Shown in pieces: positions 1 to 64,000 of a stretch of DNA of 64,000 nucleotides (position 1 is its first letter; each line of letters begins with the position of its first letter). The position numbers and the translations under genes are program-made. The stretch comes from an uncultured Lentisphaerales bacterium. Lineage in GTDB: Bacteria; Verrucomicrobiota; Lentisphaeria; JABSQK01; UBA12247. The notes under the pieces were generated by a model. The model did no database searches, had not been told where the DNA came from, and worked only from the letters and a program-made list of their open reading frames with translations. The stretch lies in NCBI GenBank assembly GCA_943788985.1, contig CALSSJ010000010.1, forward strand, positions 64,001 to 128,000, read 5' to 3'.

Positions 1-1
1 T

Positions 2-559
2 GACGCCGCCAACAACGCCAACTCCCCTGAGCTTTGGGCGCTGCTGCCGTTTCCCGGCAAAGAGCCGCGCGCAGCACCCGCCACAGGACCAGAGGGCCCA
101 CCGCAGATTTCCGTTACCCTTGGGAAATCTTGGAAAGAGATCCGCGGCTCCCACTGGAAGACTCAGGAACTTGGCAAGCCCCAGACCTACTTTATCGAAC
201 GCGGAGACTATCGGGTCACGGTTGAATTTCCGGACGGCACGCAAGCCACCGTTCCTCTCTACCGAAACCTCCGCCTAGACCAGAGGCAGGGAATCATCAC
301 CATGGTCGCAGGAAAGCTCACCGCCGAGCCGCTCACTCTTCCGGACGTAGTGGCCCAGCTCGAGAGGTGGCTTAAGACTCTGGCCGCGAACCCGACCGAA
401 TCAAGCGCGGCCGCCTTTGCAAGCCTGCGCGACGGCCCGCTGAGGCCCGCTTCGATCATCGCCACCCGCCCAGACGGCGTCATTGCCCAATTCAATGCTA
501 GCCCGTCGCGAAAAGCCCACTGGCTCCTCGAACTTCAGCTGACGACCCCAATTAACTAG
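2..559 (+). CDS. Hypothetical protein, 5'-truncated by the window edge
   Basis: The frame of ORF 302..559 stays open back to position 2. It ends 2 nt before the DUF58 gene. Confidence 0.6.
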   Translation, partial: DAANNANSPELWALLPFPGKEPRAAPATGPEGPPQISVTLGKSWKEIRGSHWKTQELGKPQTYFIERGDYRVTVEFPDGTQATVPLYRNLRLDQRQGIITMVAGKLTAEPLTLPDVVAQLERWLKTLAANPTESSAAAFASLRDGPLRPASIIATRPDGVIAQFNASPSRKAHWLLELQLTTPIN

Positions 560-561
560 CC

Positions 562-1437
562 GTGAAAACATCCTTGCTCCCCCCGACCATGTTGCAGCGT
601 CTGGAACGCATGCGCCTCGTGAGTGCGCGGCGCAATACCAGCCGAGTGCGGGGCGAGCACCTGACAGGAAGAAGCGGCAGCAGCAACGAGTTTTCAGACT
701 ATCGCAATTACGTCGCCGGGGATGATACGCGCTTCGTCGACTGGAACGCATTTGCCCGCCTGCGCCGCCCATACATGAAGCTCTACCGCGAAGAAGACGA
801 GATGAGCGTGGTGCTTCTGATCGACGCCTCCAAATCCATGGCCGAGCACGATAAATTCACCCGCGCTCAACAGCTGGCGTTGGCCTTTGCCATCATGGCC
901 CTGTATGGCGGCGAACGTCTCAGCGCGTATGCCATCACCGGCAGTGGTGTCGCCCACTGGAAACCAGCGCGCGGCCGCGGCCAAATTGCGAAGTTCGCAC
1001 ATTTTTTAGAGACTCTCAATTCCGACGGGGAGGCGAGCATTGAAGCCTGCGCCGAGACCGCCATGCGCTATCACAGCGGGCGGGGGCTGGTCATCGTGCT
1101 CTCAGACTTCCTCACCCAGGGCGACCTCAAGAAGATGTTCAATCGCTTGTTCAGTCAGGGCCTCGAGATTATGGCCACCCAGATTCTCAGTGGGGTCGAG
1201 CTCAACCCAGAGTTGACCGGTGACGCGCGCCTGGTTGATTGCGAGACCAGCGAGGTGCTCGATGTCTCGGCGAACTCCTACCTCATGCAGCTCTACCATG
1301 AACACCTCAGCGATCTCCGAGAATTACTGGGCTCGCTCGCCAAATCACGGGGCGGGCGATATCTCAGCTTCTGCGCAGATGACCGCATTGAGGAGATGTT
1401 ATTCGGCCAGGCTCTTCGCGCCGGGTGGCTGAAATGA
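562..1437 (+). CDS. DUF58 family protein (MoxR/VWA-associated)
   Basis: Motifs GSSNEFSDYRNYVAGDDTRFVDWN, LLIDASKSM and VIVLSDFL. Confidence 0.92.
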   Translation: MKTSLLPPTMLQRLERMRLVSARRNTSRVRGEHLTGRSGSSNEFSDYRNYVAGDDTRFVDWNAFARLRRPYMKLYREEDEMSVVLLIDASKSMAEHDKFTRAQQLALAFAIMALYGGERLSAYAITGSGVAHWKPARGRGQIAKFAHFLETLNSDGEASIEACAETAMRYHSGRGLVIVLSDFLTQGDLKKMFNRLFSQGLEIMATQILSGVELNPELTGDARLVDCETSEVLDVSANSYLMQLYHEHLSDLRELLGSLAKSRGGRYLSFCADDRIEEMLFGQALRAGWLK

Positions 1438-3305
1438 AGCTAGGCTTTCATGCCCCCGCTCTCGCTTGGCTGGCCCTCCTGGCCCTTCCGCTCATCGTTG
1501 CCTATTTCCTCAAGCTGCGCCGGGCGAACTGCGCCGTCTCCTCGCTGGCATTGTGGCAGCGTGTCCTCGAGGACAAACGCGTCAATTCCCCCTTTCAGCG
1601 CTTCCGCCGGCACCTCCTGTTATTCATCCAACTGCTCGTCCTAGCCCTACTGGTCTTGGCCGCTATGCAGCCTCTCTGGGGAGGAGCTAGCGGCGGCGGG
1701 GAGCGCGTCCCGATCATCGTCGATTGCTCCGCCAGCATGGCCGCCACCACTCCGGAAGGCGGAACCCAGTTGGAGGCCGCAGTCAAGGAAGCGCGAAGCC
1801 TGATTGATTCGCTCAGCAAGAATCAGCAAGCAGCCGTGCTGGCCATGGCAGATTATCCGCGTAAGCTGGTGGATTTCACCACCGACCGCAGGCTGTTGCA
1901 TCAGGCACTGGATTCGCTCGAGACCGTAGACGTTCCAGCAGACATCTCCGCAGCCCTGGGGCTTGGCCAAGCCCTTAGCCAGAGCCACCCTTTCGAGCAA
2001 ATGCACCTGTTCACCGACGGCAACATTGACGCCCAGGCTAAGCTCAAGCTATCCTTTAACGTTCAGTTTCACCGGCTCTCGCCAGCCGAGAATAACATTG
2101 GCATCAGTGGGCTCAACGCGCGCCGCAGCCCATCCGGGGCCTGGGACCTTCTCGTGCAAGTCGATGGCAGCGGCTCCGGCACCGGAGACGTCGCCCTAAA
2201 GATCGGTGACGAAATCATTGCTCAGGGCAGAGTCGCCGTCATCGATGGCGCGGGCGATCCGCTCCTTTTCAGCGTTTCGCCCGAGCAACACAGCGTAATC
2301 GAGGTCCAGCTCAAACTCAGCCAACCCGACTCACTGGCGGCAGACAATACCGCCTATATCTCACTCGGTGTGCCCCGTGACATCACAGTCAGGGTCACCG
2401 ACCCCAGCCCATTCATCGAGCATGCCCTGTCCGTACAGGACGGCCTCCTGGTACTCGGCACAGAGTCCGAGACCAAGTTTGTCGACGTTGCCATTGCCAG
2501 CACGCCCGAAGGCCAGCAGAAAGCCGCCGTAGTGCTTGTCACCGCCGGCACCATTCCCGAAGACCTTCAGGATCTACTAACCCAACAAGACAAACAGACA
2601 GAGATCATCGACTGGCTGCGAGAAGATCCTCTGCTGTGTAACGTACCGCTCGCCGAAGTCGGGTTCGCCCAGCGAGTGGCTTGGAAGGTAGTCGAAGGCG
2701 CGTCGCAACACCAACAGCGCGCCCTGCTGGAATCCCGCGGCTACCAGATTGTAGCCTCCGGCGAAACCGGCCCTCTCATTCTCCGCTGGGGCTCCACGAG
2801 TCAGCCCGTGTACCACCTGCTATTCCACCTCAAAGACTCCGAGTTACCCATGCGCATCGGCTTTCCGGTCATGCTCACCAACCTCACCGCCATCGGTCGC
2901 AAACTAGCTGGTCTGTCAATCGTCGCCGCGACCGGCACCGGTGTACTCGCTCCCATTCACACCACCGGCGAGACCACCATCACGGTCCAAACACCAAGCG
3001 GCCTGGCGCAGCAGCTCATCAGCGACAGCGAAGGCCGGGCGGCGGGCGTGCGCGCCACCTCCGTTGGCCTCTACCCGTGGATGTCCGACAGCGACTCCGG
3101 CATCGCCACTGCCAGCCTCCTGTCCCCAACCGAGAGCCAGCTCCTCACCATCGACGAGATCAACTTCCAAGAAGACCTCCGCGTCACCACCAGCAAGGCA
3201 GGTTGGGAAGCCCAGCGCCCGCTCTGGACCTGGTTTGCGATCATTGCACTTCTCGTCCTCTTTTGGGAGTGGTGGTACTTTCAGCGCGGCGCTCGTGGCA
3301 CCTGA
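1434..3305 (+). CDS. BatA N-terminal / VWA domain membrane protein
   Basis: N-terminal LLALPLIVAYFLKLRR...VSSLALW, MIDAS-like DCSASM and FTDG, C-terminal TM LFWEWW. Overlaps the DUF58 stop (ATGA). Confidence 0.88.
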   Translation: MKLGFHAPALAWLALLALPLIVAYFLKLRRANCAVSSLALWQRVLEDKRVNSPFQRFRRHLLLFIQLLVLALLVLAAMQPLWGGASGGGERVPIIVDCSASMAATTPEGGTQLEAAVKEARSLIDSLSKNQQAAVLAMADYPRKLVDFTTDRRLLHQALDSLETVDVPADISAALGLGQALSQSHPFEQMHLFTDGNIDAQAKLKLSFNVQFHRLSPAENNIGISGLNARRSPSGAWDLLVQVDGSGSGTGDVALKIGDEIIAQGRVAVIDGAGDPLLFSVSPEQHSVIEVQLKLSQPDSLAADNTAYISLGVPRDITVRVTDPSPFIEHALSVQDGLLVLGTESETKFVDVAIASTPEGQQKAAVVLVTAGTIPEDLQDLLTQQDKQTEIIDWLREDPLLCNVPLAEVGFAQRVAWKVVEGASQHQQRALLESRGYQIVASGETGPLILRWGSTSQPVYHLLFHLKDSELPMRIGFPVMLTNLTAIGRKLAGLSIVAATGTGVLAPIHTTGETTITVQTPSGLAQQLISDSEGRAAGVRATSVGLYPWMSDSDSGIATASLLSPTESQLLTIDEINFQEDLRVTTSKAGWEAQRPLWTWFAIIALLVLFWEWWYFQRGARGT

Positions 3306-4338
3306 GCCCACACCTACCTTTGCGGAGTTCGCAATCTTCCGCGTCCCCCTGGTCCGAAAGGGTACCTGGCAGACCGCAGGCGGTCGCCAAGCCGACGCCA
3401 CCACGCTCATTCTCCGCGCCACCCTGACCACGGGCGAGGCCCTCTGCAGCGAGTCCATCCTGCTTCCCGGCCACGTTGCGGAGTCCGCAGCCTCAGCCTG
3501 GGCCGAGCTGCAGCGCGTCGCTCCCCTGATGCTTGCGGCACTGCCTGGCACCGCTCCGGCAACCACCTCTACCGCCGTTGCCGGCCTGTTCGACCAGATC
3601 GCCTGGGAGTGCCTGCGCAGGCTGCCGGCTCCTGCTCGAGTTCCGATCGCCGGCACCGTCGCCGCAGCGGACCTCCAGCAGGCAATTGCGGAGTCCGCAA
3701 CCCTCGTCGAACAGGGCTGCACCACGCTCAAGGTCAAGATCACGCCGGCCACAGCCGAATCCCTAATCGAAGCCTTGCAAGGCAGCTTCCCACAAGTGAG
3801 CATCGCCGTCGATGCCAATGGCTCCTTCAACGAAGCACAGCTGCCGCAACTAGGCGCCTGGGATCGCTACGATCTCGCCTTTCTCGAGGACCCGTTCCCG
3901 GCGGCTGCGCTCGCGCTCTCGGCTCGACTGCAACAGCGGCTGCGCACGCCCATTTGCCTTGACCTTGGCATTATCGACTCTGCAGCTGCGGAGTCCGCAA
4001 TCCGCGCCCGGGCCGGTCGTCTTCTTAACCTAAAGGTCAGCCGTCTCGGCGGCTTCACTCCGGCTCACGAGATTGCCAGCTTGGCGGCCGAAGCCGGGAT
4101 CGCCTGTCGTATCGGCAGCCTGCTCGAAAGCGCCGTCGGTACCGCAGCCCACGCTCGCTTCGGCTCTCTGCCCATCTTCACCTTGCCAGCGGGCCTCGTG
4201 CCCCCAGCCAGGCTCTACACCACCCCTGGCCTGAGTGAGCTCGCTTGCACCCGTGGTGCGCTTCCTCCATCCCCTGCAGCCCCCACGCTTGAGCAACTCC
4301 TCGCAGCAGCCGATGCCAGCGCACGCTTTGGTTCGTAG
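3295..4338 (+). CDS. Enolase-superfamily enzyme (o-succinylbenzoate synthase / N-acylamino acid racemase-like)
   Basis: KxK (LKVKI), metal ligands in VDANG, LEDPF and ICLD, plus NLKVSRLGG and LLESAVG. GTG start at 3295 inferred from overlap with the upstream stop. Confidence 0.8.
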   Translation: MAPEPTPTFAEFAIFRVPLVRKGTWQTAGGRQADATTLILRATLTTGEALCSESILLPGHVAESAASAWAELQRVAPLMLAALPGTAPATTSTAVAGLFDQIAWECLRRLPAPARVPIAGTVAAADLQQAIAESATLVEQGCTTLKVKITPATAESLIEALQGSFPQVSIAVDANGSFNEAQLPQLGAWDRYDLAFLEDPFPAAALALSARLQQRLRTPICLDLGIIDSAAAESAIRARAGRLLNLKVSRLGGFTPAHEIASLAAEAGIACRIGSLLESAVGTAAHARFGSLPIFTLPAGLVPPARLYTTPGLSELACTRGALPPSPAAPTLEQLLAAADASARFGS

Positions 4339-4340
4339 TC

Positions 4341-4526
4341 AGGCACGGAAGTGCCGTGCCCGTCGTGCGGGTGACGGAATGGGACTTGGTGACTTGGTGA
4401 CGCCCGACGACGCCATGACCCAATGACGCCCGACCAGCAGCCACTGTCACAGCGTCAGCCCAGTCAAGATGTCCGGGCGTCATCAAGTCACCGAGTCACC
4501 AAGTCCTGTTCTTCCGCGCGCACCCG
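4341..4526 (-). repeat. Solo inverted, diverged copy of the ~178-bp palindromic repeat family at 61.2-63.5 kb
   Basis: The reverse complement contains caggacttggtgactcggtgacttg...gactgggctgac...gtcatggcgtcgtcggg...gtcaccaagtcaccaagtcc, matching the array unit. Confidence 0.85.
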
Positions 4527-4721
4527 TCAAAACGCCAAGTGTTTTTTTCGCAGTTTCTGAGCACCTTGCATCGGTGCTTTGTGGGACTATCGATCGACAG
4601 CCTATTCTGACCGACACCACTACAATCGCGACCAATGGACGCTCCTTCTCAAGCATAGACCGATCAATTCTGGGTTCACCAACGGCGCCTCTATCAGAAG
4701 TTTTGCTATGGCGACCACCAG

Positions 4722-5750
4722 GTGTTAATCGTCGCAATCGGCACGGTCTTTGAGGCTGTCGGCATTGCCTTTTACGGTTGGTCGAAGATTTCGTTTGAGA
4801 TGTTTCTTCCGCTGTACGTTGGCGTGCTTGGAGTCAGTCGGCTGCTCGTCCTACTCCGAACAACCGGCCAGTTGCAGGCATTTCGAACAATGCTCCCAGA
4901 CAGCGAGCAGTTGCCAGTTCCTCCCCCGATTGACGACGCGGCTGCCGAGAAGTTCTACGTCCAGTCACAAGAGTCCGAGAGAAGCGGGGGCCCATTGATC
5001 TTTTCTTTAGCGTGCGGCGTTCCGTTGGCCGCAATGGCTTACGGGGCCGGTTTCGACACTCTCGCATTGTGCCTGCTGCTTGGGATTCCGACGGTTTTCA
5101 CATTCGTATCGTCGCAGCTCAAGCCTGGCGGCTGTCCACCCGATGGGGAGGCTTTGGCCAAGGCCCGTGGGAAACTTATTGCCATGAGGACCAGGGGGGC
5201 CCTTGGCGGGTACACGTCCTTGGGCTTCTTCGTCGCAAACCAGCGATATTGGCAGTCATGGGCGATGCGCAACCTGTTCGCTTCAATCCTGACCGTGTGT
5301 TTGTCCCTGGCAGCTTTGGCAGTCGATTCAAGCTTGTCGGCGGGGTATCCTCTGATCGCTGCGGCGGTGACGGCAGTTCTATTCTTCAACGGACGCTACC
5401 TTGCCCACGCCGTTGCTGCCTTGATGCAATCTGGGGTGGGCCGTCTAATCAAGGCCGTCGTCGTGGCGTGGGTACTCGCCTACAGCGTGGCCAAGGGAGT
5501 CCCCTCCGGGGTTCTTATGGGCCTGTTTCTTATCCCGCGTCCGCATCAGTTTCCCCTTACTGAGCTTGGTCGCGAGCGGTTGTTGCAGGACCAGAAGCTG
5601 CCTGCTGAAGTCGTGATTCCCACAGCATTCGGCGCCTTTGATCTTGCTGTCTGGCGCCTGCGAAAGCTCCGCGCCACGAGTACCGATGACGCCTGGACGA
5701 CAGTCAGCGATTTGCGCGATTCCCTTGCGGCGATTCAATGCACCCTCTGA
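4722..5750 (+). CDS. Hypothetical multi-pass membrane protein
   Basis: 342-aa ORF with several hydrophobic segments; no family recognised. Confidence 0.65.
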   Translation: MLIVAIGTVFEAVGIAFYGWSKISFEMFLPLYVGVLGVSRLLVLLRTTGQLQAFRTMLPDSEQLPVPPPIDDAAAEKFYVQSQESERSGGPLIFSLACGVPLAAMAYGAGFDTLALCLLLGIPTVFTFVSSQLKPGGCPPDGEALAKARGKLIAMRTRGALGGYTSLGFFVANQRYWQSWAMRNLFASILTVCLSLAALAVDSSLSAGYPLIAAAVTAVLFFNGRYLAHAVAALMQSGVGRLIKAVVVAWVLAYSVAKGVPSGVLMGLFLIPRPHQFPLTELGRERLLQDQKLPAEVVIPTAFGAFDLAVWRLRKLRATSTDDAWTTVSDLRDSLAAIQCTL

Positions 5751-6122
5751 GCCTCTCGCGCAGTCTCGCCGGTACTTTTTCTCGTCGCCGTCTTGTTGCT
5801 CGGCTGCAACACTCCGAGCGGGCCCCTGGTTGGCAACCGCGGACCATTGACGTCAGGAGGGATGTCGCCTGACCTCGGCGTTGTCCGATTTGCAACCGGA
5901 ATGCTGGAGCCCGAGCAGTACTCCGTTGCGAGTGCAGAGAGGTCGCTTAAGATTGACGAATCATCCGTCTCCCGCCGCACTTTGGTCGTGCTCAATATTG
6001 ATACTAGAATCACGCTTGTAGCGCTTCAGTTCGATCCTGGCCAGCTTACCCCTTGGGAGGCAGATTGGGACCCAGCGATCATCATCTCGGAAGAAGCCCG
6101 CCCCCCGCCGGACCATCCTTAA
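5738..6122 (+). CDS. Putative lipoprotein with apparent +1 frameshift at T5 (5776-5780)
   Basis: ATG at 5738 joins FLVAVLLLGC (lipobox) if one T is removed. Confidence 0.5.
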
Positions 6123-6164
6123 TCTAGGCAACCCACTTCCCCGATTAGGTCATGGAGGGGAAAT

Positions 6165-6872
6165 CTACCACTTCGATGCGCTGCATTCTGTATTGGAAGG
6201 TGGGCCGATTGCCGCGCGAGCAGAAGAGTGCTCTGGTGGCGCCGTCAGAAACACGACGCTGTCGCTGATCAACTCCACCTCCAGGCCGAAGCGCTCGCCG
6301 ATCCAGGCAAAGGTCTCAGGGCAGAAGAAGCAAATGTGGGTGATGTCATCTTTGTAGCGCCAGCGCGAGAATGCCTCAGCATCGCGCACCATCTGCGTCA
6401 TCACGGCAAGGATGCCACCCGGGCGAAGCAGTCCCCGTAGGCGCTCAAGCTCCGCGCCTGGCCGCTGCAGGTGCTCGAATACCTCGGTCGCAGTAATCGC
6501 ATCATAGCTTCGCGTATACACCGCCTGATCCGGCGCGTAGAATGGATCAAACAGGGCAACTGAATGGCCAGCTTCTTCGAGCATCACCGAAAGTGTCGGC
6601 CCCGGGCCAGAACCAAAATCCAGGACCTCGCTGCCTGCGCTCAGCCGGGCCAGGAGCGGAGTTGCGACGCGGGCCAGAAACCTCCGGTAGCCGGGATCAT
6701 CCGGTGAGTTGTGGTGCAGGTCATACTCAGCCTGCTCCCGCTCTGCGGTCGGCCAAAATTGTGGAGGCACAAAAACCAGACGGCACTGCTCACAGCGCTG
6801 ATAACTGCGCCTCTGGTCCCGTGCGAACTCCGCGGAGTTGCGAACTCCGCAAAGCGGGCAGCTGTCACTCAC
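6165..6872 (-). CDS. Class I SAM-dependent methyltransferase with N-terminal zinc-binding motif
   Basis: CPLC...CEQCRLVF, VLDFGSGPGP, YDAITATEVFEHL and DITHICFF. Confidence 0.9.
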   Translation of the reverse strand: MSDSCPLCGVRNSAEFARDQRRSYQRCEQCRLVFVPPQFWPTAEREQAEYDLHHNSPDDPGYRRFLARVATPLLARLSAGSEVLDFGSGPGPTLSVMLEEAGHSVALFDPFYAPDQAVYTRSYDAITATEVFEHLQRPGAELERLRGLLRPGGILAVMTQMVRDAEAFSRWRYKDDITHICFFCPETFAWIGERFGLEVELISDSVVFLTAPPEHSSARAAIGPPSNTECSASKW

Positions 6873-8484
6873 CGCTGATAGGCTCGGGCAGTTCAGGCCA
6901 GGCGACCGATAGCTGCGACAGCAAGTCACGCGCGATCGCAGCGTAGTGATGCCGGACTGACGGCAACGGCAGCGGGTTCGCCTCACATGCAGCGGCCAAC
7001 AATTCGCAGTCCACTCCCCACTCGGTTGCGAAGATCGCAAAGCGATGCACGACGGTCGGAAAGGTCTCGCTTACGGAGCGTAGAAATGCGGCCGCCTCGA
7101 GCGCAGCCCCAGTTGCGGACTTCGCACGCACCAGCATTGCGGCGAAGCAGCGGGTGACCGGTGCCAGGGTCTCACACAGGTAGTCTTGCGCAAGCACCGC
7201 AGCGACCACCTCCTCCAGCGAGTTCAACAGATCCTGAACGGTCAGGTTCCCCTGAATCGTCCGCCAGTGCGCAGATTCGCAGTGCCTCGCCTGCTCCGGC
7301 CACAACAGCAAGCGCATCCAGGTGAGAGCCCCCGACAGTGCGGCCTCATCGGCTCTATGACGAAACGGCAGGCTGTGGGCCCAGGAGCCGGCTCTTACAC
7401 GGTCGGTGATCTGCCGACCCCATTCCAGCGCAGCTTCGCGGTCACGGGCAGAAAGGGCGCTTTGGAGTCCGGCAAGCAGCGCTGCTACCGGACCCCGTTC
7501 ATCCACTGCCTGCGCGCTCAGGCGCTCGGCAAGGCGGGCCCAGGCTGCGCCTTCTTTCAGCTCTCCCAAGGTGACCAGCAACTCAGCAAAACGCACCGCG
7601 CTACCGGAACAATCATCCAGGCTGTGACTGCGAAGGGTGCGATCGAAACGGCCATGGTAATGATCCAAGGTCATCTCATTGTGGTAGACACGGCTCATGC
7701 CAGTAAGCGAGACATCTCCCAACAGCGCCAGATCACTCGATTTCGTAAAACACTCCAGAGCCTGCTGATAAAGTTGTTCGATCTCAGGATCGCTCCGGTG
7801 GACGCGCCGCGTCACCTTTCCCGTAGTTTCCAGCATATACCGCCCCACCACCCTGGCGGCGAATGACTGGTCTGGCTCATCAAGCAGCTTGTCCAGCGCC
7901 CAGCAATAGTCCAAAGATAAGCGTACCCCTGGCAGCAGGCCTCCTGTGCCCACGAGCGCGGCTGGAACCAAGGTGCGCTGCCAACGATCCCAACTGCGGG
8001 CTGCCTGCCGCGGAGCTTGCGGTCCAGACATCTTGGCGGCTACCGAGAAGGCTCTTCCAAAGGAGCCGCCGGTAACGGCGGGAAGTGGAGGAACCACTTG
8101 CCGCGCGCGAAGCATTTCGTAGGTAAAGGCACGCCCACTCCGAACCCGGCGCAAGGGCGTTGCGGACTTCGCAACCGTGGGCCCGAGGAAGGCCAAAGCT
8201 TCCGGCAACAGGTTTGCCTTCAAGTCGTGATGGATGCGCAGCCCGACCTGCAAACAATGGTCCTGGGCTTTCTCAGGGCAGGCGATGCCCAGCGAGGTCG
8301 GCAGGCACCACCCGTCTGAAGCTGAGCCGGCGAGCATAAAGGACCAGAAGCCCCACTGTTGCGGCATCGCGCGGGTGGCAAAGTTGTGCCTCCAGACAGC
8401 GATCTGGAAGAGACTACGCAGGGGGCGCGAGATCTCAGGATGCGCCAGAACCGCGCCGGTTAGGTCCTCATCGGGAATCAGCAT
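6865..8484 (-). CDS. Hypothetical protein (helical C-terminal half)
   Basis: Long ORF (6865..8682) overlapping the methyltransferase start. True start uncertain; ATG 8484 chosen. Confidence 0.6.
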   Translation of the reverse strand: MLIPDEDLTGAVLAHPEISRPLRSLFQIAVWRHNFATRAMPQQWGFWSFMLAGSASDGWCLPTSLGIACPEKAQDHCLQVGLRIHHDLKANLLPEALAFLGPTVAKSATPLRRVRSGRAFTYEMLRARQVVPPLPAVTGGSFGRAFSVAAKMSGPQAPRQAARSWDRWQRTLVPAALVGTGGLLPGVRLSLDYCWALDKLLDEPDQSFAARVVGRYMLETTGKVTRRVHRSDPEIEQLYQQALECFTKSSDLALLGDVSLTGMSRVYHNEMTLDHYHGRFDRTLRSHSLDDCSGSAVRFAELLVTLGELKEGAAWARLAERLSAQAVDERGPVAALLAGLQSALSARDREAALEWGRQITDRVRAGSWAHSLPFRHRADEAALSGALTWMRLLLWPEQARHCESAHWRTIQGNLTVQDLLNSLEEVVAAVLAQDYLCETLAPVTRCFAAMLVRAKSATGAALEAAAFLRSVSETFPTVVHRFAIFATEWGVDCELLAAACEANPLPLPSVRHHYAAIARDLLSQLSVAWPELPEPISGE

Positions 8485-8800
8485 CGGCCGGGCGGCACCA
8501 AGAAGGTCCGAAGTCCAGGGCTGCCAGGGATAGCGGCCGTCTCCAAGGATGGTCGCGAAACGACAGCTGTTTTTACTTGCGAGAAGGTGAAACAGCTCGT
8601 CGGTGCATTTCTGTGGCGAAAAATTTAGCATTTCTTGAATATGCCATAGGCACCCCAGTGAGCCAACGCCGCACGGATTCAAAAGCCTTGGTGAGGCTCG
8701 TGGCGGACTTGAGGGGCGTTTAATCTACGCAGCTAAACCGCAATTATTCCGAACAGTCAGGCGTGAGAAGCCTCAACCCTCTGCATTTGCTAGTCAAAAT

Positions 8801-8870
8801 AAGATACTGAAATACACTTAACCAAACTAAACTGCACTTTACGCAACTATACTACAGTTTATTTCAATAA
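8801..8870 (+). promoter_or_regulatory. AT-rich array of seven 10-bp phased repeats (consensus ANNNNACTNN); candidate tubC-like centromere/operator
   Basis: aagatACTga aatacACTta accaaACTaa actgcACTtt acgcaACTat actacAGTtt atttcAATaa, directly upstream of the wHTH-tubulin gene pair. Confidence 0.65.
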
Positions 8871-8886
8871 AGATGCTGTTTGCTGC

Positions 8887-9303
8887 TTGACAGCACGCAT
8901 TGAGTTGCCAAGATACCCATCCGCAGACCACACGGGCAAGGTCGCCCGTCACCTACAATCCGGACAGCAGCCAGTGAGTGAGCTTTTTGCAGAGCAGGTA
9001 GAGCACCTTCGCGAGACCCATTTTCTCGTGTTGTTCTGGGCTGCGAAGGCTGAGAGTAAGAGTCGTGTGTATAATCTTACAAATGCCTTTGATGATCTCA
9101 AGGCTCACGACATTACCCGGACTAAGCAGACGGCTATGGCCTGTGTGGAAGCGCTTTGTCAGCTCCGCTTTTTAAACGTTCGCGACGAGCGCAATCGCAA
9201 GAATCTCTATATTACAACCCACGGAGCAAAGGCGATCGAGCAGCTGGCCACCAGCCATCGATTTCAAGTCCGCCGCTCCACTTTCCTGGAGGGAATCGCA
9301 TGA
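8887..9303 (+). CDS. Winged-helix DNA-binding protein, TubR-like
   Basis: Helix-turn-helix followed by a wing: LCQLRFLNVRDERNRKNLYITTHG. An alternative GTG start at 8974 gives a 109-aa protein. Its stop overlaps the next ATG. Confidence 0.7.
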   Translation: MTARIELPRYPSADHTGKVARHLQSGQQPVSELFAEQVEHLRETHFLVLFWAAKAESKSRVYNLTNAFDDLKAHDITRTKQTAMACVEALCQLRFLNVRDERNRKNLYITTHGAKAIEQLATSHRFQVRRSTFLEGIA

Positions 9304-10403
9304 GTATCGGAATCGGCGGCGCAGGTAGCAAGCTGGCAAGTTTGCTTGACACAGGCAACGCCATCATCGTCAACGTCTCTGAGATGGAGCTCGACAAGGT
9401 CGAAGCATCATCGAAGCTGCGAGCAGTTGCGAGCACCAACCGTGCCGCTTTACAAGGGTCACGGAAGGATCCAACGCTAGCCAAGGAGGCCTTCTCCTCG
9501 GTGCGCGACGTCCTCCTCCACGAGATCCAGAACAACATCGTCTTTACCTCCACCGGCGGCGGCACCGGCAACGGCATCTGCACCAAGCTGCTGGACCACG
9601 TCAGCGATCTGCCTCGTGTGGCTCTCGATGACAAGACCATGTTTGTCTTCGTACTGCCCTACGCCGATCAGGAAGCCGCTGAGTTCGTCGACAACACCAT
9701 CGACTTCCTCGAAGGCCCAGTGGCTCGCGCCATCGACACCGGCAACACTGGCAACATCGTGCTGATCTCCAACAAGCAGAAATTCATCGACCGCCAAGCG
9801 GAACTCGAATACAACCAGCGCTGCATCGAATCGCTGCGCACGTTCCTCGATATTCCGCACAAGTGCGACCGCTTCTCGACCCTCGACGGGACGGTCGACT
9901 ACGAGGACTTTCGTCACTACTGTGCTCGGCCGTATTTCAATCACTTCTTCCATGTCTCTTTCGACTTGGAGAAGCCGATTGGCGAGCAAATTCGCGAGGC
10001 AACTAATCCCCTGTTGCTTCCGCCAGCCGCTCCCATCGAGTCCCTGTTTCTGCTCGAAGTACCGAAGCCCGAGCAGGCTCCGGCGTTCTACAAGATCCTC
10101 GACTACTTCGCCAACGAGCAGCAGGTCCCGCCTGCTTACGCCGTGGTGCACAACCCCGAGATCCCGAACCCCCTGCTGACTGTCTCGCTCTTGTACTCAC
10201 GCCAGCCGCTTGAGCTCGTGGACGACTTCAACAGCATCTCGGGCCAGAACAAGCGCCGGCGCATCCGCAAGTCTCTCGACCAGAAGGTCACCCTGAGTAA
10301 GCTTGAGGTCGACTTTGAAGACGAGACCCACCAAGTAGCCAGAGAGACCGGCAAGGACGAGGACGAAGTTACCAGCGTGCTGCGCCGCATCGGCAAGCTT
10401 TAG
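9300..10403 (+). CDS. Divergent tubulin/FtsZ-superfamily GTPase (TubZ-like), 367 aa
   Basis: T1 IGIGGAGS, T3 GSRKDP, T4 signature TGGGTGNG, T5 VLPY, T6 ISN, T7-like GTVDYEDF. RBS ggaggg precedes ATG 9300. Confidence 0.88.
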   Translation: MSIGIGGAGSKLASLLDTGNAIIVNVSEMELDKVEASSKLRAVASTNRAALQGSRKDPTLAKEAFSSVRDVLLHEIQNNIVFTSTGGGTGNGICTKLLDHVSDLPRVALDDKTMFVFVLPYADQEAAEFVDNTIDFLEGPVARAIDTGNTGNIVLISNKQKFIDRQAELEYNQRCIESLRTFLDIPHKCDRFSTLDGTVDYEDFRHYCARPYFNHFFHVSFDLEKPIGEQIREATNPLLLPPAAPIESLFLLEVPKPEQAPAFYKILDYFANEQQVPPAYAVVHNPEIPNPLLTVSLLYSRQPLELVDDFNSISGQNKRRRIRKSLDQKVTLSKLEVDFEDETHQVARETGKDEDEVTSVLRRIGKL

Positions 10404-11227
10404 CCTGGAGACAGTCACCACGGCGCCCAGCGCGCCTGCCGCCGTGGGAACGCCCCAAGGCCCTTGCCCCTTGTGGGCTAGGTTCGTAGAAGGCCTCGTA
10501 GCGAAGCGGAGTGGCGTTCTTTCCATCCCGCGTGGTGCACCACGACGGGCACCTCGGCTTCTTCGTGCCTTCAGGTCAAATCAAAGACTTTCTTGGTAGC
10601 CTATTGGGTGCAGAGCTATGCATTCGTCAACCGTAGATCCAAAGAGCTTCGTGCGATGACGCCACGCGCCGAAGCGCTCCGGGCCGGATGTCGCAATCAC
10701 TCGCAAACTGTAGCAGGCTCTGATTGTTGCCTTGGGCCTCGAGAGAAAGGGACCGCAGGGATGGCGCGTCAACCGCATGTCCTCGTGCGAACTTCTACAA
10801 TGCGTGCAAGGATGGGAGCCAGTTCCCGTTGCTCTGCAGCAAGCACAGGCAGGCGAATGCGACTATCTCTGCATCCGTAGCATTACGCTGGGCATCACTG
10901 AATTCCGCCTCCCACCTGTGCCCCACTAGCGTTGTCCGTGACGATACAGCCGGGTAAAAGACGGCGGCGCCAAACCGCCCAGACACTGATAGCAGGGCAG
11001 CCAAGCGCTGGGGAATAATTGCAGACAGGGTCCTCACGGCGGATAGTTTCCGCTGGCTCTGGCGGACTATCAAAGCCCGCGCGACGCGAGGGCTGCGCCG
11101 CTTAAAACCGCCACTTGAAAGAAAAACGACCTTTGGCATCAACGCTTGACCTTTCGCCCGTGCTTGACAAGGTTAGCAACTATTGCAATCACTGGGGCCG
11201 TGCCCCGATCCACTGCGAGGCTGCTTG

Positions 11228-12067
11228 ATGGTGAAGACGTGTTTAATTCTGAGTCTGCTGATTGCTCCGCTGACCGGGTTCGGCGACATAAGTGGTCTCC
11301 TAGCAGACTTGCGCTCGAACGAGCCGGCCAAAACTCGCGTGGCTCTGCTGAAACTCAAGCGACTTTCGGTGGTGGCTGAGAGCCGCAAGGAAGTGTCCGC
11401 AGTATTGGTGCGCCTCCTAACGGAAGGCGATCCTATGATCCAACGCGGCGCAGCGGATGCCCTCGGTGCTTGGCAAACCGCCGCCGCCGTCACACCGCTC
11501 TGCGAATTTGCGAAGTCCGCAAAGACGCATGCCCGCGGGGCCGCACTCTCAGCGCTTGCCAGGAACGGGACGGAGCTCGCGTTGGAATGCTTGGTGACCG
11601 AGCTGAAAGCGTCGTGCGATTCCCATGCAATCCAAGCGCTACACCAGCTATCACCAGAGCAGCAAAGCGCCGTTGTTGAGCAGCTCATACCAGTCCTGGA
11701 TGCAGCGGCACAGTCCCGCCTGACTAGGGCGCTCGACAGAGGAAAGCGCACCGCGAGCGCGCAAGTCACGATTCGGACGAAGCCGGACCTGGCAGAATTA
11801 CGGGCGCTGGCTGAACAGATTGACCTCGACCCGCTTGCGGTGTTGCATGCCTTGCGGGCCGCGGGACTGGCAGGGGAAGCGGAGGCAATTCGTTTGCTCC
11901 AAGAGGGGCACTACGACATTGCCTGCCAGGCCCTTGCGGACATCGGCACGGCCGCTGCACTTCCACATCTCGCTACCCTCGCCAAAAGTGACAAGGCAGT
12001 GGTGCGCCGCATGGCCCAAACTGCTACGGCCGGCATTCAGAAACGGGCCGCTGCCAGCAACGATTAA
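11228..12067 (+). CDS. Secreted HEAT-repeat protein
   Basis: Signal peptide; repeats QRGAADALG, ARGAALSALA and ACQALADIG. Confidence 0.75.
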   Translation: MVKTCLILSLLIAPLTGFGDISGLLADLRSNEPAKTRVALLKLKRLSVVAESRKEVSAVLVRLLTEGDPMIQRGAADALGAWQTAAAVTPLCEFAKSAKTHARGAALSALARNGTELALECLVTELKASCDSHAIQALHQLSPEQQSAVVEQLIPVLDAAAQSRLTRALDRGKRTASAQVTIRTKPDLAELRALAEQIDLDPLAVLHALRAAGLAGEAEAIRLLQEGHYDIACQALADIGTAAALPHLATLAKSDKAVVRRMAQTATAGIQKRAAASND

Positions 12068-12076
12068 TACCACCTA

Positions 12077-12769
12077 ATGCGGATGTGTATCTTATTTCTC
12101 GCTGGAACCGGGCTGGCAGCATGCCTGTACTACGCGATCCGCGCGCTCCGAATGAGAAGGCTGATGACCGGAACCCCGACCACGAAGATTGAGGATATCA
12201 CTGGGGGGCTCACAGAGCTTTCAGGCCGGGTCCCAGATAACGCGGACATCCTAGAAGCCCCGATTAGCGGCCAAGAATGCGCATACTACCGCATTAAGAT
12301 CGAACAATATCGATCCCAGAAAGATTCTGGCGGCTGGCACCAAGTCCTGGAAGCTAGCGCGCCGGACTGGATGACTATCGATGACGGGACCGGTATTGCC
12401 GCCATCTGCCTAGCAGACGCGACCTTCGAGTTGGGACGTGATATTCGCAGCGAGAGTGGTGGGTACAGCGGAGCTCCCGAGAAGATCCGAGAGCGCCTCT
12501 CCAGCAAGTATGGCTTCGACACCAAGGGCTGGGTCTTCAATAAGCGTCTCCGGTATACTGAATTTCGGCTCTCGTCAGGCGATATGCTCTACGCGATTGG
12601 GGAAGCCACTGCAGGCGAGCCACCGACGTTGAAGGCAGGGCCCAAGGGCTTGCTGCTCTCCGACAGGCCGGAGGCCATCCTGGCCGCGGAGTTACAGTTT
12701 CGTTTCGTTGGCTTTGCCGCCGGTGCCATTGGCAGCCTCATTGTGCTGATTTTGGCATTGTCCAAGTAG
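12077..12769 (+). CDS. GIDE (E3 ubiquitin ligase-like) domain membrane protein
   Basis: N- and C-terminal TM segments; TPTTKI, LEAPISGQECAYY, IDDGTG and LSSGDMLYAIG. Confidence 0.75.
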   Translation: MRMCILFLAGTGLAACLYYAIRALRMRRLMTGTPTTKIEDITGGLTELSGRVPDNADILEAPISGQECAYYRIKIEQYRSQKDSGGWHQVLEASAPDWMTIDDGTGIAAICLADATFELGRDIRSESGGYSGAPEKIRERLSSKYGFDTKGWVFNKRLRYTEFRLSSGDMLYAIGEATAGEPPTLKAGPKGLLLSDRPEAILAAELQFRFVGFAAGAIGSLIVLILALSK

Positions 12770-12777
12770 GCAATCCG

Positions 12778-15700
12778 ATGGAAATGCCTCAAGTCTCGCT
12801 GCCTGAACAGCTGGAGCTGTACCGCGTGGCCCGGCGCCGCCGGGACCTAGTGCAACAGGCGGCGCGCTTGTTGCTGATGGCAGGCAGTGGTTTGCTCCTC
12901 TTCTGCGCCTTCGACTACTGGCTCCAACCGAGTTGGGTGGTGCGCTTCGCCTTGGCTGCGGTCTGGTACACCGCAGTCGGCATCAAGGCCGTCCGGCTCT
13001 TGCGGCGCTATGCGATACGCGCGTCGGACCTTGACATGGCCTGGGAGCTTGAAGCACGATTACCGCTGGGCGAGTGCCTCATTTCCGCGGTCGAGTTCTA
13101 TCAGTCACCACAGCTGGGCACCTCGCCGGAGATGCTGGATTGGACGCAGCTGGACGCGCAGGTAGAGCTGAGCCAAGCCACCCCCGAAGAACTCTTTCCA
13201 GTGCAACGGGCCTGGCCGGTCTGTGGCGGGATCCTCATCGCGATCTTGTTGATTGGCTGCTTGTTGCTGCCGGATGGCATCGGCCGCTCAGCCCGCCGCC
13301 TGCTGGTACCTACGCCCCATGATGCCACGGCCGGTAGCTTCAGCCTGGGCATCATTTCTCCCGGAACCGGCAATGTGCTAGAGGGGAAAACCGTAGCCGT
13401 ACGAATGCACTGCGAGGAATCGTCGCTGACGAACGTCTACCTCGTCGCCGACAATGAGTATGCCCAACACCGGATCCGAGCCGAGCTTGAGCCCACCACG
13501 GGGCACTATCTGGCAGAACTGCGCGCAGTGCGAGAAGACACGCTGTATTGGGCAGCTGCCGGGCGCGTCCGTTCGCGCGCTTACCAGCTAACTGTCCTGG
13601 CAAAGCCACGCCTGCGCGCGCTCAACTATCGCATTGTGCCGCCGGACTATCTCGACGCCGCGATCGTCGAAGGCGAGGATCTGAATGGCCAGATCGAGGG
13701 CCTGATCGGGGCTACCGTGGAGCTGAACATCGAGCTATCCTCGCCCATCACCTGGCTGCAAATCAAGCGGGGCACCGAGACCATCCGGGCCATCATAGAC
13801 GGATCGCGCGCCTCGCTGCGCTTCCACTTACGTCGCACCGAGCACTTCACGATTGAGTATGCGGACGACTCCAGCGGCCATGCCGGCCAGTTTAGTGGGC
13901 TGATTCGCGGGGTGGAGGACGAGCCACCATGGGTACAGTTTCTGACCCCGGCGGGAGACATTTATTGCGAACCGGGCGACACGGTGCCCCTTTCCTGGCG
14001 CGACTGGGACGATCATGGCCTAGAATCCGTGGCCTTGCAGATCAGCAAGAACGGCGAGCCGCTTCCGGACCGGGTGCAGGACTTGAGCGCCTCTACCGCG
14101 CAGCTCGAGCTCGACCGCCTTGGCGCACGGAGCGGCGACCGCATCGACCTGCGCCTGCTGGTCCGCGACAAAGCCGGCCGCCAAGCCACAAGCAAGACCC
14201 GCAGTTTGCATGTTTCGCGCGCCACCTTTCTGCGAGACCTACCGGCCTTCGAATCGCTGATGACGCAGCTTGCTAAGTCCGCAACGACTCTGCACGAGCA
14301 ACTCAAGGCGCTCAAGACCAGCACCGACTTAATGCGGTCCATGTCGGTCTCTGTGGGGGATGAAGCGCACCATCGCCACACCGCGGCCACTCTGCGCGAA
14401 AGCGTGGAGAACGAGCTGAGCACTGCGCTGGACCGAATCGCAGCAGGGAAGCGGATGCATCTTTTTCCGGGAAGCAGGCTGGGGCTCGCGCAGCTCGACG
14501 CCGCCCTGTCGGACATCTACCTCTTCAGCCTGGCTGGCAGCACGACAGCGTTGAACAGCGACCACCTACAGCAGGCGATCGACTCAGTCGCGCTGATCTC
14601 TCCGGTGCTCAGCGACCTCCGCGAACGCCTGCAGCAGCACAAGCGCCTGTGGACACGCGATACGCTCTATCGTCGCCTCCAGCAAGACCCGAGTCCGCAG
14701 CTGCTGATCCTGGCCGCAGCGGAGCTTGCCTCGAAAGCTAAGCCAGCGGAGATCATGCCGCAGCTTGCCGCGGCAATTGCGGAGTCCGCAGCAGCGCTAG
14801 CGAAGATTGGGAGCCTGTTGCGCAGCTGCGAGGCACTGGCCCAAAGCCACCCGCTCCCTGGGGCGCGCTTCAAAGCGCTCGCCAGTCCCGAACTGACCGA
14901 TGCGGAGCGGCTGCAACTTCTCGGCCAAGTGATCCGCCGGCTCAAATCACGCACCTTTCCCGACGCAGAGGAGGACACGACGCGGTACCTCGTGATTCGC
15001 GCACTTGAGGACGCGGCCAGCCACCAACGAATCGGCAGCATTGAGCTGCTCGCGCGCACCGTTCACCTGCTCCAATCGGGAATTGATGCCCACGCACTGA
15101 GGACTGATTGGGAACAACGACACCACAATCACCTAGATGAGCAACTCTATGCCCTCCAAATACTCCACCACGCCCCCCTCCAGTCGCAGCCCCTCTCAAA
15201 AGTGCCTGCGGCCGAGAGGCTCACGTCCGAGATTCGGATTGCCCTCAAGCGACGCAACCCAGAGTACAAAAAGCTTGCCCCAGCGTTTCATGCGCTGATG
15301 CGCGAGACTGAAACGGCCGTAGCTCGCGCCAGAACGCAACTAGCGCAATACTCTGAGCCTGCTTCGCAGAGCCTGCGCTTTGCAGCGGACCAATTGCTGG
15401 CGGCACTGGCTGGGCTCGAGCAGGACCGGGCGGACGTGGTCGATCTGCACGCCATCCTGCTCGCGGAAACCGTCGCCGAATTGGAACGTCTGGCGCGAGA
15501 TGAAATCCGGGCCGCCGAGGGCTCCATTCTGGCGGCAGCGGACGCCACAGTCTTGGCCCGAGTGACCGCAGGCCATGTCGAGGAACTGAGAGAGCAGGGC
15601 AACTCTGCAGACATCTTGGAAGCCGTCGCCGACGCACTAACGCAGCTTGCGGAGTTCGCAGAACTCTTTGAGGCAGCACTGGCTGGAGAGATCAAGCCTG

Positions 15701-17547
15701 CTGAGGCAGTTGCGAACTCTGCAGCTTTGCAACAGGCCTACGCGCTGCTTCGTCCGGAGGAACTGTCCGTCCTAGCCCCTTTGCGCCGTGAGCGCCGGGG
15801 GCTGGACGCGTTGCGCGACGCGGATCAGTCGGATTCCGCCGATGACCTTCAACGCCGTGGCGCCCGGCTGGCCTCACTCCTCGGCAGCAAAGGCAGCCGA
15901 GAGCTCCGCTCACGCGTCGAGCTGGGCTTGGCCACAGCGCAGAAAGCGGTGCTGAGTTGGCTCCTAGAGTCTGCCCAGCACGGGCATGTCCCGGCGCCGC
16001 TGGACCGCGAACTAGCCCGTGCTTGCCATGACGTCACCGCGCTCCTCCACGCATTCGCGGTCTTCAGTGATGTTGAGCTGGGGCTCCGGGCCGAACTGGC
16101 CCTCGCCGATGGCGAAGACGAGGTGTTTCAGCTGCTCGAAGCGCTGAGCGACGTGCTCGACGCGCTCCCCGCGCGGAAGCTTGAGCCCGTGGCCTATGCT
16201 TCGTCTCCACCGGACGAGGATGCGCTCTGGGCGGCACTCGCGTTTAACGATCGCGAGACAGTACTCGCGATCCTGGCAGGCCAGCCGACACAGATTGCGG
16301 AGTTCGCAACGCTCGGATTGCGCCATGGCCAAATGGCTGGTGTTACCATCGACGAGCTGGATGTGCGCCAGGGACCGCACGGCTTTCTCTCTGAGCTGCC
16401 GCTGGTGCCTACTCCGGGCGTGCCGCTGGTAGACCTCCAACTGCCGAGCCTGCAGCGCCTCGCGATCGCCCGTGAGGCCGCCACCGGGGGCAACGTGATT
16501 CAGTTGCAGACTTCGCTAGCGCGCAATGACTGGCGCCGCATATCCCGCATGTCACTAGGCTCGAGCGCCGCGTACTTGGACTTTGGGGCGAAGCTCTGGC
16601 AGGTGGCCACCGAGGCTGGCCGGACCGCGGTGCAGGTCATCCCGGCCGAAGAAGATGCGGAGTTCGCACAAGCGCAGGCTCCAAGCATGCTGAACCGGTG
16701 GGAGTTTCTGGCGCTGTGCATCGCGGAGCAGTTTGACCTCCCCCAGGCCGTGCAGGCTGTTCGCTACGGCGAACCCGAGCGCGCCATCGCCGCGTTTGCG
16801 GAGTTCGCAAAACTGCGCCCCAGCACCGCCGAGCTTTCGCTGCTTGCAGGCCGGCTGCTATGCGTCCCCGTTCCTTGGCGAGGACCACCGGAGGGGAGTG
16901 TCGAAGCCTGGCTGATGGCTACGATGTGGGATCGGGATCCGGTGCAGCAATTGCTGCGCTGGGAGGTACTGGAAGCGCTGGCCACCGGCCACGATGACCG
17001 TGCGCGGGTCCACCTGCTGGCGTATGACCGGCTCGAAACCCACCCGCAGACCCATGTCCTGTTGGCGACCCTGCCGCCTCCGGCCTTACGCCCCGAGCGC
17101 AGGCCAGAGGTCGGCCTGGCCGAGCACACCTGGGCCCCCGGATGTCCGTGGCAGCCGCATCAGGCGTTGCTGAGTGGCGAGGCCGAGCTGGTGGATGCGA
17201 TCGTCCAGCTCTGGCGCGCCGCCTACTACGCTCAATTGCCGGAGTCGGCAGCCTACCTGCGGCTCCCGGATCAGGACCAGCTCCTCGGGCAGGCACGCGA
17301 TCTGTTGGGGATCGCCGAGCAGCGGTTTGTGATGCACGCCTTCGATGCAGCCCGCCCGCTGATGTTGGCGCCGACCGGTGCCACAGATGGCTTCACAGAC
17401 CCGTTTCAATCCGCCACAACCGGCCCCGATCAGGACGACTCGCTGTTCCACAGTTTCGAACGTGCGAACTCCGCAGCAGCATTCTCGCTGCACTTTCGCC
17501 GGGCCAATCGACGCTACCTGGAGCGGTTAACGCATCTTCTGGATTGA
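12778..17547 (+). CDS. Very large membrane-anchored protein (DUF4175-like N-terminus, coiled-coil C-terminus)
   Basis: 1589 aa; three N-terminal TMs, LISAVEF, Ig-like PPDY and DEPPWV...DDHGL segments, then helical repeats. Confidence 0.75.
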   Translation: MEMPQVSLPEQLELYRVARRRRDLVQQAARLLLMAGSGLLLFCAFDYWLQPSWVVRFALAAVWYTAVGIKAVRLLRRYAIRASDLDMAWELEARLPLGECLISAVEFYQSPQLGTSPEMLDWTQLDAQVELSQATPEELFPVQRAWPVCGGILIAILLIGCLLLPDGIGRSARRLLVPTPHDATAGSFSLGIISPGTGNVLEGKTVAVRMHCEESSLTNVYLVADNEYAQHRIRAELEPTTGHYLAELRAVREDTLYWAAAGRVRSRAYQLTVLAKPRLRALNYRIVPPDYLDAAIVEGEDLNGQIEGLIGATVELNIELSSPITWLQIKRGTETIRAIIDGSRASLRFHLRRTEHFTIEYADDSSGHAGQFSGLIRGVEDEPPWVQFLTPAGDIYCEPGDTVPLSWRDWDDHGLESVALQISKNGEPLPDRVQDLSASTAQLELDRLGARSGDRIDLRLLVRDKAGRQATSKTRSLHVSRATFLRDLPAFESLMTQLAKSATTLHEQLKALKTSTDLMRSMSVSVGDEAHHRHTAATLRESVENELSTALDRIAAGKRMHLFPGSRLGLAQLDAALSDIYLFSLAGSTTALNSDHLQQAIDSVALISPVLSDLRERLQQHKRLWTRDTLYRRLQQDPSPQLLILAAAELASKAKPAEIMPQLAAAIAESAAALAKIGSLLRSCEALAQSHPLPGARFKALASPELTDAERLQLLGQVIRRLKSRTFPDAEEDTTRYLVIRALEDAASHQRIGSIELLARTVHLLQSGIDAHALRTDWEQRHHNHLDEQLYALQILHHAPLQSQPLSKVPAAERLTSEIRIALKRRNPEYKKLAPAFHALMRETETAVARARTQLAQYSEPASQSLRFAADQLLAALAGLEQDRADVVDLHAILLAETVAELERLARDEIRAAEGSILAAADATVLARVTAGHVEELREQGNSADILEAVADALTQLAEFAELFEAALAGEIKPAEAVANSAALQQAYALLRPEELSVLAPLRRERRGLDALRDADQSDSADDLQRRGARLASLLGSKGSRELRSRVELGLATAQKAVLSWLLESAQHGHVPAPLDRELARACHDVTALLHAFAVFSDVELGLRAELALADGEDEVFQLLEALSDVLDALPARKLEPVAYASSPPDEDALWAALAFNDRETVLAILAGQPTQIAEFATLGLRHGQMAGVTIDELDVRQGPHGFLSELPLVPTPGVPLVDLQLPSLQRLAIAREAATGGNVIQLQTSLARNDWRRISRMSLGSSAAYLDFGAKLWQVATEAGRTAVQVIPAEEDAEFAQAQAPSMLNRWEFLALCIAEQFDLPQAVQAVRYGEPERAIAAFAEFAKLRPSTAELSLLAGRLLCVPVPWRGPPEGSVEAWLMATMWDRDPVQQLLRWEVLEALATGHDDRARVHLLAYDRLETHPQTHVLLATLPPPALRPERRPEVGLAEHTWAPGCPWQPHQALLSGEAELVDAIVQLWRAAYYAQLPESAAYLRLPDQDQLLGQARDLLGIAEQRFVMHAFDAARPLMLAPTGATDGFTDPFQSATTGPDQDDSLFHSFERANSAAAFSLHFRRANRRYLERLTHLLD

Positions 17548-17632
17548 AGGAGGCAAGAATATCCGCCTGCCTTCCGGGGGCAACAGTCGTTAGATTGTAT
17601 TGTTATTTGTCGCCGCATCAATAGGTTGCGGC

Positions 17633-18703
17633 ATGACCATTGCGTACGTAATTACTGAACTGCACGAGGGCGGCGCTGAGAATGCGCTGTGGCAGCTGTG
17701 TCGCCAGCTCGTCTCGCGTCACTCGCTCGCGATCTGCTGCTTGCACGGGGCCGACGGCCCCGTGGCGGCGCGTGTGCGCGAGCTGGGAATCCCCGTAGAC
17801 GAGGTCGGAATTTCATCTGCACGCGACCTGGCGGGCATCGGCCGGCTTCGCGAGTGGTTGCGGAGTTCGCAAGCCGATGTGATTCATAGCTGGCTGTTTC
17901 ATGCGAACTTCGCGACGCGCCTGGCCAATCCGGGGCCCACGCCGCTGGTTTGCGGACTCCGCGTCAACGAGCCGCGGCGTTCGCATGTGCTGCCGGACCG
18001 TTGGACGCGAGGCAAGGTCACCCGCTATGCCTGTGTGTCGCAGCAGGTGAAGGCCTTTGCGGTAGATGAGTTGCGGGCGGACCCAGCGCGCTGCACGGTG
18101 ATCGAGAATGGTGTGGACTTTGGGGCATTCGAGAGCGCACGCACGGGCAAGCGGCCGAGCGATTGCGTGCTGGGCCTAACGGTCGCGCGCATTGCCCGCC
18201 AGAAGGCGCATCACCGACTGCTCCGCGGGCTGGCGACGCTCCCGCCCACGCTGGACTGGAGTTGGCGCTTTGTGGGCGCTGTGGCAGAGCCAGACTACCA
18301 GGCCGAGCTTACCGCGCTGGCGAGCGAGCTCGGCATTCACGAGCGCATTGAGTGGGTGGGCCCGGTGACGAAGCAGCAGGTGTTTGCGGAGTACGCAAAC
18401 GCCACGGCGTTTGCCCTGGCCAGTTCGTGGGAAGGCCAGCCGAATGTGGTGCTGGAAGCGATGGCTGCAGGCTTGCCGGTGATCTGCACCCGCACCGATG
18501 GGATTCCGCAGTTGCTGGATGCGGTCCCTGGCTGCGTGCGAGCAGTGCAGGGCGAGCCGAACGATTGGTCCGTGATACCGGAATTAGTGGCAGACCAAGC
18601 CTTGATCGCCGCGGGACTGCAAGCGGCGCAAGCGCGCGGCTGGGAGGATGTGGCACGGCAATACGAGAGTCTGTATCAGGAGGTGGCGCCATGTGCGGGA
18701 TAG
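17633..18703 (+). CDS. Glycosyltransferase family 4
   Basis: GGAE, DVIHSWL, VIENGVD and EGQPNVVLEAMAAGLPVI. Confidence 0.92.
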   Translation: MTIAYVITELHEGGAENALWQLCRQLVSRHSLAICCLHGADGPVAARVRELGIPVDEVGISSARDLAGIGRLREWLRSSQADVIHSWLFHANFATRLANPGPTPLVCGLRVNEPRRSHVLPDRWTRGKVTRYACVSQQVKAFAVDELRADPARCTVIENGVDFGAFESARTGKRPSDCVLGLTVARIARQKAHHRLLRGLATLPPTLDWSWRFVGAVAEPDYQAELTALASELGIHERIEWVGPVTKQQVFAEYANATAFALASSWEGQPNVVLEAMAAGLPVICTRTDGIPQLLDAVPGCVRAVQGEPNDWSVIPELVADQALIAAGLQAAQARGWEDVARQYESLYQEVAPCAG

Positions 18704-20568
18704 CAGGCCTAATCGACCCCAATACGCCGCCGGATGAGGCGACGCTGGCGCGGATGGCCGAGACGATGGTGACGCGGGGTCCCGATGCGGTCGGCTATTG
18801 GACGCATCACGCCGCCGGACTTGCGCATCGACGCTTGTCGATTATCGACCTGAGCGAGGCTGGGCGCCAGCCGTTGTTCAACGAGGACCGAAGCCTGGCC
18901 TTGGTCGCCAATGGCGAGATTTACGGGCATTGCGAACTCCGCAAAGACTTGGAGGCGCGCGGCCATCGGTTCGCGTCAGGAAGCGATAGCGAGTGCCTGT
19001 TGCACCTCTATGAGGAGTACGGCGAGAAAATGGTGGAACGCCTGAATGGGATGTTCGCTTTTGCGATCGTGGAGGTGCAGACCGGACGGCTGTTTCTGGC
19101 GCGAGACCGGCTGGGCCAGAAGCCACTCTTTTACGCGGTGAAGGGCGATCGCATTGCCTTTGCCAGCGGCCCACGGGCACTGGCGACGCTGCCGTGGGTG
19201 GATCGCACCTTGGATCCGCAGGCCATCTACGACTACCTGGAGATGCAGTATGTCCCGGGCCCAAGGACCATTTATTGCGGAGTTCGCAAACTGCTGCCGG
19301 GGCATTCGGCGCTGTGGCAGGGGCAAGAGCTGACGCTGCGCAGCTACTGGGATCCGGGTGCTGCGCGGGCGCCGTTTCAGGGCAGCTTCGCCGATGGCAA
19401 GGCTGCGTTGCGCGAGACGATGGGCCGGGCTGTCGAACGACGCATGGTGGCGGATGTTCCGCTGGGAATGTTCCTGAGCGGCGGCGTGGATTCGAGCGTG
19501 ATCTGCGCGCTGGGCCAAGAAGCCTCGGTGCGGCCGGTGCAGACCTTCTCGCTTGGGTTCCCCGAGCGCAAGTATGATGAGCGCGAGTACGCGGCGCAGG
19601 TGGCGCAACATCTTGGGACCGACCATCATTTTCTGGAGGTGTCGCCGGATGATTTCTCGCGACTCCCTACGATCTGCGCAGACTTTGAGGAGCCGTTCGC
19701 CGATGCCAGCATGCTGCCCACCTGGCTGCTGAGCCAGTTTACGCGCCAACACGTGACCGTGGCGCTAAGCGGTGACGCGGCTGATGAATTGTTTGCCGGG
19801 TACTATCGCTACGCGGTAATGAAGATGGCGCAGAACTTCAATCTGGTCCCGGGCTCGCTGCGCGGGCCGCTGACCGCTGCGGGACTCGCAATCCTGCCGC
19901 CTAAGCGAGAGGAGCGCACGTTCTTTGGCCGGCTGCGCCGGATTGTGGAGATCGCGGGCCCGACGGATGCGGCGCGCTACTTGCAGTTGATCTCGCGGTT
20001 TCGCGATGCGCAAAAGGGTGCAATTCTGGGTGCAAACTTCGCGGATGCGGGCCTGCGGCCTACGGGCGAGTGGCTGGGCAGCAGCTGGAATGGTGCGGAT
20101 GGCGATGGCCTGGCCGCGATGGCGCTCGATATGCACACGTACTTACCAAATGACATTCTGGTAAAGGTGGACCGGGCCTCAATGGCCCATGGGCTGGAGG
20201 TACGCAGCCCGTTTCTGGATCCAGAAGTGGTCGAACTGGCGCTGTCGATGCCGTTCGACTGGAAACTGAACGGGCGCACGCGCAAGCACATCTTGGTGGA
20301 GTCGTTTCGGGATAAGCTGCCCGCGGCAATCTTTGCGCGGGGCAAGATGGGCTTTGGTGTGCCGGTGGCGCGCTGGTTCCGCGGCGCCTGGGAAAAACCG
20401 CTCCGCGATCATTTACTGGGCGGCCAGTTGATTCGTGAGGGCTGGCTGGATGAGGCAGGCGTGCAGGCGCTCATTGACCAGCATGTCGGGATGAAGGCGG
20501 ATACGAGCTATTCGCTGTTCGCGCTGCTGATGCTGGAGCTGTGGCTCGCAGGCTCTGAGGCGGTTTAG
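18691..20568 (+). CDS. asnB: Asparagine synthase (glutamine-hydrolysing) family amidotransferase
   Basis: MCGIAG start, HRRLSIIDL, NGEIY, LARDRLGQKPL, LSGGVDSS and KVDRASMAHGLEVRSPFLD. Confidence 0.95.
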   Translation: MCGIAGLIDPNTPPDEATLARMAETMVTRGPDAVGYWTHHAAGLAHRRLSIIDLSEAGRQPLFNEDRSLALVANGEIYGHCELRKDLEARGHRFASGSDSECLLHLYEEYGEKMVERLNGMFAFAIVEVQTGRLFLARDRLGQKPLFYAVKGDRIAFASGPRALATLPWVDRTLDPQAIYDYLEMQYVPGPRTIYCGVRKLLPGHSALWQGQELTLRSYWDPGAARAPFQGSFADGKAALRETMGRAVERRMVADVPLGMFLSGGVDSSVICALGQEASVRPVQTFSLGFPERKYDEREYAAQVAQHLGTDHHFLEVSPDDFSRLPTICADFEEPFADASMLPTWLLSQFTRQHVTVALSGDAADELFAGYYRYAVMKMAQNFNLVPGSLRGPLTAAGLAILPPKREERTFFGRLRRIVEIAGPTDAARYLQLISRFRDAQKGAILGANFADAGLRPTGEWLGSSWNGADGDGLAAMALDMHTYLPNDILVKVDRASMAHGLEVRSPFLDPEVVELALSMPFDWKLNGRTRKHILVESFRDKLPAAIFARGKMGFGVPVARWFRGAWEKPLRDHLLGGQLIREGWLDEAGVQALIDQHVGMKADTSYSLFALLMLELWLAGSEAV

Positions 20569-20676
20569 CGGGCCGGTTACAGGCTCACGCGAGCTCAAGC
20601 CACGTTGGGGCTGAGAAAATTCGGACTAATAAGTCCAACCTACATCAAGCGGGGACAATGGTCAGCGATGGGCTAA

Positions 20677-21009
20677 CTACCGAGACTCGAGCCAAGATTT
20701 GAGTTGGGCGAGTTCAGCCTCCGTGAGGACGGAGGCCTGGTAGGCTTCTTTGGATAGGCCAAGCTTCTCGAGGTACTTTTCCTTGTACTTGCCAGGTGGC
20801 ATGTATTCGTCTTCGACGACTTCGACAAGGACGTCTTCGAGGTCGGCAAGTATGGACTCTAGGTCCGGATAGGCGACTTCTGCGGTCTTGCTCTCGCCAT
20901 GCTGGCCGTGGCAGGGGAAGCAGCCCTTCCTGATGATCCGCTCGATCTCCACCTCAGCGGCGCACACCCAAAGGGTGGCGAACAAGAAGACGAGAAAAAT
21001 CCGGGTCAT
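20677..21009 (-). CDS. Small secreted monoheme cytochrome c-like protein
   Basis: Signal peptide, CFPCH heme motif, YMPP axial Met and LTEAELAQLKSWL. Confidence 0.75.
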   Translation of the reverse strand: MTRIFLVFLFATLWVCAAEVEIERIIRKGCFPCHGQHGESKTAEVAYPDLESILADLEDVLVEVVEDEYMPPGKYKEKYLEKLGLSKEAYQASVLTEAELAQLKSWLESR

Positions 21010-21035
21010 CACAACCTCGCAGGGGGAGAGTGGTG

Positions 21036-21108
21036 TGGCAAGGGTCGGAGTCGAACCGACGACACAGGGATTTTCAGTCCCCTGCTCTACCAACTGAGCT
21101 ACCCCGCC
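21036..21108 (-). tRNA. tRNA-Phe (GAA)
   Basis: Reverse complement GGCGGGGTAGCTCAGTTGGTAGAGCAGGGGACTGAAAATCCCTGTGTCGTCGGTTCGACTCCGACCCTTGCCA. Confidence 0.96.
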
Positions 21109-21111
21109 ATG

Positions 21112-21188
21112 TGGTACACCCGGGAGGACTCGAACCTCCAACCTTCTGGTTCGTAGCCAGACACTCTATCCAATTGAGCTACGGGTGC
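21112..21188 (-). tRNA. tRNA-Arg (ACG)
   Basis: Reverse complement GCACCCGTAGCTCAATTGGATAGAGTGTCTGGCTACGAACCAGAAGGTTGGAGGTTCGAGTCCTCCCGGGTGTACCA. Confidence 0.96.
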
Positions 21189-21371
21189 ACAGTTGTGAGC
21201 CGCATACCTTAGGCGCGGTCCAAGATGGGTCAAACCGTTCTCTTTCACTCTCTCGAAAAATGTTGATCGCTGCCCTGCCGAAAGGGCGCCGGAATTCCAG
21301 CATTGCAGGGCCATCGCTGCCCGGTACTGTACGCGTTTGCCTTATTTCCCCTTATAACGTGTAGACCCGCA

Positions 21372-22754
21372 ATGCCTGAAGAAAGTATTACAGCTTCAGA
21401 ATCCACTCGCTCTTATCATATCTGGACCATGGGGTGCCAGATGAATGAGGCGGACTCGCGACGCGTGGCGTCGGAGTTGGAACATCTGGGCTATCAGCCG
21501 AGCGATGCGCCGGAAGAGTCGGATCTGGTGATTCTCAATACCTGCGTGGTCAAACAGCAGGCAGAAGACCGAATCTATGGCCGGCTGGGGTCGCTCAAGA
21601 CAGCCAAGGAGCGGCGTCCAGATATGACGCTGGCGTTGATGGGCTGCTTCGTGGGCGTGAAGGAAGCGCCGCGGCTGCAAAAGACTTTTCCGTTTGTCGA
21701 TGTGTTCATGCCGCCCTCGGACTCCGGGCCGCTGCTGGACTATTTGCAGCAGACGAAGCTGTATGACGGAGCGTTGGAAGCGGAGGCGCAGGATCGCAAC
21801 TTGCGGGACTTGGTGCAGGACGCGGACTTGCTGCTGCCGATCGAGCAGCGCAAGGCCAATGCAATCTCGGCCCATGTTCCGATCGTGCTGGGTTGCTCGC
21901 ACGCATGCTCTTTCTGTATCATCCCGTATCGTCGGGGCCGCGAGCGCAGTCGCGAACGCCAAGACGTGCTACAGGAAGTGCGGCTGTTGGTCGACCAGGG
22001 CGTCAAAGAGATCACTCTGCTCGGGCAGATTGTGGATCGCTACGGCCTAGAGCTTGATGCGCCGACGACATTGGCGCGGTTGCTGCGAGATGTCCACGAG
22101 ATTGAGGGCCTGGAGCGGATTCGCTTTCTCACCAGCCACCCAAACTGGATGACCGATGAATTGCTCGACGCGGTGGCAGAGCTGCCACGCGCTATGCCGC
22201 ATCTGGAAGTGCCGATTCAGGCCGGGAATGACGAAGTGCTCGAAGGCATGCGTCGCGGCTATACGGTAGATGATTTTCGCCGATTGACGGACCGGATCCG
22301 CAGTCGGATTCCGGATGCGGCGATCAATACCGACATCATCGTCGGCTTTCCCGGAGAAACCGACGCGCAGTTCGAGGACACATGCAATGTCTGCCAAGAG
22401 ATTGGGTTCGACAAGATTCATCTCTCGAAGTACTCCGAGCGTCCCAAGACCGTCGCGGCGCGATTCCATCCTGACACAGTTAGTGAGAAGGACAAGACCC
22501 GGCGCTGGCATCAGCTGGACGGGATCCAACGGGAACTGCTTGCAGTCAAGCAACAGCAGACTGTGGGCGAGACCGTGGAGGTGTTGATCGACCGACACGC
22601 CAAGGGCCGACCTGGCGGGCGTACGCCACACAATAAGCTAGTTTATATCGATGCCGAGCCGCATGAATCACTGCTCGGCCAAACGCGTGCGGTGACCATT
22701 CATCACGCCACGCCCTACTCCATGATCGGTTCTTTGGCAGGAGCACACGCCTGA
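21372..22754 (+). CDS. miaB: tRNA-2-methylthio-N6-dimethylallyladenosine synthase
   Basis: TMGCQMNEADS, LNTCVV, radical SAM CSHACSFC, IRFLTSHP, TDIIVGFPGET and a TRAM domain. Confidence 0.93.
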   Translation: MPEESITASESTRSYHIWTMGCQMNEADSRRVASELEHLGYQPSDAPEESDLVILNTCVVKQQAEDRIYGRLGSLKTAKERRPDMTLALMGCFVGVKEAPRLQKTFPFVDVFMPPSDSGPLLDYLQQTKLYDGALEAEAQDRNLRDLVQDADLLLPIEQRKANAISAHVPIVLGCSHACSFCIIPYRRGRERSRERQDVLQEVRLLVDQGVKEITLLGQIVDRYGLELDAPTTLARLLRDVHEIEGLERIRFLTSHPNWMTDELLDAVAELPRAMPHLEVPIQAGNDEVLEGMRRGYTVDDFRRLTDRIRSRIPDAAINTDIIVGFPGETDAQFEDTCNVCQEIGFDKIHLSKYSERPKTVAARFHPDTVSEKDKTRRWHQLDGIQRELLAVKQQQTVGETVEVLIDRHAKGRPGGRTPHNKLVYIDAEPHESLLGQTRAVTIHHATPYSMIGSLAGAHA

Positions 22755-22758
22755 TTTT

Positions 22759-23587
22759 ATGTATACGTTTCTTGTAGCAATCGCCGCCGCAACTGCGGCA
22801 TACGCAATTGGTCACTCGATCGAGTGGGGGCCCACCTTTGCAGTTCTAACCTTTATTGGCGTGCTGATTTACTGTTTCCGCAAGTTCGGCAAGAAACTCC
22901 AGGCTGTGGTCGAAGAGGCGCAGCAGATTGTGTTGGGAGGGCGCGCCGAAGTTGAGAAGCTGATTCAGCGCGCGCAATCCAAGCCGATGGGCTCGCAGAA
23001 GATGTTGGAAGAGAAGGCCGAGAAGATGATCGCCGACTCGGTCCGCACGGCGCTCATTTCGCTTGACACCGCCGAGCCACTATTCAAGTGGGTCGCAATG
23101 GGCAAACGCCAGATTAGCACGGTCAAGATGCAGTGGCTCTATCAAATCAAGGCCTTTGACGAGGCGGACCCCTTGATGGCGAAGGCATTTGAAATGGATC
23201 CATTGGTGATCGCCATGAAGATGGGCCCGCGCCTACATGAAGGATGCGGACGCAGATCTGGAGCCGCTGTTCAAGCGTGGCACTCGCAAGTTCAAGGGGG
23301 ACAAGGGGCTGATCCTGTACTCTCTGATGGCCTGGGTAAACCTCAAGCGTAAGAACAATGAGCGGGCGCTGGAGATTCTGGTCCAAGCCAAGGAACGAAC
23401 GGAGAGTACCGTAATTCGGAAGAACTGGGAGCATGTGGTAAACAACAAAGTGCACATGTTCTCCAACGCCGGACTTGGCGATGCCTGGTATTCATTGCAT
23501 CTTGAGAAACCGCCGCGGCAGAAAGCCGGTAAGGGGCAGCTGAAAAGCCACCCCATGTACGGACGCGGCAAACGTCGATTTGTCTAG
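22759..23587 (+). CDS. Hypothetical membrane/TPR-like protein, split by a frameshift near 23223
   Basis: ORFs 22759..23352 and 23237..23587 join into one reading frame (…AMKMARAYMKD…) if one base is removed at atgggccc. Confidence 0.65.
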
Positions 23588-23608
23588 CTAGACGGAAAGG
23601 GGGCCATT

Positions 23609-24637
23609 GTGCGCGTACTGGTCACTGGCATTATAGCCGGAATTGAGGATAAGAAGGCCATTCGTGAAGTGGTTGAGCTGGGCAAGGACGATGGTCTCGA
23701 TATCGCAACCTATGACCTGATTGATTCGCTGGAGAGCACCGGCGGCAAGAAGCTTCATCGGCTACTCGGCACGACAAACTACCTCTTTGAGGTGCTGCGC
23801 GAACGCGAGTACAGAAAGATGGGCTTCCAGATGGAGCGCGATAATGTCAAAGACGCGATCATCCGTGCGCCTGCGACCGTCGAATGGAAGCGGATCAATT
23901 TTAAGCTGAAGGACCATGAAGAGATCGCTGAGTTTATCCAGCCAGATGTGGTGGTCACGCTGATTGATGCGGAATGGCTGATTCAGGAACGCTTCAAGCA
24001 CCCCGAGGTGCAGACCGAGTTCTTCCAGATCATTCAGCAGCAGAACCACACGATCAATGAGATCCTAGGCTGGATGAACGAAGAAGTGAGCCTAAGTGAA
24101 GATTGGGCGCGGCATTTCGGCGTGCGCCACTACGTGATTCCGCTGGGTCAGGATCCGGAGAGTATTTACAAGCTCGTCAAATACGGGGATGTCCCCTCTT
24201 TCTACGTGTCCTACTCCATGACGCACTCCGAACCCGCCGAGCGCGAAGAGATCAACGCGGTGATCAATCGCTTGACCAAATATGGCCTGGTGATCGATCC
24301 ACAGGCGATCGAGATTGGCTTTAATTTCGAGAATGCCAAGGATAAACAGGCGACCTTCAGCCACACGGTGCACCGTGACCTGCATTGGTTTGTCGGGAAA
24401 GTGGACGCGGTGGTCGCGATTCATCCCTATGCCAAACGACCGCCAATGTCGACCGGAATGATGGATGAGCTTGGCCATGCCCGAGACTATCTTAAGAAGC
24501 GGTACATGATCTATCCGCCCAATCATCTCAGCCCATTCACGACCGACAGCTATATCGAGCCTGGGCACGTGTTTGCCGACCCCGAGGAATTCTTCCTCTG
24601 CTTGGAAAGTGAAGGGTACCGCCCTCTCGGCGAATAG
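23609..24637 (+). CDS. Hypothetical protein: nucleotide-kinase-like N-domain fused to a nucleoside 2-deoxyribosyltransferase-like C-domain
   Basis: N-terminal RVLVTGIIAG and PDVVVTLID; C-terminal FYVSYSMT...IDP...RDL...VDAVVA...STGMMDELGHA. Confidence 0.6.
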   Translation: MRVLVTGIIAGIEDKKAIREVVELGKDDGLDIATYDLIDSLESTGGKKLHRLLGTTNYLFEVLREREYRKMGFQMERDNVKDAIIRAPATVEWKRINFKLKDHEEIAEFIQPDVVVTLIDAEWLIQERFKHPEVQTEFFQIIQQQNHTINEILGWMNEEVSLSEDWARHFGVRHYVIPLGQDPESIYKLVKYGDVPSFYVSYSMTHSEPAEREEINAVINRLTKYGLVIDPQAIEIGFNFENAKDKQATFSHTVHRDLHWFVGKVDAVVAIHPYAKRPPMSTGMMDELGHARDYLKKRYMIYPPNHLSPFTTDSYIEPGHVFADPEEFFLCLESEGYRPLGE

Positions 24638-24643
24638 CACCCG

Positions 24644-25815
24644 ATGAAGAGCACAAGACCCACGGTGCTCGTCCTCGCACTCGAACGCCTCGATCGAGAC
24701 ATCCGCATCCAGAAGCAGATCCGGACTCTCCAGCGAGGGATTCGACGTCACGCTCGCGGCCTTGAGCCGCGCGCCAGGGCTCTGGCTACGACTTCGTCCA
24801 GCTTGAACAGCGCAAGTGGAGTGGCTGCATTTTTTGGGTATCTGCTAAAATTCAAGCCACTGGCTACGCTCCTTTCTCCCACCTTCGCATGCGGCTGGCG
24901 TTTTACGTATCGAGTATCGCGAAATTGGACAGGCAAGACCTGATCGTATGCAACAACGTTGAATCGCTTCCGATTGGACTCTACCTGAAGCGAAAATGGG
25001 GCTGCCGATTACTTGCCGATTTGCATGAGTACGCAGCGGCAGGGCATCGCCATGCAGCGAAGCGAGATCGAGCCATCCGGCTGTGCCGCGACTGCTTTCC
25101 GCATATTGACCAAGCGCTGACGGTCAGTCATGGACTGGAAAAATTATATAAAGACGATTTTTCCTTAGACTGCAAGGTCGTCCCCAATGTGCCCTATCGT
25201 CACCCAGGGCCACACTCGCCATGCTGCGTGGATCGACCGCCATTTCGAATGGTCTGTCACGGAATCTGCGCAGCCGGTCGAGGTCTATTGGAGCTTCTGG
25301 AGCTGGCAGCCCTCTTGGAGAACTCGTGGTCCTTAACGCTCATGCTGGTGCCACCTGAGAGCAATCGCGGGTCCACAACCTACGACCTTATCGTGGGGCG
25401 GGCCGCAGCCCTGAAAAATGTGGAAATTCGACCACCCGTCCCAGCGGATCAGGTCGTCTCAGAGATTTCGAAGTATGACGCAGGCGTTTACCTGATGCCT
25501 GGCGATTCGCTGAACAAGATCCATGCGATGCCCAATAAATTCTACGATTTCATTCAGGCCGGCCTTGCGGTATTTGTGGGCCCTGACCTGCTTGAGATGG
25601 CAGAATTTGTGACCTCTAAGAACTGTGGATTCGTCTGCGAGGCGCACAGCCCCGCTAGCATGGCTAGCTTGCTAGCTTCAATCGACTCCGAGCGTCTTCT
25701 TGAACTCAAGGAAGGATCTCGAGCTGCGGCGGCGCAGTGGTGCCACGAAGTCCACGAAGACAGATTGCTCGACTACGCGCTGACTCTCTGCAGACCTGAG
25801 AGTTCTGCGGGCTAA
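24644..25815 (+). CDS. Glycosyltransferase family 4-like, 5' part frameshifted
   Basis: DIRIQKQI at the N-terminus; ADLHE, GRGL and MPNKFYDFIQAGLAV. Frame breaks around 24735-24780. Confidence 0.75.
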
Positions 25816-25855
25816 ATCAGCCTCCCCAATCAAAGGTACCGAGTCACAATGCGGG

Positions 25856-26959
25856 TCAGAGCTCGCGACAAATGCCTTGGTGGAGCAGGAGCTTTTGGGC
25901 GGGGATCGCAATATGCGTGTGGCTGAGTTCGAGCAGGCCGTGGTCGACCAAGGCTGAGGCGCTGTCGGGCAGCAGCTCGGCGACTGTGAAGCCGGTGCGC
26001 TGGTGAAAGGCATCGCGCTCCCAGCCTCCGACTAGGCGCAGGCCGGTGCAGAGAATCTCGTGGGCTCGGTCGCGCGTTGAGATGGTATCTGCCTCGGGGT
26101 GCTCAGCGGCTAACCAGCGGGCGAGGTCGGGGAGATTGCGCCAACGAGTCTCCCCGTCGAACCAACAGGCACTGGGGCCAGCGCCAGCGAAGCTGCCGCC
26201 ACGCCAGATGTCGACGTTGTGGCGACACTCCGCGCCGGGAAGGGCGAGGTTGGAGATCTCGTAGAGCTGGAGGTCGATGGCGGCCAAGGCTTCGACGCCG
26301 TGCGTCCAGAAGTCGGCCATGCGGTCATCGTCTGCCGCCTCTGCGCCGCGATCAGCAAGCGGCGTGAAGGGCTCGATCGAGAGCGCGTACATGGAGACGT
26401 GGTCGGGTGCGAACTCCGCAACTGCAGCAACGTCGGCAGCCCATTCGGCTAGGGTTTGGTCCTGGGCGCCGTAGATGAGGTCGCAATTCATGTGTGCGAA
26501 GTTCGCACTGCGAATGCGCTCGACTGCTTTGCGGACGAGCTTGGCTGCGCCGGGTCGCCCGAGGGCCTTGCGGGTGCGGTCGTTGAGGCTCTCGACACCA
26601 AGGGAGATGCGGTTGACGCCGTGGTCCTGCATGATCTTGAGGCGGTCGGGCGTGAGCGAGAGGGGGTTGCCCTCCATGGTGAATTCGCAGTCGGCGGCGA
26701 GGGTGAAGTGGGTGTGAATCTGGCGCAGGAAGCGCTGGAGTTCGCTGACGGTGAGGTGGGTGGGGGTGCCACCACCGACAAAGATAGCGTCGAGCGGCAC
26801 TGCCTGCGGGGCGAACTCCGCAAATTCGGCGTCCACGCGCTGGAGGTAGCGCTCGCGCTGGATGTCGCTGCCACCAGCCAGGGTGTAGAAGGCGCAGTAG
26901 TCGCAGCGCACGGCGCAGAAGGGGACGTGGACGTAGAGGGAGGCGAAGGGCTGGGTCAC
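25856..26959 (-). CDS. hemW: Radical SAM heme chaperone HemW
   Basis: LYVHVPFCAVRCDYCAF, GGGTPT, NRISLGVES and YEISN. Confidence 0.9.
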   Translation of the reverse strand: MTQPFASLYVHVPFCAVRCDYCAFYTLAGGSDIQRERYLQRVDAEFAEFAPQAVPLDAIFVGGGTPTHLTVSELQRFLRQIHTHFTLAADCEFTMEGNPLSLTPDRLKIMQDHGVNRISLGVESLNDRTRKALGRPGAAKLVRKAVERIRSANFAHMNCDLIYGAQDQTLAEWAADVAAVAEFAPDHVSMYALSIEPFTPLADRGAEAADDDRMADFWTHGVEALAAIDLQLYEISNLALPGAECRHNVDIWRGGSFAGAGPSACWFDGETRWRNLPDLARWLAAEHPEADTISTRDRAHEILCTGLRLVGGWERDAFHQRTGFTVAELLPDSASALVDHGLLELSHTHIAIPAQKLLLHQGICREL

Positions 26960-27690
26960 AGGGCGGCTCGGATGGTGGCGAGGTCGATGTGCTGGCGGAT
27001 GGCGGCACGCACTGCAGTGGGGCTGAGATCGCTCAGCTCGGGCAGGTAGCCGAGGATGGGGCACTGGGTGAGGGCCTGGACGTAGAGCGGGTTGCTGGCC
27101 TCTGGCTGTGTGCGTTGCGAACTCCGCAAAAGCTGGTCCATGGTGCGAGCCGGGGGAAGGGGCCCGGTGTAGCGGTTGAAGATGATGCCAGCGACGGTGA
27201 GGCCGAGCTGCCGGGCACAGCGGACGGTCATGACGGTGTGGTTGATGGCGCCCAGACCGGCTGGGGCGATGATGAGCAGGGGCAGCTGGAGGGCGGTTGC
27301 GAGGTCCGCAACTGTGGTGTCATGGGCGATGGGGGCGAAGAGGCCGCCAGCGCCTTCGACGAGGAGTCGCTGATAGGGCAGGGCGTCGCGGCCGGCGAGC
27401 AGGGCGGGCAGGGTGAGTTCGCGCCCCTCGAGCCGCGCCGCGAGGTCGGGGGTGACGGCGTGCGGCAGGCTGTGCGGGCAAATTGCGGACTCCGCGTCCG
27501 GAACACCGGAGAGGGCCTTGAGTCTGGCACTGTCGGCGTCTGGCTGGCCACAAAGCGCACCAGATTGCACGGGCTTCCAGATGCCAAGATCCAGACCGTC
27601 TTCACGCAGGCAGCCGACTATGCCACCGGTAAGGATGGTCTTTCCGACTTCGGTGTCGGTGGCGGTAATGAACAGCCCTGGTTGGGGCAT
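26956..27690 (-). CDS. bioD: Dethiobiotin synthase
   Basis: FITATDTEVGKT, WKPVQSG, VEGAGG and LGAINHT. Confidence 0.95.
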   Translation of the reverse strand: MPQPGLFITATDTEVGKTILTGGIVGCLREDGLDLGIWKPVQSGALCGQPDADSARLKALSGVPDAESAICPHSLPHAVTPDLAARLEGRELTLPALLAGRDALPYQRLLVEGAGGLFAPIAHDTTVADLATALQLPLLIIAPAGLGAINHTVMTVRCARQLGLTVAGIIFNRYTGPLPPARTMDQLLRSSQRTQPEASNPLYVQALTQCPILGYLPELSDLSPTAVRAAIRQHIDLATIRAAL

Positions 27691-27700
27691 GGCGTATCTG

Positions 27701-28444
27701 CTACTGCATGACCATGCCGCCATCGACGGTCAGGGTTTGACCGGTGATGTAGGAGGCGGCAGGTGAGACGAGAAAGGAGACGGCAGCAGCGATGTCTTCG
27801 GGACTGCCAGGACGGGCCAGCGGGATGTGGGTGAGGAAGGCCTCGCGCTGTTCGTCGGTGAGTTCGTCGGTCATCTCGGTGGCGATGTAGCCGGGGGCCA
27901 CGGTGTTCACGGTGATGTTCCGCGCAGCAAGCTCCTTGGCAGCAGCCTTGCCGAGGCCGATGAGACCAGCCTTGGAGGCGGAGTAGTTCGCCTGGCCAGC
28001 ATTGCCGGTGAGGCCGACGATAGAGGAAATGTTGACGATGCGACCGCTGCGGGCTTTCATCATGGGCCGGCTGACTGCTTTGATACAGTTGAAGGCACCG
28101 CGCAGATTGATGTTCATGACGGTGTCCCAGTCGTCCTGCTTGAGACGCACGAGCAGGTTGTCGCGGGTGACGCCGGCATTGTTCACGAGGATGTCGATGC
28201 GGCCGTGGCTCTTGCTGATCTGCTTGACCATAGCGTCGATTTCTGCGGACTCCGCAACGTTGGCAAGATGACTCTCGATGGTGAGGCCGTCGACAGCAAG
28301 CTCGTCGATGGCCGCTTGGGCTGGTTCGGGTCGAACGCTGACGATGATGACGCGGGCGCCCTGGGCTGCGAGCGAGCGTGCGATTCCTTTGCCGATACCG
28401 CGGGAACCGCCGGTAACGATTGCGACTTGATCTGTGAGGTCCAT
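27701..28444 (-). CDS. fabG: 3-oxoacyl-ACP reductase
   Basis: TGGSRGIG, NNAGVTRD, NYSASKAG and VAPGYIAT. Confidence 0.95.
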   Translation of the reverse strand: MDLTDQVAIVTGGSRGIGKGIARSLAAQGARVIIVSVRPEPAQAAIDELAVDGLTIESHLANVAESAEIDAMVKQISKSHGRIDILVNNAGVTRDNLLVRLKQDDWDTVMNINLRGAFNCIKAVSRPMMKARSGRIVNISSIVGLTGNAGQANYSASKAGLIGLGKAAAKELAARNITVNTVAPGYIATEMTDELTDEQREAFLTHIPLARPGSPEDIAAAVSFLVSPAASYITGQTLTVDGGMVMQ

Positions 28445-28459
28445 GGTGAGACTCCTAAA

Positions 28460-29449
28460 TTACCATTGAATGAGGCTGGCGCCCCAGGTGAGGCCAGCTC
28501 CGAACGCGACCAGCAGGAGATAGTCGTCTTGTTTTACGAGGTCGTTGCGCACCAGTTCATCGAGGGCGATAGGAATGGTAGCCGCTGAGGTGTTGCCATA
28601 CTTTGGCAGGTTGATGTAGGCCCGGTCTTCGGGGAGCCGCAGGCGCTTGGCCACGCTGTTGATGATACGGACGTTAGCCTGATGGGGCACGAGCCAGCGG
28701 ACCTGGTCGATGTCGATGGGGCTGTGGGCAAGGGCCTCGAGTGCGGCGCTGGCCATGGTGTTGACGGCAAGCTTGAAGACTTCCTGGCCGGACATGGCGA
28801 GGTAGTGCAGCTTCTGGTCGATGACTTCCTGGCAGATCGGGTAGGCAGAGCCGCCTGCGGGGATATGCAGGATGTCAGTATGGGCACCGTCGCTTCCCAT
28901 CTTGGAGCTAAGGTAGTGGTTCTGGTCTGGCGCACAGGCTTGAAGAACTGCAGCTCCGGCTCCGTCACCGAAGAGGACGCAGGTGCTGCGGTCATCCCAG
29001 TTCATGATGGAGGATAGCTTCTCGGCACCAATGATCAGGGCATTACGCACCATACCGGAACGAATCAGGGCGGCGCCGATGTCCAGGATGTAGAGAAAGC
29101 CCGAACAGGCTGCTTCTACGGAGAAGCAGGTGGCATTTACGGCACCGATGCGCTGCTGGACGAAGCAGGCGGTGTTGGGAAAGATTTTATCCGGGGTGAT
29201 CGTGGCTACGATGATGAGCTCTACTTCTTCGGGAGTCATGCCCGCGGCATCAAGCGCGCGCTCGGCGGCAGCGGCGCCGAGAGCGCTGGTGGGCTCATCG
29301 TCTGCCGCGAAGTGACGTTGCTCGATGCCTGTTCGGGTCCGAATCCAGTCATCGGTGGTGTCGACGATGGTTTCGAGCTCTTTATTGGTTACGACTCGCT
29401 CGGGGAGATAGGAGCCGGTGCCGGTGATGCGCACGCCGATTGCTTCCAT
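28460..29449 (-). CDS. fabH: Beta-ketoacyl-ACP synthase III
   Basis: GTGSYLP, AACSGF, LFGDGAGA, PHQAN and YGNTSAA. Confidence 0.96.
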   Translation of the reverse strand: MEAIGVRITGTGSYLPERVVTNKELETIVDTTDDWIRTRTGIEQRHFAADDEPTSALGAAAAERALDAAGMTPEEVELIIVATITPDKIFPNTACFVQQRIGAVNATCFSVEAACSGFLYILDIGAALIRSGMVRNALIIGAEKLSSIMNWDDRSTCVLFGDGAGAAVLQACAPDQNHYLSSKMGSDGAHTDILHIPAGGSAYPICQEVIDQKLHYLAMSGQEVFKLAVNTMASAALEALAHSPIDIDQVRWLVPHQANVRIINSVAKRLRLPEDRAYINLPKYGNTSAATIPIALDELVRNDLVKQDDYLLLVAFGAGLTWGASLIQW

Positions 29450-29471
29450 GGCTAAATGTCCTGGGTTTTAT

Positions 29472-30497
29472 TCATGCGTCAGTAAGTGTTGTCCAGTCGA
29501 TCAGGCTGCTGCGGTCACCGATCAATTGGTTGAATCCGGAGTTGACCATATCCGTTGAGATACGGATAGCATTGCATATGGCCCGCGGGGAGGAGGAGCC
29601 ATGGGCAATGATGCAGATGCCATTGGTTCCCATCAGGGGAGCGCCACCGTACTCTTCATGGTCGAGAATTTCTTTGAGCTCGACAAAGGCGTTCTTGGAC
29701 AGCCAAGCGCCGGCTTTGCGAATGGTGGTCTTGTTGAGGCTCATTTTGAGCGAGCCGATCAGGCTTTTGGCCATGCCTTCGCAGGTTTTGAGTACGATGT
29801 TGCCGACGAAGCCATCGCAAACGACGACGTCAGCCTTGTCGAAAAAGAGGTCACTGCCTTCGATGTTGCCGACGAAATTGATCGGCATGCTCGCCAGCAT
29901 TTTGCGGGTGGCCCTGGCAAGCTCGTTGCCCTTGTCGTCTTCCTCGCCAATGTTCAGTAGGCCAATGCGGGGAGACTTGATTCCTAGGACGACCTTGGTG
30001 TAGGTCTCGCCGAGGATTGCGTATTGGGCAAGATGGATGGGTTTGCATTCGACGTTGGCACCGATGTCGAGGACGGTGAAGAAGCCTTCGGGCCCGGGAA
30101 AGACGCTGGCAATAGCGGGGCGCTCGATGCCAGCAGCCATACGGGTATGAACGACCATGCTGGCGACGGCAGCACCTGTGTTGCCAGCGCTGACAACTCC
30201 GTCAGCCAAGCCATCCTTGACCAGTCTAGCAGCTACGGCGATGGATGAATCTTTCTTCTTGCGCAGCGCGATCGTGGGGCTCTCACACATATCGACGACG
30301 GAATCAGAATGAACAATCTCGAGCTTCTCGTGATCGGGTGAGAGACCGCAGGCCTTAAGCGAGGCGACCAGAAGGTCGGTCTGGCCCACGAGCAGGTAGC
30401 GATCTACCGCGTAGCCAGACTCGAGAGCAAGCTTCACACCAGCAATGTTATTCTCTGGGGCGAAATCACCGCCCATGACATCAAGGGCTATTCTCAC
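29472..30497 (-). CDS. plsX: Phosphate acyltransferase PlsX
   Basis: RIALDVMGGDFAP, SAGNTGA, LNIGEE, CDGFVGN and HGSS. Confidence 0.95.
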   Translation of the reverse strand: MRIALDVMGGDFAPENNIAGVKLALESGYAVDRYLLVGQTDLLVASLKACGLSPDHEKLEIVHSDSVVDMCESPTIALRKKKDSSIAVAARLVKDGLADGVVSAGNTGAAVASMVVHTRMAAGIERPAIASVFPGPEGFFTVLDIGANVECKPIHLAQYAILGETYTKVVLGIKSPRIGLLNIGEEDDKGNELARATRKMLASMPINFVGNIEGSDLFFDKADVVVCDGFVGNIVLKTCEGMAKSLIGSLKMSLNKTTIRKAGAWLSKNAFVELKEILDHEEYGGAPLMGTNGICIIAHGSSSPRAICNAIRISTDMVNSGFNQLIGDRSSLIDWTTLTDA

Positions 30498-30976
30498 AGG
30501 TCTAACCCATCCAGGCCGGACCAAGCGCCGGCAGTGTCGACGATTGGAATACAGTCGCATGCTTTCTGATTCAGATTCACACCACAGGTGCCGCAGAGGC
30601 CCTTGCAGTCGTTGTCACAGAGGCTCTTCGACGGAAAGGCGATGAGCAGGTCTTCGCGCAGTTGCTCGAGCAGGTCTAGCTCTTCCTCGAGCTCCCGGAT
30701 AAAATGCGAGACGTCGGCCGCGACTTCTGTGGGGACGGCGCCTAGACAACGGTCGCAGGTTCCACAAAAGCGCACCTGAGCGGTGCCCTGGACCAAGGCG
30801 CCTTCGCTGAGGAGTGCACAGCGGAGATCATAGCTGACGGGCTCCAGGTCACGAATCATCTCGTCTTGACTGAGCTCGAGAATGCTGGGGGCGAGGAGGC
30901 CACGAAAGGTCTCACCGTCTTCGGTGAGGCGACTGACGGTAATGCGGAGCGTTTTAGAGAGAATTGGGGTGGTCAT
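30494..30976 (-). CDS. yceD: DUF177/YceD family protein
   Basis: CDRCL...LCDNDCKGLCGTCGVNLN; located upstream of plsX. Confidence 0.9.
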   Translation of the reverse strand: MTTPILSKTLRITVSRLTEDGETFRGLLAPSILELSQDEMIRDLEPVSYDLRCALLSEGALVQGTAQVRFCGTCDRCLGAVPTEVAADVSHFIRELEEELDLLEQLREDLLIAFPSKSLCDNDCKGLCGTCGVNLNQKACDCIPIVDTAGAWSGLDGLDL

Positions 30977-32070
30977 GATGGACCTCCCAATGCTTCGCGC
31001 AGGGCGAGTATGGCATAGGACGTGACTAGCTCGGGAAGGGCCTCGAAGTAGCGACCGTTCTCGTTGAGCCAGGAGCCGTCCTCGCGCTGGAGGCTGATGA
31101 TCTGCGTCACGAGCTCCTGCCGCCAGAGGCGGTCTCCCTGCGGGGTCTGAATGGTGTCTGAGCCATAGGCATTGAGGGCCTTGGCCATGGTGAGGTAATA
31201 ATAAAAGAGGCCAGCGTCTCCTTTGGCAGGTTCTTCAAGAACTGTGTAGTGGTGCTGAATGTAGCGCATGGCGCCCCTGACGCGGGGGTCGTTGCGATCG
31301 AGCTTGGCGTAAACCATGGCCTTGAGGCCGGCGTAGGTCATGGCGCCGGTGCTCACGAGCTTGGCGCTCGGGCTGTAGGCCAGTCCACCGTCCGCCTCTG
31401 GATTATCTGCAGTGGGCATCGATTGGACTTGGCCAAGAAACTCCGTGAGTGTGCTCCATATCTCGGCAGTCTCCTTGGACGCGGCGCCGGGTGTGTCGCC
31501 AAATGGCTCGGCATCGAGATACGCGGTCTTGTGTAACGCTTCAGTTGCCCAGTTCGTATTCGACAAATCAGCGCGCTTGCCCCGGTCGTAGCCGAAGCCG
31601 CCTGCCATCGTTCCGGCCTCGCTGATCTGCATGCTTTTGAGATAGGTGCGCGCGGCTTTCATCGTCTCGCGATACCCCTCTGGGTCATCCGCGTCCATCG
31701 CCAGCAAGGCAATGGAGGTGGTGTAGACCGGATAGCCGGACATCTTAATCACCTTGAGGATACGCACGGGAGATTGGACAGAGCCGTCTTCCCGGGCAAA
31801 GCCGGTCACAAACGTCATGGCAGCCTCGACGGCAGCCTGACTGGTCGCGGTGTCCGCGCTTGCGACACCGGTCATGGCCAACGCTGCGAGCGCTGAGATT
31901 GCCGGCTGTTTCTTCTTACCCCAGCTTCCGTCCGCGTTGACGGTAGTCGCCAGATAGGAGACACCTTCACGGATTGCGGCGTCGGCATCCTTGTGCCAGT
32001 CTTCTCCTCGGGCAAAGACTGCGCAGGCGCCGAGACAGAGCAAGAGGAAAGCGAGACCAAGATCCCTCAA
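30973..32070 (-). CDS. Secreted prenyltransferase/squalene oxidase repeat protein
   Basis: Repeats NADGSW, ADLSNT, GAMTYAGLK and QREDGSW. Confidence 0.85.
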   Translation of the reverse strand: MRDLGLAFLLLCLGACAVFARGEDWHKDADAAIREGVSYLATTVNADGSWGKKKQPAISALAALAMTGVASADTATSQAAVEAAMTFVTGFAREDGSVQSPVRILKVIKMSGYPVYTTSIALLAMDADDPEGYRETMKAARTYLKSMQISEAGTMAGGFGYDRGKRADLSNTNWATEALHKTAYLDAEPFGDTPGAASKETAEIWSTLTEFLGQVQSMPTADNPEADGGLAYSPSAKLVSTGAMTYAGLKAMVYAKLDRNDPRVRGAMRYIQHHYTVLEEPAKGDAGLFYYYLTMAKALNAYGSDTIQTPQGDRLWRQELVTQIISLQREDGSWLNENGRYFEALPELVTSYAILALREALGGPS

Positions 32071-32801
32071 CGAGTAACCGCCACGCTACCAGCCGTGACA
32101 CGCGCGGTCCGGATCGACTTCTTGGTACTTTGCACCTGCGGTTTGCCGCTTTGGACCGACTCGAACCGAGCCATGGCGAACTCACGCACAAATGGCAGCC
32201 AGTGAGGAATTGGCAACCTCCCGAGCCAAACCTTGGTAATATCAAAGTCGACCCCATTGCTCCCCGTTCCGAGCCGCCCCTGCACCGACGTGTAGAGGTC
32301 GAGCTTTTCGAAAGCGATGGACTTCAAATGGACACGCGCGACGCCATCAACGGGGAACTCCACGATCACCCCATCCGCAAGAAAGTTCGGGACCGCCCCT
32401 TCGATCAACCAAATCTCCTTCTGCTTGAGCTTGGATGCTTCGTCTAATTCCAGGAGGACGTCCGAGATGATGAATGTGGCTTGAGGTTCGGTCAGTGCCA
32501 CCGGCTTACGCTTGCCCATACGTTTATACTTGTTCAGAATCCCTACCTGCTCTTTCTCAGACAATGCAGGGTATTCCGTAAACGGCGGCTTAAGCACCAT
32601 AAGCACGATCACGCCACCACCGACAACCAGAAGGATAAGGGAGCAGAGCCGCATCAAAAAATAAATAGCGTTCCCGCCTGCCGTGTTTTTGGCGATCAGG
32701 TCTGCTGGTTCGAGATTATCAAGATCCAGCTTCTCGCTACAGGTGCGACAGAAGATCGCACCGATCTGGTTTTCAGATTTGCATTTGGGACATTGAATCA
32801 T
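32067..32801 (-). CDS. Zinc-ribbon domain membrane protein
   Basis: CPKCKSENQIGAIFCRTCSEKL followed by a TM helix. Confidence 0.75.
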   Translation of the reverse strand: MIQCPKCKSENQIGAIFCRTCSEKLDLDNLEPADLIAKNTAGGNAIYFLMRLCSLILLVVGGGVIVLMVLKPPFTEYPALSEKEQVGILNKYKRMGKRKPVALTEPQATFIISDVLLELDEASKLKQKEIWLIEGAVPNFLADGVIVEFPVDGVARVHLKSIAFEKLDLYTSVQGRLGTGSNGVDFDITKVWLGRLPIPHWLPFVREFAMARFESVQSGKPQVQSTKKSIRTARVTAGSVAVTR

Positions 32802-32858
32802 GGTAAAGCCTTGCTGAGTCGTGGGTTCCCGAACCTGGCGCTGGGGGCGGAGGTCGGG

Positions 32859-33158
32859 TCAGGTTGACGCGGAGTCGCTTCCAGATGTGCTTGCTTTCGG
32901 TTTTTTGCTTTCCGCGGCAGGCTCGCTCTTCGCGCTCGCGCTCCCCGTCTCCTTTTTCGCGTCCGATTTATAGGAGTCCGAGCGATAGTCTGTGGCATAA
33001 AAGCCGCTGCCCTTGAAGATAATTCCAGCTCCGGTCCCGATCAGGCGTTTGAGCGCACCTCCACACTCCGGACAGTCGGCGAGCGGCTCCGCGAGCATGC
33101 TCTGCACCGTCTCGAACTGGTGATCGCATTCTTTGCATTTGTAGTCGTAAGTTGGCAT
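32859..33158 (-). CDS. FmdB family zinc-ribbon protein
   Basis: MPTYDYKCKEC...CPECGG...FKGSGFYATDY. Confidence 0.93.
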   Translation of the reverse strand: MPTYDYKCKECDHQFETVQSMLAEPLADCPECGGALKRLIGTGAGIIFKGSGFYATDYRSDSYKSDAKKETGSASAKSEPAAESKKPKASTSGSDSAST

Positions 33159-33316
33159 CTAAATCAGTCTCTCTGTTTCGCGCGCCGCGTCCGCGACCTT
33201 ACCGGCTTCGGTCGGGCAACAAAAGTGGGTGATTATATCGAATGTTAGAGCCATTGCAAGTTCCACTTGAAGGCGCACTGTAGCAGTTCCCCCTGAGTGA
33301 CACGGCGGTGAATCGT

Positions 33317-33856
33317 ATGGAACACGATGTTTGGAAAGAATTTGAAGCCAATACACTTACGCACAGCAACGCTCATTATCTCACGGCTGTGCACGAGTTA
33401 CTAGTCGAGCATGGCTATGCCCGGGTGACCGATGTAGCGAAACGGCTCGGCGTCACGCGCGGAAGCTGCTCAGTGAGCCTCCGTCCGCTCAAAAAGCGCG
33501 GATTAATCACCGAAGATGACAATAAGTTTCTTGGCTTATCCGAAGAGGGCCGCCGGCTGGCCGAAGTCGTGGAGCACAACGCGGAGTTGGTCCATTCCTT
33601 TTTGGCGGAAGTACTTGGTGTTGATGACGAACAGGCGGAAGTCGATGCTTGTAAGATCGAGCATTTGATCAGCATCCAAACAAGCATGCGTCTTCGAGCA
33701 TTCATGGAATCGGTCACTGGCGGTGGCCCAGCCATCCAAGAGTGGTTGAACGGCGTGCGCGCCAAGAAGAGCTCCTGCACCAGCGACGTCGAAACCTGCC
33801 CGGTTTGTCAAACTGTGTGTTTCATGGAGATCGGCAAACACTCCGTCGTGGAGTAG
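33317..33856 (+). CDS. DtxR/MntR family metal-dependent transcriptional regulator
   Basis: HYLTAV, ARVTDVAKRLGV and AEVDACKIEH; Cys-rich C-terminal tail. Confidence 0.9.
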   Translation: MEHDVWKEFEANTLTHSNAHYLTAVHELLVEHGYARVTDVAKRLGVTRGSCSVSLRPLKKRGLITEDDNKFLGLSEEGRRLAEVVEHNAELVHSFLAEVLGVDDEQAEVDACKIEHLISIQTSMRLRAFMESVTGGGPAIQEWLNGVRAKKSSCTSDVETCPVCQTVCFMEIGKHSVVE

Positions 33857-33929
33857 TCCAGCTCCCTTTTTAGGGAGAAAATTATCCCACTGATTCGTTT
33901 TCTTATGCTCACCCCTGCTCTGTATCCCC

Positions 33930-35090
33930 ATGTCCCGACCTGTCGTTACCCTCGCAAAAGGCAAAGAACGCACGCTTGGCCGTCGCCATCCCTGGATTTT
34001 TTCTGGGGCCTTAACTCGCGTAGAGGCGGAGCTACTGGACGGAGAAGTGGTGGATGTGCACACGTCGCGGGGCGAATTTGTCGCCATCGGCCATTACAAC
34101 CGTGCATCGATCGCCGTGCGCGTGCTCTCTTGGCAGCAGCGTGCGATCGACCATAGCTTCTGGCGTGAGCGGCTCGGCGAGGCCCGCGCGCTGCGCACCA
34201 CGCTGGCCCTGCCAGGCACCGAGACCAATGCTTACCGCCTCATCTGCGGGGAAGGGGACCAGCTCCCAGGGCTGATTGTGGATGTATATGGCTCTGTGGC
34301 AGTCTTTCAGGCGCACGCGCCGGGGATGTTGCGGAGTGCGCAAGCAATCGCTGAGGCGATCGTCGAGACCGTCCCTGAGGTCACCGCGGTGATCGATCGC
34401 AGCAAAGACACCGAAAGCGCTGGCTGGCTGGTGGGAAGCGGTGAAGGCGAGGGCGTGATTCTTGAGCATGGCCATTCCTTCCGGGTCAACTGGCAGCGAG
34501 GCCAGAAGACCGGCTTCTTCCTGGATCAGCGCGAGAATCGTGCCCTGCTGGCCCGCTATGCGCCTGGGCGAAAGGTCCTGAATGCCTTCTGTTTTACCGG
34601 CGGCTTCTCTGTCTATGCGGCGAAGGCCGGTGCGGCGCATGTGCTGAGTGTGGACTCCTCCGCCGATGCCCTAGCCCTGGCGCAGGCCAATTTGACGCTC
34701 AACGACATCCCCGAGGAGCGGGCCAGCTGCCACAAGGCAGATTGCATGAAATACCTCAGAGCGTTGCCAGATGAACCCGACCTGATCATTCTTGATCCAC
34801 CGGCATTTGCCAAATCCAAGCGCGCACGCCACGCAGCCGTCCAGGCCTACAAACGGCTGAACGAAGCCGCACTACGCCAGCTTCCGGATGGCGGGATCCT
34901 GTTTACGTTCTCTTGCACGCAGGTAGTTTCGCGGCAACTCTTCGAAGACACCATTGCCGCTGCCGCCTTCTCTGTCGGGCGTCACGTAAGAGTTCTTGAA
35001 CGCATGGCTCAGCCTGCAGATCACCCCGTTTCAGTGTCGCACCCGGAGGGCAGTTACCTCAAGGGCTTGGTTTTAATTGTCACAAAATAG
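33930..35090 (+). CDS. rlmI: 23S rRNA m5C1962 methyltransferase RlmI-like
   Basis: HPWIFSG (PUA), EGDQLPGLIVD, GQKTGFFLDQRENR, LDPPAF and YLKG. Confidence 0.9.
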   Translation: MSRPVVTLAKGKERTLGRRHPWIFSGALTRVEAELLDGEVVDVHTSRGEFVAIGHYNRASIAVRVLSWQQRAIDHSFWRERLGEARALRTTLALPGTETNAYRLICGEGDQLPGLIVDVYGSVAVFQAHAPGMLRSAQAIAEAIVETVPEVTAVIDRSKDTESAGWLVGSGEGEGVILEHGHSFRVNWQRGQKTGFFLDQRENRALLARYAPGRKVLNAFCFTGGFSVYAAKAGAAHVLSVDSSADALALAQANLTLNDIPEERASCHKADCMKYLRALPDEPDLIILDPPAFAKSKRARHAAVQAYKRLNEAALRQLPDGGILFTFSCTQVVSRQLFEDTIAAAAFSVGRHVRVLERMAQPADHPVSVSHPEGSYLKGLVLIVTK

Positions 35091-35209
35091 CTAAGACAAC
35101 TCAGTCTTTCGATTACAGGCAGTTGCATCAATTCACGATCTCGCCAGGTTCCTAACTCGTGAACCTTGGCGCCCGGGCCGCATAAAGGCTCCACATTTCT
35201 GTCTGATTT

Positions 35210-36021
35210 TTGTTCGCGCTGAGTTCAACAGCACAAGTCAGAATCAGTTCCAGTCCAGTGCGGGTAGGTTCTGGAGCGCGTGAAGTTGGTCAAGACGGTG
35301 CATTTGTTGCCGTGGCCGATGACGGCACGGCGCCCAATTGGCATCCTGCTGGCTTGTCGAAACTGTGGCGGCCGGAGCTTTCGTTCGCAGTCGATCATTT
35401 TTTCAGCAAGCAGATGTGGATGCCGAATTTTTTGGTACATCACACTCATTAGGCCTGACTGACTTGAACTAACTGAGTGCAGTGTAACCCCTCGAAGGCA
35501 GGCCCTTTGCTCTCTCCCTGAGCAATCTCAAACAGTATCGCTTCAATCGTGACGTTGTGAGAACCAATCGATAAAGTGAAGTTCTCATCACCCAATTGGA
35601 TACGTTCAGCGTAAACAGCGAATTCGCGGCCAGATTGGAAGGCGAGTTCTCGTCACTCACCCCTGCGCTTAGCTACGACGTGAATGAGAAACTCCCGCTT
35701 GGCATTGCCTTCAGCATTTGGAACCACGATGTTACCGGTGCCTGTCAGATCGAAGAGCGCCAACTTGACGGGGGCACAACAGAACTTGTACCCAACTTCT
35801 TTGGCTTGCCAGGAATTCCACGCTACGTAACTACTATCGACAGTGGCTACTCCTTTCTTCCCGGTGGGATGTATCGAGCCACCAAGGAATGGGCCCTTGC
35901 GGTTGCGTTGCGACTGGAACACACGCTTGACCTAGATGTAGTTACTAAATCCTGGAATACCATCACGTACACGGACGGTAGCCCTGCCGATGTCCGTGCG
36001 CCCAACCGCGAGCAGCGTTAA
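35210..36021 (+). pseudogene. Decayed FadL/OmpP1-type outer-membrane transporter
   Basis: SSPVRVGSGAR..GAFVAVADDGTAPNWHPAGL resembles the N-terminus of this family; broken by stops and truncated. Confidence 0.65.
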
Positions 36022-36249
36022 GCAGAGCAGCGGGTTCCCCACCGCTCGTACACTGGGGAGTAATTTGCACTTGTTGTGTATGGTATTTTCGGTTGGGAGA
36101 GGTCCACCGTCGGTATGGGTTTGTACTTGGTTTAGGCCGCTTGTTGGAGTTTTTCGATTTCGTCCTCGAAGATTATGGCCGAGGCGAAGGGCTTGATAAT
36201 CAGGACGTGACCGTTTAACCTGCAACAACCTTTCGATGCCTCTAAGGCA

Positions 36250-37010
36250 AGCTTGAGGACCAGCCCCGGGGTACTTGTAAGCAAAGACGGCGAAGAAGAG
36301 CTGGTGCGATGCCAGAGCGTCAGTCTTGGTCTCCGCCAGGTACATCTCGTGAATCATGCCCTTGGCCTTCGGCTGCAACTTCTTAGGAAGCTTGTCGAGA
36401 ATGTTGGCGGTCTTGTGAACCCAGCAGCGTTGGCTGCGGCTCTCACGGTAGCCGCCTTTCACGGCAATGAGTTCCTTGCGGCCATCCTTGGTCGATTCCA
36501 TTACCACCAAAGTGCACAGCTTGTTCTCGTCGATCCGCACGTTGAAGTGGATGCCGTCAACCCAGACATATACCGACTGTTCAGCGCTGAGATCACGGCT
36601 ATTACATTGCTTGTACTCGTGAGTTCAGCTTCGCGTCAGCCAGCTCACACAGGCACCCGACAGATTGCGGGCACCAGGCCCGAAGAGTTCTCGTGATGCT
36701 GGCAACATGTGCCCCGTGGACAACCCTTTGAACTAGAAATAGCAGACAGCTCCATCAAGAATCAAAGTTCGGCGCTTGTAGCTTGTGATGATCGCACTTT
36801 GATAGCAGTCGCCGCCTCCAGAGCGGTCACGCGTGCGGGGAACACGAAGGGGAACAGGGCCCGTACCTGTCTGAACAACGCGTTCTTTGTGGAAGCCATT
36901 GCGAACGATGGCTCTACGTCCATCGGCTGTGCGCTTGCCTTGCATGTCCTGTACAAACTGCGAAAGCTCCTCCTCGAGAATCTCCTTCCGCGCACCACGT
37001 AAGTGACCCC
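36250..37010 (-). mobile_element. IS256-family transposase remnant with internal deletions
   Basis: Fragments VRNGFHKERVVQTGTGPVPLRVPRTRDR, VDGIHFNVR, GRKELIAV.GGYRES and QRCWVHKTANILDKLPK. Confidence 0.85.
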
Positions 37011-37423
37011 GCAGCGTCTCTTCCAGGCTGATCTGTGCGCCGGTTGACGACAGCGATTGAAAAGATAGTGTGAGGATGAGGCGTTCTCCTTCTGCTGGTT
37101 TTCGACACCCATACCGTGGGCAAGCCTCACCCTTTCAACTTCTCCACCCACAACTTCTGGAAGTTACTCTACTCGTAACTAGCGATGGAAGCGTCCAAGG
37201 GCACCAAGGTACATATTCAGTGGAGCGAAGGGTACCAAGGCGCGGACGCGCACCGTGCAGGTTCAGACCGGGCGTTCGACTTCCTCTCTCATTTTCTAGC
37301 TCGCCGGTTGCTGCCCTTGAACCACAAGCCGGCAAGATTTCGTCGCGCCAGGTTGGTTGACCGGTCTGGCCCACGCGGAATAGTACCGCGCGCGGGCGGC
37401 ACCAAAACGTAGGAAGATTTTCG

Positions 37424-40203
<2,780 letters not shown>

Positions 40204-40207
<4 letters not shown>

Positions 40208-42621
40208 GTCAGCGATTGGTAGAGCTGGACAGCCAAGTCAAGGCCGGTGGGGGAACGGTAGTCCGTATGGACAAGCGCACGATCTGCTCCTGCTGCCAGC
40301 AGTCCCGCCCTCCAGGCTACATGCTGACCCGGGTCGGGAAGGTGGGACGCTTCTGTGCCCACTGCGTGGGAGAACGCTGGGTGAAGTCATTGCCGCCAGA
40401 AGCTGAGAGCTGGTCTCCAGAGCACGTTTGCAGGCTGTTGACCGGGGATGCCTCTGAACGCGTGATGGGCATCAGTGCAGTTCTCGGGTATAGCGAGAGA
40501 CCAGCATTGTACGGCCGTTACAGCGCGCAGACGCTTCCGTTGGGCAAGAGTATTTCAGTGCGCGAGACCCTGCTCGCCTGTGTGGCCTACCCGGGGCAGA
40601 CTTGGCTGGACAGCATGGTTCGCTTCCTCGCCATCACAGGGATGCTGGATGTGATCCGCGAGCCGATCACCGAGGCGCTTATCATAGACACCTCAGTCCT
40701 ATCTCCCGCCCCAATGATCAAAGCTGCGGCGACGATGATTGGCAGCACCCGGCTGGAATTGGACAAGAAGATTAGATGGCTCTATGACTTCAGAGATCAT
40801 CCGGACTCCGGGGTACTCGGGACAGTCATAGCGGCACTCCAAACCTTGGGCCCTTCCGGATTTGAAGAGGTAGAAGAAGCCTTGGACTTGCAGCCACTGA
40901 TCGATCAGATCATGGCTGGACACAAGGCCGGTGACCTCAGGAATATCATCAACGCGGCCAAGCGACTTGCTGGGATCGAGATCACCGCCGGGACGACCAA
41001 GGCGGATATGGCCCTGGCCTTGGCCCGAACGCTCGGCACTGCTGCCGGAATGCGCGAGTTCTATGACAAACTCTCGCCAGAGTTCCAACAGGTGGTCAAC
41101 TTCATGGCCTGGCAAACGGTGCCGGTGCCCCCTGAGAAGATCGAAGCTAAGACCGGGGTTTCCGTGGTCGACGTCGAGCAGGGCCTGTATACCCCAACAG
41201 TTCGCCTGAAGAGTTCGTTCAGCGGATTGCTCAACTTCGAATCTGACTATTATCAACGCATTGTCCGGATTAGTCTCCAGCACTGGCTCAGACTCCGCTT
41301 GAAACCAGCTTTGCCAGTGCCGGAGAAGGCCCGGCTGCAGGGAACAACAAAGCAGCCGAACTTTCCTGGTGCGCGCATCCTCCAGGCGGACCCAGCATTT
41401 GTCAGCCGCTTTCCTTCTCTGGATGCCATGTGCCAGCAGGGCGTGATTGCGCGCAAGAAGAACGGTACCCCGACCGTAGCAGGACTGCGCGCCCTGCAGG
41501 AAGCAGGCTGGGAGCTTGATGAGTTTTACCCCAACGTCCGAAAGCTCGCCCACCGACGGCTGGAAATCCTCGTCTGCCTGGGGGATGCCGGGGCTGCCAC
41601 AGCCACTGCGCCCCGCGCGAAACCGGCCGAAGTGCTTTGCAACTGGCTGGATCTATTGACCAAGCCGCCCGCACATCCTCTCCACTCGGGGTTCCTTCCT
41701 CCGCAGTTCATGCCCCAGCTCAAGAATGTCTATCACGCAATGTGGAGCGATGCAGCGGCCGTGTGTCTCGAATCGTTGGAGGCAGTCATGGCCGCCGTGC
41801 CCAAAGGGCAGTGGGTCACACTCGAGGACCTGCACGACTTTATCCTTTACAACAGCCTTCCGCTTCCGGTCCCGCCTTGCTGCCATGACGCCTATCTGAG
41901 CGTTCAGGGAAAGTGGGGCCTCGAGCGCCAGCACCTCGGCGGGAATCAGAACACCCATTGGGAGAAGCCGCTGGTTCGCACATTCTTCATGGTTCTTGCT
42001 GCCATCGGAGTCGTCGACGCCGTCATTGTGCCGCCCGAGGAAACCTCCAAGATCGATCCACCAGAGGACTACCTGCCGACGACCGAGGCCCTCAAGGCTG
42101 TGCGCCTGACGGCGGTCGGTGAGTGGTACTTCCAAGGCGGCCCCGAGACCTGTCTCGAGGAGCAGGCCATGGGCGAAGTCGTGCTTGACGAGCGTCGGCT
42201 GTTTATCCGCCTTACCGGTAGCAATCCCGTTCTCGAGGTCGCCCTCAAGCAGGTGGCGCAGCCTATCGGCGGTGGATTTTATCGAATCGACGGGGGCAGC
42301 TTCCTCAAAGACTGTACCAGCGAGGCCCATGTCCAGCGGAAAGTGGACACGCTCAAGTCCCTGCTGCCGGACGCACTCCCTGCGGTCTGGGAAGACTTCT
42401 TCGAGAACTTACTGCTGCGGGTCAATCCGCTCACGCCCGCTCCGTTCACAGTCCTGGAAGTAGGCGAATCCCCGGAGTTCAGGCAATTGCTACGGACCGA
42501 GCCCGCCCTGCGGGCGCTCACGATCATGGCCGAAGGCGGACGGATCCTGGTGAAAGCCGGCGACCGCAACAAACTCAAGAAACGCCTTCGAGACCTAGGC
42601 TACTTCATCGACTGCTTCTAA
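40204..42621 (+). CDS. Hypothetical SNF2 partner protein (N-terminal Cys motifs; C-terminal XPB-like helicase-associated domain)
   Basis: ATGA-coupled to SNF2; CSCC...CAHC; C-terminal AVRLTAVG...LKKRLRDLGYF. Confidence 0.7.
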
Positions 42622-42668
42622 CCGCACGCGGGTAGGCTGCGTGGCCGATTCAGCCTGGACCGGTCATT

Positions 42669-43784
42669 TCAAAGAAGCCTATGCCCGAAAATTCGGACGC
42701 CTTTGAGGTGGAAGAAGTTCGGTTCGTCGTTGTGACTGCCGATGCGGATAAAGCGGGCGCTAGGTTTTCCCTCGAGCGGGATCAGCCAGCGGTCCTCGGG
42801 CTGGGCCGCGACAAAGGCCGGGTGCCAAGTGATCAAGTCGGACGACAGACTGATGTAGAGTTGCTGGGTGCGCTCGGCGAGGTTTGGACGGTTGACGACT
42901 TCTACTCCTGCCAGAGTATATACGGTTCCTAGGTCAATCATCAGCCAGGGTTCCGTCTCTGACGCGGAATGGAAGGAAAAGTCACCGGCCTGTGTGGTCA
43001 GCAGGGTGTCGGGATTGTCAGTCGACCACTCGCTGGTGCTGCTGCAGGTCACGGTGGCATCCGGCGAAATCCAAGTCCACTCTTGCGGGACATCCTTCGG
43101 CAGCGCTGGAAGGGGTGCCGTTTTCGCTGCCTTTGGGAGCTTACCGGTGACCGGTTTAGGTAGCGCGTTGACCGGAATCAGAGCCTGACGTTCGGCCACG
43201 ATTTCACAGTCGGGCAAGGCCTCGCGCGGCTGAGACACGCCGGTCGCTGAGATCTCGGTGTCGTTGATGAACAGGCACTGCAAGTTGGTCAGTGCCGCGA
43301 GCGCCGGCACGGCCTTGTCGGTCAGGGGCGTGCCAAAGAGGTTCAGACTCTCAATGCCCGTGGGCAGAGTTTGCACCAGCGTACCTGACGCTGTTGACCG
43401 CGATAAGTCCGCGGCGACAAGACTGGACATTGCCTCCATAACCTCTGCTGACGCATCGCTCAGCTCGGCAGCGAGAATCTTGAGTTCGGCGATCAAGCCA
43501 GCGACCGGAAGGAGGGCTACGAGAGCTTCATCCCCGACGACGTATGGGCTGAGCACGGAGCACTCGAACTGCAGGTCGGAATCTTGCACGATGAATCGCT
43601 GGCGGCACGACTGCCCTGCCCAACAGCCCCGGAACTCGTGGCCATCGCCGTGCCGAAGCTCCGCGAAGGGCATACAGCTGAGGCATTTCTCGATGTCCTT
43701 GATGCGCTGGAAGAGCCGCTGGCTGAAGCAATGCCAGCCAGCTCGCAGGAGAACGAACTGGAGAACAAGCTGCAGCCCTTTCAT
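42669..43784 (-). pseudogene. Degraded LRR + discoidin (F5/8 type C-like) protein
   Basis: LRR LESLNLFGTPLTD..LTNLQCL and discoidin FHSASETEPWLMIDLG...VVNR...ARFIRI. The 5' part looks scrambled. Confidence 0.6.
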
Positions 43785-44026
43785 CCCCGACCGTAACCAG
43801 TCGCAGACTGACTAATCCGCCGCGTTCCGAGCAGCCGCCGTGACCGGAAAGTAGGGGCCAAGCAGCCGCACGCCGTACTGAAGCTTCTCCCGAAACTGCC
43901 AATAGCTGCCGATCGCGACCTCCTTGTGATCCTCTCCAGCGGTGAACCCAGCATCCAGATGCTGTTGAAGTTCATCGGACAACGGCCCGGCCAGCAGCAG
44001 CGACTTTGAAGCTGAAGCCTTGTTCG

Positions 44027-45406
44027 TTAGTCGTGGCCTTGGGCTTGCGCGGAGGAGGCGGCACGGTATCGCTTGCTTGCCCTTTTGTAAATTATGAACG
44101 AAGCAGGGATTCGCAACAGACAGGCGCTCATGTACGCGACTCCAATTCCGGTGACGCCATGTGTGCGCCCGAGCGTCACCGTATAGAGCAGAAGCCCCCC
44201 CGTAAAAATGAGCGAGACGATCATCAAGGGCTCTTCTTTGTGTGCCCGCATGTATACAGAGAAGGGCAGACTACAGCGCAGGAGGAACGCAGCGATCAGG
44301 AACAAGATCGCCTGGCTCGGCACCAGCACCACGTCTGCCTCCTCCGTATTAAACTCCGGATAGATGACGATGCCGATAAAAAGAACTCCCAGCAGAAAGG
44401 CATGAATCGGAAAGGTCACCGCGAAAATGCGAGTGAGCCGTTGGTGAAGCGTACGATAGGCCTTTTTAGCCACGTAGACGCCAAATTCAGGAGTCCGCGC
44501 GATCACCCACGTGCCGGTGATACTGGTGACGGCAGCAATGAGATTGATCGTCATCCCCAGCCGCCCTGCTGCCGCTGCGCCTTCCGACGCAAAAATGGTC
44601 ATATTGAACACGGGAAAGACAGCGATATCGCAGCCGGTAGCCAGCGCCATCCGCCATTGCATCGGGACTACTTCGCGAATCCACTCCATCTTCGCCGCTT
44701 CCGGCTTCTGCAGCATCGAGCGAAAGAATCCGCCATAGCGCCTGAGCAAGAAGAATAGGACCAGCGCGACCTGCGTGCCCGCCAACGCCACACAGGCCCA
44801 GAGTTCGCCTCCCAACGCGATCGTGCCCCACAGGGCCGGACGCGTTAAGAAGGCTTCGACGGCCTGGAAGCGGTATACCTGTTTAACCTCGCCACAGCCC
44901 TGGAGGAGGGCTAATGTCGGTGTCAGCGCGAACTGAATTCCGACAAATAGGCTCAGCGCCAGCCATGGGGCCTGCCAGGCTATATCCGTGTCACCAGCAG
45001 TGTTGCTGAAGAACACGTAGCCACCGATGGCCAAGCAGATGGCCACCAAAACCCCCACGGTGGCGAACCAACCGAGCGTCACCCGGTACAAGCAACGCAG
45101 CCGACTCAATGCGTCAGGATCACCCTGCGGTAGCCCATCCTCGTCTCGGTGTAAGTGGGCCCATTCATGGCTTGCGAAGTGCATCGCCACCGTGCGAAAT
45201 CCCAGCTCCAAGAGGTTCTGTAGAGCCACAATGCTGGTGAAGGTAAAGTAGAATCCTTGGAGCTCAGACGAGAAAAATGCGACCAGCAAGAGGATGGTGA
45301 CGGGGCCACCCAACACCGTCCAAACCCGCGTGCCGATCCCAAACAGCACCGTCTGATCGATGTCCAGTGCGCGTAGCAAACGCCTGCCGCGTTCGCCGTT
45401 CTTCAT
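44027..45406 (-). CDS. Polysaccharide flippase (Wzx/MATE-like)
   Basis: About 12 hydrophobic segments; QGFYFTFTSIVALQ..ELG. Confidence 0.8.
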   Translation of the reverse strand: MKNGERGRRLLRALDIDQTVLFGIGTRVWTVLGGPVTILLLVAFFSSELQGFYFTFTSIVALQNLLELGFRTVAMHFASHEWAHLHRDEDGLPQGDPDALSRLRCLYRVTLGWFATVGVLVAICLAIGGYVFFSNTAGDTDIAWQAPWLALSLFVGIQFALTPTLALLQGCGEVKQVYRFQAVEAFLTRPALWGTIALGGELWACVALAGTQVALVLFFLLRRYGGFFRSMLQKPEAAKMEWIREVVPMQWRMALATGCDIAVFPVFNMTIFASEGAAAAGRLGMTINLIAAVTSITGTWVIARTPEFGVYVAKKAYRTLHQRLTRIFAVTFPIHAFLLGVLFIGIVIYPEFNTEEADVVLVPSQAILFLIAAFLLRCSLPFSVYMRAHKEEPLMIVSLIFTGGLLLYTVTLGRTHGVTGIGVAYMSACLLRIPASFIIYKRASKRYRAASSAQAQGHD

Positions 45407-46425
45407 GGCTGCTGGATATCCACTCCTGCGGCGCGTCGGCGTGCTTCCACCTGCTCCCGATGCCCATTCCGCCAGTCCACCAGTTCCCGCAACCCATCCC
45501 GAAGTTTGACCATTGTCAGAAAACCAAGGTCATTCCGCGCCGCTTCGATACTGCCGATCCGGTTCTGGACAAAGGTCTGCCCCGCCGGTTCGTACGCAGG
45601 CTCTAGGTCGGACTCAGTCACCTCCAGAATCAGCTTGGTCAACTCCGAGATGGACGTCTTGGTCCCGCTGCCCACGTTATAAAACTGGTCGGTCGCATCT
45701 GCGGCCATCGCCTTGATGTTGGCCCGGGCCACATCGCTCACGCAAATGAAGTCGTAGGCTTGCGAGCCATCGCCATAGATCGCGGGCGGCAAGCCACGAT
45801 CCAGCCGATCCAGCATCTTCATGATGACCGCGATGTAGGCGCCGCGGTAGTCCTGCCGAGCCCCGTACACGTTCATGTAGCGAAGCCCCACGTAGTCAAA
45901 GTGCTGGGCCGTCCCCTGATAGCGATGAAACAGGGCGTGCAGCATCTGCTCGCCAGCGATCTTGGTCGCCCCATAGAACGTGTCATTGTTCAGCGGGTGC
46001 GACTCGGGCATGGGCTCCTGGACCGCATCCCCATACACCGACGCGCTCGAGGAGTAGACCAGACGGCTCACACCCGCCTTGAGCGCACACTCCAGCACAT
46101 TAAACGTACCCCGGATATTGACATCGAAGGCAGCCTTCGGGTACTCATAGCAATGCAACAGCCACAGGGCCGCGAGGTGAAACACCCCGTCCATCCCCGC
46201 CATCGCATCCTGCAACACATCTGTCTGCAAGATATCGCCACCATGCGGGAAAATGCTGCAACGCTCATCAAGCAACGCCTGCTCAAGGTTCTCGCGCGAC
46301 CCACGGCTGAAATTGTCGAATACAACAACCTCGGCCACATCCTGTTGCAGGAGCTGGTCCACGACGTGCGAGCCGATGAAGCCAGCACCACCTACTACGA
46401 GAAAACGCTTCCCCGTCAGTTCCAC
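45403..46425 (-). CDS. NAD-dependent epimerase/dehydratase
   Basis: GGAGFIGSH, YSSSASVYG, YGATK and LRYMNVYG. Confidence 0.93.
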   Translation of the reverse strand: MELTGKRFLVVGGAGFIGSHVVDQLLQQDVAEVVVFDNFSRGSRENLEQALLDERCSIFPHGGDILQTDVLQDAMAGMDGVFHLAALWLLHCYEYPKAAFDVNIRGTFNVLECALKAGVSRLVYSSSASVYGDAVQEPMPESHPLNNDTFYGATKIAGEQMLHALFHRYQGTAQHFDYVGLRYMNVYGARQDYRGAYIAVIMKMLDRLDRGLPPAIYGDGSQAYDFICVSDVARANIKAMAADATDQFYNVGSGTKTSISELTKLILEVTESDLEPAYEPAGQTFVQNRIGSIEAARNDLGFLTMVKLRDGLRELVDWRNGHREQVEARRRAAGVDIQQP

Positions 46426-46604
46426 GTTGCTCCCCCTCGTTAGTCACTGGCGCCTTGGCATACAATCGTCCATAACGATGGACGAAATCTACGATAAACT
46501 GCCACGGCGGGACCGCAAGAGTTCACACCTCACAGCTCGCAGCTCAGCGGGCACCAGCGAAATACGCGACCAGTTCGATCGCGTATTTCGCAACAGGCAG
46601 GTGC

Positions 46605-48600
46605 TTAGGCCTGCAGGGTCTCGCCCTGGAAGACCATCAACTCGCCGACCAGCTTAGCGAAGCGCTGCGCGTCCTTCAAGTCACTGCCTTCCGACAGCAG
46701 AGCCTGGTTGTAGAGCAAGTCCACGTAGTCACCGAGCTTGTCCTTGTTGTCCGCACCAAGCAGGCCATCCATAATGCCAACCAATGCGTGATCGGGATTC
46801 AGCTCGAAAACCCGCTTGCTGGCAGGTACGTCCTGATTCATGCTCTTGAAGATACGCTCCATGTGCGCGTTCATGCCGCCCTCACCGGCCACCAAGCAGC
46901 TTGGGCTGTCGGTCAGGCGATTCGAAAAGCGCACTTCCTCCACATCTTCGCCCAAGTGCTCTTTGACGTAGGTCAACAGATCCTTATGCGTCTCGCCAGC
47001 AGCATCCAGCTTCTCCTTGCTCTCGGCATCATCACCCAGCTCCAGGTCGCCGCGGTCCACCGGTTGCAACTGCATGCCGTCGTACTCGGTGAGCGCTTGG
47101 ATGACCCATTCATCAATCGCGTCGGTCAGGTACAGCACTTCGTAGCTCTTCTTCTTGAAGACTTCCAGGTGTGGGGAAGCTTCCACTGCGGTGCGGCTGT
47201 CGCCCGTGATGTAGTAGATCGCCTTCTGGTCTTCCGGCATCCGATTGCGCACTTCGCGCAGGTCAGTCAGCACACCAGCCTCAGTCATGCTGCTCTCGAA
47301 CAACACCAGCTCTTGCAGCTTGTCACGATTCGTCGTGTCGAAGTGCAGCCCTTCCTTGAGGATCTTGCCGAACTCTTGGTAGAACGCCAGGTACTTATCG
47401 TTCTGCTTGGTCTTCATCTTCTTCAGCGTGCTAAGGATCTTCGTCGTCAGGTTGCGCTGGATGCGCTTGACCATCGCATCTTCCTGCAGCAACTCACGAG
47501 ACACATTCAGTGGCAGGTCATTGCACTGCACCACACCCTTCACGAACCGCAAGTACTCAGGCACCAGCTCTTTGCAGTCGTCCATGATAAAAACGCGCTT
47601 CACGAACAAGTGAATGCCCCGGCGGCTTTGCTCCGGCATGTAGAGATCCATCGGTGCCGTTGACGGCAGATAGAGCAACGCGGTGAACTCCACCATGCCC
47701 TCAGCCGTGAAATGGATAATCTCGGAAGGCTCATCGTAGTTGTGGGAGATATGACGGTAGAAGTCTTTGTACTCGTCGTCCTTGATCTCGCTCTTCGGCC
47801 GGGTCCACAGCGCCTTCTGGGAGTTCAAAGTCTGCGTGTCCACGGTTACGACCGCGTCTTCGCCTTCGATGATGTTGCCTTCCTCATCCTTCGGCTGCTC
47901 TTCGCGCGTGATGTCCATCACGACCGGGTATTCGACAAAGTCAGAATACTGCTTCACGACCTTGCGCAGCTTCCACTCGTCCAGGTACTCGCCAAAATCA
48001 GACGTATCTGCTGGATCGTTGTCTTCGTCGTCGTCAGACTCGATCACGACTTGGTTCTTGAGATGCAGGACAATCTCCGTGCCCGGCTCATCCTTGGTCG
48101 CATCATTTACTGTGTAGGAGCCATCTCCGGTCGAGGTCCAGCTCGTTGCGGAGTCCGCAGGCTGATCCGCGCGGCGGGTCACCAGGCTCACTTTATCCGC
48201 GACCATGAATGCGGAATAGAAACCAACACCAAACTGCCCGATCATGTCAGGATTTCCGGCAGCGTTCGCAGCCTTCAATTCCTGCAGGAACGCCTTAGTC
48301 CCCGAGCTGGCGATCGTGCCAATATTTTTCTCTACTTCCTCGCGGCTCATGCCGATACCGGTGTCGGTAATCGTGAGCGTATGCGCATCCTTGTCTGGAC
48401 TCAGCTTGATCTGCGCAGTCGCATCGTCGAACAGAATCTCCTTATTAGACAGCGACTCGAAGCGCCGGCGGTCAATCGCGTCAGACGCGTTCGACACCAG
48501 TTCGCGCAGAAAAAATCTCTTTATTCGAGTACAACGAGTGGATAACCAGCTCCAGCAGTTGCTGGACCTCTGTCTTAAATTTCTTGGTGCTCTTGCCCAT
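46605..48600 (-). CDS. htpG: Molecular chaperone HtpG (Hsp90), +1 frameshift at A6 near 48510-48515
   Basis: [52 protein letters not shown] and LPLNVSRE. Confidence 0.95.
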
Positions 48601-48708
48601 GCTAAAATCTCCTTGGAGAACGTTTGCTGAATGAATTGTAGTGAATAGAGTCAAGCTTGGTATGGTCGTTTGTTGCGCGCGCCATTCAACCGCAATTGCA
48701 CAGGCTTC

Positions 48709-50812
48709 ATGGCAAAACGATCCCGCAAAAAGACCCCTGAGACAGCAAATCTTCCGTTTGGTTTCATCTTGGCTGGGATCCTCCTCGCGACCGCCGCTGA
48801 TCTACGCGCCCGTCACCGGCTTCGACTTCGTCAACTACGACGATGACGTCTATGTGGTCGACAATCCCCACCTCCGCGATGGCCTGAGCGCCACCACCGT
48901 GCGCTGGGCCTTCACCCAGCTGCATGCCAGCAACTGGCACCCGCTCACCTGGCTGTCACACGCGCTCGACGTCCAGCTCTTCGGCATGCGTCCGGGCGCG
49001 CACCACACCGTCAGCCTGCTGCTGCATCTCGCCAATGCCGCCCTGCTTGCGCTGCTCCTGTTGCGCATGACCGGCCGCCGCGGCTGCGCCCTCGCCGTCT
49101 GTGCGCTCTTCGCCCTGCACCCGCTCCGCGTCGAATCAGTCGCTTGGATTGCCGAGCGCAAAGACGTGCTGTCCACCTTCTTCGGCCTCCTCGCCATGCT
49201 CGCCTATTGCCAGGCGTTGCGGAGTTCGCAACGCCGGCGTTGGCTCGCTGCTTCGCTGGGCTGCTTTGCCTGCAGTCTGCTGGCCAAGCCCATGTTCGTC
49301 ACCCTGCCCTGCCTGCTGCTAGTGCTCGACATCTGGCCGTTCCAGCGCAAAACCCCGTGGAGCACGCTCCTAGTCGAGAAAATCCCGTACTTCCTGCTGG
49401 CTCTCGGTTCCTGCATCGCCACCGTGATCGCCCAACGCTCCGAGGCCATCGTCTCACTCGCGCATGTCGCCCCGGCAATGCGCCTACAAACCACCCTCGT
49501 CGCCTACGCCCGCTACCTGGGGGCCAGCATCTGGCCCGGTCCGCAGGCAGCACTGTATCCCTATCCCGATCACTGGCCGCTGCTGATCCTGCTGGCCGCG
49601 TCCGCTGCCGTTGCCGGCATCACCGCCGCCGCCTGGCGCTTCCGCCAAGCCCATCCGCATGCGCTCACTGGCTGGCTTTGGTACCTCGGCACCCTCGTCC
49701 CGGTGATCGGGCTCGTGCAGGTTGGCGAGCAGGCCTACGCAAATCGCTACAGCTACCTGCCCTGCATCGGCCTCGCCATTGCCATCGTCTGGACTCTGGC
49801 AGCCCTGCTGCCACGTCGCCCCGCCATCATCATCGCCGTGCTTGCCACGGTGCTTTGCGGAGTTCGCACCGCCCAAGAACTGCCCCACTGGCGCAACTCA
49901 GAAGCCCTGTTCCGGCGCGCGCTCGCCGTCACCAAAATCAATAGCATCGCCAGCAACAACCTCGCCCACGAGCTCAACCAGCGCGGCGACTACGCCGAGG
50001 CAGCCACCCTCCTCGCCGAGGCCCTCCAGCACAAGCCCCATCACGCGCCACTACTGAACAACTATGGCTTGAGCCTCAAGGGGCTGGGCAGGCCCGCAGA
50101 AGCCCTCCAAGCCTTCCAAACCGCCTTGACCAAGCGGCCCCGATTCGGCGACGCCGCAAACAACATCGGCGACATGCTCTCGCGGGCCGACAGGCACGAG
50201 GAAGCACTCCGCTTCTTCCGTGATGCCGAAGCCTTGAGCCCGTACGACGCCAGCCCGCCCTACAATCGTGCCAACACCCTGCGCAAACTGAAACGGTTCG
50301 ACGAAGCAATCGCCGCCTATCGCATTGCCCTGGCGCGAGATCCGAAATACACCAAGGCCTGGAACAATCTCGCCATTGTCCTCGCCCAGAGCGGCGACCA
50401 GAGCGCCGCCGCCGAAGCGTTTGAGCACGTCCTGCACCTCACCCCAGATGACAGCAGCGTGCGCCACAACTATTCCCTGCTGCTGGGGCAGATGAATCGC
50501 TACGACGACGCAATCGCCCAAAGTCGCCAGGCGCTACGCATCTGGCCCTCCTACCACCAAGCGATGGACCAGCTTGCCACGCTATTGCTCCGTCACCCAG
50601 ATCCGGCCAAGGCGAACCCAGCCGAGGCCGAACAGCTTGCGAACTCCGCAATCCAGCTGCACGCCAGCGACTGGCGCTATCACTTCCGGCTTGTGCGCGC
50701 CCAGCACGCGCAGGGCAAGGACAATTCCCAGGCGGTGGAGGCCGCGCTCGCCGTCGCGCCCAACCCCGCGATCCGAAAACGCATTCTAGAATTTCGCCGC
50801 GCAGCCCCATGA
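48709..50812 (+). CDS. Membrane glycosyltransferase-like (TMTC/GT-C) protein with C-terminal TPR repeats; apparent frameshift near 48793
   Basis: [45 protein letters not shown], then TPRs. Confidence 0.88.
50591..50800 (+). repeat. Left copy of ~210-bp imperfect direct repeat (3' end of the TPR gene)
   Basis: Aligns with 54622..54831. Confidence 0.9.
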
Positions 50813-50963
50813 TCTCTGAGACTGTTTCGCTCCAGGAATTTCGCGCAGGCGGTCATGCATTGATCAGGCGACTCGGGTCGGAGACCCAAGCTACCGTTTC
50901 CTGGTTCCATGGCGCAGCGGAAGAAGATGGAGGTTGACCTTGACGAGTCGAAGGCCCTCTTCG

Positions 50964-51380
50964 CTACATCGTGAACCAGTTCTCGAGAGTCAGTCCGGGC
51001 CATTCGCTGAAATCGGCAGTGTTCCGTGTCACGAGCGTGAGGTTGTGATGGGTGGCGACAGCTGCAATCTGGCCGTCCACAAAGGTCGGCGTCAAGCCGC
51101 AGGATTCCAGTGCTGCTCGCTCCTGGGCGTGCAGAACGGCGGCAGCGTCATCGTAGGGGAGAACCGGTAGCCTGCTGACAACATCGTGAAGGTACTGCGC
51201 AATACGCTCGCGTTTGCGTCCCAGTGCCATGCGGGCAACTCCGTACTGAAGTTCATGCAGGACGGGGGCAGCGATGGCGATCTCATCCGCGTGCTCATCC
51301 AGTTTGACGAGAACGCCCCTATCTGGCTGTGGTCGTGCAGGTTCGGATATGATGTTGGTGTCAAGCAGGTAGAGAATCAT
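50964..51380 (-). CDS. vapC: VapC family PIN-domain toxin
   Basis: YLLDTNIISE, VLHEL, DGQIAAVA and LVTRNTADF. Confidence 0.93.
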   Translation of the reverse strand: MILYLLDTNIISEPARPQPDRGVLVKLDEHADEIAIAAPVLHELQYGVARMALGRKRERIAQYLHDVVSRLPVLPYDDAAAVLHAQERAALESCGLTPTFVDGQIAAVATHHNLTLVTRNTADFSEWPGLTLENWFTM

Positions 51381-51658
51381 TCAAAGACGTACCCGTCGCG
51401 TGGCATCCCGCGATCGCGCCAGCTATCGGCCTCTCCCTCCCTTAAGCACTCGTCAGACTCTGCTGAACGCTCTAGGAACGAATGGAGTGCAGGTTGAAAT
51501 CCCAAAGAAGACGATGCCAGAGCCTGATATCTGTCATGCGACATCACCACAGCGACAGGCTGCCCGTAGCGCGTAATTCCTATGTCTTCCCCGGCTTCCA
51601 CCTCATGGACCATGGCGGGTAGCTCATTCTTTGCCTGCGCTATGCTCAACGTCTTCAT
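51377..51658 (-). CDS. Phd/YefM family antitoxin
   Basis: SIAQAKNEL...ITRYGQPVAVV; overlaps the toxin start. Confidence 0.92.
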   Translation of the reverse strand: MKTLSIAQAKNELPAMVHEVEAGEDIGITRYGQPVAVVMSHDRYQALASSSLGFQPALHSFLERSAESDECLREGEADSWRDRGMPRDGYVFE

Positions 51659-51700
51659 CGCCTGTCTCCTAGTATCACTGCTAGCCCTTGCTCCCCCACT

Positions 51701-51719
51701 ATAGCCATAGGATGGCCAT
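51701..51719. promoter_or_regulatory. Candidate TA autoregulatory operator
   Basis: Inverted repeat ATAGCCAT-agg-ATGGCCAT about 45 bp upstream of the antitoxin start. Confidence 0.45.
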
Positions 51720-52234
51720 CTTTCAAATGTAGAGCTGTGCTGCTACTCTCCGCGAACCAATAGGTCATTCCCCCTCCAGCCGGTCAAGCGCAATGTGATG
51801 CAAATCGCTTGTCCCTAAGCCGAAGGCCGCGTTTTCTGTCCATCGCCCGTAATCCGCGTGTGGTGACCTCCATCTCCACTTGTCAATTGAATGCTCCATG
51901 TTGGCTGTTTAGGATCACCTTGAGCGAGCTCGGTTTCGCGAGAATGAAATTGGCTCACTGGCATCCATAGGGTGCCGCTCCTATCTAATCTTAATCCAAA
52001 TTCTCCTACATTCTCTGGAGACCGCCATTCTCCAAGGCGCCGAATACCCACCGGTTTTGAGCAGGTCTGGGACTTTCAGCCCGATGCCTTTTGGTGAAAT
52101 CCCCGATGTCTATTTCGGACCGCAGCGAGTTCCCAGGCAGGACGCTTCCTGAAAGTTGTTGTTTACACACATAAACTGAAACACCTATGGGATGCCTGTC
52201 AGGGTGGTTGCGGGTTGCGGATGCAACGCGCTAG

Positions 52235-52681
52235 TCAAGGCCGGGCAGCGGCCAGATCGGCGACGAGCTCGACGACGGCGGCCAGATAGGCGTCCCACGC
52301 GATCGCTGTCCACGTGGCCTTATACGTGGAAAGTGGGGCAGATATGTACAGAGATGGTTGGCTGTCGGCCAAAGCCTGCGCGGCTATGGCATCGAGTTGA
52401 ATCTGCAGGTCAGGTGGAGCGATGCCGTGGGCTTCGAGGAGGGCCTGGAGCTCAGGATCAAAGCTGTTCCGGTGGCGCTGAAAGAGCGATTTGGCACCGG
52501 TGAGTGGATTGAGGGCGCGAATGGCGTCGGAGAGGTGCTCGCGCCGAGAGGCGTGCTTACGACAGAGGGCTTGGACTTCGCGGACGGCGGGGGCCGTGGG
52601 TTGGCCAATCGGGCCGGGCTGGGGCGTGCAGGCCCCAGCGAAAAGCATGACACCGAGATGAACGAAAGGCTTGGTTTCCAT
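52235..52681 (-). CDS. Putative lipoprotein
   Basis: LFAGAC lipobox; aggagg RBS. Confidence 0.6.
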   Translation of the reverse strand: METKPFVHLGVMLFAGACTPQPGPIGQPTAPAVREVQALCRKHASRREHLSDAIRALNPLTGAKSLFQRHRNSFDPELQALLEAHGIAPPDLQIQLDAIAAQALADSQPSLYISAPLSTYKATWTAIAWDAYLAAVVELVADLAAARP

Positions 52682-52840
52682 TTTATCCTCCTTGCGGATG
52701 GTTGCGGGTTTCGCAAGCTCGTCAACGCGAGCTGTTGCGTTTCACCGGTCACTATGGGAGGGAGGCGCGTGCCAGATGGTGTCACGGTGGGAGTCGCCCT
52801 CCCCTACTTACCCGAGTCGGAGAACTCGTCCTCGGCCTTT

Positions 52841-53338
52841 TCAGTCTACTGAGGCGCGGAGGAGCGCGGTCAGAACCAAGCCGATGTCCGAGGCGTCGAG
52901 GCGGAGCGAGACGCAGAGGTCGTCTTCGGACTCACAGGCGTTGATGCGGATTGGCAATGGCGTTGAGAGAGTGGATACCTCTGCGATGCCACGGTGCGTC
53001 TCGACCATCTCGTTGCGGGATTCGCAATGAAGCAAACGGACAGCCTGGCACGTACCGGGCACAGAGATCCGGGCCAGCATCGCGTCGGTTGCGGAGATCG
53101 CACTCGCCAGAATGCACTCCTCGCGGCTGCCGTTACCGACTTGGAACGACGATGTGCCGTAGGTCATTGCTTGGATCATGGATGGTAGAGAATGGCCATC
53201 GCTCCAGGCAGCAACTCTGGCGTCTGCGGGAGCCTGGCAGAGCCGGGCGAGTGCGCGCTGGCGCGAGATTCCTTGGTGGCATCCCTGCGTATCGCTGAAA
53301 AAGTGCCAGTTGTGGAGTTCGGGAGCGTCCTTGCTCAT
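52841..53338 (-). CDS. Hypothetical protein
   Basis: ATGA-coupled to the WYL gene stop. Confidence 0.55.
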   Translation of the reverse strand: MSKDAPELHNWHFFSDTQGCHQGISRQRALARLCQAPADARVAAWSDGHSLPSMIQAMTYGTSSFQVGNGSREECILASAISATDAMLARISVPGTCQAVRLLHCESRNEMVETHRGIAEVSTLSTPLPIRINACESEDDLCVSLRLDASDIGLVLTALLRASVD

Positions 53339-54351
53339 GGGGAACTCTTGGTGTCGTGCTCTGGATAGCGGGCGAGCCGTCCAGTGCTCTGGGGCGCGTG
53401 GTGGGCGTTGGCGACTGCACGGGCTTTGGTCATGATCTCAGCGCGAAGCTCTTCCGGCTCGACCACTTGGAGCTCGGGGGCATTATAGAGGATCCAAGAA
53501 ACCACGACGGGGCGCGGTACGCGAGGGAAAAGCATTTCGAGGCCGCCGTCCGGAAGCCGCCGGTCGTACTGACCGGCGAACCACTCTCGCTCGGCATAGA
53601 ACCCCGCGCAGTCGGCTGCGCAACGTACTTTGACATTCTCGACAGTTTCCAAACCGAGGACGTTTCCTGTGCGAAGATGAGTCAGCAGGCCTTCTCGCGG
53701 GAGGAAGGCTTCCTGCGTGCGGTGTGCGTCGGCGACTCGGTGGAGAGCAAGGGTTCGGGCTGCGTTGCGCAGTCGACACCAGACACGGGCATACCAAATG
53801 CCCTCTTGCGCGAAGAGAGCGTGGATTTCGATGTCGCGACGTGCAGCGGAACGGCGCGGCGACGTGTAGTCCACGCGCAGTACGTGGCGCTGCTTCCAGG
53901 CATAAAGGATGTCTTCGATCGTGTCGGCTTGCAGATCTGCAATACCGTTGGTGGCGAGGATCAAAGGCAGCAGGGCTTGGACTTCGGCAGCTTCGGGACG
54001 AACCAGCGACACAGGCGCGTACATAGCCTCGCGGAGGACGGGGCTCAATGCCAGCTCGATACCTCCGCCAACCACGACATTCGGTAGCACTTCAGCCCCG
54101 CACAGCGGGGCGATGGGGAAGGCCCAGTGCTCATCAACGAGCGCGTAGCCGTGCTCCTCTGGGTCGTATTCGAGCGGGCAGTCGAGCACATCGCGCAGGT
54201 AGGCGATGTCGCGTTTGATGGTCCGCACGCTGGCGGCCAACGGCCCATCGTGAAGCTCGGCGGCGTAGCTCTCGGCGTTTGGGTAGCATCGGGTTTTAAG
54301 CCGCTCGATGAAGCCGATAATTCGATTGAGCTGGCGGCGTTGGGGCTCCAA
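53335..54351 (-). CDS. HTH-WYL-WCX transcriptional regulator (YafY/PafBC-like)
   Basis: SVRTIKRDIAYLRD, GIWYARVWCRLRNAARTLALHRV and WIL...VVEPEELRAEI. Confidence 0.9.
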   Translation of the reverse strand: MEPQRRQLNRIIGFIERLKTRCYPNAESYAAELHDGPLAASVRTIKRDIAYLRDVLDCPLEYDPEEHGYALVDEHWAFPIAPLCGAEVLPNVVVGGGIELALSPVLREAMYAPVSLVRPEAAEVQALLPLILATNGIADLQADTIEDILYAWKQRHVLRVDYTSPRRSAARRDIEIHALFAQEGIWYARVWCRLRNAARTLALHRVADAHRTQEAFLPREGLLTHLRTGNVLGLETVENVKVRCAADCAGFYAEREWFAGQYDRRLPDGGLEMLFPRVPRPVVVSWILYNAPELQVVEPEELRAEIMTKARAVANAHHAPQSTGRLARYPEHDTKSSP

Positions 54352-54621
54352 GATGACATCTCCCAGGTTGTGGTGTCGGGACTAGTGAGTGAGGTAGAAA
54401 GGCTCTCATCCCAAACGAAGAAACATGCAGGGGCAGGCCATATCGTGGCACGGGCCTGCCAGCAAGACAAGAATACCGGCTAACTCGATCCGGTCCAATA
54501 TAGACGGCATTGGCTTACGGCCCGGCTTCATTATCGGCCATGGGGGACGCGTCCCGCGAACTGAACTTCAGTAGGCGGCACTGAGCGCCACACCTACTCC
54601 CTGTTGCTGGACGGGATGGCT

Positions 54622-54831
54622 CGTCACCCAGATCCAGCGAGGCGCGGCGCAGCCGAGGCCGAACAGCTTGCGAACTCCGCAATCCAGCTGCATGCCGGCG
54701 ACTGGCGCTATCATTTTCGCCTCGTGCGCGCCCAGCATGCGCTGGATAAGGACAATGCCCAGGCGTTGGCGTCCGCGCTCGCCATCGCCCCGAGCCCCGC
54801 GATCCGAAAACGCATCCACGAATTTAGCCGC
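54622..54831 (+). repeat. Right copy of ~210-bp direct repeat (orphan 3' end of the TPR gene)
   Basis: Encodes [40 protein letters not shown]...PAIRKRI versus [40 protein letters not shown]...PAIRKRI. Confidence 0.9.
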
Positions 54832-55059
54832 TGACGCAGCGTCCCGGTGGTCCGAAAGAGTTTGTTGACGTCAAACACAGCGACTGCCCTTGTCGGAGTC
54901 CCGCCTTCAGGCCGCAGTTTATGAGCAGGTTTAGCGGCCGAAGCGCCCGTAGAGAACCGCCCCCAAAAGCGGAAGCTTCGCGGGCTCAGCCGAGCTTGCG
55001 AGACAGCCGAAGGCAACCCCGTCGGCAACCGCCCCATTTACGCAGACTCGTTTTGCGCG

Positions 55060-56373
55060 ATGCGTGGCAAGGAGTACTTTGCCGTGATGGATTGCATCTG
55101 TCACAACTTCTATTTCTCCCGGCCTTTGCGCAGCGACTGGGCACACTGGTGCTGGGAATTTGGCGAGCGCTACGCCGAGACCTTCAAACTCTCGATCGAT
55201 CGCTACGATTTCACGCCCTATGATCACCATCCGGGCGGCAAAAACCAGGACGAGATCGACGACGCGCTGCGCGAGGACCTCGCCGCCGAACGTGTCATGA
55301 CCTTGGTCATGTGCTCGGACGACGCCGGTCGCGACGAGGAGGGGGGCGAGACCTTCGCCTTCAGCGTCGCAGACCTTCGCCACAGCCACGGCTACGGGCA
55401 GATCTACCTCCAAGTTGCGAAGTCCGCATACCCAGTAGGGCAGGCCGCTCGCGACACGATCCGCGCCATCCTCGACGACCTTACCACCATGTTTCAGGTG
55501 GATTACGGCTTCGTCGACCAACTCCCCGCGAACGAACGCCCGCGCTACTACTACAGCGGCATCGGCCTGCGTTCGTTCTCCGAGAACGCCGAGCGCGACT
55601 TCCTCGAATGGGACGTGCAGGCGCCATACTTTCGCAACCTCTACCGCTCCGTCACCTGGGGCACCTGGCTGACGCCCGGACATTGGGGCGCAAGCGTTGC
55701 GCCGGATACGATCCTCGCCGACCTGTCGGCCACGGGCGCGCAGGGATTCATCCCTGGGACCTATCCCGGCGTCTTCATCGGAGCCGCCGGTGAAATTATG
55801 AGCAGTGCGGACCCCGCATTTGGCGCCTTTGGTGAGCGTCTCGCTGCCGCGCTGAAGACACTCAACATTCACAGCATGCACACCTACCAGCCGAGCGAGG
55901 ATACGCTCTTTGCGGTCGCTCCGCATCCGGTCATCGACCGCGGACAGACCGAGCCAGAACCGGCACCGGTCTTCGAGGAAGAAATGCCGATGATCCCCAG
56001 CGACGACGATGGCCCCGTCACCTCCGTGATGACGCTCGAAGCATTCTTCCATCCAGCCCAAGACGAGAGCGCGATCGGGCGCAGCCTGCTCGATCACCCG
56101 GGTCTCGAGGCCTTCGCTGACACATTTCGCGAACTCCGCAGAGACAAATCCGTGTCCGATGTCGTCATTCAAATCTCGAATGATGATCCGGACGACGAAC
56201 GCGACCTCGCAGAATGGGTCTACATCACCACCTCGCACGACCAAGACGTCCTCGAAGACAGGCTGGCAGATCTGCAGCCAGATGTCATCCACCAAGGCCT
56301 GCCGCCGGGAGCTCCAGACGGATTTCCGCCGCCACCGACGGGAATGGAGATTTTCGCGGTCTGGTGGGACTGA
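55060..56373 (+). CDS. Hypothetical acidic two-domain protein
   Basis: 437-aa ORF with typical codon bias and a Pro/Glu linker; ends in VWWD. Confidence 0.7.
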   Translation: MRGKEYFAVMDCICHNFYFSRPLRSDWAHWCWEFGERYAETFKLSIDRYDFTPYDHHPGGKNQDEIDDALREDLAAERVMTLVMCSDDAGRDEEGGETFAFSVADLRHSHGYGQIYLQVAKSAYPVGQAARDTIRAILDDLTTMFQVDYGFVDQLPANERPRYYYSGIGLRSFSENAERDFLEWDVQAPYFRNLYRSVTWGTWLTPGHWGASVAPDTILADLSATGAQGFIPGTYPGVFIGAAGEIMSSADPAFGAFGERLAAALKTLNIHSMHTYQPSEDTLFAVAPHPVIDRGQTEPEPAPVFEEEMPMIPSDDDGPVTSVMTLEAFFHPAQDESAIGRSLLDHPGLEAFADTFRELRRDKSVSDVVIQISNDDPDDERDLAEWVYITTSHDQDVLEDRLADLQPDVIHQGLPPGAPDGFPPPPTGMEIFAVWWD

Positions 56374-56418
56374 ACCTTTTTATCATAAAGAAAATATAGA
56401 AAACGACCTGGAGACACG

Positions 56419-57858
56419 ATGAGCCAACAGCAACGCGCCACGTATGAAAACCCTCTGGTTGGCCGCTATGCCAGCAAGGAAATGAGCTTTGTCTGGTCCC
56501 CACAGAAAAAGTTCAGCACCTGGCGTCACCTCTGGATCGCGCTCGCCCAGGCCGAGCAAGAGCTTGGCCAGGATATCAGTGATGAGCAATTGGCGCAGAT
56601 GCGCGAGTTTGCCGATACCATCAATTTCGATGTGGCCGAGGAAGAAGAGCGCGTTCGCCGCCATGATGTCATGAGCCATGTCCATGCCTTTGGCGTGCAA
56701 TGCCCAGCCGCGAAGCCCATTATTCACCTTGGTGCCACCAGCTGCTACGTCACCGACAATACCGAGCTAATCCAGATTCGGGCAGCCTTGGAGCTGACCT
56801 CTGTCTCCTTGCTCAAGCTGATCCGGGCACTCCGCGACTTCGCGGTCACGCATCGGGCGCAGGCCACCTTGGGCTTCACCCACTACCAGCCAGCCCAGCT
56901 TACCACCGTCGGCAAGCGCGCCTGTCTCTGGCTGCACGACTTCGTCCTCGACTACGAAGAGCTGCAGCACTTGCTGTCACAGTTCCCGTTTCGCGGCGTC
57001 AAGGGAACCACCGGCACCCAAGCCAGCTTTCTCGAGCTCTTCAACGGCGACCACCAGGCCGTCAGCGCGCTGGATCGCCGCGTCACAGAGTTGATGGGCT
57101 TCAAGCGGTCGCTGCCAATCTGCGGGCAGACCTACACCCGCAAGATCGACACCATGGTGCTCAACGTCCTCGCCGGAATCGCCTCCAGCGCACACAAGAT
57201 GGCTACCGATATTCGCCTGTTGATGAACCTCAAGGAAGCGGATGAACCCTTTGCCGAGAAGCAGATCGGCTCCAGCGCCATGGCCTATAAGCGCAACCCA
57301 ATGCGCAGCGAGCGCGTCTGCTCCATCGCTCGCTACGTCATGACCCTGCCCAACACCGCCGCTGGCACCCATTCCACGCAGTGGTTCGAGCGCACCCTCG
57401 ACGATTCGGCCAACCGCCGCATCATCCTGCCCGAGGGCTTCCTCGGCACCGATGCGATCCTCGCCATCTCGACCAATGTTGCCTCCGGCATGAGAATCTG
57501 GCCGCTTGTGATCGAACGCCGGATCCAGGAAGAACTCCCGTTCATGGCCACCGAGAACATCATGATGGCCTGCGTCAAGGCAGGCGGGGATCGCCAGGAA
57601 CTACACGAAGTCATCCGTCTCCATGCGGTCGCGGCCGCGAATCGCGTCAAAGAGGAAGGCGTCGAGAACGATCTGCTCGATCGCGTGCGGACTGATTCGC
57701 GTTTCACTGCGATTCATGATACCCTCGACAGCATGCTTGATCCGTCTGGTTTTGTCGGCCGGGCTCCTGAGCAAGTCGATGACTTTGTCGAACAAGTCGT
57801 CGATCCGATTCTTACCAACCTGTCGGATGACAGCAGCGCTGCTGATCTGCAGGTCTGA
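56419..57858 (+). CDS. purB: Adenylosuccinate lyase
   Basis: RHDVMSH, IHLGATS, TH.QPAQ and the fumarate-lyase signature GSSAMAYKRNP. Confidence 0.96.
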   Translation: MSQQQRATYENPLVGRYASKEMSFVWSPQKKFSTWRHLWIALAQAEQELGQDISDEQLAQMREFADTINFDVAEEEERVRRHDVMSHVHAFGVQCPAAKPIIHLGATSCYVTDNTELIQIRAALELTSVSLLKLIRALRDFAVTHRAQATLGFTHYQPAQLTTVGKRACLWLHDFVLDYEELQHLLSQFPFRGVKGTTGTQASFLELFNGDHQAVSALDRRVTELMGFKRSLPICGQTYTRKIDTMVLNVLAGIASSAHKMATDIRLLMNLKEADEPFAEKQIGSSAMAYKRNPMRSERVCSIARYVMTLPNTAAGTHSTQWFERTLDDSANRRIILPEGFLGTDAILAISTNVASGMRIWPLVIERRIQEELPFMATENIMMACVKAGGDRQELHEVIRLHAVAAANRVKEEGVENDLLDRVRTDSRFTAIHDTLDSMLDPSGFVGRAPEQVDDFVEQVVDPILTNLSDDSSAADLQV

Positions 57859-57886
57859 CCAGTCCCATCCCCAAGAGGCCAATTCC

Positions 57887-58237
57887 ATGGCTAAGCTACT
57901 TTGTTTGATCACGTTGGCCGCAGCCCTCGCCAGCTGCAACATGCTGCGCATGCCCACGATGGGGCCTAAGGATGAGCAATCCTCATTCCGCCAGGTGACT
58001 GCGCTGCATGACAGCGGAAAGTACGCTAAGGCCTTGGTGGCGCTCGACGCCTTCGCTGCAGAGTACCCAGCCACGCCAATGGAATCTGCCGCCATCTACT
58101 ACCGGGCGTCATGCCTGGTCGGCACCGGCGACGAAGCGCAGGCCCGCGAGTTGTTTATCAAGCTCGCGACCGGCCGGGCCGGACCGTGGAAGGGCAATGC
58201 TGCCATTCGACTGCACCAACTCGACGAGAAAAAATAG
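57887..58237 (+). CDS. Small TPR lipoprotein (BamD/YbgF-like)
   Basis: LASC lipobox; YAKAL...YP...AIYYRA. Confidence 0.7.
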   Translation: MAKLLCLITLAAALASCNMLRMPTMGPKDEQSSFRQVTALHDSGKYAKALVALDAFAAEYPATPMESAAIYYRASCLVGTGDEAQARELFIKLATGRAGPWKGNAAIRLHQLDEKK

Positions 58238-58238
58238 G

Positions 58239-59543
58239 ATGAAGCTGGCACCTCTCCTTGCGATCTTCGCAGCAGTCTGGTGCGGTGCCCAGGCACCGGC
58301 ACCAATCCTCTCCGCCAACCCTCCCATGGAGGCGCTGAGTCTTGCGGATGCCAAGCGCGAAGCAGTCACCAACAGCCCCACGTTGGCCGCGCTAAGGGCC
58401 CGCGTATCTGCTGCCTCAGCCGTCTGGCGTCAGGCCCGTGCCAGCCAGGCTCCGACGCTCTCTGCCTCCTATGCCGCCAGCCGCTTGCAGCACCAGCCCA
58501 CAGGCGGCTTCTCGACAGGCGGGCCGGAGAGTGCCACCTCACTCGCTCTCGACCTCGAATACCTGCTCTACGACGGCGGTGCCAGAAAGCACCAAATCAG
58601 CGCGACCGAGCACGATCACCTAGCTGAAGAACTCAGCCTCCAGGAAGGGCTGCGCGGCCTGCGGTTTGCCGTCGCCCGGGCCTACCTCGGCATCCTGCTC
58701 GCGGAAGCCCGCGGCCAAGTTGCTCACGCCGAGCAGGAGATCAACGCCATCTTCCTGCGCGATGTCGAAGTGCGGGCCAAGCTCGGTGCCGCTGCCCGGA
58801 CCGACGCCCTGAACTTTCAGCTGCGGATCAACAACGCCAAGCTTCGCGTGCGCAATGCCGTCCGCGATGCCCACGTAAACCGCTTCACCCTGCTCGCGCT
58901 CATGGGCCGCGCTGGCGACAGCCACCTCGCCGTCCAGCAGGTTCCGATACAGCCGCTGAACCTCGAGCTGCCCGAGGCACGGCGCCAAGCCATGCAGCAG
59001 CGCCCTGACCTCGAGCAACTTCGTGAGCAATTGCGCGCTGCCAAGGCCCGCGTGCTCGCGGCTGGCGCCGCCTTCAAACCCACAGTCACGCTCTCCGCCC
59101 AGGCGGGCTTCAGCGGCGACCGCCTGCTGGATTTCCGTGAAGACAGCTTTGGCACCAACGCTACAGCCGCTGCCCGCTGGCAGCTGGTCGACGGCGGAGC
59201 CCGCGACGCTGGCGTCGATGCCGCCATGGCCAGCGTCGAAGCCGCAGACTCGCTGTTGACTGAACGCTGGCAAACAGTGATTCGCGAAGTCCGCCAAGCG
59301 CTTGAAGAACACCGCAGCACCATCGATAAACTCACGCTCTATCGCGAAAACGTCAGCCTCAGCCGCACTCAGGTGGGTGACACCAAGACCCGCTACAATG
59401 CCGGGGTTGAGACCCTCACCCGCGTCAACGAAGTGCTCACCGAGCTGTCTATTGCCGAGGGCAACCTCGCCGCAGGCGAGATCGCAGTCTCGCTCGCGTG
59501 GGAGAACGTGCATTACGTGCTGAACACGCCCTCCGCCGAATAG
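58239..59543 (+). CDS. TolC family outer-membrane efflux protein
   Basis: LSLADA...NSP, LLYDGGAR, VARAY, QRPDL and RYNAG. Confidence 0.88.
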   Translation: MKLAPLLAIFAAVWCGAQAPAPILSANPPMEALSLADAKREAVTNSPTLAALRARVSAASAVWRQARASQAPTLSASYAASRLQHQPTGGFSTGGPESATSLALDLEYLLYDGGARKHQISATEHDHLAEELSLQEGLRGLRFAVARAYLGILLAEARGQVAHAEQEINAIFLRDVEVRAKLGAAARTDALNFQLRINNAKLRVRNAVRDAHVNRFTLLALMGRAGDSHLAVQQVPIQPLNLELPEARRQAMQQRPDLEQLREQLRAAKARVLAAGAAFKPTVTLSAQAGFSGDRLLDFREDSFGTNATAAARWQLVDGGARDAGVDAAMASVEAADSLLTERWQTVIREVRQALEEHRSTIDKLTLYRENVSLSRTQVGDTKTRYNAGVETLTRVNEVLTELSIAEGNLAAGEIAVSLAWENVHYVLNTPSAE

Positions 59544-59557
59544 CGCCCCCGTCCCCG

Positions 59558-60346
59558 ATGCCCGACCAGCCCGAGCGACTATCTACGCTGCACACGCTCA
59601 GGCGCGGCGTCAGCGATTTTAAAATCGCCCACCGTCTGGTCTGGGACCAGAAAATCTGGCGCATGCTGGTAGTTCCGGGGCTACTTAGCGTCCTCTACTG
59701 GCCCGCCGCATTCTATCTGACCTACCGCGGCCTACACCTCGCCACCGACTTCTGGATTGGCCGTACCGAGTCACGCTGGCTGGTGATTACCGGCGTGATC
59801 GTCCTCGGACTGATTCTGGGTGGGTCCATGCTAGCCGGCGCCATCCTGCTGCATCGCGCCTTCATCATGACCGTCTGCGCGCCCATCTGGGGGCCCGTCT
59901 CCGAACTTGCCGAGCGTGCCCTCCTCGGCACAACCGGCCCACCGCTATCCATCCGCCAGATGGCCCGTGACATTCGCCGGGCCATCTTCGTCACCACGAT
60001 CCTGGTTGCGCTCTCCGCATTCATCTTCATCGGCTGCTGGGTGCTCACCTTTGTCCCGATCGTCCAGGTCGCCGCCATCGTCTTTCTGCCGTTTGCCCAG
60101 ATGTTCCTGGCTGGCGCTGGCTTTGTCGATCCCGTGCTCGAGCGCCGCAAGCTGTCCGTCCGCGAAACCTTTCACTACATCTGGGCGCACCGCTGGCGAA
60201 TGGTCGGCAACGGCTGTGGCTACACCTTGCTGCTGCTATTTCCGATCGTCGGCTGGTTCCTGGCCCCTGGCTACGCCGTCGTTGCCGCCACAGTCGGCGC
60301 CGTCCGCGACGAACAGCCCGGTGAAACCTTGCCCGAGCTACAGTGA
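59558..60346 (+). CDS. EI24/CysZ-like membrane protein
   Basis: AP..GPVSE..E, FVDPVLERR and LFPIVG...AVVAAT. Confidence 0.8.
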   Translation: MPDQPERLSTLHTLRRGVSDFKIAHRLVWDQKIWRMLVVPGLLSVLYWPAAFYLTYRGLHLATDFWIGRTESRWLVITGVIVLGLILGGSMLAGAILLHRAFIMTVCAPIWGPVSELAERALLGTTGPPLSIRQMARDIRRAIFVTTILVALSAFIFIGCWVLTFVPIVQVAAIVFLPFAQMFLAGAGFVDPVLERRKLSVRETFHYIWAHRWRMVGNGCGYTLLLLFPIVGWFLAPGYAVVAATVGAVRDEQPGETLPELQ

Positions 60347-61224
60347 GTGCCGCCCCGCGCATCTGGCTCTTTGGTGCCACCAGCATGGTTGGCTGGAGCG
60401 TGTACCAAGCCGACCCCACCGCGATTCGCCCCTTCTGCAACCGTCACGTAAAACATCCGAAATGCGCAGACTGGACGCGCATTCAGATCGACAGCCTGCC
60501 TCACCTCGAAGCCCTCTTTGCCACCGGCAAGCCAGACATCCTGATCCACTGCGGCGGGGTTTGCGGAGTTCGCAAATGCGAGGAAAGCATGGACTGGGCC
60601 TGGCGGGTCAATGTGCTCAGCATGGCCGCGATTCTCGTCGCCTTGCCCACCAGCGTACGCCTGGTCTACGTCTCGTCCGATCATGTCTTCGGCCACGCCG
60701 AATCCCCGTGTCTGGAGCAAACCACCCCCACGCCCATCAGCCACTATGGTCGCACCCGCGTGGCGGCCGAAGAGCTGCTGCGTGAAGCCCGGCCCGACGG
60801 CCTGATTCTCCGCGTACCGCTCGGTGTCGGCCCCTCAATCGACGGACGCACTGGGCACCTGGACTGGTTGCAATACCGACACGGCCGCGGCTTGCCGATC
60901 ACCGTGATCAAGGACGAGGTCCGCGCCGTAGTCAGCGCCCCCGCGCTCGGCCGCCGCATTCTCGACTACGCGCATTCTTCCATCACCGGTACCCGCCACA
61001 TAACCGGCCCCACCATGGATCGCGTCGAGCTGGCGCAGAAACTCTGCGAGGCAATTCCGCTTTCGGCAGAGATCAAAGTCGAGAGCCGCCACGCCCAGTG
61101 CTACCCGCACCTGGGCACCGTCCGACTGGAGACGTCCTTCACAGACGCGCTGGCCGAGCCCCTCCCGCTACCAGAGTTGCTTACTGGGAGCGCCGGTTTT
61201 AACCGGCCCCACCACGCCCGATGA
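60343..61224 (+). CDS. RmlD-like sugar-nucleotide reductase (SDR)
   Basis: FGATSMVG, YVSSDHVF and PISHYGRTR. Its stop codon lies inside the first repeat unit. Confidence 0.82.
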   Translation: MSAAPRIWLFGATSMVGWSVYQADPTAIRPFCNRHVKHPKCADWTRIQIDSLPHLEALFATGKPDILIHCGGVCGVRKCEESMDWAWRVNVLSMAAILVALPTSVRLVYVSSDHVFGHAESPCLEQTTPTPISHYGRTRVAAEELLREARPDGLILRVPLGVGPSIDGRTGHLDWLQYRHGRGLPITVIKDEVRAVVSAPALGRRILDYAHSSITGTRHITGPTMDRVELAQKLCEAIPLSAEIKVESRHAQCYPHLGTVRLETSFTDALAEPLPLPELLTGSAGFNRPHHAR

Positions 61225-62090
61225 CGCCATGACTGGGCTGACTTGGTGACAATGCGACTGCTAGCCGGGCGTCATCGGGTCATGGCGTCGTCGGGAGTCA
61301 TGGCGTCACCAAGTCACCAAGTCCTATTCCATCACGCCCCAGGCGTGAGTGCTGGCGGGTGCAGCAGGACTTGGTGACTCGATGACTTGGTGACGCCCGA
61401 TGACGCCATGACTGGGCTGACTTGGTGACAATGCGACTGCTAGCCGGGCGTCATCGGGTCATGGCGTCGTCGGGAGTCATGGCGTCACCAAGTCACCAAG
61501 TCCTATTCCATCACGCCCCAGGCGTGAGTGCTGGCATAAGGGCAGGACTTGGTGACTCGTGACTTGGTGACGCCCGATGACGCCATGACTGGGCTGACTT
61601 GGTGACAATGCGACTGCTAGCCGGGCGTCATCGGGTCATGGCGTCGTCGGGAGTCATGGCGTCAACAAGTCACCAAGTCCTATTCCATCACGCCCCAGGC
61701 GTGAGTGCTGGCGGGTGCAGCAGGACTTGGTGACTCGATGACTTGGTGACGCCCGATGACGCCATGACTGGGCTGACTTGGTGACAATGCGACTGCTAGC
61801 CGGGCGTCATCGGGTCATGGCGTCGTCGGGAGTCATGGCGTCAACAAGTCACCAAGTCCTATTCCATCACGCCCCAGGCGTGAGTGCTGGCATAAGGGCA
61901 GGACTTGAGTGACTTGGTGACGCCCGATGACGCCATGACTGGGCTGACTTGGTGACAATGCGACTGCTAGCCGGGCGTCATTGGGTCATTGCGTCGTCGG
62001 GAGTCATGGCGTCAACAAGTCACCAAGTCCTATTCCATCACGCCCCAGGCGTGAGTGCTGGCATAAGGGCAGGACTTGGTGACTCGGTGA
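61215..62090. repeat. Tandem array of five 171-179-bp internally palindromic units
   Basis: Units start at 61215, 61394, 61571, 61750 and 61921 (cgcccgatgacgccatgactgggctgacttggtgac...). Confidence 0.95.
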
Positions 62091-62175
62091 TTGCTGCAGG
62101 CTCGTCCTATTCCACCACGCGAGCCGTGGTATTGTCCAGCAGTCTGCATGCAAATATATCAGCGAGTCATTTATC

Positions 62176-62895
62176 ATGAGCGGAATTTACCACCAAAGCG
62201 GTGGATATCGTAAGCTGCACTCCTTTAGCTTCGCCACGATCATCCATCTCGGGTGCATTGACTTCTGCAAGCGCTTCATTCACTGGAAGGAAGACTCGCT
62301 GGGTAAGGCAGTGGGCCAGATGGTCGGCGCGTCGCGGTCCGGAAAGCAGAATATCATTGAAGGCTCGGAACGAGCCCGAACCTCTGCTGAGACGGAGATC
62401 AAGCTCACCGATGTGGCAAAGGGAAGTCTCAGTGAGCTGCAGGGAGACTTTGAGGACTATCTGGTCTCGCGCGGCGTAGTGCCTTGGAGCGTTCAGGACC
62501 CAAGTCACACAGCCATCATGGCGCTCCGGCTAGATACATTCGAATACACCGACGACTTGCTGCACGATTACTGGACGTTTCTGCTGTTGCAGAAGGCAAA
62601 GTTCTCGCAGTGGCTGGACAACGAGGATCCTATTGTGGTGGCCAACGCGCTTATCGTACTGATCCAGCGTGCGACGGGCTTGCTTGGGCGCCAACTCAAG
62701 GAGCTAGAGCGCGCCTTCCTTGAGCGCGGCGGCGTTCGCGAGCAGATGACCAAGGCCCGGCAAGAAGCGCGGGCCGAACCAGAGTCCCCGGCCTGCCCAC
62801 AATGCGAGGCGCCAATGCGCAAGCGTAATAGTGCGCGTGGGGACTTTTGGGGATGTAGCACGTATCCCGCGTGCAAAGGCACTCGGCAGGTGTGA
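62176..62895 (+). CDS. Four-helix-bundle protein with suffix domain and topoisomerase-type C4 zinc ribbon
   Basis: GGYRKL, QMVGASRSGKQNIIEGS, KLTDVAKGSLSELQGDFEDYL, F...GG..E.M...R and CPQCEAPM...FWGCSTYPAC. Confidence 0.9.
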   Translation: MSGIYHQSGGYRKLHSFSFATIIHLGCIDFCKRFIHWKEDSLGKAVGQMVGASRSGKQNIIEGSERARTSAETEIKLTDVAKGSLSELQGDFEDYLVSRGVVPWSVQDPSHTAIMALRLDTFEYTDDLLHDYWTFLLLQKAKFSQWLDNEDPIVVANALIVLIQRATGLLGRQLKELERAFLERGGVREQMTKARQEARAEPESPACPQCEAPMRKRNSARGDFWGCSTYPACKGTRQV

Positions 62896-62899
62896 GAGC

Positions 62900-63532
62900 G
62901 CGCGTGACAATGTGTCCTGGCCGGGAGTCACCAAGTCCTGTCCCATCACGCCCCAGGCGTGAGTGCTCGCGGGTCCAGCAGGACTCGGTGACTCGATGAC
63001 TTGGTGACGCCCGATGACGCCCGATGACGTCATGACTGGGCTGACTTGGTGTCAATGCGACTGCGATGCCGTGGCGTCAATCGGGTCATCTGCTAGCCGG
63101 GCGTCATCGGGTCATTGCGTCGTCGGGAGTCATGGCGTCAGCAAGTCACCGAGTCCTGTTCCATCACGCCCCAGGCGTGAGTGCTCGCGGGTCCAGCAGG
63201 ACTCGGTGACTCGATGACTTGGTGACGCCCGACGACATCATGACTGAGATGACGCCGTGGTGGTGTGACTTCCTGTCGGCCGTCATCATGTCATCGCGTC
63301 GTCGGGCGTCATGGCGTCAGCAAGTCACCAAGTCCTGTCCCATCACGCCCCAGGCGTGAGTTCTCGCGGGTGCAGCAGGACTCGGTGACTCGATGACTTG
63401 GTGACGCCCGGCGACATCATGACTCGGCTGACGCAGTGACAATGTGTCCTGGCTGGGAGTCATCAGGTCGTCGGGAGTCACGGCGTCACCAAGTCCTGTT
63501 CCATCACGCCCCAGGCGTGAGTGCTCGCGGGT
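62900..63532. repeat. Mosaic, diverged copies of the same repeat family
   Basis: Four copies of ccatcacgccccaggcgtgagt (near 62943, 63161, 63340 and 63501) with gacttggtgac/gtcaccaagtc arms. Confidence 0.9.
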
Positions 63533-63622
63533 GGATAGTGTTATAATGACACGGCGCCAACGCACCGGCCGCGAGTCGTAGGATTGTCCGTGTTCTCTCC
63601 ACCAACCGAGCCAAAGTCTGAT

Positions 63623-64000
63623 ATGCAACGCACTACCTACGGTTACATCGCCACCTTTCTTATGGACTTCACCGTTGGCGGGGCCATTCTCGGCATCGGT
63701 TTTCATCTGCGGGCACTTGGCTACGGTCCCTTGCAGATTGGCTTCACCTTATCTGCCGGCATGCTTTGCTATTTCATCGCCTGTACGATCCTGGCTCGGT
63801 ACTATCCGGAGCGTGACCCCTTTAAGGCGATCGTTGGCGGGCTCATTCTCAACTGCATCAGCTTGCCGCTCCTATTTGTCGTCAATACCATCCCGGGATT
63901 CCTCTTCTTCACAGCGTTGAATGCGACCGGGATGGCGATGTATTTCGCCAGTATGCAGGCATGGATGACGGTCAATTTCTCGCGTGACGCCATGAACACC
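63623..64000 (+). CDS. MFS-type transporter, 3'-truncated by the window edge
   Basis: Manually translated open frame MQRTTYGYIATFLMDFTVGGAILG...GPLQIG... with successive TM helices. Confidence 0.65.
   Translation, partial: MQRTTYGYIATFLMDFTVGGAILGIGFHLRALGYGPLQIGFTLSAGMLCYFIACTILARYYPERDPFKAIVGGLILNCISLPLLFVVNTIPGFLFFTALNATGMAMYFASMQAWMTVNFSRDAMNT

Follow-up and report, generated by a model that had tools for sequence, protein, structure and literature searches.

A bipartite palindrome repeated throughout the genome of a marine Lentisphaeria-like bacterium looks like an undescribed counterpart of DNA uptake sequences and HIP1

The DNA uptake sequences DUS of the Neisseriaceae and USS of the Pasteurellaceae are lineage-specific words of ∼10 to 13 bases that occur in hundreds to thousands of copies, have no replication-strand bias, fall within genes in several frames at a cost in amino acids, vary as dialects among related lineages, and are scarce in acquired islands. 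None of the known uptake sequences is palindromic, and noncoding DNA is enriched in them. The sites parS (read by ParB), NBS (Noc), SBS (SlmA), and matS (MatP) are inverted repeats of 13 to 16 bp, of the type bound by dimeric proteins, with few to ∼100 sites that are restricted to, or kept out of, one chromosomal domain. REP/BIME elements, associated with RAYT transposases, are short, highly repeated palindromic DNA; REPs are 20 to 40 nt long and extragenic and spread as units. HIP1 (GCGATCGC), one of the highly iterated palindromes of cyanobacteria, is short and GC rich, with GCG/CGC arms; it is hyperabundant genome-wide, in coding and noncoding DNA and in all frames, is kept up at the DNA level, and is clade-wide with exceptions, its function being unsettled. 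It reportedly averages more than one copy per gene in some cyanobacteria (PMC5861425), includes the target sites of two orphan methylases and is linked to the methylases DmtA and DmtC (PMC4390886; PMC13756078), and has recently been argued to function in transformation (bioRxiv 10.1101/2024.09.10.611283; PMC13756078).

The word described here, from a marine Lentisphaeria-like bacterium (assembly G000; 4.58 Mb, 48 contigs, 83.6% complete), resembles HIP1 in its GC-rich palindromic arms, in its hyperabundance in coding and noncoding DNA and in all frames, in its upkeep at the DNA level, and in being clade-wide with exceptions. However, it is an interrupted palindrome of 13 to 15 bp with a semidegenerate 5-base spacer rather than a continuous octamer, is a different word in a different phylum, has a density of ∼0.2 to 0.4 per kb, and has no codistributed methylase among those found. 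It likewise resembles DUS and USS in length, copy number, lack of strand bias, genic placement, dialects, and scarcity in islands but is palindromic and bipartite, with no enrichment either in intergenic DNA or as terminator pairs; a search of 41 genomes, which had no positive control, found no ComP_DUS homologue. Although the motif is an inverted repeat like parS, NBS, SBS, and matS, it has 1,749 sites on all contigs. In contrast to REPs, it is 13 bp long, is chiefly intragenic, and arises by substitution, and no Y1 transposase (RAYT) was found in G000 or in the four genomes of genus g3 of family f3 (0/4). Literature on the word itself, on palindromes in Lentisphaerae, and on uptake sequences in Verrucomicrobia yielded nothing relevant.

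The strict word is TGCGRASTYCGCA, and the wider motif, TGCG-N5-CGCA, is a 13-base bipartite palindrome made of two strict inverted 4-base arms, with centers 9 bp apart, and a spacer with softer preferences. The spacer is fixed at 5 bases, as TGCG-N5-CGCA occurs 1,749 times in G000 compared to 142 to 205 times with spacers of 0 to 4 or 6 to 11 bases. The five bases are not free; RASTY is preferred, and GAGTT, the favored spacer, lacks symmetry in itself (GAGTT, 424; GAGTC, 239; AAGTT, 109; AAGTC, 78). The best word is TGCGGAGTTCGCA, the optimum with flanks is T-TGCGGAGTTCGCA-A, and the inner GC is the best-kept part of each arm. Arm variants with one mismatch sum to 283, versus 850 perfect strict copies, and are still 10 to 20 times above chance (∼1.4 per variant, scaled from shuffles of the window). 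Mixed half-site pairs are overrepresented (502 observed versus ∼415 calculated by hand from half-site frequencies in G000). From the inverted arms, their spacing, the fixed spacer length, and the softer spacer preferences, we infer a site on duplex DNA for a sequence-specific protein with two-fold (dimeric) symmetry; the asymmetry of GAGTT and the surplus of mixed half-site pairs count against this reading.

The window, the 64-kb stretch of DNA analyzed here, contains exactly 30 matches to the strict word, each where a preliminary description had placed its roughly 30 copies, as well as 12 wider-motif sites with nonstrict spacers, compared to the approximately nine near matches estimated previously. 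That description had expected far fewer than one copy by chance, and 100 dinucleotide-preserving shuffles gave a mean of 0.02 and a maximum of 1. Genome-wide, the 850 strict copies are found on 47 of the 48 contigs (the wider motif on 48 of 48), the commonest 10-mers are pieces of the word, and the word read backward does not occur in G000. The 744 coding copies (106 are intergenic) greatly exceed the 12.6 ± 3.3 (maximum, 19; 20 shuffles) obtained when synonymous codons were shuffled within genes, the 1.0 ± 0.8 obtained when codon order was shuffled, and the 105.4 ± 4.7 (maximum, 112; 10 shuffles) obtained when both junction bases were also kept, so that the nulls called for in the preliminary description are rejected. 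Peptide positions compatible with the motif are actually encoded as the motif in 104 of 131, 109 of 139, and 530 of 851 cases in the three phases (62% to 79%), the last phase accounting for 71% of the coding copies (530/744). These results show a constraint on the word at the DNA level rather than the protein level. The earlier view of an undescribed, genome-wide signal kept at the DNA level stands, while the methylation-directed repair and the nucleoid occlusion or parS-like organization proposed with it are disfavored by results given below, which leaves DNA uptake and a general architectural role as candidates. Strict copies are less dense in intergenic DNA (0.13 to 0.15 per kb) than in coding DNA (0.196 per kb); genes carry them at an even density along their length, and neither promoters nor terminators are enriched.

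As had been noted, essentially all copies in the window are coding and in several frames; by ORF-based gene calls made in this analysis, 29 of 30 strict copies lie in coding sequence, and the remaining one (TGCGAACTCCGCA, 6839..6851) lies between gene calls but within a longer ORF, 6165-7040 (-). Twenty-two copies are in the T-GCG-xAx-Txx-GCA phase, which reads AEFA, AESA, ANSA, AKFA, AKSA, or ADSA. These begin with TGCGAAGTTCGCA at 987..999 (AKFA) in CDS 562-1437 (+), followed in CDS 3295-4338 (+) by TGCGGAGTTCGCA at 3321..3333 (AEFA) and TGCGGAGTCCGCA at 3477..3489, 3687..3699, and 3987..3999 (all AESA). CDS 6865-8631 (-) has TGCGGACTTCGCA at 7114..7126 and 8161..8173 (both AKSA) and a wider-motif copy, TGCGAAGATCGCA, at 7027..7039, and CDS 11228-12067 (+) has TGCGAAGTCCGCA at 11509..11521 (AKSA). 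Six copies are in CDS 12778-17547 (+), at 14778..14790 (AESA), 15648..15660, 16296..16308, 16656..16668, and 16797..16809 (all AEFA), and 17463..17475 (ANSA). The same phase is used in a radical-SAM/HemN-like gene, 25856-26959 (-), at 26408..26420 (AEFA) and 26495..26507 (ANFA); in a short-chain dehydrogenase gene, 27701-28444 (-), at 28244..28256 (AESA); in an SNF2 helicase gene, 37499-40207 (+), at 39031..39043 (AKFA); and in htpG, 46605-48497 (-), at 48147..48159 (ADSA), where the copy is in a variable loop that has 2 extra residues compared to 12 homologues. It is also used at 50638..50650 (ANSA) in a TPR gene, 48758-50812 (+); at 54669..54681 (ANSA) in a small CDS, 54604-54834 (+); and at 55416..55428 (AKSA) in CDS 55060-56373 (+).

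Three copies read LRSSQ in another phase: 17859..17871 in a glycosyltransferase gene, 17633-18703 (+), 27116..27128 in CDS 26956-27690 (-), and 49218..49230 in the TPR gene. Four copies in the third phase read CGVR or CELR: 18931..18943 (CELRK) and 19276..19288 (CGVRK) in an asparagine synthase gene, 18691-20568 (+), 49856..49868 (CGVRT) in the TPR gene, and 60562..60574 (CGVRK) in CDS 60343-61224 (+). The other wider-motif copies are TGCGGAGTACGCA (18385..18397) in the glycosyltransferase gene, TGCGGGACTCGCA (19878..19890) in the asparagine synthase gene, TGCGGCATACGCA (22794..22806) in CDS 22759-23352, TGCGAGGTCCGCA (27298..27310) in CDS 26956-27690 (-), TGCGGAGTGCGCA (34330..34342) in CDS 33930-35090, TGCGGGTTTCGCA (52703..52715), TGCGGGATTCGCA (53014..53026), TGCGGAGATCGCA (53090..53102), TGCGGACCCCGCA (55806..55818), TGCGATCTTCGCA (58259..58271) in CDS 58239-59543, and TGCGCTCTCCGCA (60007..60019) in CDS 59558-60346.

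The asparagine synthase gene illustrates the origin of the copies. At 19276..19288, G000 has Y-C-G-V-R-K versus Y-T/N/Q-G-I-R/K/H-K in motif-free relatives; the motif is shared with G005 of family f3, and G011 and G013 are one mismatch off and appear to carry remnants. The copy at 18931..18943 likewise arose by substitutions relative to orthologues. Motif copies arise by point substitution, and some of the substitutions are nonsynonymous.

No strand pattern was detected when the orientation of the centre-G form was compared with local GC skew (odds ratio, 0.97; P = 0.88), and this form was somewhat more frequent on the coding strand (odds ratio, 1.6; P = 0.005). In G028 (95 sites) and G025 (43 sites), near-complete genomes of two to three contigs, sites on both strands span the whole length, and no ori/ter or chromosomal-domain pattern was found. 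Neighbor distances of ≤400 bp were more numerous than expected (420 versus 260), indicating that sites are clustered beyond random rather than evenly spaced, which fits a supply-driven buildup more readily than a requirement for regular coverage. Abutting pairs are enriched at 16 bp (9 pairs), 15 bp (4 pairs), 21 bp (5 pairs), and 24 bp (4 pairs) versus ∼0.7 expected per distance. Density is highest in housekeeping enzyme genes, such as those for Mur ligases, FdhD, and E2 acyltransferase. An 86-kb island of lower GC content with sulfatases, glycosidases, and a DDE transposase has one site only, and several stretches of 20 to 30 kb have none.

Of 301 genomes in the class, 42, from 17 families, had at least 20 copies, whereas the maximum among 201 genomes representing the phylum's other classes did not exceed 4. 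Sister genera of family f24 differ 300-fold (650 versus 2 copies). Spacer usage also differs between lineages, as GAGTT, GAGTC, AAGTT, and AAGTC were hand counted 18, 25, 18, and 34 times among the 95 sites of G028, a dialect unlike that of G000. The record of a Mu-like temperate phage has 14 sites over 28 kb, a density matching that of the host, and some of them fall in the genes for portal, protease, and head proteins.

Our leading, though tentative, explanation is that the motif is bound by a dimeric protein, serves as a tag of resident DNA, and is kept by a drive linked to recombination or uptake. TGCG-N5-CGCA would mark DNA that has long resided in one bacterial class and would be recognized in double-stranded form by a protein with two-fold symmetry. 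Copies would be created in place by point substitutions, synonymous if possible and otherwise amino acid changing, and would then be kept because exchange or recombination, at uptake or a step after it, favors DNA that bears the motif, in a self-reinforcing manner. Such a preference would be a molecular drive as proposed for DUS and USS and recently for HIP1. A drive of this kind predicts that the word accumulates in core genes, that islands acquired recently lack it, that temperate phages resident in the host share it, and that its form drifts into dialects among lineages. In favor of this explanation are the fixed anatomy of the word, the constraint at the DNA level, the origin by substitution, the strand symmetry and genome-wide spread, the dense housekeeping genes and nearly siteless island, the confinement to the class, the dialects, the phage copies, the clustering, and the role in transformation argued for HIP1. 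The lower density in intergenic than in coding DNA is not obviously what a pure drive limited by protein constraint alone would yield. Natural transformation is not known from this group.

None of six profiled candidates or families (C5 methylase, Vsr, ParB, RAYT, ComP, and a winged helix-turn-helix [wHTH] protein at 8887) follows the motif. The 8887 wHTH, suggested earlier as a possible reader, is present in motif-free families f5 (5/5) and f6 (7/7) and had no match in f3 (0/5), a family that bears the motif. ComEC, present in 39 of 41 relatives, including motif-free ones, does not separate the two groups. Of the five genomes richest in the motif, four have it, but searches of the 83.6% complete G000 assembly, using the Pfam model and, with tblastn, two ComEC proteins from the class, did not detect it. 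DprA is present. The nonpalindromic form of known uptake sequences, the nondiscriminating ComEC, and the lack of a reader among the six profiled speak against the leading explanation.

It is possible, but doubtful, that an abundant nucleoid-associated or chromosome-organizing protein binds the word and that each site is selected for genome-wide binding in compaction, loop anchoring, or segregation. Interrupted palindromes are typical of dimeric helix-turn-helix readers, whole chromosomes are populated with sites, perfect copies far outnumber one-mismatch copies, and the 16-bp abutting pairs fall in two different reading frames, a pattern suggestive of proteins sitting side by side. An intergenic density no higher than the coding density would fit harm from promoter-near sites, and the class largely lacks ParB (found in 10 of 41 genomes, none motif bearing). 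However, the spacing is clustered rather than regular, the nearly siteless island and siteless stretches entail no visible harm, and the gap within f24 would be odd for essential architecture. No candidate protein emerged, with the wHTH and ParB both rejected, and we know of no nucleoid protein that needs ∼1,700 exact 13-bp sites or rewrites proteins for them. ParB was not found in G000 or any motif-bearing relative, and this, with the spread of sites in G028 and G025 and the lack of orientation bias, is what disfavors the nucleoid occlusion or parS-like role proposed earlier.

We consider it improbable that the word is a functionless by-product of biased repair or gene conversion, in which a nuclease or glycosylase turns near-cognate into cognate sites as in VSP-like repair. 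This would account for copies made by substitution, including costly changes to Cys, for the saturation of compatible positions, for the word in a resident phage, and for dialects and patchy presence among lineages. Yet Vsr was not found in G000, f3 (0/5), f8, or genus g18 of f9; the sole intact C5 methylase does not track the motif; the word is no denser in intergenic DNA, which is unconstrained; and one-mismatch variants persist well above chance instead of being swept away. We know of no enzyme that repairs toward a 13-bp bipartite word.

Recognition by a DNA methyltransferase or a bipartite (type I or IIB-like) restriction-modification system, mirroring HIP1, is very unlikely. Type I and IIB sites are bipartite, like the symmetric N5 form, HIP1 is tied to methylases, and HsdM pieces of a type I system are on contig C36. 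However, PF01555, PF02086, and PF07669 had no match in G000, in which a gene could have been missed at 83.6% completeness, and the PF02384 matches are six broken pieces spread over different frames, one of them interrupted by a stop. The sole intact C5 methylase, which adjoins an HNH nuclease, had matches in none of the five motif-bearing f3 genomes, nor in G028 or G034. These results and the missing Vsr also disfavor the methylation-directed repair suggested earlier. Furthermore, the spacer is constrained (RASTY), and restriction sites are usually avoided, whereas this word is enriched.

A signal at the RNA or protein level (a short mRNA hairpin or selection for A-x-x-A peptides) or an assembly artifact is hardly credible and already largely refuted: the predominance of one phase (71% of coding copies) and the coding-strand excess of the centre-G form might suggest the former, but the word occurs in three phases, on both strands, and in 106 intergenic copies, is lost in protein-preserving shuffles, accounts by itself for 79% of compatible peptides in the two minor phases, which exist solely as the motif, and has a strict spacer length unlike that of a hairpin loop, while the same DNA occurs in sequencing runs of 10 studies.

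The preliminary description had counted about 30 copies of a 13-bp palindrome in the window, and an exact search for TGCGRASTYCGCA (arms TGCG and CGCA, spacer RASTY; here called the strict word) returned exactly 30 matches, at the same positions. In 100 dinucleotide-preserving shuffles of the window, the strict word occurred 0.02 times on average and never more than once. A further 12 sites in the window matched the wider motif TGCG-N5-CGCA. The assembly of the genome from which the window comes (G000; 4.58 Mb, 48 contigs, 58.3% GC, 83.6% completeness, 1.49% contamination) contained 850 strict copies (0.186 per kb), distributed over 47 of the 48 contigs, and the reversed strict word, counted as a control, had 0 occurrences. 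The 30 commonest 10-mers of the genome were all fragments of the word.

When the two arms were counted in G000 at spacers of 0 to 11, a spacer of 5 gave 1749 copies and every other length gave 142 to 205. Because the 1749 spacer-5 copies stand alone among the spacer lengths, the strict RASTY set accounts for roughly half of a broader family. Next in frequency are spacers with A and T exchanged at spacer positions 2 and 4, as in TGCGATCTCCGCA, with 100 copies. The arms are strict, with 283 single-mismatch arm variants altogether compared to 850 perfect copies, and mismatches are tolerated least at the inner G and C. The flanks lengthen the palindrome, with a preceding T at 555 of 849 sites and a following A at 549 of 849. 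The four strict spacers are unequal (GAGTT, 424; GAGTC, 239; AAGTT, 109; AAGTC, 78). Once every site is oriented to have G at its center, 78% carry G at position 5 and 63% carry T at position 9; these preferences, worked out by hand from the spacer counts, are mutually independent. Since G at position 5 and T at position 9 are preferred, the best word is TGCGGAGTTCGCA, and the spacer itself is asymmetric. From this anatomy we infer a dimeric protein that recognizes the word in duplex DNA.

It had been proposed that the constraint acts on the DNA rather than on the encoded proteins, and a codon-preserving null had been called for; that null was rejected, and the proposal holds. Genes in G000 were called by our own ORF-based procedure, a crude caller rather than a standard gene finder, which gave 3512 genes over 82.7% of the genome. 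By these calls, 744 strict copies were coding, in all three phases (530, 104, and 110) and on both strands, and 106 lay outside coding sequence. The 744 coding copies compare with 12.6 ± 3.3 when synonymous codons were shuffled within each gene so that the proteins were kept, 1.0 ± 0.8 when codon order was shuffled, and 105.4 ± 4.7 under a very restrictive shuffle in which the third base before and the first base after were fixed as well. Peptide positions compatible with the word were encoded as the word in 104 of 131, 109 of 139, and 530 of 851 cases, according to phase. Thus, the presence of CELRK, CGVRK, LRSSQ, and similar peptides in the proteome is mostly due to the word, which is strong enough to alter amino acids in housekeeping enzymes.

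The asparagine synthase gene, which has two strict sites, was aligned with 19 relatives (41 to 58% identical). At the first site, G000 reads TAT TGC GGA GTT CGC AAA (Y-C-G-V-R-K), and motif-free genomes have Y-T/N/Q-G-I-R/K/H-K. The word is found at the same position in G005, a motif-bearing genome of family f3, and the corresponding sequence is one mismatch from the word in the compared genomes G011 and G013 and two mismatches from it in G002. At the second site, G000 has H-C-E-L-R-K and the others have Y/F-x-x-L-R-Q/E/S. Neither site has an insertion or deletion. Copies come from point substitutions, several of them nonsynonymous, including changes to cysteine. HtpG has a single copy (P-A-D-S-A-T), located in a variable loop with 2 more residues than the loops of 12 homologues, and the strict word was found in 0 of 80 HtpG loci of other phyla, which serve only as an outgroup. 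An enolase-like gene with four sites (3295-4338) was dropped from the orthologue comparison because its relatives, 30 to 38% identical, were not true orthologues. When contigs from four runs of four studies were compared with window positions 1-20000, 0 of the 40 differences listed (of 64) fell in the 18 strict sites, a comparison with no power at 0.5 expected. Contig joints or loose ends at motif copies (for example, 7128 to 19274 and 16817 to 4473) are probably contigs of other loci that share the word.

Within G000 the word is spread evenly along genes, with 120 to 153 sites in each decile of relative position. Strict density was 0.13 to 0.15 per kb in short intergenic gaps of all types versus 0.196 per kb in coding sequence; among the gap types compared, there was no promoter or terminator excess, and convergent gaps were not enriched. 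Intergenic clusters of several sites were considered as autoregulated promoters and rejected, as they were mostly long gaps in the gene calls or frameshifted genes (for example, C12:97107-98895). Genes with higher third-position GC are denser in the word (0.14 rising to 0.61 per kb), and neighboring sites are more clustered than random, with 420 distances of ≤400 bp versus 260 expected. The 20 densest annotated genes are mostly housekeeping genes, among them those for three Mur ligases, FdhD, an AIR-synthase-like protein, an E2 acyltransferase, aminotransferases, and a FemAB-like protein. The longest motif-poor tract (C12:1-86172; 54 to 57% GC) has one site. Its first 77 kb were annotated (49 gene calls) and encode sulfatases, alpha-L-fucosidases, GH20 and GH95 enzymes, rhamnosidases, SASA esterases, phosphatases, and a DDE transposase, with 48 of the 49 genes on a single strand. 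This tract is probably a recently acquired island for the degradation of sulfated polysaccharide. Core genes are rich in the word, which is scarce in an acquired island. In the window, strict copies are uneven, with 18 in the first 20 kb versus only 1 (39031) across 28257-48146, a segment that includes a plsX-fabH cluster, a Mutator-family transposase fragment (35932-36540), and an SNF2 helicase followed by a 727-aa protein without a Pfam match.

Across the class, 42 of 301 genomes of ≥80% completeness, in 17 sampled families, had at least 20 copies, and the reversed control word reached a maximum of 11. The motif-bearing genomes included G145 (650 copies), G087 (557), G043 (532), G115 (470), G105 (419), and G199 (299). 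All 15 genomes of family f25 bear the motif, and genomes of the three largest families (f6, 40 genomes; f7, 122; f11, 49) never exceed 6 copies. Counts can diverge widely between sister genera of the same family: in f24, G145 has 650 copies and G117 and G141 have 2 each, and in f29, 299 (G199) and 57 contrast with 3 (G187) and 1 (G197). Further contrasts inside a family are G089 versus G055 in f14, G105 versus G095 in f16, and genus g18 versus genus g21 in f9. In a phylum-wide sample, none of 201 genomes of other classes had more than 4 copies; the word is confined to one class. Spacers form dialects: G028 (GAGTT, 18; GAGTC, 25; AAGTT, 18; AAGTC, 34) is unlike G000, and among the sites listed, G032 and G047 have mostly GAGTC and G162 mostly AAGTT. 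Sites are spread along whole contigs on both strands in G028 (95 sites, 3 contigs) and G025 (43 sites, 2 contigs), and by our own count, the first contig of G028 has 6 to 13 sites in each of five full 0.5-Mb bins and 4 in the last 0.23 Mb. The word is symmetric in use and global in distribution. The closest relatives of the G000 HtpG (55 to 56% identity) are from metagenome-assembled genomes titled Verrucomicrobia or Lentisphaeria, and DNA of the window is present in runs of 10 studies of marine, marine plankton, or estuary metagenomes.

A 15-base form of the word was found in 60 of 2.9 million viral contigs, and 59 of these had a single copy, presumably by chance. The remaining record (L210, 28 kb, 51% complete according to CheckV) has 14 TGCG-N5-CGCA sites, 12 of them strict, and encodes Mu-type transposition proteins, a Gam-like protein, a terminase, a portal, a protease, head proteins, and a tail fiber. 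With 14 sites in a 28-kb Mu-like record, structural genes included, the word reaches host density in a temperate phage. One ORF of this phage (15831-16379, 183 aa) has no PHROGs family match and, by eye, a helix-turn-helix-like stretch; on either side of it lie two motif copies at a distance of 18 bp from each other, and these pairs code for SADSAKIADSAN and PADSAEVADSAT.

In its behavior the word resembles HIP1, DUS, and USS, but it has the defining features of none of them. Like HIP1 and other cyanobacterial HIPs, it is a short palindrome that is hyperabundant genome-wide, in coding and noncoding DNA, beyond codon-aware nulls (850 strict and 1749 wide copies). Unlike HIP1, it reads TGCG-N5-CGCA rather than GCGATCGC or a listed alternate HIP, its host is not a cyanobacterium, and no cognate orphan methyltransferase co-occurring with it was found, in an assembly that is 83.6% complete. 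It shares with DUS and USS lineage-specific overrepresentation, strand neutrality, dialects, and scarcity in foreign islands, and differs from them in having no enrichment in intergenic DNA or as inverted pairs at terminators. Chi and KOPS show a strand skew tied to replication direction; here, center-G orientation was unrelated to local GC skew in G000 (odds ratio, 0.97; P = 0.88), orientations were mixed along G028, and there was a mild bias to the coding strand (odds ratio, 1.6). REP elements are extragenic palindromes of 20 to 40 nt that accompany a Y1 transposase, whereas 744 of the 850 copies here are coding, and PF01797 was not found in G000, subject to its completeness, or in genus g3 of f3 (0 of 4 genomes). 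A literature search of limited coverage found no mention of the word or of any such signal in this group. A role of HIP1 in transformation is now proposed (bioRxiv 10.1101/2024.09.10.611283; PMC13756078).

For DUS and USS, self-reinforcing preference for word-bearing DNA is a demonstrated mechanism. We tentatively favor a similar function here, in which motif-bearing DNA would be preferred during gene exchange or recombination and the preference would reinforce itself. Such a preference would explain why core genes and island differ, why dialects exist, why the phage carries the word, why sites cluster, and why loss is patchy. The palindromic bipartite form, the lack of intergenic enrichment, a ComEC distribution that does not discriminate, and the failure to find a reader count against it. 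It is conceivable, if doubtful, that the word is the site of a dimeric DNA receptor or recombination-specificity protein that gives this Lentisphaeria-like (PVC) class a preference for its own DNA. If so, it would be without precedent as a palindromic, bipartite signal of the uptake type, and likewise within this phylum, and it would support HIP1 and many HIP-like words as one general class of self-DNA tags. To our knowledge, hyperabundant short words such as DUS, USS, and HIP1 are among the strongest noncoding signals in bacteria, and function has been demonstrated only for the proteobacterial ones.

Candidate genes were profiled across a 41-genome set, with all absences in G000 subject to its assembly completeness of 83.6%. 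None of seven candidates follows the motif: the C5 methylase on contig C17, Vsr, ComEC, ComP_DUS, the winged-helix ORF at 8887, ParB, and the Y1/RAYT transposase. Of 41 relatives, 39 have ComEC, as do 4 of the 5 genomes in which the motif is strongest. In the incomplete assembly of G000, DprA is present and no ComEC match was obtained. The neighbors of ComEC in f3 genomes have their G000 counterparts on scattered contigs, so that its absence there may be either true loss or missing assembly. ComP_DUS was found in 0 of 41 genomes, in a search without a positive control. A second, longer ComEC-like paralogue (G005:C166, G011:C31, G013:C375, G017:C192, G002:C43, and G087:C209), with open frames of 950 to 1270 aa matched by the Competence profile from position 12, occurs in families f3, f8, and f19 only and does not track the motif overall.

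The main alternative is that the word is a genome-wide architectural binding site, which we consider unlikely. Pairs of abutting copies fit such a site; they are in excess at 16 bp (9 pairs), 15 bp (4), 21 bp (5), and 24 bp (4), with ∼0.7 expected per distance, and the two copies of the 16-bp pairs lie in different reading frames. The near absence of ParB from the class fits as well. ParB (PF02195) occurs in 10 of 41 class genomes and was not found in the incomplete G000 or in the motif-bearing genomes of f3 (0 of 5), f8 (0 of 1), f9 (0 of 8), or f12 (0 of 1), so that the ParB-like reader suggested in the preliminary description is found in no motif-bearing genome. This, together with 1749 sites and an even spread in G028 and G025, sets the word apart from parS/ParB and from NBS/Noc. 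The winged-helix ORF at 8887, also suggested as the reader, did not hold up; 24 of 41 genomes have it, among them all those profiled from the motif-free families f5 (5 of 5) and f6 (7 of 7), and it was found in 0 of 5 from f3.

Biased repair, in which repair would favor the word, is improbable, and the tests of gene content weaken it. Vsr (PF03852) was not found in G000, subject to completeness, or in f3 (0 of 5), f8 (0 of 1), or genus g18 of f9 (0 of 3), and thus VSP repair, in which Vsr would co-occur with the word, differs from what is seen here. Methylases of PF01555, PF02086, and PF07669 had no match in G000 (83.6% complete). The one intact C5 methylase, on contig C17, adjoins an HNH nuclease and was rejected as a driver, with matches in 0 of 5 f3 genomes and none in G028 or G034. 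Methylation-directed repair, as once proposed for the word, is not borne out by these profiles. A type I HsdM-like sequence (PF02384; C36:36244-38483) consists only of six pieces in different frames, one with a TGA, and is either a pseudogene or an assembly error. A regular-expression screen for methylase motif IV returned 37 proteins, and none of the 9 that were read looked like a DNA methylase by eye. Methylation as the function of the word is weakened by the same tests and is highly improbable.

Differences of up to 300-fold between sister genera provide natural contrasts (g73 versus g64 in f24; also f29, f14, f16, and f9), and since these contrasts are sharp, the responsible gene should be findable by phylogenetic profiling. 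As a host tag, the word can serve to bin contigs, to link phages with Lentisphaeria-like hosts, and to spot recently acquired islands; the Mu-like phage was found in this way. Should the word control the entry or recombination of DNA, constructs that include it could make genetics easier in a poorly tractable group.

Several neighborhoods were noted in passing. Two 374-aa ORFs of G000 that differ at one residue (C1:50439-51563 and C6:40588-41712) reflect a recent duplication or else a repeat that was collapsed or split during assembly. In the window, a PIN-domain gene (50964-51380) lies near the gene for a WYL/WCX-domain regulator (53335-54351), with small unannotated ORFs between them, and the region 50964-54351 may be a toxin-antitoxin or defense neighborhood. 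The small ORF at 8887 (8887/8974-9303) has no Pfam match, and its counterparts in the other class genomes that have it are 50 to 60% identical. It is directly followed (within 8887-10403) by a gene for a 367-aa protein with a weak match to the Tubulin/FtsZ GTPase profile (E = 1e-6, below the Pfam cutoff), and neither has a sequence match among solved structures. The two could be a TubR/TubZ-like chromosomal pair in a class largely without ParABS.
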